Source of the DNA: the human T2T-CHM13v2.0 reference genome, Homo sapiens
Assembly: GCA_009914755.4 (NCBI GenBank)
Contig: CP086569.2
Span: forward strand, 19,520,001 to 19,584,000
Direction: 5' to 3'
Length of the DNA stretch: 64,000 bases
Shown in pieces: positions 1-64,000 of the stretch. The stretch's first letter is position 1. Each line of letters begins with the position of its first letter. The notes beneath the pieces were generated by a model that was not told where the DNA came from, did no database searches, and worked only from the letters and a program-made list of their open reading frames with translations. The position numbers and the translations under genes are program-made.

Positions 1-904
1 ATACAAATTTCAATTTATCTTCTAACATGTTACCATTACTATTTTAGAATAAGGAAGGTCAAACATTAATTAAGCACATCAGTTTAAACAACTTTCTCCC
101 GTCTCTATTGAGCATGAAACCAAAAGGCAGGATGGTATTTTCGACCGGCCTTCTAGTACAAAAAGCTCTAGAGAATGGATGGTAGAAATTGGACTTCACT
201 GGCTACTCTGAGGCAGACTGAATGTTTTCAATTTGCTCTCCCTCTGAGGACCTTGATTTCCTCAAGTAGAATATGAAGCAATGAGTCAATGACTTCTCTA
301 CTGCTCTGAAAAAAAATAGTCTATAATCTTGTACCTTGGTGGCTATAAAGTTAAAACAAGACATGAGGAAGGACCTTCCAGTTAAGAGAGGTAAAACTCA
401 ACAAACAGGGCCTTTGAATGGCTGCATGCTTTGGCCAATGTAGCCCTGGCATGCAAGAGGCCAGGAAATGACACTGGAGAGCACTTCCTGGCCTCCCAGG
501 ATGATTCCAGAAAAAGTAAATTCCCTTGTTGCTTGCAGGTTGCGTCCCCCTAGTTCAAGAAGGAACCACACAATTTGGTAAATCAGGTAACTTCCTTCAT
601 TCAAAATGAAAACAACAGAATTGAAATTAAGAAAGGAAGAGTATAATTACCTAGAGAATCTCTCATAAATGTCGAACTTGTCTGCATTTCCATGTTACAA
701 CTCTTCTTAGCTTGATGATAATCTGCCAATTTTTTACAACTATTTTTAACTTGATGATATTTTAGCTTGTTGATGATTTAGGTTTATAGAAACCTAAAAA
801 AAAATGCATTCAGGTTTTTTTTTTCCTCAGAGCTTTCAGCCACTGTGCAGTCACTGTATACACAATCTTAGTTATATGAAAATATCATTTTATACATCAT
901 ATAT

Positions 905-1203
905 CGTTCCTTTTTGTAGAGACAGAATCTTGCTCTCTCACGAAGGCTGGAGTGCAGCGGTGTAATCATGGCTCATGAAAGCCTCAAACTGCTGAGCTCA
1001 AGCAATCCTCTCACTTCAGCCTTCCAAGTAGCTGGACTAGAGGCACCTACCACCACCCACCACATAAAGCTAATTTTAGTTTTTATAGAGACAGGGTCTT
1101 TCTATGTTGTGCAGGTTTGTCTCAAACGCATGACCTCAAGTGATGCTACTGCCTGGGCCTCACAAAATGCTGGGATCACAAGCATGAGCCACTGTGTCCA
1201 GTC
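905..1203 (-). mobile_element. Alu element (older, J/S-like), antisense
   Basis: The reverse complement shows a dimeric Alu structure. The sequence ends ...gcatgagccactgtgtccagtc (rc of the GGCCGGGCGCGGTGGCTCA head), with an rc poly-A at the left edge. The same element is present in duplicate copy 2. Confidence 0.85.
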
Positions 1204-1339
1204 ATAGCTTCTAAGAATAAATCTGAGGAAAGGCCAGTCCAAATATGCTACAAAACATGACAGGAATAATCATAAGTATTTATCAATTTAACTATATAAA
1301 AGTTGAATATTTACATATGGTATAAAATTTAAAAATTCA

Positions 1340-1972
1340 CTGCAATAATATGGAGTCATACGAGTTATTAAGAAATCATTTTAAGCAGATAGAGAAAACC
1401 TAGCATTCTTGGAACGTTTTTGTCTCATTTAAAGCAGCTCCAGAAAAGTTTCTTGTCTAGCAGCAAAGCCCTGGCTCTTGGAGTCTGGCAGGCAAAATTT
1501 GATATGCAATTGCCCGCCATTAGAAACTGGGTCCACCAAAACATGGCTTCCTACCCTCTTTCCTTGACTTACCCCCTCATGTGCCTGGCCACATGGCTGC
1601 CCCCACATATCCTCATGTATGCAGAACATCATGGCACCCTGCATCTTCATATTACAAATGTAATGTGGGAGGGCCAGTTTTTTAGGGGCTGTGTGAGTGA
1701 CATTCCTGATCAAACCAATCCCCTGAGCCTATGCAAGTCAGGCACCACCTCCTCCAGTCTCCTCATGTAACTGGCTGGTTTCCTGCCTCACTTGGGGTTT
1801 CCTCTCTCAGCTGTATAGGGAAGCTTCTTCCTACTTTCTTCTTCCTTCTTTCTCGCCTATTAAACTCTCTGCTTCTTAAAACTATTCCAAGTGTGTCTGT
1901 GTTGTTTGACCCAATTAGCAGCATACAAAAGCCCTACTCTTTCTCCACTCATCAGAGCTGAATCATTTTGGT
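1340..1972. repeat. Unclassified interspersed repeat of about 630 bp, LTR-like, copy A of three
   Basis: Homologous to 16092-16760 (about 88% identity) and to 23932-24565 (about 75-80%). Copy C lacks the flanks, so this behaves as a discrete repeat unit. It contains an ATTAAA signal. Confidence 0.6.
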
Positions 1973-3236
1973 GCATTGGCCGGGAATCCAAGGTACAGTC
2001 TTTGTCCGGGTGGTGAGTATGCAAGCAAGATTAAAACCTGTTCTATCATTCTGAGGTTCTCTGAGCTTCTATATTAAAATAAATCCAATAAATCAATGGG
2101 AATCCATCAGCCTAGTACATACAGTTAGCGCTGACTGCCATAAAAAAAACTTGTATGTGAGACTTGCTGGAGAGAACATGCAGAAAAACTACATTACACA
2201 TGGGCATTGAATTTCTGGCCAGGGCACACCCTGGCATAATTCAGAGGCCTATGGTCTGGATGCAGCCTCCAACAGCCCATTCAGGGTGTTTGCAGAGAAT
2301 AATTAACTATCCTTTTGCAAAAGTCTTCTTCTCCATCTCCAGCCTCTCGCTCCTTCTCTGCATGAAATGGGCAGGGATTATTACAGCCTAGGAAAAGAGA
2401 TTTCCCCTTTTCATCTGTGGTGAGATTACTTGCTACCACTTCTCTGGTGAGGACATAGCATTTCTAAGCCAACATTGCCACCTACTGAGAGTGGAAATCC
2501 TCTAAGAAGCACACTTTGTTCCTGTTTTTCCAATACATCTCCAAAGCTTTCTTTTACACTGTTAGCATTAAGTGCCCTCTTCTGAGATGGGCACTTTCTA
2601 CCTTTAGCAATTAGGAGTAAGATGTTTTCTGAAGACCAATTTTAGTCTCTATAGTGTCCCACTGGCAGGAAAATAATCCTCAATTAGGTTTCTATATTCC
2701 TTTAAAGCATCTATTATCTCTCCTATTAAGATAGGATTTAATTAGTAAGAGGACTTTAAGTCCAGAAGTTAATGGGAACCATTTCACTATGGGTGAAAGC
2801 TTTAGTACTGGCCACAATAGCAGAATATAGAGTTCAATCTAGCAGACACATCTCTAAAGGGGTCTTGCCTAATTGCATGGTTTTTCCAGAAATCCATTTT
2901 TTAAGAAAGTCATACAGGCAACACCACTCTAAGAATTAAAAGGGAAATAAAAGACAGAGGAATACACTGCTGTGGACGGCATAAATAAGACATAAAATTT
3001 AGTTTCTCTGGTGCCATGGCTTAAAGTGTCATGACTGCAGTCATGGGTGTCACTTTTAAATGGGAGCTGAAATTCAGGAGCAAAGAAAGAAAAATAGTTA
3101 CAGAATGCCCCCTACAATACTAGTCTCCATTCCGGATCATATACTGAAAAGAAGGAGACTAAAAGGATGTTTTTATCCTTATGTCTCTTTCTAGATTGCT
3201 AACAGATCATCTTTAGCATCCATTCCCTTGGAACAT

Positions 3237-3344
3237 ATATATATATATATATACATACACACACACACACACACACACACACTTTTATATATGTATAAAT
3301 GTGTATATATAGATGTATAAATACATATAAGTATAAATATACAT

Positions 3345-3387
<43 letters not shown>
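3237..3387. repeat. Compound microsatellite (TA)n(CA)n ... (TG)n
   Basis: Tandem dinucleotide runs are visible directly. Confidence 0.95.
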
Positions 3388-3391
3388 CAGA

Positions 3392-3665
3392 ATCTCACTG
3401 TTTCACCCATGCTGGAGTGCATTGGTGAGATCTCAACTCACTGGAAATTCCACCTATTGAGGTCAAGTGATTCTTCTGCCTCAGCCTCATGAGAAGCTGG
3501 AACTACTGGCGCACACCACCACACCTGGCTAGTTTTAGTATTTTTAGTAGAGATGCAGTTTCACCATGTTGCTCAGTCTAGTCTCAAACTCCTGACCTCA
3601 AAATCTGCCCACCACAGCCTCCCAAAGTGCTGGGATTACGGGCGTGAACCACTGTACCTGGCTGG
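3392..3665 (-). mobile_element. Alu element, antisense
   Basis: rc Alu sequence ...cctcccaaagtgctgggattacgggcgtgaaccactgtacctggctgg. The same insertion is present in copy 2 at 18160-18435. Confidence 0.85.
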
Positions 3666-6600
3666 GAGTATTTTAAAGCAACTGGACTCATTCAGCCCTG
3701 AAACTTTGAAGGAAAATTTCTTATTTACTTTTGCACAATGGAATGGCCTTCTTACTACACCTTTGTAAGTGTTGCAAAATAACCAAGTCCATTTAGCGAT
3801 CATATCAGGCAAGCCCAAAGAGAAAAATTTCTCAAAATTAGAGAAGCAAGTTTCAGGGGAACCATCTGAGTATTCCCTTATTTGGGGCCCCTTCAAGTTT
3901 TCTTCTCATTGGAGGAAATTTGGAAAGTAAAGGGAGGCTTACGCCAAATTTCTGATGATCCTGATAGGCATATAGAAGCTTTCCAAAATTTAACTTAGGT
4001 ATTTGACCTCTTATGAAGGAATGTTTTTATCCTCCTAAGCTAAACCTTAACTTCAGCTAAAAGAGGCAGCTGTGCAAGCAAAAGAAAATTGTGGAAATGA
4101 GCAATATGTCTTCTATAGTAGGTGAAAAGGGAAAAGAGCAACTAGGGTAGGCAAATAAATAGGGGAAGTACTATTCCAAATAGGAAAAGGGGCAATACCT
4201 CTTGAAAAGCTTAACTGGAACTCCTTTCTATAGTGTTTTTCATTTTTTGTGTGTGTGATTTAAAATGGCATCTGTCTCTTTCATAATGTTTGTCCAACTT
4301 GGGAAAAGTTAATTTTCCAAACCTTAAAATGCTTGGCTGACAGTTGAGCTAGAAGAAAGGAAACTTAGAAGCCTGATATGCTGGCAAAAGGGAAAAATTT
4401 CTTACCCATTTGGCTTTTGGCTTCTCTCTCACTGAGCAAACTGGTAACAAAGAAAAAAGAGTATTATTGTTTATATTCTAGGTAAATTTATAAATAACAA
4501 AAAAAGATTTGTGAGTTTGGTCTTAAGTTGTAGACAATTTGTGTGCTTTGCGTGTCCTTCTGTACGGTTCTATCAATAAAAGGGTATCTTAAGTGGGGTG
4601 AAGGCCCAGGACCCCATGAGCCTGCTGTTCAAGCCAGACCAACTTAATGGCCAGTAACAAACTGGGCTACAGTCCTACATCTTGTTCCATGTCCTCGGGA
4701 ACATAACCTGTAACCATGTGGCAATACTTTGTTTTAGTCTCTGCCATTTTAGAAAGGTGGTTTTTTCTTCCCATAAGTCAGTTCATAGAAGAGGGCCACA
4801 AAATCTGATAAGCCAGTTTTTCAATCCGGGTGGTCCCAGCCGATCTGTCAAACACAGGGTTTACAAAATATCTCAAGCACTGATGTTGAAAGCAGTTTAG
4901 GGAAGGTCAAAATCTTGTAGCCTCTGCCTCCCTGACACCTAAGCCATGGTCCCTAACCTTGTGGCTAGCTTATTGTTCTGGTTTCCAGGCAAGAGGAAAG
5001 TATATCTTGGGAAGCAGCTGTTATCCTCTTTGTTTTAGACTACAGACGGTATACAAGGCTCCTCCTAAAGTTGGCTCAGCCTAACCCAAAGATGGGCAAA
5101 GACAGCTTGAGGGTGGGAAGTGAAATAGATTTGTTTAGGTCAACTCTCTTTCACTGTCTCCCTCACAGTTTTGCAATGAAAGATTCAAAAGCTATCATTC
5201 CTCTGAAAATACCTTGGACACTTGCGGTTAAGTCATAGCCTAGATTGGTTTTATCTGTGAGGTTACATTTTCTAAAGTTCGAAAACCAAAAATCTTAACT
5301 ACTTGACATGGCTAAAGTTAAGTAATAAGAAATTTTTTAAGAATTTTCTTAAAAATGTTCAGCTTAATTAAAAGTAGATATTCAAGTTATTGATACATTT
5401 AAAATTTTTTTCTGAAAAAAATGGTCTTTTCTTCTCAGTAGACTGAATTATTTTTCCCCATTTTTTGTCTTCACCCTCTTAATGCACGCCTGAGAGGCCC
5501 TAACGTAACTTCTGATAGCACGGGACTCCTGGGGAAAAACAGAGTAGGTGCCAAATTCTCCATATGAGAAAACACACACGCAAACAAAACAAAACCAAAC
5601 ACACATGTTTTGCTCATGAAACCCCCCAAATTGAAAGCAGATGTTTCCCTCCCAATACCAAAGGCTCCGTACTGTTATGCATTGTGTTATTTACCTTTGT
5701 GAGTATTGAGGATATCAAGTTCCTTCACATTATGAGACCTCTTTGGTGTGTAATAACTAGGTAGAAAATGCCCTGTATGAAATGGCTAATAGTAGTTATA
5801 AATCAGAGAAGCATGCTCTTGTCTACCTAAAACATAGAGAAACATCCTCACCCCCGCTCCCTCCACTAAGAAACAAGACTCCCAAAGGGGATGGATTAAT
5901 TGCCTTCTGCTGTGTCTGCTTATTACTCCCTAAAAACTGCAAATTAATGATCCTATTCCTCCAAGGGCTACAACCTGAAGCCAGTAATCCAGTTAAGAAA
6001 CTGGCACATAAAAAAAATCTCTGAATTTTCCGTTTGTGTCGCTATATATGTGGTGTGTGTAATGCCTATAAAAGCAAACTCTAATTAATTGTCTTAAAGA
6101 GAAGTAAGCACTTGAATATGTTTTAGTTCACGTGAGTTTAAGTAATATAGTCTTGAGAATTACTGGTAAGATGCAAGTGTTGTCAAAATGAAAATAGGTC
6201 ATTTAAATGATTCAATTTAGACACCAGATTTGCTAAATGTTCCAAGGTTGTTTCTCACCTGCTTTACAGGTTGGTAAAACCTGGGATACATGGAGTGAGA
6301 GGCTGAAACCTCACACTTTATCTGCACTTCTGTCTGAGTTCTAGGATCCACACCATGTATGTAAGTAAAATGGCCTATTAACCAGGGTGTTCATCAAAAA
6401 TGAAAGTTGCTAAATGTTCACAGTGAACATTAACTAAACTCAAAAGGTTATTGTATGGTCTTTTTTATAACCTTAGCATTGAAATAAAGGAATACCAATG
6501 AGATCTTAAGAAACGAATCTGCCATTTAGTAAAAGAGTTTTGAAAGGTTTGTAAATATTTCACCTCATGGTCAAATTGGTTGAGGTTAAATGAAAGGATC

Positions 6601-7124
6601 TATAAGATTTAATTTAAGCAAATTGAGGTTAACATTAACAAACTGATGAAAGGGTAAAATTTGGCTTTGAGCAGGATGTCATACTCAAATGACAAGTCAC
6701 ATCATAATAAACACTAATAAATGATTTTTACCCTTTGAGCCATCATTTTGGCAAAACAAGTAATTTGTGGAAATCTGGATTCCTATATAAAACCGAGTGT
6801 ACTAAACCTCTAACATTTAACAGGCATCCTAAAACCATAATTCAAGTTGCAAAATTGTCCTTCCTAATGCCTGGCTTTCTGGGTGGTGAGAGGACTTCTG
6901 AAACATTAAGAAAAGACATATACAGGGCTTGTTTAGTCACATGGTATTGCCAAAATGATGTCCAATTTCCTTTAAGTTAAATTTTAGTGAATAATAGTAA
7001 CAGATGTTCCAAAATTGTGTTGGATTTCTAAAATTCTAACGTCTAAGTGTACACTATGCACCATAATTAAGGGTAAATTTGTCGTAAACTATGGAAACAA
7101 GAAATTTCTAATTTCTTCCCATAC

Positions 7125-7270
7125 TTTCTTTTTGCTTTATGTTATTTTTATTTTTTACTATCTCAGGAGCTTTACAAAACTTTACCTGCAAATTGATCAC
7201 AAAAACTTAAAAATTTTAACTATTACGCTATAAGAAGAGCAACAAATACTCTCTTCACATCCAGTACATC
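7125..7270 (-). repeat. Direct repeat of about 150 bp (copy A) that holds a partial duplicate of the 5' part of an OFD1-like exon plus its acceptor
   Basis: About 85% identical to 8633-8775. The rc reads tttgcag|GTAAAGTTTTGTAAAGCTCCTGAGATAGTAAAAAATAAAAATAACATAAAGCAAAAAGAAAGTATGGG, which resembles the OFD1 stretch [17 protein letters not shown]. Confidence 0.6.
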
Positions 7271-8522
7271 ATTTTTACAGCTGGAGCAAGGCCAATTCCC
7301 AGGAATGTTATATAAATTTGCAGAGGGTGTGCCCTTAGCATTAAACAACTGGGTATCATTGAGAAGCCCCAAGCAAGACTTGACGCTAGGGTAAAGCCTT
7401 GCTACTTTTAACATCTGGCAGCTGCAGTTTGCGATGCAGGCCAAAAATACTGCTGTAAATCCAGTGTGGTCTAAGACATGCCCTCAGAAACAGAATATGC
7501 TTTCTTAAGAAAAAAGAGATTCACTCCCACTTGCCAACATAGAATCCCTGCCACTGCTCATCCTCACCCTCTCTTGTCCGTTTACTCCCGGGATGACCAG
7601 CTCAAAAGACCACATGGATGACATTTGCAGCCCTGATGACTCCTTTACCCCAGAGACCTTGAACTCTCCTCATTTCCATGGCTCCATCCAATGACAGCAC
7701 AGTGCATTTTTGTTTCCAGTTTCCACCTGAAACCTAATCCTGCAATTCTCTACTCTTGGACAATTGTTATAATTCCACCTGCCAGTCTCTTTGGATCTAG
7801 TCTTTGATCCCTGAGACGGCTACTTAACACTCACATTCCTCCTGGTGTAGCAGTCACTTGCCCTCTCCTCTGCTTCCCTTCACTATGCAAGATAAGCCCA
7901 GAATCTGCAGTTAAATGGGCTGCCATTCTCACATCAAATAAGTTAGGCTCTGCAAAGCTCCAGTCCTTCAACATCTCCATCTTTTCAACCTCACGGAAAA
8001 GTGCAGAAGAGACAGATGCTTACAATTCCTCCCCAGACCTGCCAAAAAATAAAAATAAAAAATAAACTCACCTACAAGCACATGGTTTGGTCTCATTTAA
8101 TTTCAGCCTCCCCCAACTACAGCTGGGCCCTCAATACAAGTGATCAGTCCTGTCTGCTTTAAACAGCTGTTCTTCTGTTACTCCCATGAGCTACTCTGCA
8201 CCTCTAAGCTGCTCCTAAAACCCATGATCTAATGCTCTAATCTGCCTGAGAAGATGGGAGCTTATTTAGGGTGTGTTTCTCTTAATCCCAACTTGACTGT
8301 TCACCTCTGACACTCTTCCTTTTCCACTTGTCCCAGAGGAAGCAAATCTGTGTATATATTTCAAGGGCCACCCTTCTTTTTCTTTGCACTCTTTACCACA
8401 ATTCCTATTGCTCTCCTGGGACCTTGTCATCCCAATTGTGTGATCTCTTTCCTGGATCTTGAACCAACCTGCTAATAGCTGCAGGAAATAGTTACACAGT
8501 AAAATATTTGTAAATACCACTT

Positions 8523-8704
8523 CTTGATGCTTTTGAATTCTCTCAAGGATACTCTTTTCCCAAAAAATGATGGCTTCAGGCTCCGACTGACAAGCCTTCT
8601 CAAAATCTTTCCTGAACACAGTTAATTTTTCCCATACTTTCCTTTTGCTTTATTTTAATTTTTGCTATCTCAGCAGCTTAACAGAAGTTTATCTGCAAAT
8701 TGAT
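8523..8704 (-). pseudogene. OFD1: OFD1-like exon (pseudogene fragment), homologous to the OFD1 region [58 protein letters not shown]
   Basis: The minus-strand translation reads INFC*AAEIAKIKIKQKESMGKINCVQERF* with a 1-bp shift, then KDFEKACQSEPEAIIFWEKSILERIQKHQE, followed by GT. There are in-frame stops and a frameshift. The acceptor is tttgcag. Confidence 0.8.
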
Positions 8705-8775
8705 CACAAAAAAATTAAAAATTTTAACTATTATACTCTAAGAAGAGTAACAAATATTGTCTTCACATCCAGGCT
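8633..8775 (-). repeat. Direct repeat of about 150 bp (copy B). It overlaps the 5' part of the OFD1-like exon at 8523-8704 and its intron/acceptor
   Basis: Aligns to 7125-7270. Confidence 0.6.
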
Positions 8776-8980
8776 CAACATTAATGCTCTGTCCAAATAT
8801 ATTACATTTAGTTCATCTTTAGTTTTATCTCACTCACTATATTTGTAGGATTCACTCAAAAGGCATAAACAAATGTCAACAGAAATAAAAGTAATGTGCA
8901 CAATAGTGGAGTATCCCATTCTTTATTAAAATTCCTAGTTTTTTTTTTTTTCTATACCTTAGATTAAGACTTTAGAAGGC

Positions 8981-9567
8981 TGTTGAGACAACCAGCCCCA
9001 CACCACCTAGCACGTACCCTGAGTCTGGTGGAGACAAAGGGTTAGAAAGAGATAGAATCAGTATTTAAAAGGCTGTTCCAGAGGACCAAAGCATCGGAGG
9101 CTTGCTCACCGTTCAGAGTTCCTGGGCTCCACCCAATTTGTTGGTTTACAAGCATTTTGATCTTAGGACAGATGGGAGCAGAAGGAAGGGATGAGGAAAA
9201 GGATTAATCAGTGTAGAGGAACTCGTGAGTCTTTCAATAAGCTACATAGTAGTGGCAGTTTCTGTGAATTTCCTTGAGCCAAAGGCATGTGTCTAAACTA
9301 CTTAAGATCTTTAACTTATCAGAACTGAAATGGGTGAGAGCAGCTTTCAGGAGGAGCCAAGATGTTTGATTATACTCCACCGCTTCAAGGGAGTGTTATC
9401 TCCCTGAGCAACCTGAGGAATGCCGCTGAGTGCTTATGCTCTGGGGGCATAAAGACATGGAGGCAATAAGGAGACTTTTCTCCTCAGCAGCCACCCATGG
9501 CTCCCCATGGATGTCTCACATAGGGGAGAACAACTCAACTGGCACCACAGAAACTCTCCTTTCCACA
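8981..9567 (-). repeat. Provirus 1 3' LTR
   Basis: rc starts TGTGGAAAGGAGAGTTTCTGTGGTGCC and ends ...ggtt..ca. It is homologous to 12820-13423 and to provirus 2 LTRs. The adjacent PPT is gacaaaaaagagagaca (rc of 9568-9584). Confidence 0.85.
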
Positions 9568-11290
9568 TGTCTCTCTTTTTTGTCTTTATTAATTTTTTGA
9601 TTAATAACTGCCATTGCTATCATGGCTGGTGTCTGGCCTCTCACCCAAGGGGCTGTCTGCATCTGTTGACTAAAAACAAATAGCATAAGCAGACACAAAC
9701 CAAAATAAAATTTGCAATTGTTGATCCACCTATGGTTTTAATCTACTTTAAAGGAATGGTATTAGAAAAGCCATCAGTGGCTCCAGCAAGAATATCAGCT
9801 CCAGGCAACAGGATAAGATGAGCCTGAGATGACTCAAAAACTTGTTTTTTCAGTTTGGCAATATCTAGTGTTAAACTATGTTCTTTTCCTTGTGGGTGAT
9901 GTCTAATCATCTCTCAATGATGTTCAGTGACATTATAGGGCTAGGAGAAACACAAAAATCCAAAGTATTCCAATCACATTGCATTTGACTTCTACACTCC
10001 AAGCCAGTAGTCCAATCCCCCATCCAAATTACTGTCTGACAGAGATCATTAATTTGATTTGCCAATTTTTGATCTACTTGGCTTTGGGAATTCCAAAGCT
10101 TAGAAGAATTTTTCTGCCAACTATCCACAAAGCCCGCAGTTTGAATAGAAGAGTGCAAAGCAGCAACAGTGCAGAAGCAGTAGCTGTGACAGCTATAAGG
10201 CCCATGACCACAGCTATTAAAGTAAATATGAATCTCTTTGATCTATTAAATATTCCTTTTAGTACTTCAGTGATAATATGTATGGAGGGAGAGTCCTCCC
10301 AAGGTCTATTGAGGGAAACAAGTATCTGAATTCCTTCTCAGGCCCTAACCAGTAAAAATGCTATTATCTTTATTAAAGGTAGAATTAATGCAGGTAAAAA
10401 GGTGACAGTTAAGGCAGGGTATGGTTTCGGAGTCAGGTAGGAAATTAATTTTCCCGGCTGCCAACATAAAAGGAGGTTTAACAAAACTCTGCAATGGGAC
10501 CGTCTGATTAGAGGTCATGGCTACAGCAAATGAAAGTTTTTTACTATGAGTCTCTGTTTTATATTCTCCTATCCAAATCCAAACTGGGGTTTGAGCCATC
10601 ATTAATTTCCACAGTTCTGGATGTTCTGGTCTCATAACTGGATCGATCATTTTTGGGCTTGGAGGAGCCATACCATTCTCCTCCCACTTAATAGGGTAAT
10701 TTGTTTCAATTCTTCTACATAATTTTGGTGCATTATCTGGGTAGTCATTTGCAGGAGTCCCTCTACAATCTTTGCGCTGGCCAGTAAAATTTACTGCAAA
10801 GTGTCCCCTAGGGACCCAATCAATGGCGATGTTATAGGAATTATTTTACAGTAGCGCAGCACTGTTTGCAATACAATCTTCCCAAGTTAGCACCTCTAAC
10901 TTTTCAGGCCATTTAGTGGCCTGCCTAGGGCAGGGATTCATATTAGGTTTAAATTCAGTAATCTGGCAACGTGTCATAACATAGCCGTGCTCAAGTATTT
11001 AATAGTGTCCAAAGATTAAAATGTTGCTTCATTGATTGCATGAATAGAGGCTTTTGATGCATTTTGTGTAGGGACATTTATGTCCCACTTTATCATAATT
11101 TAAACATCCTGCTGCCAGCCCCAGGCAGATGGGAGGAAAGCGATAATCAATGGAAACATTCACCAACATTCCCGCCTGCTCTAGATGAGTAGGACCTTGC
11201 TTATCTGTTGGTCCATCCACCAGGAGGGTCTAACCACGCAACAGGCCTAATCAGTAGTGGGAATGGAATGTAGACCCAGTAAGTGTAATT
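9516..11290 (-). pseudogene. env: Provirus 1 env remnant: SU N-terminal part, SU C-terminal part, and TM including the fusion-peptide region and membrane anchor
   Basis: ORFs on the minus strand match HERV-K Env, with frameshifts between them. 11029-11220 reads ...[23 protein letters not shown]. 10345-10671 reads ...PEHPELWKLMMAQTP...[43 protein letters not shown]. 9907-10158 reads ...[35 protein letters not shown]...CDWNTLDFC. Confidence 0.85.
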
Positions 11291-12666
11291 TTGATCTGCC
11301 TCTCCCTTACTAAGTCTAATTGCTGCCTGACATTCTGTATTAGCATTTTCATAAGCAAGCAGCTGAATAATCACTTTCCTGGCATGAGAATCTGAAACAG
11401 TCTTTTGAGCCGCGTCTTGGAAACAGGCGATAAAATCTGGATAAGTCTCCCTTGGACACTGTTGAAATGAGTTAAAAGAAGGATAAGTAGTACCAGGGTC
11501 ATGAATGTTTTCCCAGGTTCTTAGGCATAGAGTTCTGAACTGACCAACAGCCTCATCACCCATTACCATGGGTTCATTTACAGTACCCCATGCCTGTCCG
11601 ATTCCAAGCAATTGATCAGATGTGATATCAATGGCAGGTTGAGCTTGAGCATTTCTGTGTGCCGTATTTGTTGCTTCATCCATCCACCAGGGTTTAAATT
11701 GGAGAGATTCCATAGGTTAAATGCCAGTTATAAGCCACAGATTGTAACAAGGAATGAACATAAGGAAAATTTGGCCCCTATTTTCCAATTGCTTGCTTTA
11801 AGTCTTCTAATATTTTAAAAGTAAATGGCTCCCAGAGTGCCTCAGGATGTTCTCCAGGCTCCTCAGCAGGAAAAATAATTACTGGATACGGCCAAGCATC
11901 CAAATCCCCCATTTCTCGTGCCTGGCGAGTAGATGCCTTGATTGTCTCTGTGCCATAATTTGTATTTGGGCTGGATGAAAGCATTCCTTTACCACAATTA
12001 ACAGGTGGACAAGCCTGGATCATTCCCTCACTGTAACTGGCTGTTGGGTTAGCCTGAAGCTTCCTTTTGCCATAGTTAATGGCTGGGTGTGCAACAATGG
12101 GAGCGGCAAGCCAAGTCACAGGCTCCTTTAACAACAATTCATAAGGCTAAGGCGGAGCTGGCCGTTCCAGACGTTCCCATAAAGGCGCAGTAGTTGGCAC
12201 TGTTTCTGCTGTAGGTGGAACTCTTTCTTTCATAAGTTTTTTGGGGGTTAGCATATAGAGCTTCTGGTTTCTTCCCCTTATTTAAAACTAGACTGTGATG
12301 GTTCACTTTGCTGATCGTCAGACTCATGGTTATTAAACTTTTCTATGTCACCCTGAAACTCCTCCTCATCCTCTGGGTGGAAGGGCTCCAGTGCAGTTTT
12401 AATTGCTGACCACACAGACCAAGCAGAGAAGGGAATATCATGGCCCTCTTGCTGTGCTTGTTTTAAGTCTCATCCAACTTTATCCCAATCTTCTACATTC
12501 ATGGTTCCATATTCCAGGAACCAAGGAGAAAACTTTTCTAGGTTATGGAACAAAGAAGTGAGATTTTGGGTACTCACAATTATCCCTCTGAGGCACAATA
12601 ACTGCTGCAGCAGGCTAAATAATTGGCAAACTTACTTTCAGTCTGACCTATATTTTCTTGAGGTTA
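11291..12666 (-). pseudogene. gag: Provirus 1 gag remnant (MA-p15-CA). The start codon has mutated from ATG to ATA
   Basis: Minus ORFs read ...GEHPEALWEPFTFKILEDLKQAIGK and ...FKPWWMDEATNTAHRNAQAQPAIDITSDQLLGIGQAWGTVNEP...PDFIACFQDAAQKTVSDSHARKVIIQLLAYENANTECQAAIRLSKGEADQ. Both match HERV-K Gag. rc at about 12664 reads aaaatATAGGTCAGACTGAAAGTAAGTTTGCCAATTA, against ATGGGTCAGGCTGAGACTAAGTTTGCTAATTA in provirus 2. Confidence 0.85.
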
Positions 12667-12801
12667 CCCTGGAATTCTCTGAGTGCCCTACTTACCCACG
12701 GAGCTTGAAGTGAAAATGTACTCGGGCCTCCTTCATCAGGCGTCCTCCACTTTCCACTCTCTGTCATTTCTTTACCAGATTATTTGTAGAGATTACTTGG
12801 A

Positions 12802-12819
12802 GCACTGTGTTGTGTGCCA
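12802..12819 (-). promoter_or_regulatory. Provirus 1 primer-binding site (tRNA-Lys-like, degenerate)
   Basis: rc TGGCACACAACACAGTGC lies immediately after the 5' LTR end. Compare TGGCACCTAACACGGGGC in provirus 2 and the canonical HERV-K TGGCGCCCAACGTGGGGC. Confidence 0.7.
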
Positions 12820-13423
12820 CATGGGGAAACCATCCCCTCACCACCCAGTGGGTCCCCTGAGTCCCGTGCAGACAAAGGAGTTAGAAAGAGATAGAATCAG
12901 TGTTTAAAAGGTGGGTTAAGGGAACTGCAGTGTCAAAGGCTTGTTCATGGCCCAGAGTTCTTAGGCTCCACCCAATTTGTTGGTTTACAAGCTCTTTGTT
13001 CTTATGTCAGATGGGAGGGGGGAGGAAGGGATGAAGAAAAGGATTAATCAATGAAGGAGAAGTCATGAGTCATTCAATAAGATGTGTAGCAGTGGCAGTT
13101 TCTGTGAATTTTCTTGAGTAAAGGTGTGTGTTTAAACTACTTAAGATATTTAACATATTGGGACTGAAGCAGGTGGGAGCAGGTTTCAGGAGGAGCCAAG
13201 ACGTTTGATTACACTCCACTCTTTCCAGGGAGTGTTATCTCCCCGAGGAACCTGTAGAATGCCACTGAGTGGATATGCTCTCTGAGTGGTTACGCTCTCA
13301 GGGCATAAAGACATGAAGGCAATAAGGAGACTTTTCTCCTCAGAGGCCACTCATGGCTCGCCATGGGTGTCTCACACAGGGGAGACAAACTCAACTGGCA
13401 ACCCAGATACACTTTTTCTCACA
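12820..13423 (-). repeat. Provirus 1 5' LTR
   Basis: rc starts TGTGAGAAAAAGTGTATCTGG. It is about 85-88% identical to 8981-9567 and has a small internal tandem duplication (ctgagtggatatgctctctgagtggttacgctctc). Confidence 0.85.
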
Positions 13424-13474
13424 GAAGACAAACAAAAATGTCACTCTTGTTAACAATAACAAGGTAAAGCTTAC

Positions 13475-13607
13475 ATTTTGACACATTTCTGCCTGAACTT
13501 GCTCTTTTATTTCTCTCTCATATTCATTTAGCTTTATTTCTAAAGACTCACCCTTGATATGCTGAGAGTAAGCATCTGCAAACTGATCATCAATAAGCTG
13601 AAACTTC
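13475..13607 (-). pseudogene. OFD1: OFD1-like exon (pseudogene fragment), homologous to [43 protein letters not shown]
   Basis: The minus translation reads [44 protein letters not shown], followed by GTAAGC. It lies 52 bp upstream, in the gene's own orientation, of the provirus 1 5' LTR. Confidence 0.85.
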
Positions 13608-15654
13608 CCAGGTATTAAAAAATAACATGTCAAAAGAGGACATAGAAGCATGGTCAGGTGTGTAAGAGGCCAGTTTTCTTTTTCAAAGGTAAAGAGTATA
13701 CTTAGGGGAAAGCATGGGTGTCTGCGATTTACTTCAAAATACACAAAAAAAGAAAGATGGATGTGTGGATAAACAGATAAAAGTAATGAAGCATATATAA
13801 TGCCAATGTAATAATGGAATTTAGGTGGGAGGTTTATAAGTGTTTGATAGAATTCTTTCTACTTTTCTATATGTTTCAAAATGTTCATCATAAAATGTTG
13901 GAGGAAATAGAAATTGAAGAGTACAGTTAAAGTCAGAAAATACTGCTGTCTCTTCCTATTAACTAAATGCTAAGGAAGAGAGCTCTTTATCGGACTTTTG
14001 TTAAAATTGACTTCAGATTCAAAACAATAACTGTAAAGGAATCAAAGGTCATGTTACTTCAATGCCTCCACTTTGCAGATAAAGAACACATACCAATATA
14101 GCTGAAAAAGTGATTAAATAACAGCATAGCCAGGACTAAAATGAGACCGACTGACTCTTTCTTCCATTAGTCAAGTGGGCCTCAAACCAACTATGGACTA
14201 AAATCAACCACACAGCAGAGTGCAAATCTGAACCCAGGGTACAATCTTGAGCATGTGTAACACACCAAAAAAGTATGCCCAGTGGGAAAAAGGCTGGCAG
14301 AAGTAGACGATAACATTGATAGTGTTTGTCCCTGGTAGGCATGACTTTAGACATGTTTTTTCATCTACTTTTCTGTATTTTTCAAATGCTGTCCTACACA
14401 AGACCCTCCAGCCACATACAGCCATTGACACTGGAAAGGCGACCAGTCTGAACTGAGATGTGCCTTAAATGTAAAAAACACATGAGATTTCAAAACTTAG
14501 TGCAAAAACAAAGCAAAAAGAAAGTGAAATATCTCATTCATATTTTTATATTGAACACATGTTGAAATCATATTTTGGATGTATTGGATTAAATATATTG
14601 TTAAAGCTAATTTTATCTATTTCTTTTTACTGTTTTCAATGTGGCTACTAGAAAACTGAACATTATGTATGTGGCTCACCTATTGGACAGCACTGCTTGA
14701 TAATTATCAAGTAAAATGTTTCTAATGGAATTAAACCTACACTTAATTAAAGGCATAGTCAGATAATACAAATTTTGAATTTATCTTCTAACATGTTATT
14801 GTTACTATTTAAGAATAAGGAAGGCCCAAAAATCCATTAAGCACATCATTTTAAACAGCTGTCTCCCATCTCTACTGAGTGCAAAACTGAAGGGCAAGAT
14901 GGTATTGTCGACCCGCTGCGTAGTACACAAAATCTAGATCATGGATGGGAGAATTCGGACATCACTAGCTGCTCTGAGGCAGATTGAACGTTTTCAATTT
15001 GCCCTCCCTCTGAGGACCTCGATTTCCTCCACTGTAAATTGAAGCGATGAGCCAATTACTTCTCTAGTTCTCTGCAAAACAAATAGTCCATAATCTTCTA
15101 CCTTGGTTGCTGTAAACTTAAGACAAGACACGAGGAAGGACCTCCCAGTTAAGAGAGGTAAAACTCAACAAACAGGGAAGATTTTGGGCCTTTGAATCCT
15201 TGCATGCTTTGGCCAATGTAGCCCTGGCATGCATGAGGCCAGGAAATGACATTGGAGAGCACTTGCTGGGCCCCCAGGATGATTCCAGAAAAAGTAAATT
15301 CCCCTTTTCCCTGCAGGCTGCATCCCTCTTGTTCAAGAAGCAACCACACAACTTGGTAAATCAGGTAGCTTCCTTCATTCAAAATGGAAACAACAGAATT
15401 GAAATTAAGAAAGAAGACTGTAATTACCTAGAGAATCTCTGATAAATGGCAAAGTTGTCTGTGTTTCCATGTTACAACTCTTTTTAGCTTGATGATATTC
15501 TGCTAATTATTTTAATAAATGCATACAAAAACCTAAAAAAAAATGCATTCAGTTTTTTTTCCTCAGAGCTTTCAGCCACTGCTCAGACACTGTTTACACA
15601 ATCTTCGTTTTATGACAGTATCATTTTATACATCGTGTATGTTTCTTTTTTGTA

Positions 15655-15950
15655 GAGACAGAATCTTGCTCTGTCACAAATGCTGGAGTGCAGCGGTGTA
15701 ATCATGGCTCGCTACAGCCTCGAACTCCTGAGCTCAAGCAGTCCTCGCACTTTAGCCTCCCAAGTAACTGTGACTAGAGGCAACTACCACCACCTGCCAC
15801 GTAAAGCTAATTTTAATTTTTTGTGCAGACAGGGTCTTCCTATGTTGCGCAGGCTGCTCTCAAACCCATGACCTCAAGCGATCCTACTGCCTGGGCCTCG
15901 TAAAGTGCTGAGATCACAAGCATGAGCCACTGTGCCCAGTCACAGCTTCT
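15655..15950 (-). mobile_element. Alu element, antisense (duplicate-copy counterpart of 905-1203)
   Basis: Same Alu at the colinear position. Confidence 0.85.
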
Positions 15951-16091
15951 AAGAATAAATCTGAGGAAAGACCTTTCCAAGCATGCTACAAAATGTGGCA
16001 TAAATAATGATAAATATTTATGAATTTAATGACTTAAAACTTGAAAAATTTACATATGATATAAAATAAACAAAGCACACTGCAATAATAT

Positions 16092-16760
16092 GGAGTCATA
16101 AGTGTATAGGAGTTATTAAGAAATCATTTTAAGCAGATAGAGAAAACCTGGTGTCCTTGGAACGTTTTTGTCTCATTTAAAGCAGCTCCAGAAAAGTTTC
16201 CTGTCTAGCCGGAAAGGCCTGGCTCTTGGAGTCGGGCAGGCAAATTTTGATATGCAAATGTCCGCCGTCAGAAACTGAGTCCACCCAAACATGGCTTCCT
16301 GCTCTCTTCTCCTTGACCTTGCCCCCACAAATGCCTGGCCACATGGCCTCCCCCACATATCCCCAGGTATGCAGAACATCCTGGTACCCTGCATCTGCAT
16401 TCTAAAAGTCTGGGCGGAGCGGGGGGAGGGCCAGTATTTTAGGGGCTACATGAGTGAGGAGACTGGTCAAACCAATCCCCTGAGCCTATAGAAATCAGGC
16501 ACCACCTCCTCCAGCCTCCTTATGCAGCTGGCTGGTTTCTGCCTCACTTAGGCTTTCCTTTCTCGGGTTTGGAGCCCCTCCTTCCCTCTCTCTTTGTACA
16601 GAGAGGCTTCTTCCTTCTTTCTTCTTCCTTCTTTCTGCCTATTAAATGCTCTGCTCCTTAAAACCACTTCACGTGTGTCTGTGTTATTCTACCCAATTAG
16701 CAGGATACAAAAGCCCTAGTGTTTCTCCACTCGTCAGAGCTGAGTCATTTTGGTGCATTG
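16092..16760. repeat. LTR-like repeat of about 630 bp, copy B
   Basis: Homologous to 1340-1972 and 23932-24565. Confidence 0.6.
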
Positions 16761-18020
16761 CATGGGAATCCAAGGTACAGTCTTCCTCAGAGTGGTGAGT
16801 ATGGAAGCAAGCTTAAAACCTGTTCTATCACTCTGAGGTGCAGTTAGCCTCTATATTAAAATAAATCCAATAAATCAATGGAAATCCATCAGCCTAGTAC
16901 CTACTGTTAGCGTTAACTGCCGTAATAAAAACATGGATGTGAGGCTAGCTGGGGAGAACATGGAGAACACCACATTACAAATGGGTATTGAATTTCTGAC
17001 CGGGGCACATGCTGGCATGATTCAGAGGCCAATGACCTGGACGCAGCCTCCGACAGCCCATTTAGGGTGTTTGCAGAGAATCCTTAACTATCCTTTTGCA
17101 AAACTCTTCTTCTCCATCTCCAGCCTCTTAATCCTTCTCTGCATGAAATGGGCAGGGATTGTTACAGTCTAGGAACAGAGTTTTCCCCTTTTCCTCTGTG
17201 GTGAGTTTACTTGTTGCCACTTCTCTGGTGAGCACATAGCATTTCTCAGCCAACACCACCACCTAGTGAAAATGGAAATCCTCTAAGAAGCACACTTTGT
17301 TCCTGTTTTTTTCAGTGCAAGTCCAAAGCTTTCTTTCACACTGTTAGAAATCAGGCTCTAGGCCTCTTCTGAGATCGACAGTTTCTGCCTTTAGCAATTA
17401 GGAGTAAGATGTTTTCTGTAGACAAATTTTAGCCTCCATAGTGTCCCACTGGCAGGAAAATAATCCTCCATTTGGTTCCTATGTTCCTTTAAAGCTTCTA
17501 TTATCTCTCCTATTAAGACGGTATTTAATTAGTAAGAGGACTTTAAGTCCAGAAGTTAATGGGAACCATTTCACTATGGGTACATGCTTTACTACTGGCC
17601 ACAATGGCAGAACATAGAGTTCAATCTAGCAGACACTTCTCTTAAAGGGGTCTTGCCTAATTGCATTGTTTTTCCTGAAATCCATTTTTTAAGAAAGGCA
17701 TGCAGGCAACACAAGTCTAAGAAATAAAAGGAAAATAAAGGAAAGAGGAATAAGACTGCTTGTGGAAGGCAATACCATTACCCAAAAGTTTAGTTTCTCT
17801 GGTAACATGGCTTAAAATGTCATGACTGCAGTCATGGGTGTCACATTTAAATGGGAGCTGAATTTCAGGAGCAAAGAAAAACTACAGTTACAGAACACCC
17901 CCTAATGTACTAATCTCCTTTCGGAATCACATACTGAAAGGAAGGAGAGTAAAAAGGTGCTTTTATTCTTACCTCTCTTTCTAGATTGGTAACAGATAGT
18001 CTTTAACATCCATTCCCTTG

Positions 18021-18130
18021 GAATATATATATATATATATATATATACATATTCGTATATGCATATATGTATATATGTATATATACGTATACACACACAC
18101 ACACACCACACACACACACACACATATGTA
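18021..18130. repeat. Compound microsatellite (TA)n / (CA)n
   Basis: Visible directly. Confidence 0.95.
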
Positions 18131-18159
18131 TATTTATTTATATGCCTGTGTGTGAGACA

Positions 18160-18435
18160 GAATCTTACTCTGTCACCCATGCTGGAGTGCATTGGTGAGG
18201 TCTTGGCTCACTGGAAACTCTGCCTCTTGGGGTCAAGGGATTCTTGTGCCTCAGCCTCATGAGCAGCTGGAACTACTGGCACGCACCAACACACCTGGCT
18301 AGTTTTAGTATTTTTAGTAGCGATGCGGTTTCACCATGTTGGTCAGCCTAGTCTCAAACTCCTGACCTCATAATCTGCACGCCACAGCCTCCCAGAGTGC
18401 TGGGATTACAGGCGTGAACCACCGCACCTGGCTGA
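18160..18435 (-). mobile_element. Alu element, antisense (counterpart of 3392-3665)
   Basis: Colinear duplicate. Confidence 0.85.
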
Positions 18436-20193
18436 GTGTATTTTAAAGTGCTTGGATTCCTTCAACCCTGAAACTTTGAAGAAATAGTTTATTTACTTTT
18501 GCACAATGGCATGGCCTTCTTACTACAGCTTTGTAAGTGTTGCAGAATAACCCAGCGCATTTAGCAATCCTATCAGGCAGTCCCAAAGAGAAAAATTACC
18601 CAAAATTAGAGAAGCAAGTTTCAGGGGAACCATCTGAGGATTCCCTTATTTGGGGCCCCTTCAAGTTCTCTCTTCTCATTGGAGGAACTTTGGAAAATAA
18701 AGGGAGGTCATGCCAAATTTCTGATGATCCTGATAGACACATAGGCGCTTTCCAAAATTTAACTTAGGTATTTCATCTCTTTTGAAGGAATGTTTTTCTG
18801 CTCCTAAGCCAAAGTCTAACTTCAGCTAAAAGAGGCAGCTCTGCAAGCAAAAGAAAATTGTGGAGATGAGCAACATGTCTTCTATAGTAGGCTAAAAGGG
18901 AAAAGAGAAACTTTCCCTAGGTAAAGAAATAGGGGAAATACCATTCCCTATAGGAAAAGGGGCAATACCTCTTGAAAATTTTAACTGGAACTTCTTTCTA
19001 TAGTGTTTTTCATTTTTTTTTTTTTTGTGATTTAATATGGCTTCTATATCTTTCATACTGTTCATCCAATCTTGGAAAAGTTAATTTCCAAACCTTAAAA
19101 TGCTTGGCTTAGAGTTGAGCTAGAAGAAAGGAAATGTAGAAGCCTGATATGCTGGCAAAAGGGTAAAAATTTCTTACCAGTTGGTCTTTGGCTTCTCTCT
19201 CCCTTAGTAAATGGGTAAAAAAGAAAATAAGGATTATTGTTTATATTCTAGGTAAATTTATAAATAACGAAAAAAGATTTATGAGGTTGATCTTAAGTTG
19301 TAGACTATTTGTGTGCTTTGCATGTCCTTCTGTATCTTTCTGTCAACAAAAGGGTATCTTAAGTCAGGGTGAAGGCCCAAGACCCCATAAGCCTTCTGTG
19401 CAAGCCAGAGCAACTAAATGGTCAGTAACAAACTGGGTTACAGTCCTACATCTTGTTCCATGTCCTTGGGAACATAACCTGTAACTATGTGGCAATAATT
19501 GGTTTTAGTCTCTGCCATTTTACAAAGGTGGCTTTCTTCTTCTGCTAAGTCAGTTCATGGGTGAGGGCCACAAAATCCGATAAGCCAGTTTTTCAATCTG
19601 GGTGGTCCCAGCTGATCCACCAAGGGCAGGGTTTATACAATATCTTAAGCACTGATCTTGAAAGCAGTTTAGGGAAGGTCAAAACCTTGTAGCCTCCACC
19701 TCCCTGACACCTAAGCCATGGCCCCTAACCTTGTGGTTAGCTTCTCATTCTGGGCTCCAGTCAAGAGGAAAGGATATCTTGGGAAGCAGCTGTTATCATC
19801 TTTGTTTTAGACTGTAGACTGTAAACCAGGCTCCTCCTAAAGTTGGCTCAGCCTAAGCCCAGGGATTGGCAAAGACAGCTTGAGGGCAACAAATGAAACA
19901 GATTTGTTTAGGTCAATGCTCTTTCACTGTCTCCATCAAAATTTTGCAATGAAAGATTCAAAAGCTGACTATTATTCCTCTGAAAATACCTTGGACACTA
20001 GCTTTTAAGTCATAACATGAGTTGGTTTTATCTATGAGATTATATTTTGTAAAGTTCAAAAGCCAAAATTCTTAACTGCTTGGCAGGGCTAAAGTCAAGT
20101 AATAAAAAATTTTTTAAAGAATTTTCTTAAAACGTGTTCAGGTTAATTAAAAGTAGGTGTTCTAGTTGTTGATATATTTAAAAAATTTTGGGG

Positions 20194-20492
20194 GGCCGGG
20201 CGCAGTGGCTCATGCCTGTAATCCCAGCACTTTGGGAGGCCGAGGTGGGCAAATCATGAGGTCAGGAGATCGAGACCATACTGGCTAACATGGTGAAATC
20301 CTGTCTCTACTAAAAATACAAAAAATTAGCTGGGCGTGGTGGCAGGTGCCTGTAGTCCCAGCTACTCAGGAGGTTGTGGCAGGAGAATGGTGTGAACCCA
20401 GGAGGCGGGGCTTGCAGTGGGTCGAGATATCACCACTGCACTCCAGCCTGGGCAAAACAGTGAGAATCTGTTTAAAAAAAAAAAAAAAAAAA
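20194..20492 (+). mobile_element. Alu element (AluS/Y-like), sense, with an A19 tail. It is absent from duplicate copy 1
   Basis: Starts GGCCGGGCGCAGTGGCTCATGCCTGTAATCCCAGCACTTTGGGAGGCCGAGGTGGGCAAATCATGAGGTCAGGAGATCGAGACCAT and ends ...ACTGCACTCCAGCCTGGGCAAAACAGTGAGAATCTGTTT(A)n. Copy 1 at about 5405-5430 has the empty site. Confidence 0.9.
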
Positions 20493-23400
20493 TTGAAAAA
20501 AAAGGCTCTTTTGTTCTCAGTCGACTGAATTATTTTTCTCCATCATTTTCTGTCTTACCACTCTTATTGCATGCCTGAAAGGTCCTAATAAGGTACCTTC
20601 TGATAGCATAAGACTCCTGGGGAAAAACAGAGTAGGTACCAAAATCCCCATATGGGGAAACACACACACACACACAGATAGCAAAACAAAACACCCATGT
20701 TTTCCTCATGAAACCCCCAAAATTGAAAGCAGATAGTTTCCTCTGAAAAGCAAAGCCTCTGTATTCTTATGTATTGTGTTATTTACCCTTTGTGGCTCTT
20801 GCTGATATCAAGTTACTTCACATTATGGGAGAGCTTTGGTGTGTAATAACTAGGTAGAAAATGCACTGTATGAAATGGCTAGTAGTAGTTATAAATTAGT
20901 GAAGCATGCTCTTGTCTGCCTAAAACATAGAGAAACATCCTGACCCCCCACTCCTCCACGAAGAAAAAGAGTACCAAGGGGGATGGGCTAATTGCCTTCA
21001 GCTGCATCTACTTACTAGACCCTAAAAATGTATGCTAATGACACTGTTTCTCCAAGGGCTACAACTTGAAACCAATAATCCAATTAAGAAACTGGCACAC
21101 AAAATAACTCTGAATCTTCTGTTTGTGTTGTTATATATGTGGTGTGTGTAATATCTATAAAAACAAGCTCTAATTAATTGTCTTAAAGAGAAGTAAGCAC
21201 TTAAATCAAATTTTTTTTTTAGTTCCTGTGAGTTTAAGAAATGTAGTCTTAAGGATTATTGGGAAAATGTAAGTGTTGTGAGAATGAAAATAGGTCATCT
21301 GAATCATACAATTTGGACACCAGGTTTGCTAAACATTCCAAGGTTTTTTTCCTGCCTGCTTTACAGGTTTGTAAAACCTTGGATACATGGAGATAGAAGC
21401 TGAAAACTCACACTTTATCTGCACTTCTGTCTGGGTGCTAGGATCCACACCTTGTATATAGTAAAGTTGCTTATTAACCAGGGTTTTCACTGAAAAAGAA
21501 AGTTGCTAAATGTCAACAGTGAACATTAAATTCAAAAAGTTACTGTATTTTTTAAATAACTTGAGTACTGAAATAAAAGCACACCAAGGAGTTCTTAAGA
21601 AACTAATCTGCCCTTTGGTAAAAGCGTTTTAAAAGGTTTGTAAATATTTCACGTCATGGTCAAATTGGTTGAGATTAAGTGAAATGATCCATAAGGTTTT
21701 ATTTAATCAAATTGGGGTTGACATTAACAAATTAATACAAGGGTAAAATTTGGCTTTGAACAGGATCTCAGAGCCAAATGACGTGTCATGTAATAATAAA
21801 AACTAATAAAAATGGTTTTTGCCTTTTGAGCCATCCTTTCGGCAAAACAAGTAATTTATAGCAATCTGGATTGCTATTTCATAAAATCGAGTGTTCCAAA
21901 CCTCTAAAATGTAACAGGCATCCTAAAAGCATAATTCAAGTTTCAAAATTGTCCTTCCTAATGCCTGGCTTTCTGAGTCGTTTAGAGGGCTTCCAAAACA
22001 TTCAGAAAAGACATATACAGACACATTTAGTCACAAGAGATTGCCAAAATGATGTCCAATTTTCTTTAAGTTATAATTTGGTGAATAATACTAATAGATT
22101 TTCCAAAATTTTGTGGCATTTCTAAGTTCTAAGGTCTGAGTATATGCTCTCAATCATAATTAAGGGAAAAGTTCTTATAAACCATGGAGACAAATAAACT
22201 TCTCTCTCAGTCATAGTTTTAACTGTAACTATCCTGGAAATTTTGTCATTTGCAGACAATGGTCTTGTTTAGGGTTCCTTCTGAAAAGAGGGTTTTTAAT
22301 CATGCTATATTAAAGACTTTAATAGGTGTTCTCAAATGCAGGTTTTTAATAGTTTTGATGACTGTAACGTTGGGATAAAGACAGAATGTACGACACTCAT
22401 AAAGGTCTGACATGTTCACAAATATCAAGCGAAAGAAGAGTTAACTAACTGCACTGCGCTCAGAAAGTTAAAGCAGCATTTTTAACTTAGTTTGGAATAT
22501 TAATGATCCTTGTTTTGATTTTCAGAGTCAAGAAAACTTACTTTGAAGTATTTGCAGCCCTTGCAAATTCAGTAAGACATTCTCCTGTCAACAAAATTTG
22601 GACCATGTTTGTTTTAAACTGTAAGTACTCTTAACTTATGGCAAGACTGTTGTCTCCATGAGTGCAATAAGAATCATTTACTTTTTTAAAGAACACAGTT
22701 GGAAAAACTGGTTAATTGACCAAGGCATTGACCGAAAGAATGTGTTTCCTTTTAAGGAATCAAGCTTGGCACTCAGAGCTGATAAAAGCCCATTAGGGAG
22801 AACTGGCCTCATACCTTGTCAAGCCAGTCCCTGCACAGTGTTCCTCACCTGTGGTCAGTAAAGAATTGCACTTTCTACAAGACCTTGGAGCTCCAAATTT
22901 ATCTGGGACCTCAAGAACAGAGGATCACCCAACTTACCAAATTACAGGCATTTGAGAATAGGAACCATGGCTAGTCTCAGCTTTAAAAGTTTTATCTCAA
23001 ATTCTTTCCAGAGCAGAGTTTCATCAAAGCTAATCCAATAGGCTGATATAAAAAATAACCATTCTAGCTGCACTTAATGCAATTATCAGTCCAAGTATAA
23101 GACTAAAGTTTATTCTACAAAAAAGACACAGGGTTCTATAATTTGCCTTTTTTTAAACAAAAAATGAGGCCTGAAGAAATTGTGCTCCAAAGCTTATCAT
23201 ACACTTGTCATTAAATCTTAGTCCACTTAATAGATTGTAAGCCTTTTGTCTACCTTTTAGACTAAGCGTGCTTAATCCTGAGAGTCAAGTGGTAATCTCC
23301 TACAGCTTGGGAGGAAAAAAAAAAAAAGGATAGGTAGTGTAAATATCTGGATCTATTTCTGGGACATTATCCTGCAAATTCTGCCAGGTAATAAAATTGA

Positions 23401-23931
23401 GTGCAATGCCCATAACTCAGAGCTTTCTTTGTTTGGGAAAATAAAAGTAAATAACTTCATAGATCCCAAAAGGGAGATTCTGTATCTTAGATAAACACCT
23501 CTACTCAAGCAGAGAAAAATCTACGGGCAATTAAAAATCAAATTAAAATTATTGACAAGCTCAGGAAAAATGCAACTTTCAGCCCCTGGTAGCTACAGTC
23601 CCTCTTTAATGAATTCCAGTATTCTTTATAAAATTGGCTAATCCCTGTAATAAGCCCTCTCTTGCTTATATGTCTTGTGCTAATATTTGAATTTTGTATA
23701 CTCAAAACTGTAACTCAATTTTTTTTTCTCCTGTCGAAGCCATCAAACCTACATAGTGCTGCAAACTGAACCACACATGGACACACTGCTCTTCTGAGGA
23801 CCCCTAGGTGAACCCCAGAAGGAACCCTCCCTGCTGTTCCCCATTTGCTGTGCCCTTTTAGCATGAAGCATCCAGAAAGAGTCATCGCCCCAAACCCTCT
23901 AACATCAGTTAAGGTGACTTCTGCAGACGGG

Positions 23932-24565
23932 GAGAGATGGAATGTTAAAGGAGTTATTAAGAAATTATTTTAAGCAGATAGAGAAGAAAAGAGGCCCTTG
24001 GAAATTTTTTCTCTTTTAAAGCAGCTCCAGAAATGTTTCTTGTTTCACAGGAAAGCCCCAGATCTTAGATCCAGAAAGCAAACTTTGATATGCAAATGCT
24101 GGCCAGAAGAAAATGGGCCCACCCAAGCGTCGCAATTCCTGCCTTCTTCTCTTTAACCTTGCCTTCACATGTCCCTGGCAGCATGGCCACCCTCATACAT
24201 CCCCACATGTGTAGAATGGTGCCCTGCATTTTCATATTGAAAGGCTAGGGTGGGAGAGCCAGGTTTTTCAGAGGCTATGTGAGTGACATGCCTGGTCAAA
24301 CCATTCCCCTGAGACTAGGCAAATCAGACATCGTCTCCTCCAGCCTTCTCCTATAACTGGTTGATTTCCCCAGCACTTGCAGTTTCCTCAGTCAGCTTTG
24401 GAGTCCCTCTCCCTTTGTCTCAGTACAAGGGAGCTTCTTCCTTCTTTATTGTCTATTATGCTCTCTTCCTTAAAACTCCACGTGTGTTCATGTCATTTTT
24501 TCCAATTCGCATGAGACAAAAGCCATGGTGTTCCTCCATTCTTCAGAGCCATATCATAATCAATA
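23932..24565. repeat. LTR-like repeat of about 630 bp, copy C (more diverged, solo)
   Basis: Alignable to 1340-1972 (...ttattaagaaatcattttaagcagatagag...aaagcagctccagaaa...gatatgcaaatg...). Confidence 0.55.
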
Positions 24566-26149
24566 CTAAAGTAAAGACATTTTCATAATTTCAACGAGCC
24601 CTTAAAAATCAGGTAAAAAAAGAAAAAATGGGAAAAAAATAGATAGTTTGCAGCAAAAAACAAAATGTCAAACAAAGATGAACAAAATGTTAAACAAAGA
24701 TGAACAAAATTTTTATATGCTGAATAAACAAGAACAAAATTATAAATGCAAATTAATACAGCAGTGAAGCCATTCTTTCCCCTATAACACCACTAGATTA
24801 AAGCTTTGATAATGCTAATGTTGTCAAGGGAGTGGCTGTATGGGTACACTCATTTACTTTGGAAAGAAATTTGTCAATGCTTATATATATTCAACGTGCA
24901 GGTGCCCTTTAATGCGCTCATTCCACTTCTAGAAATTTACACAGCTGTACTTTCACAAGGTCACAAAGGGTGCACACTGCACGAAGGTTGCTTCTAATGG
25001 CCAAAAGCAAACAATGAAACACCTAACTCTCCATCAATAGGGGGTTAAATACGTTCTTTTAAAAATAATCATGAACTCCTTTCAGTGAGGGGATTACAGT
25101 TAGATTGTTCTATCACAGTCTGCATTTCCTCCTGGGATCACTTGACCTAAATTTGCAAACATTAACGTTCACTCTTGGTGATGTAAACTCTATGGGCTTT
25201 GACATTGGGTGTTTTCATTCTCTTAACAGTGTCTTCCACAGAAATGTTTTTAATTGCAATAAAGTCTAACTCATCTACTTTTTCATTTGATATGTCTCGC
25301 TTTTGGTGTTACAGCTCATCATGAAACCCAAGATCACATAGACTTTCTCCTGTTTTCATCTGGGTGTTTTATAGTTTTGCATTTCACATTTAGATCTAGA
25401 GTTCATTTCTGCGCACATGATTATCCAATTGTTCCAGCACCACTTGTTGAAAAGACTATCTTTCCTTTATTGAAATCCTTTTGCAACTTGGTAGAAAACA
25501 AGAAATCAATTGACCATATTTTTATTAATCAATTTCTGAACTTTCTAAGTCTGGCCCCATTGATGTATGTGCCTATTTGTTTGCAAAATGCAGATAAGAA
25601 TATGAGCTTCCAAAAAGCAAAAGACCAATGTCCAAATTTTCTTCCCTAATTCAAGTTCTGTGTGCATCATTTTCTCAAGTATCCTTATCTCTAAAAGCAA
25701 TTATTAGGAGTAGAAAAAATAGGTGACTAGAATCTAGGGGGAAATGTACCCTGGACATTCAACAACTTAGAAGCACCTGAGCATAGATATAGTCAGATAC
25801 GATAAGAACATAGGTTTCTGAGTCAGGGTTACAGACAACAGTTAGGTACAACATAACTTCCTACAGATTCTCTGTTGGTTAATTGGAAGCCAACAATTTT
25901 TAAAATAATTTTATTTTGCCAGGAGCTATTTTATTGTGAGCTAAAGTTCTACCCAAATTTTGTCACTGTGCTATCTGCCATGCCCGCTACTCAATGTTCT
26001 CTCACTTCTAGAAACTTTATTGGGATGCTAGGTAAAGCTGGTAAGGGCTGCTGACCAGATTTCTTTCTGAAATGGCGGCATTTAAAAAAACTGTAAAGGT
26101 AATAAAAATATTTTAAAAAATAATCTATCTATTCCAATTACATAGTCCT

Positions 26150-26161
26150 CCTTTCTTTTTC

Positions 26162-26233
<72 letters not shown>

Positions 26234-26358
26234 TCCCTTCCTTCCTTCCTTCCTTCCTTTCTTTCTCTTTCCTCTTTCTCTTTCTTCTCTTTCTTTCTTT
26301 TTCTCTTTTTCTCTTTCTTTCTTTTTTACTTTCTTTCTCCTTCCTTCCTTCCTTTCTG
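26150..26358. repeat. (TTTC)n/(TTCC)n tetranucleotide microsatellite of about 200 bp
   Basis: Long ctttctttc... run, contiguous with the rc tail of the antisense Alu at 26383. Confidence 0.95.
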
Positions 26359-26382
26359 AATTTCATTTCTTTTCTTTGTTGT

Positions 26383-26671
26383 TGTTTGGCATGGTGTCTA
26401 GCTCTGTCACCCATGCTGGATTGCAGTGCCATCATTTCAGTTCATGACACCCTTTACATTTCAGGTTCAAACAATTACCCTGCCTCAGCCTCCCAAGTAG
26501 CTGGGATTACATGCACTTGTCAACAGACCTGGCAAGTTTTTGTATTTTTAGTAAATAAAGGTTTTCATTATGTTGTCCAGGCTGATCTCAAACTCCTTAT
26601 CTTAAGTGATATACCCACTTTAGCCTTCCAAATTGCTGGGATTACTGGCAAGGACCATCATGCGTGGCCCG
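26383..26671 (-). mobile_element. Alu element, antisense
   Basis: The rc Alu runs from ...tctgtcacccatgctggattgcagtgcc to ...gctgggattactggcaaggaccatcatgcgtggcccg. Confidence 0.85.
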
Positions 26672-27214
26672 TAGATTGTTTCTTAATATCCCTTCAAGCC
26701 AGAAATTTCCTTTGGTAGTAAGAGTTAAGCAACAGATACCAGCCATGTACCTTAGAATTATGCTACCCTGTATGGTAGTCATTATGCACATGTAGTTTAT
26801 TAAGCATAGATTAAAAATTCAGTTATTCAGTCACACTAGCGATAGTTTTAAGGAAAGAAATAAAGGGAAATTGCATTCCTAGTCTCTGACAAAACAGATT
26901 TAAAATATTTTTACTTAGCCTTCCTAAGCCTCCTGACTGTGTAATTTTACCATCAGCTTTCACTGAAGGTAATTATTGCTTGATGAAGACTTAGTAGTGC
27001 CACTTTGTAAATTGTGCCTTGTTGTGATTTCTGATCACTTTTTTTTCTTTTCCTTCTCTCTTATTTAACTTTGCATTTGTGTGTTTGATGTTTTCCTGTA
27101 GTGGTATTTGCTAAACCATTTATATTTTCTGTGTAGTCGAAGTTCATGTAAAAACGTTTGAGGCACTATGTGGTGGTTGTAAGTTGATAATAACATCACT
27201 GAAATTGATTGCAT

Positions 27215-27770
27215 GTATATATATGCATGTATATAATATATATATAATATTTATATTTAATATTTGTGTGTAGATGTATATAATAATTTTATATAGTATA
27301 TATCTGTACATATATGTTATATATACCTGCATACTATATATACATTTTATATAGTATATGTGTGTATATATACCATAATATATATCATATATGTGTATGA
27401 ATAATATATAAAATATGTAATACATAATACAATAAATAGATATAGGTATGAATGTGTGTATATATGTTATATATAGTACATATTTGTTAATATAAAATAT
27501 AACATATCATATATAACATTGCATATAATATATACTGTATAACATTTAACATTTATAATATATAACATACAAAATATATATGTATTAAATATAACATACA
27601 TAATATATTTAAGCAATGAAAAGTGTATGTGTATATACCTATATATTATATAGCTTATATAATATATATTTCATATTATATATTAGATATTATATATATG
27701 CATACATAAGATATATATACACACATCTATACAGATATTTATTTATTTATTTTAAAATATGTAATTTTGT
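27215..27770. repeat. TA-rich low-complexity tract, degenerate (TATATG/TATAC)n
   Basis: About 550 bp of atatatgcatgtatataatatatat... motifs. Confidence 0.9.
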
Positions 27771-28593
27771 AATATGTATTCCTTGTCAAATTAAAGCAGC
27801 CATTATTGTTTGCAATCATTTTATCTCTTCACCTTCACATTAAAGATACACATTATTAACACACCTCCATTACAGTATCAAAATGTTCTTTATTTTACTG
27901 AGCGCTTTTATCAGAGCTTTATCCTTTCTTATGTTTTCATGTACTCATTTGTGTTTTTGTCTTCCAGCATGAACTCCTCCCTTATCATGGTTTATAAGAT
28001 AGGTCTTATGGCAATAAAATTCCTCCGATTTTGCTTATTTGGTAAACTTCATCTTTCCTTTATTTTGGAGAAAACTTGTCCTGGGTGCATTACTCTTATA
28101 GGCAGGATTTTTTTCTTCATATTACTATTAATATTTAAATGTTATCTCACTCACACATTAATTGCAGTGTCTCTTCTGACAAATCTGCTAGCTGTTGACG
28201 AATGTCATGTAGGTGATTTTATTTTTTGTGATGTGTGTGTGTGTGTGTGTGTGTTTCTGCTTTCAAGACTGGCTCTTGTGTTTGTTTGTTTGTTTTTAAT
28301 TTTGAAAGCTTCACTACAAAATATTTTAGTGTCATTTTGTACAAGTCAGTCTGGTTGGAAAAGTCTGACCTTTGTATGTCTAAATACTTACATGTTTATT
28401 CCGGTTTGGAAAGCCCTCTGCTATCATTTAAAAACTGTTATTTCTACCTTTTTTTTTCTTGTTTTGTTATTCTGGTGATGAGCAACATTACTGTCTTTAT
28501 GCTGTTTCATAAGCTCTCTTTTTCTTCTTTTATACTACAGTTTTCTGCTGAGACTCTGTATTTTGAAATGACTTGTGGTTTACTTCCCAGAAT

Positions 28594-28594
28594 G

Positions 28595-28637
<43 letters not shown>
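28594..28637. repeat. (GT)n microsatellite. Related shorter (TG)n runs are at 28224-28252 and (TG)n(TA)n at 29452-29510
   Basis: Visible directly. Confidence 0.95.
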
Positions 28638-28638
<1 letters not shown>

Positions 28639-29448
28639 CAGATCAAATTTGTCATTGATGCTCTTTTTTATTTTAATATTTGTAAAATATATTTTAGCTT
28701 CTGTTTTTTGTTTGTTTGTTTTTTCATCATTATTATGCCAGGGTAGGTCTGGCATCTTTCAGTAGAGGTACCAGTCTGCAGGCCTAGCCCCTGAGAGCCT
28801 TCTCGGTGCTCTGTGGTATGCCGATGTTAGGATTTAAGGAAAGTTTGGTTATCATTTTCGTCTCCTCCAATCAGTCATTTTCTCTCTCTGCACTTTGCTA
28901 ACAGGTTATTGGAAGGATGACATGCCTAGTATAAAACTCCCATTGCTCTCCTTTTTAATAATGTCTTTTCTTACTGTGTTACCATCCGGTACTGCTATCA
29001 CCCATCTGGTTTCAGTCTTATGTATGAGCATATGTTTTCAATTGTGGGTATTTGTTCATATTGATTATTCTATCAGTGGGTGGTGATTACTGAAGTTTTG
29101 CATTTCCCATTCCTTCTCCTTGCCTCTCCTCAACCTTTTACTTCATGTTGAAATTATACATGTGTTTATCAATTTATAAATCTTGATACCGTTCTTTTCT
29201 TATGATGGTTGTAAATTTTCTAGTTCTGTAATATCTGTGCTCCTCAATATTTTGTTATGAATATAGTTTTCTGACAGAATACAGCCTGACAGCCATTATT
29301 ATTAGAGAAAGTTATGAAATGCCCAGCTGCGTAAATATTGTACAATGTGTCCCTTAGTGTGGATGGAGATTTGGTTACTGCATTAATCTTATATGTATTA
29401 TTATTATAATATGCTTGTGACCTTTTAGGCTTTATAAATTCTGTTTTT

Positions 29449-29510
<62 letters not shown>

Positions 29511-31372
29511 TTCAAGTTGTATAAATCTTAAATGCTACTCAATATGAACTTATTGGTGAGGAGTGCCTATGTTGTGCAGTTTTCCTGAAGACTAATGCAT
29601 ATTCTTATTGTCAGCCCACCTATATTGTACATGTACAGAAATTAGTTGGCAGTATACTACCTATGTATTTTTTATACCTTAAAACTTGCATGTATCAACT
29701 TTACCTTTCCCTTTTTTTGTGAGATGCAAGCATCTAGGATTTATAAAAATATATTCTCTTCCATTGTAAGAAAATTTATGTGATCAACCTAGTTCTCATT
29801 CTCACCTAGAATTTAATGGAACTAGAGACTTACAAACCTTTTTTTTCCCCATATGATTACATTGTTTTTGCTGCCAATGTGAATGCATATATTATTGAAT
29901 ATATATATTAGCTGACAATTCACATTAGTAATTTTTTTGTTCTGGAGTATAAAATGCAAACTCTGAACTGCAAGATCTGTGCTAATTTTCTTTGCTGGGT
30001 ATGAATGCATTGTGGCCTGGTTTGAAAACTCCCAAAATTTCCCTCTTTGACCATGGATGTATTTATTCCACTATGATAAAACTCTTTAGAAGTTTAGCTT
30101 GTAAGGAAATCCTTTTGAGTAAATACATTTATATATGTTGATGGGTTTTTTGGCTGTATTAATATGGGATGGCGTTTAACATTGGATAAAAATAAATTTC
30201 TGAGATATCAATTTTTTCTTGTTTGAATGTATATATATATAATGCATATATGCATACATATTTGAAAATGTATATAAAGAAAAGTAACAGCACACACACA
30301 CACAAACACAATCTCCTTTCCTTGACCATGGAAACCATGTGCTCACTATGTCAAACCAGTCTCTTTCTTGGATATGGGTGTGCATTTCACATAAAAATTT
30401 TCCAGCCTGTTTAAATTTACGTGTAAATGCAGCATGTCTACATTCTTTTTTTGTTCTTTCTTAACATTTTTATTTTCTTTTCAATACCAATATCACATGT
30501 CGTTGTTTGTTACATGGAATTATTGCGTGATAGTGGGTTATGCAGTGTGGATTTCATCACCCAGCTAGTGAGCATGGTATCCAATAGGTAGCTTTTTAGC
30601 TCACTTCATTTTTTTTATTCTGTACATTTCCATAGTGTCTGCTGTTTCCATATTTATATGAATGTGTTTCAATTCTCATCTTCTGCTTATAAATGAAAAC
30701 GTGGTATTTTTTTCTTTTCCTGTAATAAATATGGCCTCTGTCTGCATCCATGTTGCTATAAATGTAATCATTTCATTCTGTTTTATTGCTGCATAGTATT
30801 CCTTTGTGCATAGATACATTTTTTACATCCCATCTACCACTGATGAACTGAATACTAGTTTTCTTTATCCACTCCACCTAGGTTGACTCCATGTTTTTGC
30901 AAATTTGTGGAGTGCTGCATTAAAGGTTTGAAAGCATTTGTGTTTTTGTTGGGATAATGTATTTTTCATTTCTGGACATATATCAATGATAGAATTTCTG
31001 TGTGGAATGTTAGCTTCATTTTAAGTTATTTGATAAATCTTCATCATGCTTTTTTAAGTAGCTGAACTCTTCTGCATTCTCATCAGCAATGGAGAAGCAT
31101 TTTTAATTCTCTGCAGCTTCATTAGCACCTGTGTTTTGTAAAATTTTTTGACTCTTAAATAACAGGCATTCTGACTGTTGTGAGATGGAATATAATTGTG
31201 GTTTGGATTTGCATTCATGAATAAATTAATCATCTGCATTCATGAATAAATAAATCAATATTTTATCAGATATTTATTAGCCATTTTCATGTTGTTTAGA
31301 GAAAGGTCTGTTCATTAATTTAAGTACTTTTAATAGTTATTTGTTTTTTGCTTGTTGATGTGTTAGTTTCCT

Positions 31373-31975
31373 GTAGATGCTGAATTTTAGACTCTGTTGG
31401 TGCAGCTGGGAAATATCTTCTCTTGTTCTTAGGTTTTCTGTTTGCTCCACACTAATCTTGATGATAATTGGCTCAATTTTACAATACCTTCCTAAAAAAA
31501 ATAGAGCATTCTGTGCTTGTCAGGCCTCTGAGCCCAAGCCAAGCCATGCATCCCCTGTGACCTGCACGTATACGCCCAGATGGCCTGAAGTAAGTAACTG
31601 AAGAATCACAAAAGAAGTGAATATGTTCTGCCCCACCTTAACTGATGACATTCCACCACAAAAGAAGTGTAAATGGCTGGTCCTTGCCGTAACTGATGAC
31701 ATTACCTTGTGAAAGTCCTTTTCCTGGCTCATTCTGGCTCAAAAAGCACGCCCACCGAGCACCTTGCGACCCCTACTCCTGCCCGCCAGAGAACAAACCC
31801 CTTTGACTGTAATTTTCCTTTACCTACACAAATCGTATAAAACGGTCCCACCCTTATCTCCCTTGGCTGACTCTCTTTTTGGACTCAGCCCACCTGCACC
31901 CAGGCGATTAAAAGCTTTATTGCTCACACAAAGCCTGTTTGGTGGTCTCTTCACACGGATGCACATGAAAGTGCT
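31373..31975 (+). repeat. Solo LTR, LTR12/HERV9-LTR-like, probably truncated
   Basis: Internal tandem repeats (ctgatgacattccaccacaaaagaagtg / ctgatgacattaccttgtgaaag) and the 3' end ...attaaaagctttattgctcacacaaagcctgtttggtggtctcttcacacggatgcacatgaaa, which is typical of the LTR12 terminus. No internal ERV sequence follows. Confidence 0.55.
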
Positions 31976-33814
31976 CATTTTACAAAGATAATGGATTCGC
32001 TCCTGTAACATGCCTGGCTTCTCTGTAAATTGATAAAAGCTTATATTTATATCCATATAGGCCTTTTCTTCCACATTGGACAGAGATGTCCTTGCTCACT
32101 TTGTAAATTCTGTGCTACACATGCATAGGTATTACCATAAGCCTGTAGGTTGCATAAATCCTGGTTGCTCAGTTTTATTATGATTATGATTATTCTTCTT
32201 TAACAAGGATGCATAGTGTCAGGTAATTCAAACCTAGCTTTGTTCTAACTTTGATGTAAATCAAAGTTTCTCGATTGTATACAGTTAGGAAGAATATTTC
32301 CAATGTCTGCAAGAATACTCACATACCTTGGTTATTTTGCACACAAAGTAACCCGTGTGTTACAGAAACATTGGCCACTTGTTTCTTTATAAAACTGTAC
32401 ATCTCTCCTAAAAGAATATTGAAAGCTGCTTGAAGGGAAATGCATTCTTTTTACCTTTATACCTGCTGTCTTTGACCGTCACTGAAAATCAACACAAGCT
32501 TCCTGGCTGTATGCAAACTGAACTCTTTATTTCCTTGTCCTAGATTTAGAACTTTCTGATAAGTTCTGGGTTAATCCTACCAGGTCACTAATGTGAGCTT
32601 CTTGTTTGTGAATGAACAGACACATATACACACATTTGAATTTTTAAAATTTTTGCATATGAATAAGAAAGCTTAGGAGCGATCTTCTGAATTCTAGTTT
32701 TTTGGAACTGAGATGCTAAATTTAAATTTGTATGAACAATGGCCTTTCCTTTCTCTCAGATAGATGAAAGCTTTTGAGACATTTTTTGAGACATTTATCC
32801 CTCTCCAACATATACATATATATATTTTTTGAGGCAGGGTCCCATTTTGTTACCCACTATATAAGTTCATGTCAATATAAAAATCCAAGTAGGTCAGTGT
32901 TCCTATATTATATTTATGTATACATATATACATATGTGTCTGTGTGTACTTATGTATGTATGCAATGTAAAGAAGAATACTTACAGCTAACTTTACACAC
33001 TATATTCAATGTAGACATGCTAGGCTTTATAAATCACATAGATAAATGCTATATTCTTGGAATGAAAAGTGTGGTGTTTGTACCTACCAGTCATTTTCAT
33101 TACAAGTAGGAACACTTTCATAAGGCTAGGGCTTAATAGAACAAAAAAATTCATATTTAGGAATGAGAAGAAATGGTGCCAGAAAACAAAAATGGTACTC
33201 ACTATGGAAAAAGTATAATCAGCTGCACTGAAAAACCTCAAACACAAACAAAGAATTACAAAAATACATCAAAATATCAAAGAGGTAAGCTCATTTATCT
33301 TGCTCTTTTGGGACAGGGCAAGCTCATTTGTATTCAGGACAGTAGGACACAGGCTTTATGCAGTAAGGATCTTACACCCATGGCAACTAAAAAATTCACA
33401 GAAGAGCATACGGGTCTACAGCCAGAGCTCATATATATGTAACAATACTTTTTCAAACAAAGGATTGGATGTTTACTACAGAAATAAGATGTCAAAATTC
33501 AGTTTTTGCTACATAATTACTGATTACTTGACCTGATATGAGCATGCCCCATGCCTGTGTAAACTCTGCCTTCCACTTGTCATTAAGGTAAGTAAGCTGT
33601 AGCTTTCAAAGCTCAGACCTTCTTTGTATATGAGTGACATGCTTCAAACAACCCAAACACTCTTAACTTAATCAAAATCAAAAACAAAAACAACAACAAA
33701 AAAATTCTCCAGGTTTATATTTGAGAGTTTTTAACCTTAAAAATAAAAGTTAGTTCAGGTAATATGTCAGCAAGAAGGTCTTATTTATATCCCTACTCTC
33801 CTGTTATGAATTAT

Positions 33815-34665
33815 AATTGGCTGACCAAGTGGGCGAAGGATATGAACAGACACTTCTCAAAAGAAGACATTTATGCAGCCAAAAGACACATGAAAAAATG
33901 CTCATCATCACTGGCCCTCAGAGAAATGCAAATACAAACCACAATGAGATACCATCTCATACCAGTTAGAATGGTGATCATTAAAAAGTCAGGAAACAAC
34001 AGGTGCTGGAGAGGATGTGGAGTAATAGGAACACTTTTACAGTGTTGGTGGGACTGTAACCTAGTTCCAACATTGTGGAAGTCAGTGTGGTGATTCTTCG
34101 GGGATCTAGAATTAGAAACACCATTTGACCCAGCAATCATATTACTGGGTATATACCCAAAGGATTATAAATCATGCTTGTATAAGGAAACATGCACATG
34201 TATGTTTATTGTGGCACTATTCACAATAGGAAAGACTTGGAACCAACCCAAATGTCAAACAATGGTAGACTGGATGAAGAAAATGTGGCACATATACACC
34301 ATGGAATACTATGCAGCTGTAAAAAATGATGAGTTCATGTCCTTTGTAGGGACATGGATGAAGCTGGAAACCATAATTCTCAGCAAACTATCACAAGGAC
34401 AAAAACCACACACTGCATGTTCTCACTCATAGGCGGGAATTGAACAATGAGAACAAATGGACACAGGAAGGGGAACTTCACATACCGGGGCCTGTTGTGG
34501 GGTTGGGAGAGTGGGAAGGGATAGCATTTGGAGATATACCTAATGTTAAATGATGAGTTACTGGGTTCAGCACACCAACGTGGCACATGTATACATATGT
34601 AACTAACCTGCATGTTGTGCACATGTACCCTAAAACTTAAAGTATAATAATAAAAAAATTGCTGA
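33815..34665 (+). mobile_element. L1 3' end fragment (ORF2 C-terminus plus 3' UTR plus A-rich tail), sense
   Basis: The ORF reads ...[79 protein letters not shown].... The 3' UTR follows, ending gtaccctaaaacttaaagtataataataaaaaaa. Confidence 0.9.
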
Positions 34666-35226
34666 CCTCATAATTGAAAAAGAATCTTTTGTTGAATACC
34701 TAGTGAGATCTCTGATTATGTAATCTTAGCTGTATTTCTGGCATTTTTGATAACTTTCTCATGCTAAATACCTGGCTTTTAAAATTTCAAACTTCATCAA
34801 CTTAGATAGGGATAAGAACTTCCTGGCTTTACATAAGCTTGATGGCTTTCTTGGGGTGGATCTGTGGTCATGGGCTGTATGTGGTCTTCCTGGCTTTGCC
34901 AATCTTCACACTTCTCCTTGATTTAAAAGATAACTGTCAGAGCTGTACAAACAATAGACTGCTATTTTATTGAATATTGAATTCTACTTTCTGATTGAGA
35001 AACCCTGGACCCTCTATTTTAAAGATATAAATATAACAATTGAGATTTATAAATTATAGACTAGCTTTTTGGATAGGAGCATGTCTATGCTTTTATCTCT
35101 TTCCTGTGGACATAGATTGACCATTTAAATACAACCCAAACTCTTCCTTTTTGATAAAGAAGTATTATCTGTAAATATACAGAAAGTGCAGTTCTGGACT
35201 ATGGATGCAACTTCCGATCTGTGTAA

Positions 35227-35602
<376 letters not shown>

Positions 35603-36143
35603 CTGTAACAGCCTATTATAAAATGTGGTGTTGGGTTTATCCAAAGCTGTGTGTTCTTTTTGGCCTGGATATAGCTACAACATTTCCAGCTCTCTAAACT
35701 CTAACCTCCCTTACATGCTCTTTAAAGTATAAATATTGCTATATCAGAAGCAGGCAAACTGTGATCTCTTAACCGTCTTTAACCAACTGTGGTGGGGGCT
35801 TACTATGAGCAGAGAGAGACTTATCATAGAGTAACAGTTCAGAGCAAGAGCTTTGGCGTCAGACTTGGGCTTGAGTGCAAGCTTCACAGTCAACTGTGAC
35901 CTGAGAAGGGAGAAGAGTGAGCCCTTCCCAGTTGTTTTAGATGATATTGCTAGTATGGTAGCCTGCATATGGCTAAATGCTCAGCCATGTAAACAAAAGT
36001 CTTATTATTAAGTTTTCCCTGGGGCTATATATTTTACTTCAGCTAAATGCTGATATTCATAGAATCGTGTAGAAGAATAGGTAGGTATAAAGAAATGCAA
36101 TGGTGCATTTATATTTTACAGAGTTCTTGAGGCTCTTGAGATT

Positions 36144-36769
36144 AATGGTGGCAGTAAATTCATCACTTTTTAAAGTAATTCTCCTTGGAGATGGTGAATT
36201 GGGAGGTGAAGTTGGGAGAAATTCACTTATAAATAGATTTTTAACTAATAAGTTTGATATAGAGCTATTTAAGACAATAGATGTGAAATTTTTAAATAAG
36301 ATTTGGAAGTGGATAAACATTTTGGTGCCACGCAGATTTGGGACATGTCAGGTCAGGAGTGATTCTAAAGCCTGAGGACATCATTTTACAGAGATTCTGT
36401 CTGCCGCCTGCTTACTTTTGTTATCGATGATTCACAAAGCTTCCAGAACTTTAGTAACTGGAAGAAAGAATTCATATATTATACAAATGTGGAAGAACAA
36501 GAGAGCTTTCCTTCTGTGGTTCTGAATAACAAGACTGACATAAACAAACAGCAGGTGTCTGCAAAATAAACCCAAGCTTGTGCATGGATGACGGCTATTA
36601 TTTTTACTTTGAAACAAGTGCAAAAGGTGCCACAAGTGCAGCAGCAGCCTTTGAGGAGGCGGTTTGAAGAGTTCCTGTGAACAAGGTTTGTTGGATCAGT
36701 TGACACACACAGACACAGTCAATCTTCATTGAAAGCCCAGGACTAGCTCATCTTGCCGTGAATTTTTAG
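36144..36769 (+). pseudogene. RAB9A: RAB9A-like pseudogene: full-length CDS homolog with frameshifts and stops
   Basis: The translation [52 protein letters not shown] matches RAB9A [47 protein letters not shown]. After a frameshift it reads DLEVDKHFGATQIWDMSGQE*F. The C-terminal part reads ...TDTVNLH*KPRTSSSC, against IQTDTVNLHRKPKPSSSCC, and a TAG sits at 36767. Confidence 0.85.
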
Positions 36770-37329
36770 AGGTTGTTGATGCATTCTAATCAACTCACAG
36801 GTATACACAAAATCACCATGGGGATAAAAAAAGAATTAGCGTTTGCAGCAGTGTATCATCTACTAATAAAATTCAAAGAATAGATTGTCCTTCTATATTA
36901 GCTGGTGGGAGAAGGGACACAGCCACTCATGGAAGAACATATTTTCTCAATAATGACACTTTACATCTATAAAGTTGTATTAAAATTGTAATGTTTTCAA
37001 GAACATTTCTTTGATTTACATATATAGATTACAGATCTCAGAAATGAGATAACCAAGACTAATTATAATTAAAATAAGAAACTTGACTACTCTAGAAGTT
37101 ATACCTGAATTTTTTTCTTGGGAAAATGTAGTACTACTTTTTACATATACAAGATTTTATGCAATTAGCATTGCATTCTTGGTTCAAGGAAATAATTTCC
37201 TAAAGCAAAAATGTTAGATATTGAAGACTAAAATCTAATGTATTTTCAGTAGATTGTTACTTCATTTACTTCATCACTCTCTTCAAAATTACTTAACCTT
37301 CCCTATTTTTATTCTACATTTCATTAGAA

Positions 37330-37690
37330 TTACTCTCACTAGTAATTACGTAACACTTCTGTGCCATGAATGCACCTCTACCCCCATAGATCATGTTCCA
37401 CAGCTCCAGGAGAAGGGTGGGCCCCCAGTGTACAAGAGTTGCTTCATACATTTAGTCATACATCCAGCTAAACTTGGGCTATCCATGAGTGGAAATCATT
37501 TCCATAGACACAGTTCAGTTTTAAGAAAAAAGCTAACTACTGAACTTAGAGAACAGACAAGCGTGCATTTGATAACTGATGTACCAATTACAATGTGCTG
37601 TGTGGAGGATACAAAATTACACTTCCACTAATGGACTAGTTAATATTTATGTTGCTTTCTTTAACCTTAGGGAAAGCCTCCTAGTTGCAG
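37330..37690. repeat. Direct repeat pair, member 1 (about 350 bp, about 70% identical to 38230-38640). Unclassified interspersed repeat or local duplication
   Basis: Alignable blocks ...ccatagat..gtcctccata...aagggtgg.gcccc.gtgtaca.gagttgct.catac...gtcatacatccagc...ctaactactgaact.agagaacagacaa..g.gc.tt...tacaaaatt.ca.ttcca.taatggacta..taatattt.tgtt.ctttctt.accttagggaaag. Confidence 0.6.
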
Positions 37691-38229
37691 TTAAACTATT
37701 GTTTTTTAACATAAGACACAGGCTAACCTTATGTCTCCCGAGAAAATACTAAGGATTGTACTTTGTCAGAAGGTACATAAAGACAACTTTATTCAGCTGT
37801 GTATTTACTTAGTATCTTATCTATCACTGAACATTGTTTAGTTATTTATCTCAGGAATTTTTGTTGTTGTTGTTCTTCCAAAGAGACTCGCTCCAATGAT
37901 CATACTTGTTGAAGCAAATTGTGGTCTTTCATAGATGAAGTTCATATGCTGTGCAGTTGGTGACTCTCTGATTCTACGGAGGCTAACTGAAGCCTAGCCT
38001 AAGTGTGAATGAGACCCTCAACTGGGGAATGATGGGGATATCAAAGAACACTCTGGGTGAGGGCAGCTGGCTGTCATATAGGGAAAGGGTTTTTAAAAAA
38101 TTACATTGAAACATTTCTCTTCTTGGCTCCACCCACTGGGAATCAATGTAAAAACATTCTGGTAAGCTAAGTTTTTTAAAGTCTAATATCCTAAAATAAG
38201 GGTCGAATTTGCCATCTGAAAACATTTTA

Positions 38230-38640
38230 TGGAAAATACAATAGAAGTTTGCTGGAGAACAAAGCAGGCGGTGAGTGTGCAGCTGGAGTGGAGATAAGCT
38301 GCTGCAGAGCCTCTCTAGACAAAAGAGCCATAGATTGTCCTCCATACTTTGATGAAAGGGTGGAGCCCTGTGATACAGGAGTTGCTCCATACGGTCTGTC
38401 ATACATCCAGCGAGGTTCGAGCTATGAATGAAAGCTTTTCCCTTGAGAGAGATTAGGATTTTTTTTTAAGGCTAACTACTGAACTTTGAGAACAGACAAA
38501 TGAGCTTTGCATTATTGATGCAACGTGCTGTTCAGAGGGTACAAAATTCCAAATTCATTAATGGACTAAATATTTTTGTTACTTTTCTTCCTTAGGGAGA
38601 GATTCCTAGTTGAAGTTAAAACATTCCTACTCTTTCTTGT
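38230..38640. repeat. Direct repeat pair, member 2
   Basis: See 37330-37690. Confidence 0.6.
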
Positions 38641-39721
38641 CTTAGAGAAAACCTTCTTATGTTTCTGTACAAACTAAATTTTCACTTTCATATTATGACA
38701 ACACCATGTTAGTTGTGTCACAGTATCCATGTATTGCAGAGTAGTAAAGTGTTAAGCAGAAAAATGCACCAGTGTGGTACCCACAGAAAGATGGTGTCTG
38801 GACACTCGGTAGTTTCTGGAACTCAGAACTGACAGACAGGGAATGCTGAAGTGACTGAAAGTTTGAAGAGTGCAGGGACAGCATGGGCAGAACAGAAATT
38901 GATAGTGTCTATGTCCACGCCAAAGAAGTATTCTAGGAATTTTCCAGCTATAGCAAGAGCACAAACCTCGATGTGTGCATATTATCTGGATTATTTTTGG
39001 AGCAGGAAAGTAGATAACCAACTTAGTGCTAACATAGATGTGCTCAGGGGAACCAAATTACAAAACTGATCTCACCCTATTCCTCTTGCATTAAATAACC
39101 TTCCAGAGATATCACTTACAAGATCCAAGCTTTTTCAACTTATCTTTCTTCATAATCTTCTCCTATCTATCAGCTCTCAGTTCTACACTTGTGCCCCAGT
39201 GCCCTTCTTCATGCCAGCACACCCGCAATGCTTTCCTCTGCAGCCCACGTTGGAAGTCCCACTCAATGCTCCACTTCCCTTCCAGCTCCTTCAAAGTACC
39301 AGTCACACAGAAAAATTGGCATTTAACTTTAATAATATACACATAGGAAGTGTATTACTAGTTTCTACGTCACATTCACCATCTTGAAGAAAAGGTTATT
39401 TTCAGCGTACCACTGTTGTTCAGCTGAGCCATGACTTCCCACTGTCAGTCATCCTACTGCTCTTGGCTGGCTTGCATCACAGCCCTCTGAATTATATGTT
39501 CACAGAGGCCAGAACCAACAATATTAAAAAATACATGTTTGCTGAAATTACTCTCAGATTTGTAGATGAGTATGTACCTTTTTCTGCTCCCAAAGCTCCG
39601 ACATTTAGTGTGAGTTAAGCTGAGTGCTGTATAACAGGTTAGGATATCATACAAATTTGCACACTACCAATAGAGAAAACAGGACAAAAACAGTTGTAGT
39701 GGGCAGCACTTTAAATAGTAG

Positions 39722-39995
39722 GTTGGAGGGCTGTTCGTGGGGGCTTATGCCAGTAATTGCAGGACTTTCAGAGGCCAAAGTGAGTAGATCATGAGGATAG
39801 GAGTTCCAGAACTGCCTGGGAAATGTGGTGAAACCATGTCTCTACTAAACACAAAAATTAGTCAGGCATTGTGGTGGGTACTTGTAACCCCAGCTACTTG
39901 GGAGCCTGAGGCAGAGAATTGCTTGGTCCCAGGAGGTGGAGGTTAAAGTGAGCCAAGATCACGCCACTGCACTCCAGCCTGGATGACAGAGAATA
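39722..39995 (+). mobile_element. Alu element, sense. Its tail has expanded into a (TA)n(CA)n microsatellite at 39999-40190
   Basis: ...gtagatcatgaggataggagttccagaactgcctgggaaatgtggtgaaaccatgtctctactaaacacaaaaattagtcaggcattgtggtgg...actccagcctggatgacagag. Confidence 0.85.
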
Positions 39996-39996
39996 G

Positions 39997-39998
<2 letters not shown>

Positions 39999-40074
<76 letters not shown>

Positions 40075-40190
40075 CTATATATACATAGATACATACATAT
40101 ACACACATTATGTTATATATTGTGTATATCTATATGGGGCACACACACACACATATATATAAACACACATACATACACACAAACACATAT
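39999..40190. repeat. Compound (TA)n(CA)n microsatellite
   Basis: Visible directly. Confidence 0.95.
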
Positions 40191-40195
40191 ATTAG

Positions 40196-40510
40196 ACCGA
40201 ATGCAGTGGCTCACACCTGTAATCCCAGGGGTCTGGGAGGCCAAAACTGGTGGACCACAAGGCCAAGAGTTCAATATCGGCCTGGACAATATGGTGAAAC
40301 ATTGTGTCTACTATAAAATGAAAGTTAGCCAGGTTTGGTGGCAGGCACCCATATTTTAAGCTACTTGGGAGTCTGAAGCAGGAGAATCACTTTTACTTGG
40401 GAGTCGGAGATTGCAGTGAGCTAAGATCATGACACTGCACTTCAGCCTGTGTGACAGAGTAAGACTCCATTACAAAACAAACAAGAAGGACAAAACAAAA
40501 CAAAAAAGAA
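40196..40510 (+). mobile_element. Alu element, sense
   Basis: ccgaatgcagtggctcacacctgtaatcccagg...ggcctggacaatatggtgaaacattgtgtctactataaaatgaaagttagccaggtttggtggcaggcaccc...gcagtgagctaagatcatgacactgcacttcagcctgtgtgacagagtaagactcc, followed by an A-rich tail. Confidence 0.85.
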
Positions 40511-41207
40511 GGACATCAAACTACCACAATCTTGAACAAACGTCTTTATTGAAGAAATCTAATAAATAAAGTAAAAATGATGGTAACAATTTAACACAAG
40601 GACACAAGAAAAAGCTTAGAATTATTTACTGAAAGGCAATTAAGATTGGAACTAAATCATTGAAGTTCTCATCAGTATCACAGATGGTATTACCTGCTTT
40701 TCAATGAACATTAATGAATTTATACTAAGATCTTATCCTGGGAAAAAAGAAATCATTCTCACCCTTTTCTGTTTTATTGTCTTATCCTCTCAAAGTGCTG
40801 ACATTACAAGCATGCCCAGGCATATTCCAAATGTTTTATAAAACTTCTGCCACTTCCTCCACCTTTTCTTCACCAAAAAAACAAGTATTACTTAGAATTT
40901 CAATATATAATACAAATAATACAACTGTCATAACTGAAGCACCTGTGTTGATATCAGTACGTACTCATGGTCTGGATTTTTTCAAAGATACTAAGCACTG
41001 AAGAAGTGTCTTTTTGGCTTCTTGAGTACTGCTGTGTATACTACTATACATTTTTATAGTATCTCTGCATGCATAAACATGTTAATATGAATATACATGC
41101 TATCATATTTTCTTCCCCACTGCAGAATAGTATTGTTTTGAATCTGTCTACCAAATCTACACTGACATTTATTTTTGGGTAGTTACATAAAGATAAACCT
41201 ATCTGGG

Positions 41208-41535
41208 ATAGGCATGGTGGCTCATGTTTGTACTTCCAGAACTTTGGGAGGCTGAGGTAACTGAATCACTTGAGATCAGGAGTTGCAGACAAGCCTGACA
41301 GACTTGTAATAGATGTAGTAGGCTTAGGTCTCTAATAAAAATATAACAAAGTACAAAACTACCTGCCTACTAAAAATACAAAAATTAACCAGGAATGATG
41401 TTGGGCACTTGCAGTGCCAGCAAATCAGGAGACTGAGTTGGGAGAGTCTCAATGGTTGCAGTGAGCCAAGATTACAACCTTGAGCCTATGCGACAGATTG
41501 GAGACTCCGTCTCAAAAAAAAAAAAAAAAAAAAAG
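41208..41535 (+). mobile_element. Alu element (diverged, J-like), sense, with an A25 tail
   Basis: ggcatggtggctcatgtttgtacttccagaactttgggaggctgaggtaa...cctgcctactaaaaatacaaaaattaaccaggaatgatgttgggcacttgcagtgccag...tgcagtgagccaagattacaacc, then (A)25. Confidence 0.8.
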
Positions 41536-42517
41536 GAGTGGACCATCCGTCTTTAGTGACTATTTGGTCACAGAAAAATCAATTCCTGCCAGTTTATGAT
41601 CTTTGTTAACAGAACATTAACTTATTTGTAAAGTAGATGGAAACATCTTAGATTCAATTATGAAGTAGTTTTCCCTGATATAGGCTGCTTCCTTGGCCTC
41701 TTTAGGGTTCCCTAATAGTGTCAGCAATGAACACCAAAAGGGGAAGAATGAAAACAATTTATTTTCACAACCATTCATAATAACTACCATGAGTTGTGTT
41801 TCTAAATACCTATTCAACTGTCTGTGAAGACTCACTTGCCATAAGAGTTGCCAGAGATACCTCTGATATGGAAAAGTTTGTCTGAAAGGTAAACATACAG
41901 CCAAAGGAAATTATGTTGATAGGCCAGTTTCCTGACAAAGATCAAATTCATTTTGTAATTGTCAGATTTAAAAAATTATAGTAAATATCATACTTTTATA
42001 TGTAAATGATAAACACCAGCAAAGAAGTGCTTTATTTCATCTTCTTGCCTTATGTCATGAAGCATAATAAATCTCATATGTAACATAATTAAGGCAAAAT
42101 CTTTCACAAAAATAAAAAACAAAAAGAAATCAGTTCCTTGATGCAATAGTCTTCAAATTAGAAACACACAATATATTAGTGATGAAAGAATTGAATACAA
42201 AACTGGGTTTAAAATTAGCTTAGTTTTATCGTAAAGAGAAAATAAACTTTCAAAGTCAGAAAATAACTATAAAATAAAGTTAAATAACTTGTGATATGAT
42301 TCAGATAAACTTTTTTGTGGTATGAAACTTAGTTTTATAACTAGCTGTTTTACAATATGTCCCGTTCCCCAGTAAAATAAATGTAGCACCATAAATGATA
42401 ACTTTTACTTTTATACCTGACTGCGAAGTCTGCAGACTTGGAGCATGGCATCTCTGTTCCATGTTCTTCTAGTTTGTGAACCCAAACTTTAGTTATCTTT
42501 ACTAAAAATGTCAGGAT

Positions 42518-42665
42518 ATGTCCTGCAGTGTTGAATGCTGACACAAATCCCTCATTGATCTTGTCCACAGTTTTCAAGTACATGTTGCTCAACAGCCACA
42601 TGTTCTCATCTATGAGGTTGACAGCAGCATGAACTACGAACTCGTTCAGATCATGATTATTGTCC
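42518..42665 (-). pseudogene. TRAPPC2: TRAPPC2 (sedlin)-like exon, homologous to [49 protein letters not shown]
   Basis: The minus translation reads [49 protein letters not shown] and is preceded by the acceptor ctag|GAC. The canonical GT donor is absent at the 3' end, consistent with a pseudogene. Confidence 0.8.
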
Positions 42666-45019
42666 TAGATGACAGTGTGAGAAACAATGGTTTAACATTT
42701 TCATATGGCATGAAGAATGCTGACATTACATTCTGTAAAGTGTGTAGGTTCTTTCTTTGTGGAGGAAAAAAACTGTTTGCTTTTTGTTTGTTGTTGTTTC
42801 AAGAGAAATATAAGAGATCTGTTTTCATGTTCTATTTTATTTTTAAATTTGATATCTAAATCTCAAAGAACAGAAACAGTCAACTAATAAACAAAACGTG
42901 TGTATAAGTATATATCCTGTGAAGAAAAGGTGCCATTTACAGCAGGTCTCAACATCTAGGAGGAAGCTAAGAAAGCCAGGCCTTTTGCAAAGTAGCACCA
43001 TGTAAGCAGTAGAGACAGTTGAAATGGCACTTGTAATGGCTACAAGAAGCTTCTTTCCAGTGCATGGAGCTTACATGCAAGTGGGTCCTGGGAGTAGCTG
43101 GAGATGATGCTAAGCCACAGCTGCAAGCAGTTGTGTTTGTCAACAGCAGGACACAGTTCTGTCAGAGCTGCTAGTGTCCTTTACCTTTGCTGAAATGGCT
43201 AAACTGAACAGAAGGTGGGACTGTCTGATTATCATGAAAAGAGGGTATTCACCACCTGGAACGCAATCTTACTCCAATGTAAGACTGAAATAAGAGTTTT
43301 TGAAGGACACCTCACTTATGGCTTGAAGTTTATCCTCTCAAAATGTTTTTGGTGAAGTCTTCAGTGACAGTACCTCAGAATGTGACCTCATTTGGAAAAA
43401 GGGTTGTTGTAGATGTGGTTACTGTGTTTACATTGCAGTAGGGTGAGTCTCTAATCCAACCACTGCTGTATTTAAAAAAGGGAAAATTTAGAGATGCACA
43501 CAAGAAGAAAAATGCCACATGAAGACTGGAGTTACATTGCCACAAGCCAAGGAACTTCCAAAAGCTGGGAGAGAGGCCAAACAGATCCCGGTCTTGCTGC
43601 ATGCATAGGGAACAGGGCTCCACTGACACCTTGATTTCAGACAGCGGCCCTCAGAAGTGAGATAACCAATTTCTGCTGTCCAAAGCCATTCCGTTGCTGG
43701 TACTGAGTTACAGAAGCCACAGGAAACCGGGACAGGCTCTTTGCTGAAGAGGTTGTTCCCATTCCTGGGGTGGATGAAGGTGGCTTGTTGCATTGAAATC
43801 CCCTGCACTATAAAATCATGTTTTACTTCACTCATGTTGCCATGAAAAAGCTAAGGGGATCCTTAAAAGAATGCATTTTTCTCTTTCTGGCTCACAGCAG
43901 TGTTTTTCTTTACAATGATCATCAATCCTGAAGGATTAGGAGAAAACTGTGAAAATGCCTTAACAAGATGAGCTGTAGCAGGAGAAAGAACTAAAATCAA
44001 CTTATGCAACAAAGTATTTTTATGTGTGCTCCTTGTCCATCACAAGGCCAGTGGAGTGCACAGAAGCTATATATAAATAATGGCATCCCAGAAAGCAATA
44101 CTACTACAAGTATTCAAAACGAGTTTTAATGATTAGTGTCCTCAACTTAGGAGAAAATAATGTTGCAACAACATCTGGCAGATAATCCCAACTATCATAT
44201 TTTGGTGACAAGACCTAAAGAGTTGAAAAGTATGACACAGTGAACATTATACATTACAATTAACTTAAACCATTAACTCCTTGAAAGACATCAAAGAAAA
44301 TTTGGGGCATTGATAGAAACAGACCAACCGAGCCCACAAATTATTAGAAACATAAATAGGAAATGACTGCGTACTTCTCATGTGAAAACTCTAAAGTCTG
44401 TTTATTCTGAATGGCAACATGGTCTCTGACCAAGCCTGGTTTTTGAACCATTCTTGATGAGAAAGGTGAGTGTCATCACCTCTGGTGCTGCTTTTGAGCT
44501 TCCTGTGCATTGCCATGGTGTCGCTAGGGAGGGAAGCATGCATGCACAACCCATCCCGGAAGTGCTGCTGAAGGTAACTAAGGGTCTTTTTTTTTTTTTT
44601 TTTTTTTACCCAGTATTTCCTCATGAAAGACATATTCATGAAAACTGCCCGGACTTTCATGGCTGGCATTTCAAGGTAGCAACCCACTACAGGTGAACTA
44701 CATGTTTGAGTGCGTAAGCAGCAGCAATTCATAGTGTGTGACATATGAACTGAATATCATAGGAATGCCAGAGGTCATGCTAGTCTATGCTGAATTGAAG
44801 GATAAATAAAACAACTCCAAAGGTATTCCCTGGCTGGCTTCTATCCATCTGTGTGTGCTATAAATATAAATTTTTACAAATGCAAGAGACTATGATATGC
44901 CTCTTGAAACACCAATTTATAGACAGGAAGTTTTGTATTCTGGAAAAGATGGAAGAAATAATCCATAAGGAAATACAATCTGAGGCACTGGAGATTTTGC
45001 AATGAAGTTTAACAGATTG

Positions 45020-45318
45020 GGCCAGGTGTAGTGGCTCATGCCTGTAATAGCAGTGCTTTGAAGGGTGAGGCATATGGGCTGCCTTAGCCCAGGAGTTTGA
45101 GACCAGCCCAGACAGCAGGATGAAACAAGGAATACACCTATACAAAAAATACAAAAATTAGCAGAGCATGGTGGTATGTGCCTGTAGTCCCAGCTACTCT
45201 GGAGGCTGATGGCAGAGGATCCCCTGAGGCCAGTGGGGGTCCAGGTGGCAGTAAGCTCAGACACAACCACTGCACTCTGTCCTAAGGGACAGAATGAGAC
45301 CCTGTCTTGAAAAAAAAT
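45020..45318 (+). mobile_element. Alu element, sense
   Basis: ggccaggtgtagtggctcatgcctgtaatagcagtgctttgaagggtgagg...attagcagagcatggtggtatgtgcctgtagtcccagctactctggaggctgatggcagaggatcc...ccactgcactctgtcctaagggacagaatgagaccctgtcttgaaaaaaaa. Confidence 0.85.
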
Positions 45319-46490
45319 TCTAAAGACTGGCAAAAGAAATAGAACTATAAGAAACTGGGGAAAAATATAAGGTATTTCATGGTTTCTAGAACCGATAGTA
45401 ACTGAAATAGAGATGAATCATGGATGGGTAGGAGTGTGGATGGATATAGACCATGGTAACCCCAAAGTGTGTATTTTAACACAGGGGTTTTGTAGTCAAA
45501 CAACGTTAAGTTTAAGTCTAGCTCCTATACTTACTGGCAATTTGAGCACAAGCAGCCCTCAAACTCCTAATGTTGGTTTTCTCCTCTGTAAAATAGTGGT
45601 AACTTTGTAGCCCCTCATGGTGCATTTATGAAGGTTACACAATCTAATGTACATAAAGTAGATGACACAATTTCTGACTCAAAGTATGTGCTCAATTAAT
45701 GTTATCTAGAATAACCTGGAAGGCCATATGCACACTGGGATGTGGTGACTACTAACTTCTGAACATGGGGTGGAAACCGAATAAACCAGGACTTAGTCAA
45801 TATCCTGCAACTTACAATTGAGGTGTCTTAGAAGCCTAGACTCATCAAGATTCACTGGGCCTTCTCCTGATTCACATACACACAATGAAATCAGAAGAAA
45901 CCTGATACGTACTTGCTAATGAATGGCATATAATAATGTTATGAAAGAAATCAAGACACTGCTGGCACTTTTCACTTTAGAATTGGAAGGCTATACATGT
46001 GGAAGGAAAGGCAGATAGAAGAGTCTTGGTATGGTGAGGTAGGCTTAAAATACTATTTGAGGTGGGGGAATGTAGCCTTACACACTTTATTGCTACCATC
46101 TAAGGCTGCTTTCATTCTTCAATGGCGGAGTTAAGCACCTGCAACAGAGACCAGTTGTCCCACAAAGCCAACAATATTCACTATCTGATTCTCAAAAGAA
46201 AATATGTGAGGCTGTTTCAGGAGAAAATTGAGAAAGAAATTAAGATAGAAAACGTGGTTAACAAAGATGAGCAGAAATGACACAAAAGCTTTGCAAAACT
46301 AGATGAACTGGCCATAATTCTCCAGAGAAGGTAATGGAAGAAAGTATGGGGAGTTGAAATTTGAATAAAGTAGACAATGATATCATGAATTTTTGCTGCA
46401 TTAGATTTCAAAAATGAGGTGGTCAACAGAAGGGCTTGTTATTTTCTTCAACATTTAAGCAGCAGCAGCAAGAAAAAAAGCAAAAAGAAA

Positions 46491-46552
46491 TGTGTGTGTG
46501 TCTCAGTTTCAGTGTGTGTGTGTTTGAGTGTGTGTGTGTGTGTGTGTGTGTG
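46491..46552. repeat. (GT)n microsatellite
   Basis: Visible directly. Confidence 0.95.
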
Positions 46553-47169
46553 TGTTTACATTTAAGGGAGATAACATGCATCTCTACACTCACTTCTATA
46601 GGGAAAGCCACAAATGGGTGAGAAGCATGATGCTAAGTCAGCAGGAAGACAGACAGAAAGGGAACCAAAAGGCTAATTGAGGGGGCTATTACCAACTACC
46701 CAGATGGCAGAAGATAAGACAGCACTTTGTTTATATACATCCTGTGCTTGAGTTGAGCTGCCAATTTGGTTTTGGTTTTGTAAACAGCTGAAGAAGCAAG
46801 AAGGGCTGTAATTTTTCATTTACTTCCACCAAGGAAAAACTGACACAGTGAGAGAATTGAAAACTCTAAGAGAAAAGGACCCAGTTGCCTTGGGAAGGGA
46901 ATAGCTGCAATCATGTACCAAATACTTGAAGGTGTCCGGAAAAGGTAAGACATACACTAGGATTCTGCACTGTCCAATCTGTGAGACTTTCTGCAAGGAT
47001 GCAAATGTTCTACACTTGTGCTGACCAATATGGGAGCCAGTGAGCATTATAAATGGGGCTAGTGTGACTGTAAAACTATTTTTTAATTTAATTTTAAATG
47101 AACAATAATAGCCACATATGGCTAGTAGTTATGGTACTAGACATCACAGTTCTAGATCAGTGATTCCAA

Positions 47170-47392
47170 GATGGTGGTATGATCTTTGCTTACTGCAACC
47201 TATACCCACTGGGTTCAGGAAATTATCCTGCCTCACCCTCCTGAGTAGCTGAAATTATAGGCATGCACCAAGAGGCAAGGCTATGTTTTGTATTTTCAGT
47301 AGAGACAGATTTCAAACTCCTGGCCTCAAGTGATCTGCAGAACTCAGCCTCCCAAAATGCTGAGATTACAGGCCTGAGCCACCGGGCCAAGC
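47170..47392 (-). mobile_element. Alu fragment, antisense
   Basis: rc Alu ...gcctcaccctcctgagtagctgaaattataggcatgcacc...gcctcccaaaatgctgagattacaggcctgagccaccgggccaagccc. Confidence 0.8.
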
Positions 47393-49065
47393 CCAATTCC
47401 AAACATTTTATAAAGTTCTGTGACTTCCTCCACCTTCTTTTCACCCACAAAGCAAGTACTACTTAGAATACCAATATATAATACAAACAAAGCAATTGCC
47501 ATGACCCAAGTACCTGCATTGGCATGAGTGCATATTCATGGTCTGCTTGATTTTCCCATTGCCTTAAATAAGAGCATTTGAAGCCTCTCCAAGGAAGGGT
47601 TGGCCCAGAGATGTTGAGGAGAAAGCTACAGAGAATTTGAGAATAGGTTAATTTGAAAAATTGTGGACAAGAGAGGGGTCTAGGATAATTTCCAAATGCC
47701 TATCTGAAGGGAACAAACAGAATAGTGGTCCTTCTTCTAAGACATCCTCATCCAAATCTATGGAACTTGTGAGTATGTAAGGGCTCATGGCAAAGAGGAA
47801 TTAAAGTTGGTCAACAGCTGACCTTAAGATAGGAAGATTGCCCTGGACCATCCAGGTGGACCCAATGCTATTACAAAGGCCTTAAAAAAGAAGATGAAAG
47901 CAAAAAAAAGGAATGTCAGAGGAAAGTGATGGAAGAATGGTCAAAGCAATGTGATGTTGAAGGGTTTGAAAATGGACAAAGGGAGCACAACGAATGAATG
48001 CAGGAGCCCCCTAGAAACTGGAAAGCACAAAGAAACAGATTCTTCCCAAGAGCCTCCAAGGGGAACTCAGTGCTTTGGACACTTTGAATTTAGCCTATAA
48101 AAGGCCAGCATTGGATTCTTATGCTACAAAATTGTAAGATGATACGTTTTTCTTGTATTAAGCTACTGAATTTATAATAATTTGTTACAAGGGCAGTAGA
48201 AATCTAACATAGGACAAAGCACACACACAAGAAAACACACAGATATGGGAGAGAAGGAAGGAAATTTAAGGAAGCTTCAGCAAATGAGTAGAAGGCACAT
48301 TCCATGAAGAGACTGGATACAAAGGGAATTCATCTGCTGGGGCAATGGGTTTCAAGGCACTGTGGAAAAGGTGTGGTACAGAGTCAATAATGCATCAAGG
48401 TGAAAACATTTGGAGAAATTTGGGGATGAGAGTGTGAGAAAGAACATGGGCTGGGTCTTCTCCACTTCTCCACCTTCCAACCTCTAACACAGAAACTGAT
48501 ACACAGTAGGTGCTCAGTGCTTGCAGAATAGAACTGGAGTGTGGGGGAAGGGGCTTCAGGTTAGACAGTGTTGTCAGAGTATCCTGAAATTCAAGAGTGA
48601 CAGACATGGGGGGATTTCAGTGTTAAGTAGCCTCAACAGTGCAAAGAACCTTCTGAAAGTTTCAGTGCTGAGGCCTCAGTGGTTTCAAAGGCTCCATGAT
48701 GAAGTCTTGTTCAGGTGGTCAACATCACCTTTGTGAAAACATAATCGAGATTTTTTTAAGGTACTCATGAAGAAATCTTCCACGACAAGAAATTCATCTT
48801 GGTGACTGATTAGAGGGAGCCAGGAATCTCACTTACGGTGAAAAGAGCAACTCTCCGGTTGATTAGGGCAACCTCGTCTTTTAAGAGGGAAAATGCTAAA
48901 AAAATCCAGTTGGTGATAAAGAGAGCTCTCTGACTACCATAAATTTGAAGAGTCCACATACAAGATGTCAGAAGTAGGAAACTAGCTAATAATGAACATA
49001 AGCATAGGACCAGAAATCAGTGTGCCTATCATCAGAAAGGCAGAGACCTACAATGAGCTGAAGTG

Positions 49066-49066
49066 T

Positions 49067-49099
<33 letters not shown>

Positions 49100-49200
49100 C
49101 CATATATACCCATATGTGTATATATATCCATATTATCCATATATATATCGATATATATGCATATATATCCATATCTATCTATCTATATATATATATGTAA
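49066..49200. repeat. (GT)n plus (TATA/CATA)-rich compound simple repeat. A nearby (AAATA)n is at 49321-49365
   Basis: Visible directly. Confidence 0.9.
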
Positions 49201-49522
49201 AAAAGAGGCTTCTTAGGCTATGATAGGGAAAAATAAGAGCCAAGGATCAACTGCTTTGAGCACCTGGTACACACTGAAATAATAGAGGCTACCAATCTGC
49301 TTGATTTCTTCTTTCTCTGCTAGAAAATAAATAAAATAAAATAAAATAAAATAAAATGAATAAAAAATCAATATTTTTTTGTTCTGTATTGCATTAGTAA
49401 TCTAGGTACACACAAAAAAATGAAGTTACAGCATTTTGAATTTTATTAGTAGCCATAAATATTGAACTATATATGGAGAAACGAGTGATATATTTTTTAA
49501 AACACACTTGGGAGCCTTTAAC

Positions 49523-50485
49523 ATGTTTTTGTTCTTATTTTACTTAGAGTCCTGGGATACATGTGCCGAATGTCCAGTTTTGTTACATAGTAATACCTGT
49601 GCCATGGTGGTTTGCTGCACCTATGAACCCATCATCTATATTTTAATCCCCACATGCATTAGGTATTTATCCTAATGTTCTCCTTTCCCTTGCCTTCCAC
49701 ACCATGACAGGCCTCAGTGTGTGATGCTCCCCTCCCTGTGTCCATACGTTCTTATTGTTCAACTCCCACTTACTGGTGAAAACATAGAGTGTTTGGCTTA
49801 CTGTTTCTGTGGTAGTTTGCTGAGGATTATGGTTTCCATCTTTATCCATGCTCCTGCAAAGGACCTGAACTAATCCTTTTTATTGGTGCCTAGTATTCCA
49901 TGGCATATATGTGTCATGTTTTCTTTATCTAGTCTATCATTGATGGGTATTTGGGTTGATTTCAGTCTTTGTTATTTTAAATACTGCTGCAGAAAGTATC
50001 ATAATGGTGCACAGGCAACCTACAGAAAGGGAGAAAAAATTTGCAATCTATCCATCTGACAAAGGTCAGGATATACAAGGAATCTATCCAGAATCGACAA
50101 GGAACTTAAATTTACAAGGAAAAAGCAAACAGCCCCATCACAAAGTGGGCAAAGGATATGAACAGACACTTCTCAACAAAAGACATTTATGCTGCCAACA
50201 AACACGAGAAGCAGCTCATCATCACTGGCCAATAGAGAAATGCACATCAAAACCACAATGAAATACCATCTTAGCTCAGTTAGAATGGCAACCATTAAAA
50301 AGTCAGAAAACAACAGATGCTGGCAAGGATGTGTAGAAATAGGAAGGCTTTGACACTGTTGATGGCAGTGCAAAGTTTCTCAATCATTGTGGAAGAGAGT
50401 GTGGTGCTTGCTGAAAGATGTAGAACCAGAAATACCATTTGACACAGCAATGTCATTACTGAGTATACGCCCAAAGGATAATAAT
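49523..50485 (-). mobile_element. L1 element on the minus strand with a twin-priming-type 5' inversion. The 3' segment (ORF2 C-terminus, 3' UTR and tail) is sense on the minus strand at 49523-49965. The inverted upstream ORF2 segment is at 49966-50485
   Basis: 49540-49965 reads as L1 antisense (gtcctgggatacatgtgccgaatgtccagttttgttacatag...tctatcattgatgggtatttgggttgatt), the reverse of the L1 3' UTR and ORF2 end. 49966-50485 on the plus strand encodes ORF2 ...KKFAIYPSDKGQDIQGIYPE...[16 protein letters not shown]...[35 protein letters not shown]. Those are the residues immediately upstream of the region covered by the other segment, with about 60 bp missing at the junction. Confidence 0.8.
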
Positions 50486-52937
50486 TGACTTTTCAAACAG
50501 CAAACATGGAAGAAACAAGGTCAAGCTGTCTGTGAACCTTGGGATATAGGTATATTAAAATATTTCAATAGACATTTAAATAAATCCATGGTGTCAGGTC
50601 CTGGTAAATCATATATTTTGGATGAACAAATGGGATTGCCTAACTTTGGGTCAGTGCTGTTTTAAAAATTGCAAGAAAACTGCCATATTATCTGCTAGGT
50701 TGAAAGCATTTCCTATTTTCAGAAAGAGGAAAAAACGCACATCTCCTTGGCTACAACAGGGTACAATCAGAGTGACCCAAAACAACAAGAGAAACATGTA
50801 TTAAATGCCTCTTTTCAGTCATATCCCATGCACTTTTATTATACACTGACTAATTTAATGTGAATCCTAAGATAAGAACAGATTATTATTCTTTCACATA
50901 CTCCTGGTTATACTGAGAACAAGAACAAGTCATGCCAAACTTACCGCTTGTTTTTTCTTTCTTTTCTTTTTTCTTTCTTTCTTTTTTTTTTTTTTTTGAA
51001 GGGAGGTGTTGTAGGTAAACTGAAAAACCGAAATTCATTTTAAGAAATAGTTAGGTATCCTCCTATGGACAAACAGGAGACCTGGAGCCTCAGTGAAAAT
51101 TCAAAATATTGCTAGCATGATGTCTTCTGTTAGAGCAGATAAACCATTGGTGTCATTCACTGTGGTATCTCTACAGCTATAAGACTGACAGAAACTGAAA
51201 AATTACTCATAATTGCTGAATGAGTAATTGCTCATAGCTGACTTCAGGGTCAATACTCAGAGAACATTGGGTGTTCCATGTCACTGTATGGCACAGAGTT
51301 CCTAGGAAGGCTTTGAGGTTGAGCTTAACCCAATCTAGATCGCATTTAAATTAACTTGAAAGAAGACAAATTACAATATTCAAAGATAATACCAAGGGCT
51401 GCTAATTTATTAGAAGGCAGAAATTGGATTCAAAGTGATCTCCATGGCACAGAGACTTAGGTGACTCTAACAAGATTGAAGTTAGGAGAATAAGAAATGA
51501 AACCCTGGGCTTAAAATCAACCTTTCAACAATAGGACAAAGGAAACCTAGATTAGATACAGTTTATCTGTATCAACACAAAAGTGTGAACTTAATGCAAG
51601 CTCAGTAGAGCTAAAAGTCTGGTAGGTTTTTCAAGTAAGCTAATGCAATTCTGTTTGGTTTTAAGAGGAAAATCAAGGAGAATGGTGATTTTCTTTTTGA
51701 GGAGATCAATAAGTCTTTCCTGTGTGTGTTAAAGGGAAGAGGTGGGCAGCACTGAGGCTAGGGAATGCTATGCAAAAAAGACAAGAGCAACTGAAGGGAC
51801 TGAGGGTGTTTAAGTGTTTTTTGGGGACCTTTTTGTGGTGGAAAGGGAGTAGGGTACAGCACAGTACTTTCATTAAATACAATAAGCTGTCTAATGGGAA
51901 AAAAAAGAGAGAGATTTAGCTCAGGATGACAAATAAATTTCCTTCATGAGTGAATCCTAATCAACTGGTAGTGACTGCCAGGAACTGGTGCTCAGAAAGA
52001 TTCCAAAACTAAGTGGGATTGGTAGGAAAAAATGCTGTGATCAATTATCTATGTCTGCTATGAATCTGGGGAAGTGTAGTGCCTACATGAGGGCCAAGTA
52101 TTTGCTGACACTGAAGTAGAGAGACTTGTTCCAAACTGTTACATAGGTTAAGCCAAGGGCTGCTCATGTGGACTCACTGAAAACTATAATCTAAGGGGTG
52201 GCTGGAACACCACCAGTGCCAGAGTGAGGGGATGCTGAATGACCATGGAAGTCACTGTTATTATTTTAAGTTTCAGGTAAATGCACAATAAAACTCATGG
52301 ATTCCAGTGCCAAAGACATCCCTTTTTTGTAACAAGCCTCTTTGCAGCCTCTATAGGAGAGATTCTAGAAAAACTGCCCGGTGCTCCTGACAGCAGTAGT
52401 TTCAGTCGTTCCATAGACCTGGTTTCATGAGTCTAAACATGGTATAGCATGGGACACGTCTATTGCAAGGAGGAGGGGCAGGTTGACCTCTATTGATAGG
52501 TCTCTAATGCAACATTTTCCTATTAATATTATAAGCAATTCTCCCATTTTTAGAAGTTGTGCTAGTGTTTAGACAAAACTTTCTCTAATTATATTTCTGT
52601 ATTCAACTGTGGGATACAAAGTGTGGGGGAGGACAGGAGTGAGAGGGTTTTCAGTCACAGATTTATTTTTTGTTTTTAAATGGTGGACTGTTGATTCTAT
52701 CTAACACATTTACAACCTATAAACCTATTTTTAGAACACTGTTTTCATCATTTCATCATTCCACTCAAAAATATGGATGTGTGTCAGGTACAGGATCATG
52801 TATTGGTATTCAAAATGGACTCCCAAATTGAAAACACATTTTTTTCTTCAGCCCTATTATTCCATCTCTGCTAGAGTTGAGTTGTTTACTTATATTTTCC
52901 CCCAAGTTTATGTTAGTTGTATCCACTTCAGGGCTAC

Positions 52938-53521
52938 TGTGGGAAAGAGAGTTTCTGGTATGCCAGATAAGTTAGTCTCCCCTGTGTGAGATGCCCATAG
53001 GGAGCCATGGGTGACCTCTGAGGAGAAAAGTCTCCTTATTGCCTTCACGTCTTTATGTCCCAAGACCATAACAGTTCAGCGGCATGCCACAGGTTGCTTG
53101 GGGAACTAATACTCCCTTGAACAGTGGAGTACAGTCAAACATCTTGGCTTCTCCTGAAAACCACTCCCACCCATTTCAGATCTTCAGTTAAAGATCTTAA
53201 GTAGTTTAGAAACACACCTTTGCTCAAGGAAATTCACAGAAACTACCAGTGCTATACATCTTATTGGATGACTCACACATTCTCCTTCACCAATCAATCC
53301 TTTTCCTCATGTCTTCCTACCCCTCGCATCTTTCCTAAGAACAAAGAACTTGTAAACAAATAAGTTGGGAGGAGGCCGAGAGCTTGAGGTCACGAGCAAG
53401 CCTCCCAGGCTCCAGTCCCATCGATCCACCTTTTAAGCTATGATTCTGTCTCTTTCTAATTCCTTTGTCTCCTCTAGACTCAGGATATTTGCCAGATGGT
53501 GTGGGGATGGTTTCCCTATCA
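52938..53521 (+). repeat. Provirus 2 5' LTR
   Basis: TGTGGGAAAGAGAGTTTCTGG...GGTTTCCCTATCA. Homologous to 58257-58843. Confidence 0.9.
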
Positions 53522-53523
53522 TC

Positions 53524-53541
53524 TGGCACCTAACACGGGGC
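53524..53541 (+). promoter_or_regulatory. Primer-binding site (tRNA-Lys-type, degenerate)
   Basis: TGGCACCTAACACGGGGC lies 2 nt after the LTR end. The canonical HERV-K PBS is TGGCGCCCAACGTGGGGC. Confidence 0.75.
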
Positions 53542-53690
53542 TCCCTCTAATCTCTACAAATAATCCAGTGAAGGAATGCCAGAATGTGGAAAGTGGAGGA
53601 GACTGACAAAGGAAGCCTGAGTACATTTTCACTTCAAGCTCTACAGGTAAGGAGGGAGCCCAGAGAAATCCAGAGTAACCTCAGGAAAAT

Positions 53691-55310
53691 GTGGGTCAGG
53701 CTGAGACTAAGTTTGCTAATTACTTAAGCCCAGTACGGCAGTTATTGCACTATGGAGGGTTAATTGTGAGTACCCGAAATCTCATGTCTTTGTTCCATCT
53801 CATAGAAAAGTGTTCTCCTTGGTTCCCAGAATATGGAACCATGAATGTAAAAGATTCAGACAAGGTTGGATCAGACTTGAGCACAACTAGAGGGCCATGA
53901 TATTCCCTTCCCCACTTGATCTGTGTGGTCAACAATTAAAACAGCACTGGAGCCTTTCCACACTGAGGAGCAGGAGAAGTTTCAGGATGACATAGGAAAG
54001 TTTAATAATCAGGAGTCTGATGATCAGCAAGTTGAACCATCACAGTCCAGTTTTAAAAAGGGGGATAAAAGGGAAGGTATATATGCTAACCTCCAAAAAC
54101 TTATGAAAGAAACTGTTCCACCTAATGCAGAAACAGGGACACCTACTGCACCTTTAGGGTAAGTTTGGAATGGCCACGCCCACCTCAGCCTTCTGAATGT
54201 TTGGAACAGGACCCTGAGCCGTGGCTTGCCACTCCCATTGTTGCACGCCCCACCATTAACTATGGCGAAGGGAAATTCAGGCTCGCCCAACAGCCAATTA
54301 CAGTGAGGGAGTGATCCAGGTTGGTCTGTCTGTTAATTATGGTAGAGGAATGCTGCCTGCCAGCCCAAATACAAATTATGGCATAGGGATGATCCAGGCA
54401 TCCATTTGCCAGGCATGAGAAATGGAGGATTTGGATGCATGGCAGTTTCCGGTAATTATTTTGCCAGCTGAGGAGCCCAGAGAACATGCTGAAGCACGCT
54501 GAGAGCCATTTCCTTTTAAAATATTGAAAGACTTAAAGTAAGCAATTGGACAATATGGGCCAGATTCTCCTCATGTTCATTCCTTGTTAAAATCTGTGGC
54601 TTATAACCGGTGTTTAATACCTATGGATTGGGAATCATTAGCCCAGTTCACCCTGTCCTTGTCTGAATTTCTCCAATTTAAAACTTGGTGGACTGGTGAA
54701 GAAACAAATCAGGCATGCAGAAATGCTCAACACCAACCTCCCGTTAATATCACATCTGATCAATTGCTTGGAATTGGAGAGACATGGGGAACTATAAATC
54801 AACAGATGGTAATGGGTCGATGAGGCTGTTGATCAGCTCAGAACTATATCCCTAAGAGCCTGGAAAAAAAATTCATGATCCTGGTACCACTTATCCTTCT
54901 TTTAACTCAGTTTGACAGGGTCCAAGGCAGTCTTATCCAGATATTATCTCCCATTTGCAAGATACTGCTCAAAAGGGTATTTCAGATTCTCATGGCAGGA
55001 AACTGCTCGTTCAGCTGCTTGCTTATGAAAATGCTAATACAGAATGTCAGGCAGCACTTAGATCTATTAAGGGAAAGGCAGATCTAAATGAGGAAATATC
55101 TGCAAATGAATGCATTAAAGCCTGTGATGGCATTGGGGGGCACTTACATAAGGCAAGCCTCCTTGTCCAGACAATTGCTGGGCTAAGAGTAACAAAAAAC
55201 ACACAAATGTTCCCTGGATCTTGGTATAATTTTGGACAGATAGGCCTATACAAAAAGAGAGTGTACAAAGAGCCAAATAAGACAAAACTCAGTACCAGGC
55301 CCTGATTCAA
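53691..55310 (+). pseudogene. gag: Provirus 2 gag (MA-p15-CA-NC), disrupted by frameshifts and stops
   Basis: It begins MGQAETKFANYLSPVRQLLHYGGLIVSTRNLMSLFHLIEKCSPWFPEYGT. The HERV-K Gag equivalent is MGQTKSKIKSKYASYLSFIKILLKRGGVKVSTKNLIKLFQIIEQFCPWFPEQGT. Later frames read ...FKTWWTGEETNQACRNAQHQPPVNITSDQLLGIGETWGTINQQ and ...DTAQKGISDSHGRKLLVQLLAYENANTECQAALRSIKGKADL...IKACDGIGGHLHKASLLVQTIAG. A degenerate zinc knuckle WYNFGQIGLYKK follows. Confidence 0.9.
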
Positions 55311-55399
55311 AATGGGGCATTCCCAATTTAGAATGGGACATCCCCAACTCCAAATGGAGTGTTCCCAGCCCAGTCTATCCCTGTACAAATGTATAGCAA

Positions 55400-56235
55400 T
55401 TGTCCCCCTCCACAGCTAAAAGTGGGGCAGTAGATTTATGCTGTACAAAAGCTGTATCCCTCCTTCCTGGGGAGCCTCCTAGGAAGGTCCCAATGGGAGA
55501 TTACAGTCCATTGCCAAACGGCACGGTGGGACTTATACAGGGAAGGTCCAGCTTAAAACTAAAGGGAATTCAAGTACATACTGAAGTAGTGGACTCTGAT
55601 TGCCAGGGAGAAATTCAAATAGTTATCTCCCCCACTGTTCCCTGGAGTGCTAATCCAGGTGACAGAATAGCTCAACTGTTGCTTTTACTGTATGTTAAGC
55701 TAGGAGAAAGCTCAGAAAAAAGAACAGGAGGATTTGGAAGCACAAATACAGCAGGCAAGGCTGCCTATTGGGTAAATCAAGTCTCTGACAACAGACCTAT
55801 TTTTACGGTCACTATGCAAGGAAAACAATTTGAGGGTCTGGCTGACACAGGAGCAGATGTGTCGATAATAGTTCTTTATCAATGGGTGAAAACTGGCTCA
55901 AACAAAAGGCCCCAGTGGATCTTGTTGGGGTCAGGACTGCTTCAGAAGTTTTCCAGAGTACTATTATGGTACCATGTCTTGGTCCAGAAGAACAGGAAGG
56001 CACAATACAACCTCTAATTATACACACTCCTGTTAACTTATTGGGGAGAGGTCTGCTTCAACAATGGGGCACAGAAATTTCAATCCCTCCTCAACGGTAT
56101 GGTCAAGCTAGTCAAAAAATAATGTCAAACATGGGCTATGTTCACATAAAAGGCCTAGAAAAGGAGAAGGGCATTACTGAATCCATACACGTTACTGTAA
56201 AAAGTGACCGAAAAGGATTAGGTTACCATTTTTAG
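55400..56235 (+). pseudogene. pro: Provirus 2 pro region: dUTPase-like domain, aspartic protease (DTGAD) and a C-terminal G-patch, with a frameshift
   Basis: The 205-aa ORF reads ...GTVGLIQGRSSLKLKGIQVHTEVVDSDCQGEIQIVISPTVPWSANPGDRIAQLLLL...TVTMQGKQFEGLADTGADVSIIV. The overlapping frame reads ...[39 protein letters not shown], which is G-patch-like. Confidence 0.85.
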
Positions 56236-56269
56236 GGGCAGTCACTGTTGAGCCTCCAAGCCCTATTCC

Positions 56270-57140
56270 CTTAAAATGGAAGGCCCAAATTCCTGTTTGG
56301 GTCAAACAGCGCCTGTTTTTTCAGGAATAAAATGGGGACCATACAGGAATTAGTCAAAGAGCAATTAAACAAAGGAAATATTGAGCCCACATTTTCTCCA
56401 CGTAATTTGCCAGTGTTTGTAATAAAGAAAAAATCCGGCAGATGGCGCATGCTAACCGACTTATGAGCAGTCAGTGCAGTCATCCAGCCAATGAGGGTCC
56501 TGAAGCCAGGGCTTCCATCCCCAACCATGATTCCTAGAGTGTCTGTTAATAATTACAGATTTGAAGGATTGCTTTTTAAATATTCCTCTAGTGGAGTCTG
56601 ATTTTGAGAAATTTGCTTTTACTACTCATGCTATGAACAACAGGAACCAGCGGCCAGATATCATTGGAAAGTCCTGTCACAGGATATGTTGAATAGTCCT
56701 ATTATTGGTAAAATTTCTGTGAGGGAGGCTATTCAGCCTGTGAGAGATCAGTTTCCAGGTTCGTATATCATTTATTGTACAGATGATATACTGTGTGCGG
56801 CCGAAAATCGAGACCGACTTATCCATTGTTATTTATATATACAGGAGGTGATATATACAGGAGGTGGTAACCAATGCTGGATTGCTCATAGCACCAGATA
56901 AAATTCAAATGACTACTCCTTTCCAATATTTGGGAATGCAGGTTCAGGAAAGGGCAATTAAACCCCAAAAGGTTCAATTTTGAAAAGACTCTCTGGAAAC
57001 TTTAAATGATTTTCAAGAAGTATTAGGGGATGTCAATTGGATTCTACCTACTTTGGGAATCCCTACCTATACTCTGTCTAATCTGTTCTCTATTTTAAGA
57101 GGAGACCCTGCTCTCAATAGTAAATGAGAACTGACTCCTG
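56270..57140 (+). pseudogene. pol: Provirus 2 pol remnant (reverse-transcriptase fingers, palm and thumb only). RNase H and integrase are deleted
   Basis: The frame reads ...[49 protein letters not shown], matching HERV-K [51 protein letters not shown]. The YIDD motif has mutated to CTDD. Downstream reads ...[81 protein letters not shown]. Confidence 0.85.
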
Positions 57141-57149
57141 AGGCTGACA

Positions 57150-58239
57150 AAGATGATCGATCCAATTATAAGTCCAGAACACCCAGAATTGTGGAAATTA
57201 ATGATGGCTCAAACCCCATTTCGGGTTTGGAAAGGATAATATAAAACAGACCCATAGTACAAAATTTTGATTTGTTGCAGCCATGACCTGTAATCGGATG
57301 GTCCCACTGCAGAGTTGTGTTAAATCTTTTATATTGGAAGTGAGAAAAATTAATATCCTACCTGACTCTCAAACCATATCATGCCTTAACTGTCACCTTT
57401 TTACCTGCATTATTTCTACCTTTAATAAAGATAACAGCATTTTTACTGGTTAGGGCCCAAGAAGGAGTTTGGATACTTGTTTCCCTCAATAGACCTTGGA
57501 AGGCCTCTCCCTCCATACATATTACCACCATTTAGTAGAAGTACTAAAAAGAATACTTAATAGATCAAGCAGATTCATATTTACTTTAATAGCTGTGCTC
57601 ATGGGCCTTACAGTTGTCACAGCTACTGCTGCTGTTGCTGCTGGTGTTGCCTCCCAGACTTCTATTCCACCTGCGGGCTTTCTGGCAGAAAAATACTTCT
57701 TAGCTTTGGAATTCCCAAAGCCAAATACATCAAAAATTGGCAAATTAAGTTAATAATCTCCATCAAACAGTAATTTGGATGGGACATCAGATTATGAGTT
57801 TGGAGCACAGAATTCAAATGCAATGTGAATGGAATATTTCTGATTTTTTTTATTACTCCTGGCTCTTATAATGCCACCGAACACCACTGGGACTTGATTA
57901 TATGTCACCTACAAGGAAAAGAAGATAATTTAACATTAGATATTGCTAAACTGAAAAAAAAAAAACCCAAAAACTATTTGAGGCATCTCAGGCTCATCTC
58001 AGCCTGTTGCCTGGAGCTGATATTCTTGCTGGAGACGTTGATGGCCTTTCTAATATCAACCACTTAAGGTGGATTAAAATCATAGGTGGATCAATAGTTG
58101 CAAATTTTATTTTGGTTTGTGTCTGTTTATGCTGTTTGTTTTTAGTTTACAGATGTAGATGGCACCTTGGGAGAGAAGCCAGACACTGTGAACTAGCTAT
58201 GATAGCAATGGTGGTTATTAATAAAAAAAAAATTAATAG
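57150..58239 (+). pseudogene. env: Provirus 2 env remnant (SU C-terminal part plus TM), with frameshifts
   Basis: ...MIDPIISPEHPELWKLMMAQTP...; ...[26 protein letters not shown] (fusion-peptide region); ...[35 protein letters not shown]...; ...IKIIGGSIVANFILVCVCLCCLFLVYRCRW (membrane anchor). Confidence 0.85.
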
Positions 58240-58256
58240 AGACCAAAAGGGGGACA
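58240..58256 (+). promoter_or_regulatory. Polypurine tract
   Basis: agaccaaaagggggaca lies immediately 5' of the 3' LTR start TGTGGG. Confidence 0.75.
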
Positions 58257-58843
58257 TGTGGGAAAGAGAGTTTCTGGGATGCCAGATGAGCTGGTCTCCC
58301 CTATGTGAGACACCCATGGGGAGCCATGGACAGCCTCTGAGGAGAAAAGTCTCCTTATTGCCTTCATGTCCTTATGCCCCCTGAGCACAACAGCTCAGCA
58401 GCATGCCACAAGTTGCTTGGGGAAATAACACTCCCTTGAAGCAGTGGAGTATAATCAGAGATCTTGGCTTCTCCTGAAACCCACTCCCACCCATTTCAGT
58501 CCCAACAAGTTAAAGATCTTAAGTAGTTTAGACACATGCCTTTGCTCAAGGAAATTCACAGAATCCACCACTGCTATACATATTATTGAATGACTCACAA
58601 CTTCTCCTTCACTGATTAATACTTTCCCTCATGCTTCCTATGCCTCCCATCTGCCCTAAGAACAAAGAACTTGCAAACCAATAAATTAGGTTGAGATCGA
58701 GAGCTCAGGGCTGTGAGCAAGCCTCCAATGGCTCTGGTCCCCTGGACCTGCCTTTTAAACTCTTATTTTGTCTCTTTCTAATTCCTTTGTCTCCGCTGAA
58801 CTCGGGATAGCCTCCGGGTGAGGTGGGGCTGGTTTCTCCAACA
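58257..58843 (+). repeat. Provirus 2 3' LTR
   Basis: TGTGGGAAAGAGAGTTTCTGGGATGCC...GGTTTCTCCAACA. Confidence 0.9.
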
Positions 58844-59849
58844 GCTACTATTATTTTTCTCATCATTACTGGAATGTTCTCCCTGATTCTGCCTGCAACA
58901 CCTCCTTATCCTTTAAAATCCAACTAGGTCTATCCTCCTTCTCAACTATTTCCAACAAAAACCTGTAGGTTCTCCACTTTCTAAGAAGCCCTATCACTCT
59001 TACTGCCTCTTAAAGAGTTTTTCACAGACACAGATTAAAACTCATTGTACACTTCTACAATGCTGTGTACAAAGCTGACACTGATCCAATCTGTCCTCAC
59101 AGGACTTAGATACTTTATCAGGCTTACTTCCCAGCACACAACACTGGACTCAGGGTAGATGCCTCACTGCCCCCAAGAAGGTTCTGAATTTTTGTTTGTT
59201 TTTTATTCCTTTGCTCATTTTCCCCTTCCAACAATGGTCTCCTTTTTGCCCACCACCCAAATCCTACCCAAGGCCTTGATGGAGTCACATATATTCCAAG
59301 AGATGATCTAGATCACTTCCATCTTCCACCACCTCCCCTTTACACTCCTTACTTAGTTTACCATGTTATTTTAATTCCTGCTCAATTCCCTGGCTGTAAT
59401 ATTTTCATTATCGATTCTGAGAGATTTGGTTTTTCTTCATTCTAATTATATTTAAGCATCATGAGGAAATGCTCACCTTCCCTCACAACACACAAGGGGT
59501 GGTACTCAAAAACGTTTACTTCTGTGGGTCTCAATCCAGATCCACCTTGCTTCCAAGAAAACATACGGCAATGTTTGGAGACATTTTTGGTTGTCACCAT
59601 TGGGGTCGAAGATGCTACCGACAAAATAGCGACCAAGGATACAGCTAAATCTACAATGCACACGACAGCCTCCCTAAAGAATCTTCTGGCTCCAAAAGGC
59701 AAAAGTGGCGCCGTTAAAATACCACGGATTAGCGGAATGACCCAGTAAACCATGAAAGCAAAGCCCCCCAGAGGGCAGACACTTGCAGGTGGAAGTGCTG
59801 GCTGCATAATGAGCCGGTCAGGACCTCGCAGGTTACCCGGCTACCCCTG

Positions 59850-60560
59850 GGAGGGGTGGAGATACAGAACCAAACTCTTCCCTCACATAGGGCCTGAAAA
59901 GTCCCACAGGGACTCAAAACAGCTGCTCCCGACTCTTTCCATTCCCTACCTGCAGCGAGAGGCTGACAACGTATCAGTCCCGCCGCAGAGACTGAGCTCA
60001 GCAGCTTTACCGTTAATGCCCGCCCCAGGACGCACCACCCTGCCCCCCCCCACCCCCGCGCAGTTCTCCCAATACCCTGCAGACGTGCACTTGCGAGATG
60101 TGGGTGGAGCTTCCGGCGTGTGCTCAGCAACCAAGTACATTTGCCTTGTCTCTGCAGATCTGGAAGGCTGTACTTAGTAGGTCTCCAGGAGGGGCACGAT
60201 GGGATGTGAGGGTAATCAACTTCTAGTCCTGCCTCGCCTACTTCCATCTCTAGTCTCCGCGTCCTCGCCCTCCAGCAGCCTTTCAGCTGTGGCTGGAAGA
60301 GAGCAAGCTCACGTGTTTGGTAGAAAACCTAGTTGAAAGTGCAAGGCAGATAGCGTTCAGCACTCTTGTTCATCCCTCAGAACAGAGGCAGGGCTCTGAG
60401 AGCAGCAATGAGCCCTCATGTTGGTTCTGCAGCCCAGGTTGGGCACTCAACTTGGGACACAGGGGGGCAAGCGAGGCAGCTCGGGAGGAAGCTCAGGCTT
60501 GATGGTGGCTCAGGAAGACACACCTGTCCCTCCTTGGGGACAGGCAGAAATGAAGTTTGG
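59850..60560. promoter_or_regulatory. Decayed CpG-rich segment, likely a remnant of the TRAPPC2/OFD1-type bidirectional promoter
   Basis: GC-rich with clustered CpGs: cccgccgcag, cccgcgcag, gacgtgcacttgcgagatg, ttccggcgtg. It lies between the TRAPPC2-like (-) and OFD1-like (+) fragments. A candidate OFD1 exon-1-like ATG...GAGG|gtaatc is at about 60198-60213. Confidence 0.5.
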
Positions 60561-60685
60561 TTGATGTCCCCTCAAACCCCTTTCCTGTTAGGCCTCTTAG
60601 GGCTTCCCAGGAGGCCACTGATCTGTTTTCAGTCATTCATGTTCTCTCTGCCCCCCAGGTAACCTGTAGCCATTTTGTCTTCTAG

Positions 60686-60784
60686 TCCAACATGCTTCCT
60701 CTGTCTGACGTGTTCAGTCAATGTGAGCTACGCAAAAAGCTACACAAGACCTTGAAGAGTCGGGGTGTACTGGACACATTCAAG
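60686..60784 (+). pseudogene. OFD1: OFD1-like exon 2
   Basis: ttctag|TCC AAC ATG... translates to [33 protein letters not shown], then GTATGG. OFD1 has [33 protein letters not shown]. Confidence 0.9.
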
Positions 60785-61838
60785 GTATGGGATTTAGGCA
60801 TATTTGTGTCATAACTTTTACAAGTGCAACCTGTAACACGTAATTCACATTTAAATTCATCCAAAGTTTGGGTTTTAATAATAGTATGATATGTAGATTG
60901 TGTTTGTGAATTACATTTATATATTCCTGAATAACTCTGTCCTGAAAAACTACAGTCTCTTGAAAATACTTGAGAAAATGTTGAGTTTGAGTCAACTGAA
61001 AGGGGCATGTTCAAATAATTAATTAAAGTACCATTTTAGTAAGGTTAGGCTTGTTTTATAATTCTGGCTTACAGGTTCCTAAACATCATATAGAAAATAC
61101 TAGTGTACTATTTAATGATAGTTTCGGGAATGAACAATTTTATCCTTAAACCATATTGAAATGTCTGAATATTTAATTTGGGCAGCAAATATCTACTAAT
61201 ATACTTTGTATGTGAATTAACAGCCAGATATAGGTTTAGCTCAACTTCTTTTTATTGCAATATGCATTTCAAAAGCATATTTTACATTTAAAATATGTAG
61301 ATATATCCTGTGTATGTATCATTTTTTAATTTGAGTTATATTGAGTGAGCATTACCCTGTTTCCTTAAAGCTTTCTTGTAATCCTCATTTTCACTTTCAA
61401 CAGGCTTAAGTTTGGATATTTTTGTAATATACGTGGCAGTCCCTTGTTTTTGAATATTTTGATTACATTCTCCAACAATCCTGTGATAAACTGGTAGAAC
61501 TTTTTATATACTTCATATCCCAATCGTAAGCTGCTGAAATGGACTTCTAGGGAATTGAAATTAAGACTCTGCAAGTCGGTCTGACTAACCACCAGTTTCA
61601 CTTTGATTGTGCGGAAAGCCAGCTTTTTGCCAGAACCCACTGGACTGCTTCTCTCGTGGGATGAGACATGTGCAGGAGAAGTGTTCTAACTTCTGGTCAT
61701 GGATCTACAACAGTTATGAAAATAAAAGGAAGGTTTCCAATGAATGTAGCATATCTGTCTGTATCTCTACTCAGAAAATCCTGCTGAAATTTCATCCCCT
61801 TATCTTTGTATCTTTCTTTTCTCTTCTTTCTTTGTTAG

Positions 61839-62051
61839 ACACAACTTCAAAACCAGCTAATTCATGTGTTGATGCACCCTGTATTGAATGGAGAACTGCA
61901 TCCTCAGTTTATGTCAGTGGAAGGGAGCTACCTCCTACGAGGCACCTCTAACTCTTCAGTGGCTGATCACTCACAGAGATAGGGCTATGACTATCCACTT
62001 TTACTTCTTTTTTTCCAGAAAGTAGCTGAGCCAAAGAAAGGGTAAAGTATT
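61839..62051 (+). pseudogene. OFD1: OFD1-like exon 3, carrying a nonsense mutation and a 1-bp frameshift
   Basis: ttgttag|ACA CAA... translates to [54 protein letters not shown]1 has [52 protein letters not shown]. A TAG replaces the Cys codon at about 61990, and an extra T lies upstream of ...AAAGAAAGG|gtaaag. Confidence 0.9.
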
Positions 62052-62965
62052 TTCTTATCTTTTTTTGGATTATTTATTAAGAGTTTCTTCCTCCACTGAC
62101 TGTAAAATGCTGAATTATAGTTAAGTGTTTATAGACTAGGTCTGTTTCTCCCTCTTTGAATTCATATTGTACCTGCACTAAATATATTTGTTATATACCA
62201 AGTGGGTACTAAATTTGAAAAAAAAAATTTGGCTTCTCATTTAGTCTTTTGTAAAATTGTGATATAGAATCTCGAACTGTTTCAGAGCAAAAATTGATCT
62301 ATCTATCCTTTATGTTGTCTAATAAGACTCTGTCAGTCAGGAACTAGAGTCTGGAGCAGTGAATCAAGTAACTTTTAAGTGACAATGCAGGGCAATAAAC
62401 CTAGTTTTCTAAAACGTGCTCTTCTTTTTTCTGCCCTAGCGTTTTCAGATGTTTCTCTTCTTTGTAATTATATAAGTGAGAAATACATAATTTTAAATAA
62501 TTCTGTAAAGTTCTCAAATATTCAGACTTTCCTTTAATTTTTAGATTTCAATTGTTTTCATTTCTTCAGTATTACTGTTGAACATTAGTCCTACTTTATT
62601 ATTTTAAAGCCAGATGCAGCAAACATTCCCTGTGAATATGTGTATGTGTGTGTGTTTAGTAGACTTTATTTTTTAGAGCAGTTATGAGTTCACAGCAAAG
62701 TTGAGTGAGAAATGCAGAGCACTCCCATACACCTGCTGTTTCTACACATGCACAACCCACCCCAAAGTCAGCATCTTGCATCAAAGTGGTATATTTTCTA
62801 CATTGAAAATCCTACCCTGACATGTTATTATCACTCAGACTCCATAGATTATGTTAGATTTCACTTTTGGTGTTGTTCATATGTTTTTTATTTTCTTTAA
62901 TTTGTCTGTAACTATCCCAAGGTTTTATGTTTCAAAGTTTTAAGGACACTAGAGGCTTAGCACAG

Positions 62966-63262
62966 TATTTTGTTTTGTTTTGTTTTGCTTTTGAGATGGA
63001 GTTTCTCTCTGTCACCCAAGCATTGAGTGCAGTGACATAATCTCGGCTCACTGCAACCTCTGCCTCCTGGGTTCAAACAATCTCTGCCTCAGCCTCTGGA
63101 GTAGTTTGACTACAGGTGAACTCCCCAGTGCCTGGCAAACATTTTGTATTTTTGGCAGAGACGGGGTTTTACTCTGTTGATCAGGATGCTCTTGAACTCC
63201 TGACCTCAGGGGATCCACCTGTCTCGATCTGTTAAATTGGCAGGTTCATAAGTGTGAGCCAC
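62966..63262 (-). mobile_element. Alu element, antisense
   Basis: A T/G-rich rc tail, then gagatggagtttctctctgtcacccaagcattgagtgcagtgacataatctcggctcactgcaacctctgcctcctgggttcaaac...gtgtgagccaccacaccaggcc. Confidence 0.85.
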
Positions 63263-63372
63263 CACACCAGGCCTTGATTCCTTAAACATGTTTGTTTAAG
63301 ATTGTGGTAGCTTAATATCTACTTTCAAAGTGCTGCCTACTACAACTGTTTTTGGCCTCTTTCCCCTATTGG

Positions 63373-63546
63373 TAGTTTGGGATTACAGGCACCCACCCCC
63401 ACACCTAGACAATTTTTGTAATTTTAGTGGAGTCAGTGTTTCACCATGTTGGCCAGGTTAGTCTTAAACTCCTGACCTCAAGCGATTCATTCGCATTGGC
63501 CTCACAAAGTGCTGGGATTTCAGGCATGAGCCACTGCACCCAGCCT
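63373..63546 (-). mobile_element. Alu fragment (right-monomer region), antisense
   Basis: ttgggattacaggcacccac...gtttcaccatgttggccaggttagtcttaaactcctgacctcaagcgattc...gtgctgggatttcaggcatgagccactgcacccagcc. Confidence 0.8.
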
Positions 63547-63579
63547 TAGAACCATATTGGAATAAAAACATTGTTTGTT

Positions 63580-63840
63580 TTATACTTTCAGTTCTGGGAT
63601 ACATAGGCAGAATATGCAGGTTTGTTACATAGGTATACACCTGCCATTGTGGTTTGCTGTACCCATCAACTCCTCATGTACATTAGGCATTTCACCTAAC
63701 GCTATCCCTCCTGTAGCTCTCCATCACCCAACAGAGCCCCGTGTGTGCTGCTTCCTTCCCTGTTTCCTTGGGTTATTGTTCAGCTACAACTTAGGGTGAG
63801 AAAATGCAGAGTTCGGTTTCCTGATCTTGTGTTAGATATG
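63580..63840 (-). mobile_element. L1 3' UTR fragment, antisense
   Basis: cagttctgggatacataggcagaatatgcaggtttgttacataggtatacacctgccattgtggtttgctgtacccatcaac... is the reverse of the L1 3' terminal region. Confidence 0.8.
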
Positions 63841-63907
63841 CTGGCTTTCTTCATAAGCAACCAAATTTTATTTATCAACATTAGGAATGTATTTATTTAC
63901 TAATTTA

Positions 63908-64000
63908 TTTTTTAGGGACAGGGTCTGGCTCTGTCACCCTGACTGCAGTGCAAAGGCATGATCTTGGCTCACTGCGAGCACTGCCTTTGGGGTTCAATCA
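63908..64000 (-). mobile_element. Alu element, antisense, truncated by the window edge
   Basis: ttttttagggacagggtctggctctgtcaccctgactgcagtgcaaaggcatgatcttggctcactgcgagcactgcc. Confidence 0.8.

What the first reader, a model, noticed from the sequence alone, without database searches (positions are those of the whole stretch)
8981..58843. Two same-family HERV-K-like proviruses in inverted orientation 39.5 kb apart, each with different internal deletions
Provirus 1 (minus) and provirus 2 (plus) share homologous LTRs of about 590 bp, beginning TGTGGGAAAGAGAG, and both have a Lys-type PBS. Their gag and env segments are homologous. For example, the env fusion-region artefact ORF 9979-10329 (+) mirrors 57522-57743 (-). 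Provirus 1 kept gag and env but lost pro and pol. Provirus 2 kept gag, pro and part of RT but lost RNase H, IN and the SU N-terminus. Each has its own TSD, gaaggc/gaagac for provirus 1 and GCTAC/GCTAC for provirus 2, so these are independent integrations and not a duplicated copy. Intra-element LTR divergence is roughly 11-14% for both, so both are old, probably inserted before the catarrhine split. A betaretrovirus with a dUTPase in pro, a G-patch and a Lys PBS fits an HML-type family. The LTR length suggests a non-HML-2 group, but I cannot name the subfamily from memory. Inverted homologous proviruses are substrates for inversion by non-allelic recombination. That matters because an OFD1 fragment in this window is inverted.
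Basis: partly seen in the sequence, partly recalled or inferred. Interest (0 to 1): 0.6.

Follow-up and report, generated by a model that had tools for sequence, protein, structure and literature searches.

The report
Two decayed HML-9 proviruses, human Y
These are two ordinary, long-dead endogenous retrovirus copies of the known HERV-K(HML-9)/HERVK14C family on the human Y chromosome; they inserted independently, and nothing shows that they rearranged the DNA between them.

Summary
P1 (8981-13423, minus) and P2 (52938-58843, plus) are LTR-flanked betaretroviral proviruses in inverted orientation, 39,514 bp apart.

- **Family.** Both align end to end with a published full-length HML-9 provirus at 84-88% identity. 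All four LTRs align over their full length to an LTR14C consensus (587 bp).
- **Location.** 3,549 nt of P1 match the published HML-9 element chrY:18622534-18626952 with no mismatch. The window is therefore GRCh38 chrY:18,613,546-18,677,545. P2 is missing from that census.
- **Deletions.** P1 lacks reference positions ~2158-6217 (NC, pro, pol, start of env). P2 lacks 2360-2493 and 4336-6889 (RNase H, IN, N-terminal SU).
- **Independent insertion.** Each has its own target-site duplication and non-homologous flanks. Each element's two LTRs share more derived changes with each other than with the other element's LTRs.
- **Correction.** LTR-LTR divergence is 17-18%, not 11-14%.
- **Inversion idea not supported.** TSD pairs and LTR pairs are intact, and OFD1-like exons are collinear across P1. 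The window carries DYS385, which marks the arm-spacer boundary of Y palindrome P4 near 27.0 kb. P1 and the "inverted" OFD1 exons lie in the palindrome arm and P2 lies in the spacer, so the palindrome explains the inverted orientation.

Already known; low interest.

The parts
8975..8980 (.). P1 target-site duplication, copy next to the 3' LTR (GAAGGC on the plus strand)
   Evidence: Read directly from the sequence. It matches 13424-13429 at 5 of 6 positions.
8981..9567 (-). P1 3' LTR (587 bp, LTR14C type)
   Evidence: Aligns over 586 of 587 positions to an LTR14C consensus, p=0.104. It is 84.9% identical to the 16p12.3 LTR.
9568..11287 (-). P1 env remnant. It corresponds to reference 6233-~7985: most of SU plus TM, with about 80 N-terminal codons lost. 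The polypurine tract lies at its 3' end.
   Evidence: 87.3% identical to HML-9 16p12.3 positions 6218-8562. Pfam hits: HERV-K_env_2 at 11226-10765 (E=1.3e-28) and GP41 at 10164-9934. Many stops and frameshifts.
11288..11302 (-). P1 deletion junction. It joins reference ~2157 (end of the capsid C-terminal domain) to reference ~6218 (env) through a 15-nt microhomology, GAGGCAGATCAAAAT.
   Evidence: The two BLAST segments overlap here, and junction and reference were compared side by side.
11303..12801 (-). P1 leader and gag remnant (matrix p10 and capsid p24; no NC)
   Evidence: Pfam hits: Gag_p10 at 12622-12386, Gag_p24 at 11834-11495, Gag_p24_C at 11491-11303. 84% identical to reference 1-2157.
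12802..12819 (-). P1 primer binding site, decayed (TGGCACACAACACAGTGC)
   Evidence: Lies 2 nt after the LTR. It matches the tRNA-Lys(CUU) PBS at 12/18 positions; the 16p12.3 reference matches at 17/18. The tRNA-complement sequence was recalled from memory.
12822..13423 (-). P1 5' LTR (602 bp, LTR14C type with a small insertion)
   Evidence: p=0.116 to the LTR14C consensus. It is the sister of the P1 3' LTR in the NJ tree.
13424..13429 (.). P1 target-site duplication, copy next to the 5' LTR (GAAGAC on the plus strand)
   Evidence: Read directly from the sequence.
52933..52937 (.). P2 target-site duplication (GCTAC), 5' copy
   Evidence: Read directly from the sequence.
52938..53521 (+). P2 5' LTR (584 bp, LTR14C type; the most diverged of the four LTRs)
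   Evidence: p=0.146 to the LTR14C consensus. It shares 17 derived states with the P2 3' LTR.
53524..53541 (+). P2 primer binding site, decayed (TGGCACCTAACACGGGGC)
   Evidence: Matches the tRNA-Lys(CUU) PBS at 14/18 positions.
53691..55350 (+). P2 gag. It carries a 134-bp deletion in the nucleocapsid region, with the junction at 55292-55298.
   Evidence: Pfam hits to Gag_p10, Gag_p24 (E=5.9e-27) and Gag_p24_C. BLAST aligns it to reference 1-2359 and then 2494 onward. The sense ORF starting MGQAETKF begins at 53691.
55397..56226 (+). P2 pro: dUTPase, retroviral aspartyl protease and G-patch
   Evidence: Pfam hits: dUTPase E=8.7e-15, RVP E=1.8e-8, G-patch E=9e-7. The longest sense ORF, 205 aa, is 55400-56017.
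56540..57151 (+). P2 reverse transcriptase remnant (palm and thumb)
   Evidence: Pfam hits to RVT_1 and RVT_thumb (E=6.6e-24). 88.2% identical to reference 2494-4335.
57148..57153 (+). P2 large deletion junction. It joins reference 4335 to reference 6890; RNase H, integrase and the N-terminal ~300 codons of env are lost.
   Evidence: Overlapping BLAST segments and side-by-side comparison with the reference.
57154..58256 (+). P2 env remnant (C-terminal SU and TM), ending with the polypurine tract
   Evidence: 85.9% identical to reference 6890-8571. Weak GP41 hit at 57686-58135.
58257..58843 (+). P2 3' LTR (587 bp, LTR14C type)
   Evidence: p=0.101 to the LTR14C consensus. Its ends, TGTGGGAAAGAGAGTTTCTGGGATGCCAG and GGGGCTGGTTTCTCCAACA, match published LTR14C solo LTRs.
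58844..58848 (.). P2 target-site duplication (GCTAC), 3' copy
   Evidence: Read directly from the sequence.

Best explanation
P1 and P2 are two separate germ-line integrations of the HERV-K(HML-9) betaretrovirus (Repbase/Dfam HERVK14C-int flanked by LTR14C) into the human Y chromosome at Yq11.222.

Each integration made its own short target-site duplication and two initially identical LTRs. This part is shown. Each copy then lost a different internal block: gag-NC through the start of env in P1, and part of NC plus RNase H, IN and N-terminal SU in P2. The junctions show 5-15 nt of microhomology. The deletions arose either by template switching during reverse transcription or by later microhomology-mediated deletion; which one cannot be decided here. 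Both copies are riddled with stops and frameshifts and are CpG-depleted, so they are non-coding relics.

Their inverted arrangement was not produced by recombination between them, and it has not led to any. P1 lies 43 bp downstream of an OFD1-like exon, inside an OFD1 pseudogene intron, in the proximal arm of Y palindrome P4. P2 lies in the P4 spacer, about 1.8 kb upstream of OFD1-like exons 2-3.

Inferred: when the palindrome formed, an arm copy of the 3' part of the OFD1 pseudogene, with P1 inside it, was placed in the opposite orientation. If so, P1 should have a near-identical mirror copy in the distal arm, outside this window. Relative to that copy, P2 is in direct orientation.
For: Family:
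- P1 aligns to the published full-length HML-9 provirus 16p12.3 over reference 1-2157 and 6218-8572 at 84-87% identity. P2 aligns over 1-2359, 2494-4335 and 6890-8571 at 85-88% (reference sequence).
- All four LTRs align over 584-586 of 587 positions to a consensus built from 11 published autosomal LTR14C copies.
- Pfam shows the betaretroviral domain set, including dUTPase and G-patch.

Identity and location:
- Window 8989-12537 equals the published record chrY_18622534_18626952 at 3549 of 3549 positions.
- That record is provirus no. 14 in Jia et al. 2022 (PMC9178832): gag 75%, pro 0, pol 0, env 85%, LTR divergence 0.194.

Independence:
- P1-P2 homology stops exactly at the LTR termini.
- The TSDs differ between elements and match within each element.
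- The deletions differ.
- The P2 LTRs share 17 derived states and the P1 LTRs share 8, against 2-5 for any cross pair. A cross-pair grouping appears in 2% of bootstraps.

Context:
- tblastn with OFD1 gives collinear minus-strand exon-like hits at 15533-15426, 13606-13466 and 8649-8518 around P1, and plus-strand hits at 60686-60787 and 61839-62012.
- The (CTTT)n array at 26151-26377 is flanked by exact DYS385 primer sites 397 bp apart.
- PMC4233959 places the DYS385 arrays 650 bp from the P4 arm-spacer boundaries.
Against: - No Dfam/RepeatMasker run and no reference sequences of the sister groups (HML-1 with LTR14A/B, HML-10 with LTR14) were available. Exclusion of those groups rests on the high identity to HML-9 and on P1 being in the published HML-9 list.
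- P2 is not in that list.
- The distal arm of P4 is outside the window and could not be fetched, so the mirror copy of P1 and the continuity of the OFD1 pseudogene are inferred. The published census lists only one copy at this locus. If the census is complete, P1 is arm-specific or not in the arm. The census also omits P2, so it is not complete.
- Bootstrap support for each LTR pair alone is modest (0.38 and 0.41).
- The OFD1 protein and the DYS385 primers were recalled from memory. The significant or exact matches make a recall error unlikely, but no tool returned the names.
Confidence: 0.92

Rival explanations
1. The two proviruses recombined with each other (non-allelic homologous recombination between inverted repeats). 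This inverted the 39.5-kb segment between them and explains the oppositely oriented OFD1 fragments.
For: The proviruses are in inverted orientation and share about 3.8 kb of homology. OFD1-like exons occur on both strands of the window. Soon after insertion the copies would have been far more alike than they are now.
Against: - A single exchange would give each present element one flank and one LTR from each parent. Instead the TSDs pair within each element: 5 of 6 for P1 and 5 of 5 for P2. The swapped pairings give 1/6 and 4/6.
- Each element's LTRs share private derived states (17 and 8) more than any cross pair does (2-5).
- Exon-like pieces for OFD1 residues 175-221 and 234-277 flank P1 on the same strand.
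- Undoing the supposed inversion would place exons 6-7 upstream of exons 2-3 and would not restore gene order.
- Present identity is 80-82%, and the longest identical run is 47 nt.
- The palindrome P4 arm/spacer layout explains the orientation.
Confidence: 0.02
2. P1 and P2 are two copies of one insertion, made by an inverted segmental or palindromic duplication of a single provirus and then eroded differently.
For: Many HML-9 copies on the Y are reported to have arisen in pairs by duplication (Sin et al. 2010, as cited in PMC11209481). P1-P2 divergence (about 0.21-0.25 K2P in the LTRs) is close to the within-element LTR divergence.
Against: - Homology ends exactly at the LTR termini on all four sides.
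- The TSDs differ between the elements.
- In a duplicated provirus the 5' LTRs would group together and the 3' LTRs would group together. Here each element's own LTRs group together, and P2 clusters with a different autosomal LTR14C (chr2:135.5 Mb) than P1 does (chr8 and 16p12.3).
Confidence: 0.02
3. The elements belong to a different HERV-K group, such as HML-1 (HERVK14 with LTR14A/B), HML-10 (LTR14) or HML-2, rather than HML-9.
For: Sister-group references were not available for a direct contest. P2 is absent from the HML-9 census. The PBS is too decayed to type reliably.
Against: - Identity to an HML-9 provirus is 84-88% over every retained segment, including pro-RT at 88%. P2 scores as high as P1 or higher, and P1 is a listed HML-9 member.
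- LTR length and both termini match LTR14C.
- HML-2 LTRs are nearly 1 kb long (established knowledge).
Confidence: 0.04

Closest known systems
HERV-K(HML-9), also called HERVK14C-int with LTR14C (HERV-K14CI of Flockerzi et al. 2005); census in Jia et al. 2022, PMC9178832
   Same: LTR length (587 bp) and termini, PBS position, the gag-pro(dUTPase, G-patch)-pol-env order, and 84-88% nucleotide identity. P1 is literally entry no. 14 (Yq11.222, chrY:18622534-18626952). Enrichment of the family on the Y, and inflated LTR divergence of Y copies, are both already reported.
   Different: P2 (about chrY:18,666,483-18,672,388) is not in that census. Its deletion pattern (pro complete, pol about 35%, env about 55%, 134-bp NC deletion) is not shared by any listed copy.
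HERV-K(HML-2), LTR5-HERVK
   Same: Betaretroviral layout, dUTPase in pro, G-patch, tRNA-Lys PBS, and 5-6 bp TSDs.
   Different: HML-2 LTRs are about 970 bp long and unrelated in sequence at this level. HML-2 is much younger and has human-specific and polymorphic copies. The elements here are 17-18% LTR-diverged relics.
HERV15 proviruses flanking AZFa on Yq11.21, the textbook case of provirus-mediated NAHR on the Y (from established knowledge)
   Same: Two homologous proviruses tens to hundreds of kb apart on the Y that could act as recombination substrates.
   Different: The AZFa proviruses are in direct orientation, about 10 kb long and about 94% identical with long identical blocks, and they cause recurrent deletions and duplications. 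P1 and P2 are inverted, 80-82% identical over about 3.8 kb, with at most 47 identical bases in a row, and show no sign of exchange.
Human Y palindrome P4 (HSFY palindrome; arms about 190 kb, spacer about 40 kb)
   Same: The window carries one DYS385 copy, which lies 650 bp from a P4 arm-spacer boundary (PMC4233959). This places P1 in the arm and P2 in the spacer. Arm-to-arm recombination is the known driver of inversions in Y palindromes (PMC13252187).
   Different: The proviruses are passengers. They are not the palindrome arms and they do not lie at its boundaries: P1 is about 13.6 kb and P2 about 25.9 kb from the proximal boundary.

Membership tests
HERV-K(HML-9) / HERVK14C-LTR14C | Both LTRs align along their whole length to LTR14C (587 bp) | tested here: met
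   584-586 of 587 consensus positions are aligned for all four LTRs, with p-distance 0.10-0.15. The consensus was built from 9 published solo LTRs plus the 2 LTRs of 16p12.3. The termini match.
HERV-K(HML-9) / HERVK14C-LTR14C | The internal sequence is collinear with an HERVK14C provirus | tested here: met
   every retained segment of P1 and P2 aligns in order to the 8572-bp 16p12.3 HML-9 provirus at 84-88% identity. Nothing else in the window matches it.
HERV-K(HML-9) / HERVK14C-LTR14C | Betaretroviral gene set with dUTPase and G-patch in pro | tested here: met
   Gag_p10, Gag_p24, Gag_p24_C, dUTPase, RVP, G-patch, RVT_1, RVT_thumb, HERV-K_env_2 and GP41 across the two copies. P2 holds pro; P1 has lost it.
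HERV-K(HML-9) / HERVK14C-LTR14C | PBS complementary to tRNA-Lys, 2 nt after the 5' LTR | tested here: inconclusive
   the position is right, but matches are only 12/18 (P1) and 14/18 (P2), against 17/18 in 16p12.3. Jia et al. also typed only 2 of 11 HML-9 PBSs as Lys. The tRNA sequence was recalled from memory.
HERV-K(HML-9) / HERVK14C-LTR14C | Closer to HML-9 than to the sister groups HML-1 and HML-10 | not testable with these tools
   No Dfam/Repbase consensus or sister-group sequences could be obtained. Indirect support: P1 is a listed HML-9 locus, and P2 is at least as similar to the HML-9 reference as P1 is.
Independent retroviral integration (as opposed to a duplicated copy) | Own TSD, unrelated flanks, and own-LTR pairing | tested here: met
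   See the TSD entries under parts. Shared derived LTR states are 17 and 8 within elements, against 2-5 across elements.
Inversion by NAHR between the two proviruses | Chimeric elements: swapped TSD halves and swapped LTR partners | tested here: not met
   TSDs and LTRs pair within each element. OFD1-like exons are collinear across P1.
Y palindrome P4 (context) | [quoted passage not shown] | tested here: met
   the (CTTT)n array at 26151-26377 lies between exact DYS385 primer sites (primers from memory). The boundary distance comes from PMC4233959.
Y palindrome P4 (context) | A near-identical inverted second arm carrying a mirror copy of P1 | not testable with these tools
   The distal arm would start at about window 66,400, beyond the window. 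Look-ups for arm sequence elsewhere found nothing.

The most novel reading that the evidence does not exclude
P2, a 5.9-kb HML-9 provirus in the P4 spacer with a complete pro gene and a unique deletion pattern, is missing from the published HML-9 census. So is the expected distal-arm twin of P1. The Y-linked HML-9 count would then be understated. Originally the two proviruses sat in direct orientation within one Y-linked OFD1 pseudogene, whose body is cut by the P4 arm-spacer boundary. Formation of the palindrome then made the inverted copy seen here.
Probability: 0.55. Interest if true: 0.15.

Novelty: already known. Interest (0 to 1): 0.12.

Why it matters
It matters little. The elements are standard repeat annotation on the human Y, and one of them is already catalogued by coordinate.

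- The useful outcomes are corrections. The family name is HML-9/LTR14C. LTR divergence is 17-18%. The inverted OFD1 fragment and the inverted provirus orientation are best explained by palindrome P4, not by provirus-mediated inversion.
- The roughly two-fold higher divergence of these Y copies from the family consensus, compared with autosomal copies, illustrates again that LTR-clock ages are inflated on the Y.
- A minor practical point is that the 2022 HML-9 census omits P2.

Tried and rejected
1. Passing raw DNA references with stops to Pfam failed.
2. The first string searches for P1 in the paper's dataset failed because the file stores minus-strand loci in genomic orientation. Reading the record directly solved it.
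3. I tried to get an independent name for the OFD1-like exons. Pfam found nothing. The 5.8-billion-protein search returned only unnamed short ORFs. The PDB search returned only chance hits.
4. Flockerzi et al. 2005 (PMC548434) is not held. Statements from it are marked as memory or as cited by PMC11209481.
5. I tried to fetch the distal P4 arm. Two exact-protein look-ups and one metagenome scan found nothing.
6. I considered whether the 39.5-kb spacing has anything to do with the roughly 39.4-kb P4 spacer. P1 is 13.6 kb outside the spacer and P2 is 25.9 kb inside it, so the similarity is a coincidence.
7. I considered a duplicated single insertion and a P1 x P2 inversion, and rejected both (see the rival explanations).

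Full report
**What is there**

A self-comparison of the window shows two blocks of inverted homology at E=0. These are 8979-10655 with 58845-57148 (82%) and 11288-13427 with 55089-52934 (80%). It also shows two pairs of about 590-bp direct repeats, 8990-9557 with 12828-13413 and 52938-53514 with 58257-58836.

Reading the ends gives P1 = 8981-13423 on the minus strand and P2 = 52938-58843 on the plus strand, 39,514 bp apart. Each has TG...CA termini. P1 is flanked by GAAGGC and GAAGAC (5 of 6 identical). P2 is flanked by GCTAC and GCTAC. P1-P2 homology stops exactly at the LTR termini on all four sides, so the flanks are unrelated.

**Gene content**

Six-frame translations were scanned against Pfam.
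- P1 has Gag_p10, Gag_p24 and Gag_p24_C, followed directly by HERV-K_env_2 and GP41.
- P2 has Gag_p10, Gag_p24, Gag_p24_C, dUTPase, RVP, G-patch, RVT_1 and RVT_thumb, followed directly by GP41.

No reading frame is intact. The longest stop-free sense stretches are 171 and 206 codons, and CpG observed/expected is about 0.2. They lie opposite the env TM region and are by-products, not genes.

**Family**

The HML-9 census of Jia et al. 2022 (PMC9178832) describes the reference LTR14C-HERVK14C-LTR14C with 587-bp LTRs. It lists a Yq11.222 provirus at chrY:18622534-18626952 (minus strand, 4419 bp; gag 75%, pro 0, pol 0, env 85%; LTR divergence 0.194). I read that record from the paper's Dataset S1. 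The part shown, 3549 nt, is identical to window 8989-12537 with no mismatch. The window is therefore GRCh38 chrY:18,613,546-18,677,545 on the plus strand, and P1 is that catalogued element.

I then took the full-length 16p12.3 HML-9 provirus (8572 bp) from the same dataset and aligned both elements to it.
- P1 covers reference 1-2157 and 6218-8572 at 84-87% identity.
- P2 covers reference 1-2359, 2494-4335 and 6890-8571 at 85-88% identity.
- Nothing else in the window matches the reference.

A consensus built from nine published LTR14C solo LTRs plus the two 16p12.3 LTRs is 587 bp long. All four window LTRs align to 584-586 of its positions, with p-distances of 0.10-0.15. Both elements are HML-9. 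Sister-group references could not be obtained, so that contest was not run directly. P2 maps to about chrY:18,666,483-18,672,388 and is absent from the census tables and dataset.

**Deletions**

- The P1 junction (window 11288-11302) joins the end of the capsid C-terminal domain to env through a 15-nt microhomology, GAGGCAGATCAAAAT. NC, pro, pol and about 80 env codons are lost.
- P2 has a 134-bp deletion in NC (junction 55292-55298).
- P2 also has a 2.55-kb deletion (junction 57148-57153) that starts right after the RT thumb and ends about 300 codons into env.

Whether these arose before or after integration cannot be told from two copies.

**Independence and age**

Within-element LTR divergence is p=0.177 (K2P 0.205) for P1 and p=0.168 (K2P 0.194) for P2. 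Cross-element LTR distances are K2P 0.21-0.25.

Relative to the LTR14C consensus, the P2 LTRs share 17 derived states and the P1 LTRs share 8, while cross pairs share only 2-5. In an NJ tree each element's LTRs group together and P1 and P2 attach to different autosomal LTR14C copies. A cross-pair grouping appears in 2% of bootstraps. Together with the different TSDs and flanks, this shows two integrations from slightly different source viruses.

The Y copies are about twice as far from the family consensus (10-15%) as the autosomal copies (4-7%). The autosomal-rate age of 48.5 My given for P1 in the census is therefore probably inflated. As I recall it, Flockerzi et al. 2005 made the same point for Y-linked HERV-K14CI copies, but that paper is not held. 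PMC11209481 cites it for entry of the family after the Old World/New World monkey split, about 39 Mya. Insertion before the catarrhine split is plausible, but I could not test it.

**The PBS**

An 18-mer starts 2 nt after each 5' LTR. It matches the tRNA-Lys(CUU) complement at 17/18 positions in 16p12.3, 14/18 in P2 and 12/18 in P1. The tRNA sequence was recalled from memory. The PBS is Lys-type at family level and decayed in these copies.

**Surroundings and the inversion idea**

tblastn with the OFD1 protein, recalled from memory, gives six significant exon-like hits.
- Minus strand: residues 138-173 at 15533-15426, residues 175-221 at 13606-13466, and residues 234-277 at 8649-8518.
- Minus strand, duplicate: residues 129-173 at 834-649.
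- Plus strand: residues 5-38 at 60686-60787 and residues 38-95 at 61839-62012.

P1 therefore sits in an OFD1-pseudogene intron, 43 bp after one exon-like piece and 332 bp before the next, on the same strand as the pseudogene. There is no rearrangement breakpoint at P1.

A crossover between P1 and P2 would have swapped TSD halves and LTR partners. Neither is seen. Reversing the interval would not restore OFD1 exon order either. Present identity is 80-82%, with at most 47 identical bases in a row, which makes these poor recombination substrates today.

**Palindrome P4**

A better explanation for the opposite orientations came from the microsatellite scan. A (CTTT)n array at 26151-26377 lies between exact matches to the two DYS385 primers, 397 bp apart (primers recalled from memory). 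[quoted passage not shown] The GRCh38 coordinates put this array on the proximal side.

The boundary is therefore near window 27,030. Window 1-27,030 is the inner end of the proximal arm, and the rest of the window is spacer. P1 and the minus-strand OFD1 exons are arm sequence. P2 and the plus-strand exons 2-3 are spacer sequence.

By inference, the distal arm carries a mirror copy of P1 and of exons 6-8 on the plus strand, collinear with the spacer exons. On this reading the "inverted OFD1 fragment" is simply the other arm's copy. The distal arm is beyond the window and I could not fetch it, so this step is inferred. It is a concern that the census lists no twin, but the census also omits P2. 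Inversions in Y palindromes are known to arise through the near-identical arms (PMC13252187), not through diverged dispersed repeats.

**Verdict**

The classification is sharpened to HML-9/LTR14C. Independent integration is confirmed. The divergence figure is corrected. The proposed link to an inversion is not supported. The feature is already known and ordinary.

Noticed in passing
window 1-7109 and 14766-22203: A large direct duplication (K2P 0.138-0.165) brackets P1. Each copy holds an OFD1 exon-6-like piece (834-649 and 15533-15426, minus strand). The alignment starts at window base 1, so the duplication probably continues beyond the left edge. It is somewhat less diverged than the P1 LTR pair, so a P1 paralogue or an empty site may lie about 14.8 kb proximal, outside the window.
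   Followed up: partly
window 26021-26417: The forensic Y-STR DYS385 is here: a (CTTT)n array at 26151-26377 between exact primer sites. It marks the P4 proximal arm-spacer boundary near 27,030. A TA-rich microsatellite block at 27216-27699 lies just inside the spacer.
   Followed up: yes
window 8518-8649, 13466-13606, 15426-15533 (minus); 60686-60787, 61839-62012 (plus): OFD1-pseudogene exon-like pieces lie on both strands. P1 is inside the intron between the pieces for residues 175-221 and 234-277, in the same orientation as the pseudogene. P2 is about 1.8 kb upstream of the exon-2-like piece, also in the same orientation.
   Followed up: partly
window 59729-60247: A GC-rich stretch with 141- and 172-codon ORFs on both strands lies just upstream of the OFD1 exon-2-like piece. 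It may be the decayed CpG-island promoter of the pseudogene. This was not tested.
   Followed up: no
window 52938-58843 (about chrY:18,666,483-18,672,388): P2 is absent from the 23-provirus HML-9 census and dataset of Jia et al. 2022, although it is longer than most listed Y copies. The census also lists no distal-arm twin for P1.
   Followed up: yes
window 7109-7264 and 8623-8772: A small extra copy (85% identical) of the intron / exon-8-like start sits exactly at the edge of the left duplication unit. This hints at a complex tandem rearrangement of the OFD1 pseudogene.
   Followed up: no
window 33824-34658 and 49527-50484: Another dispersed repeat pair: direct 33824-34170 with 50140-50484 (80%), next to inverted 34214-34658 with 49987-49527 (74%). 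It is unrelated to HML-9 and was not identified.
   Followed up: no
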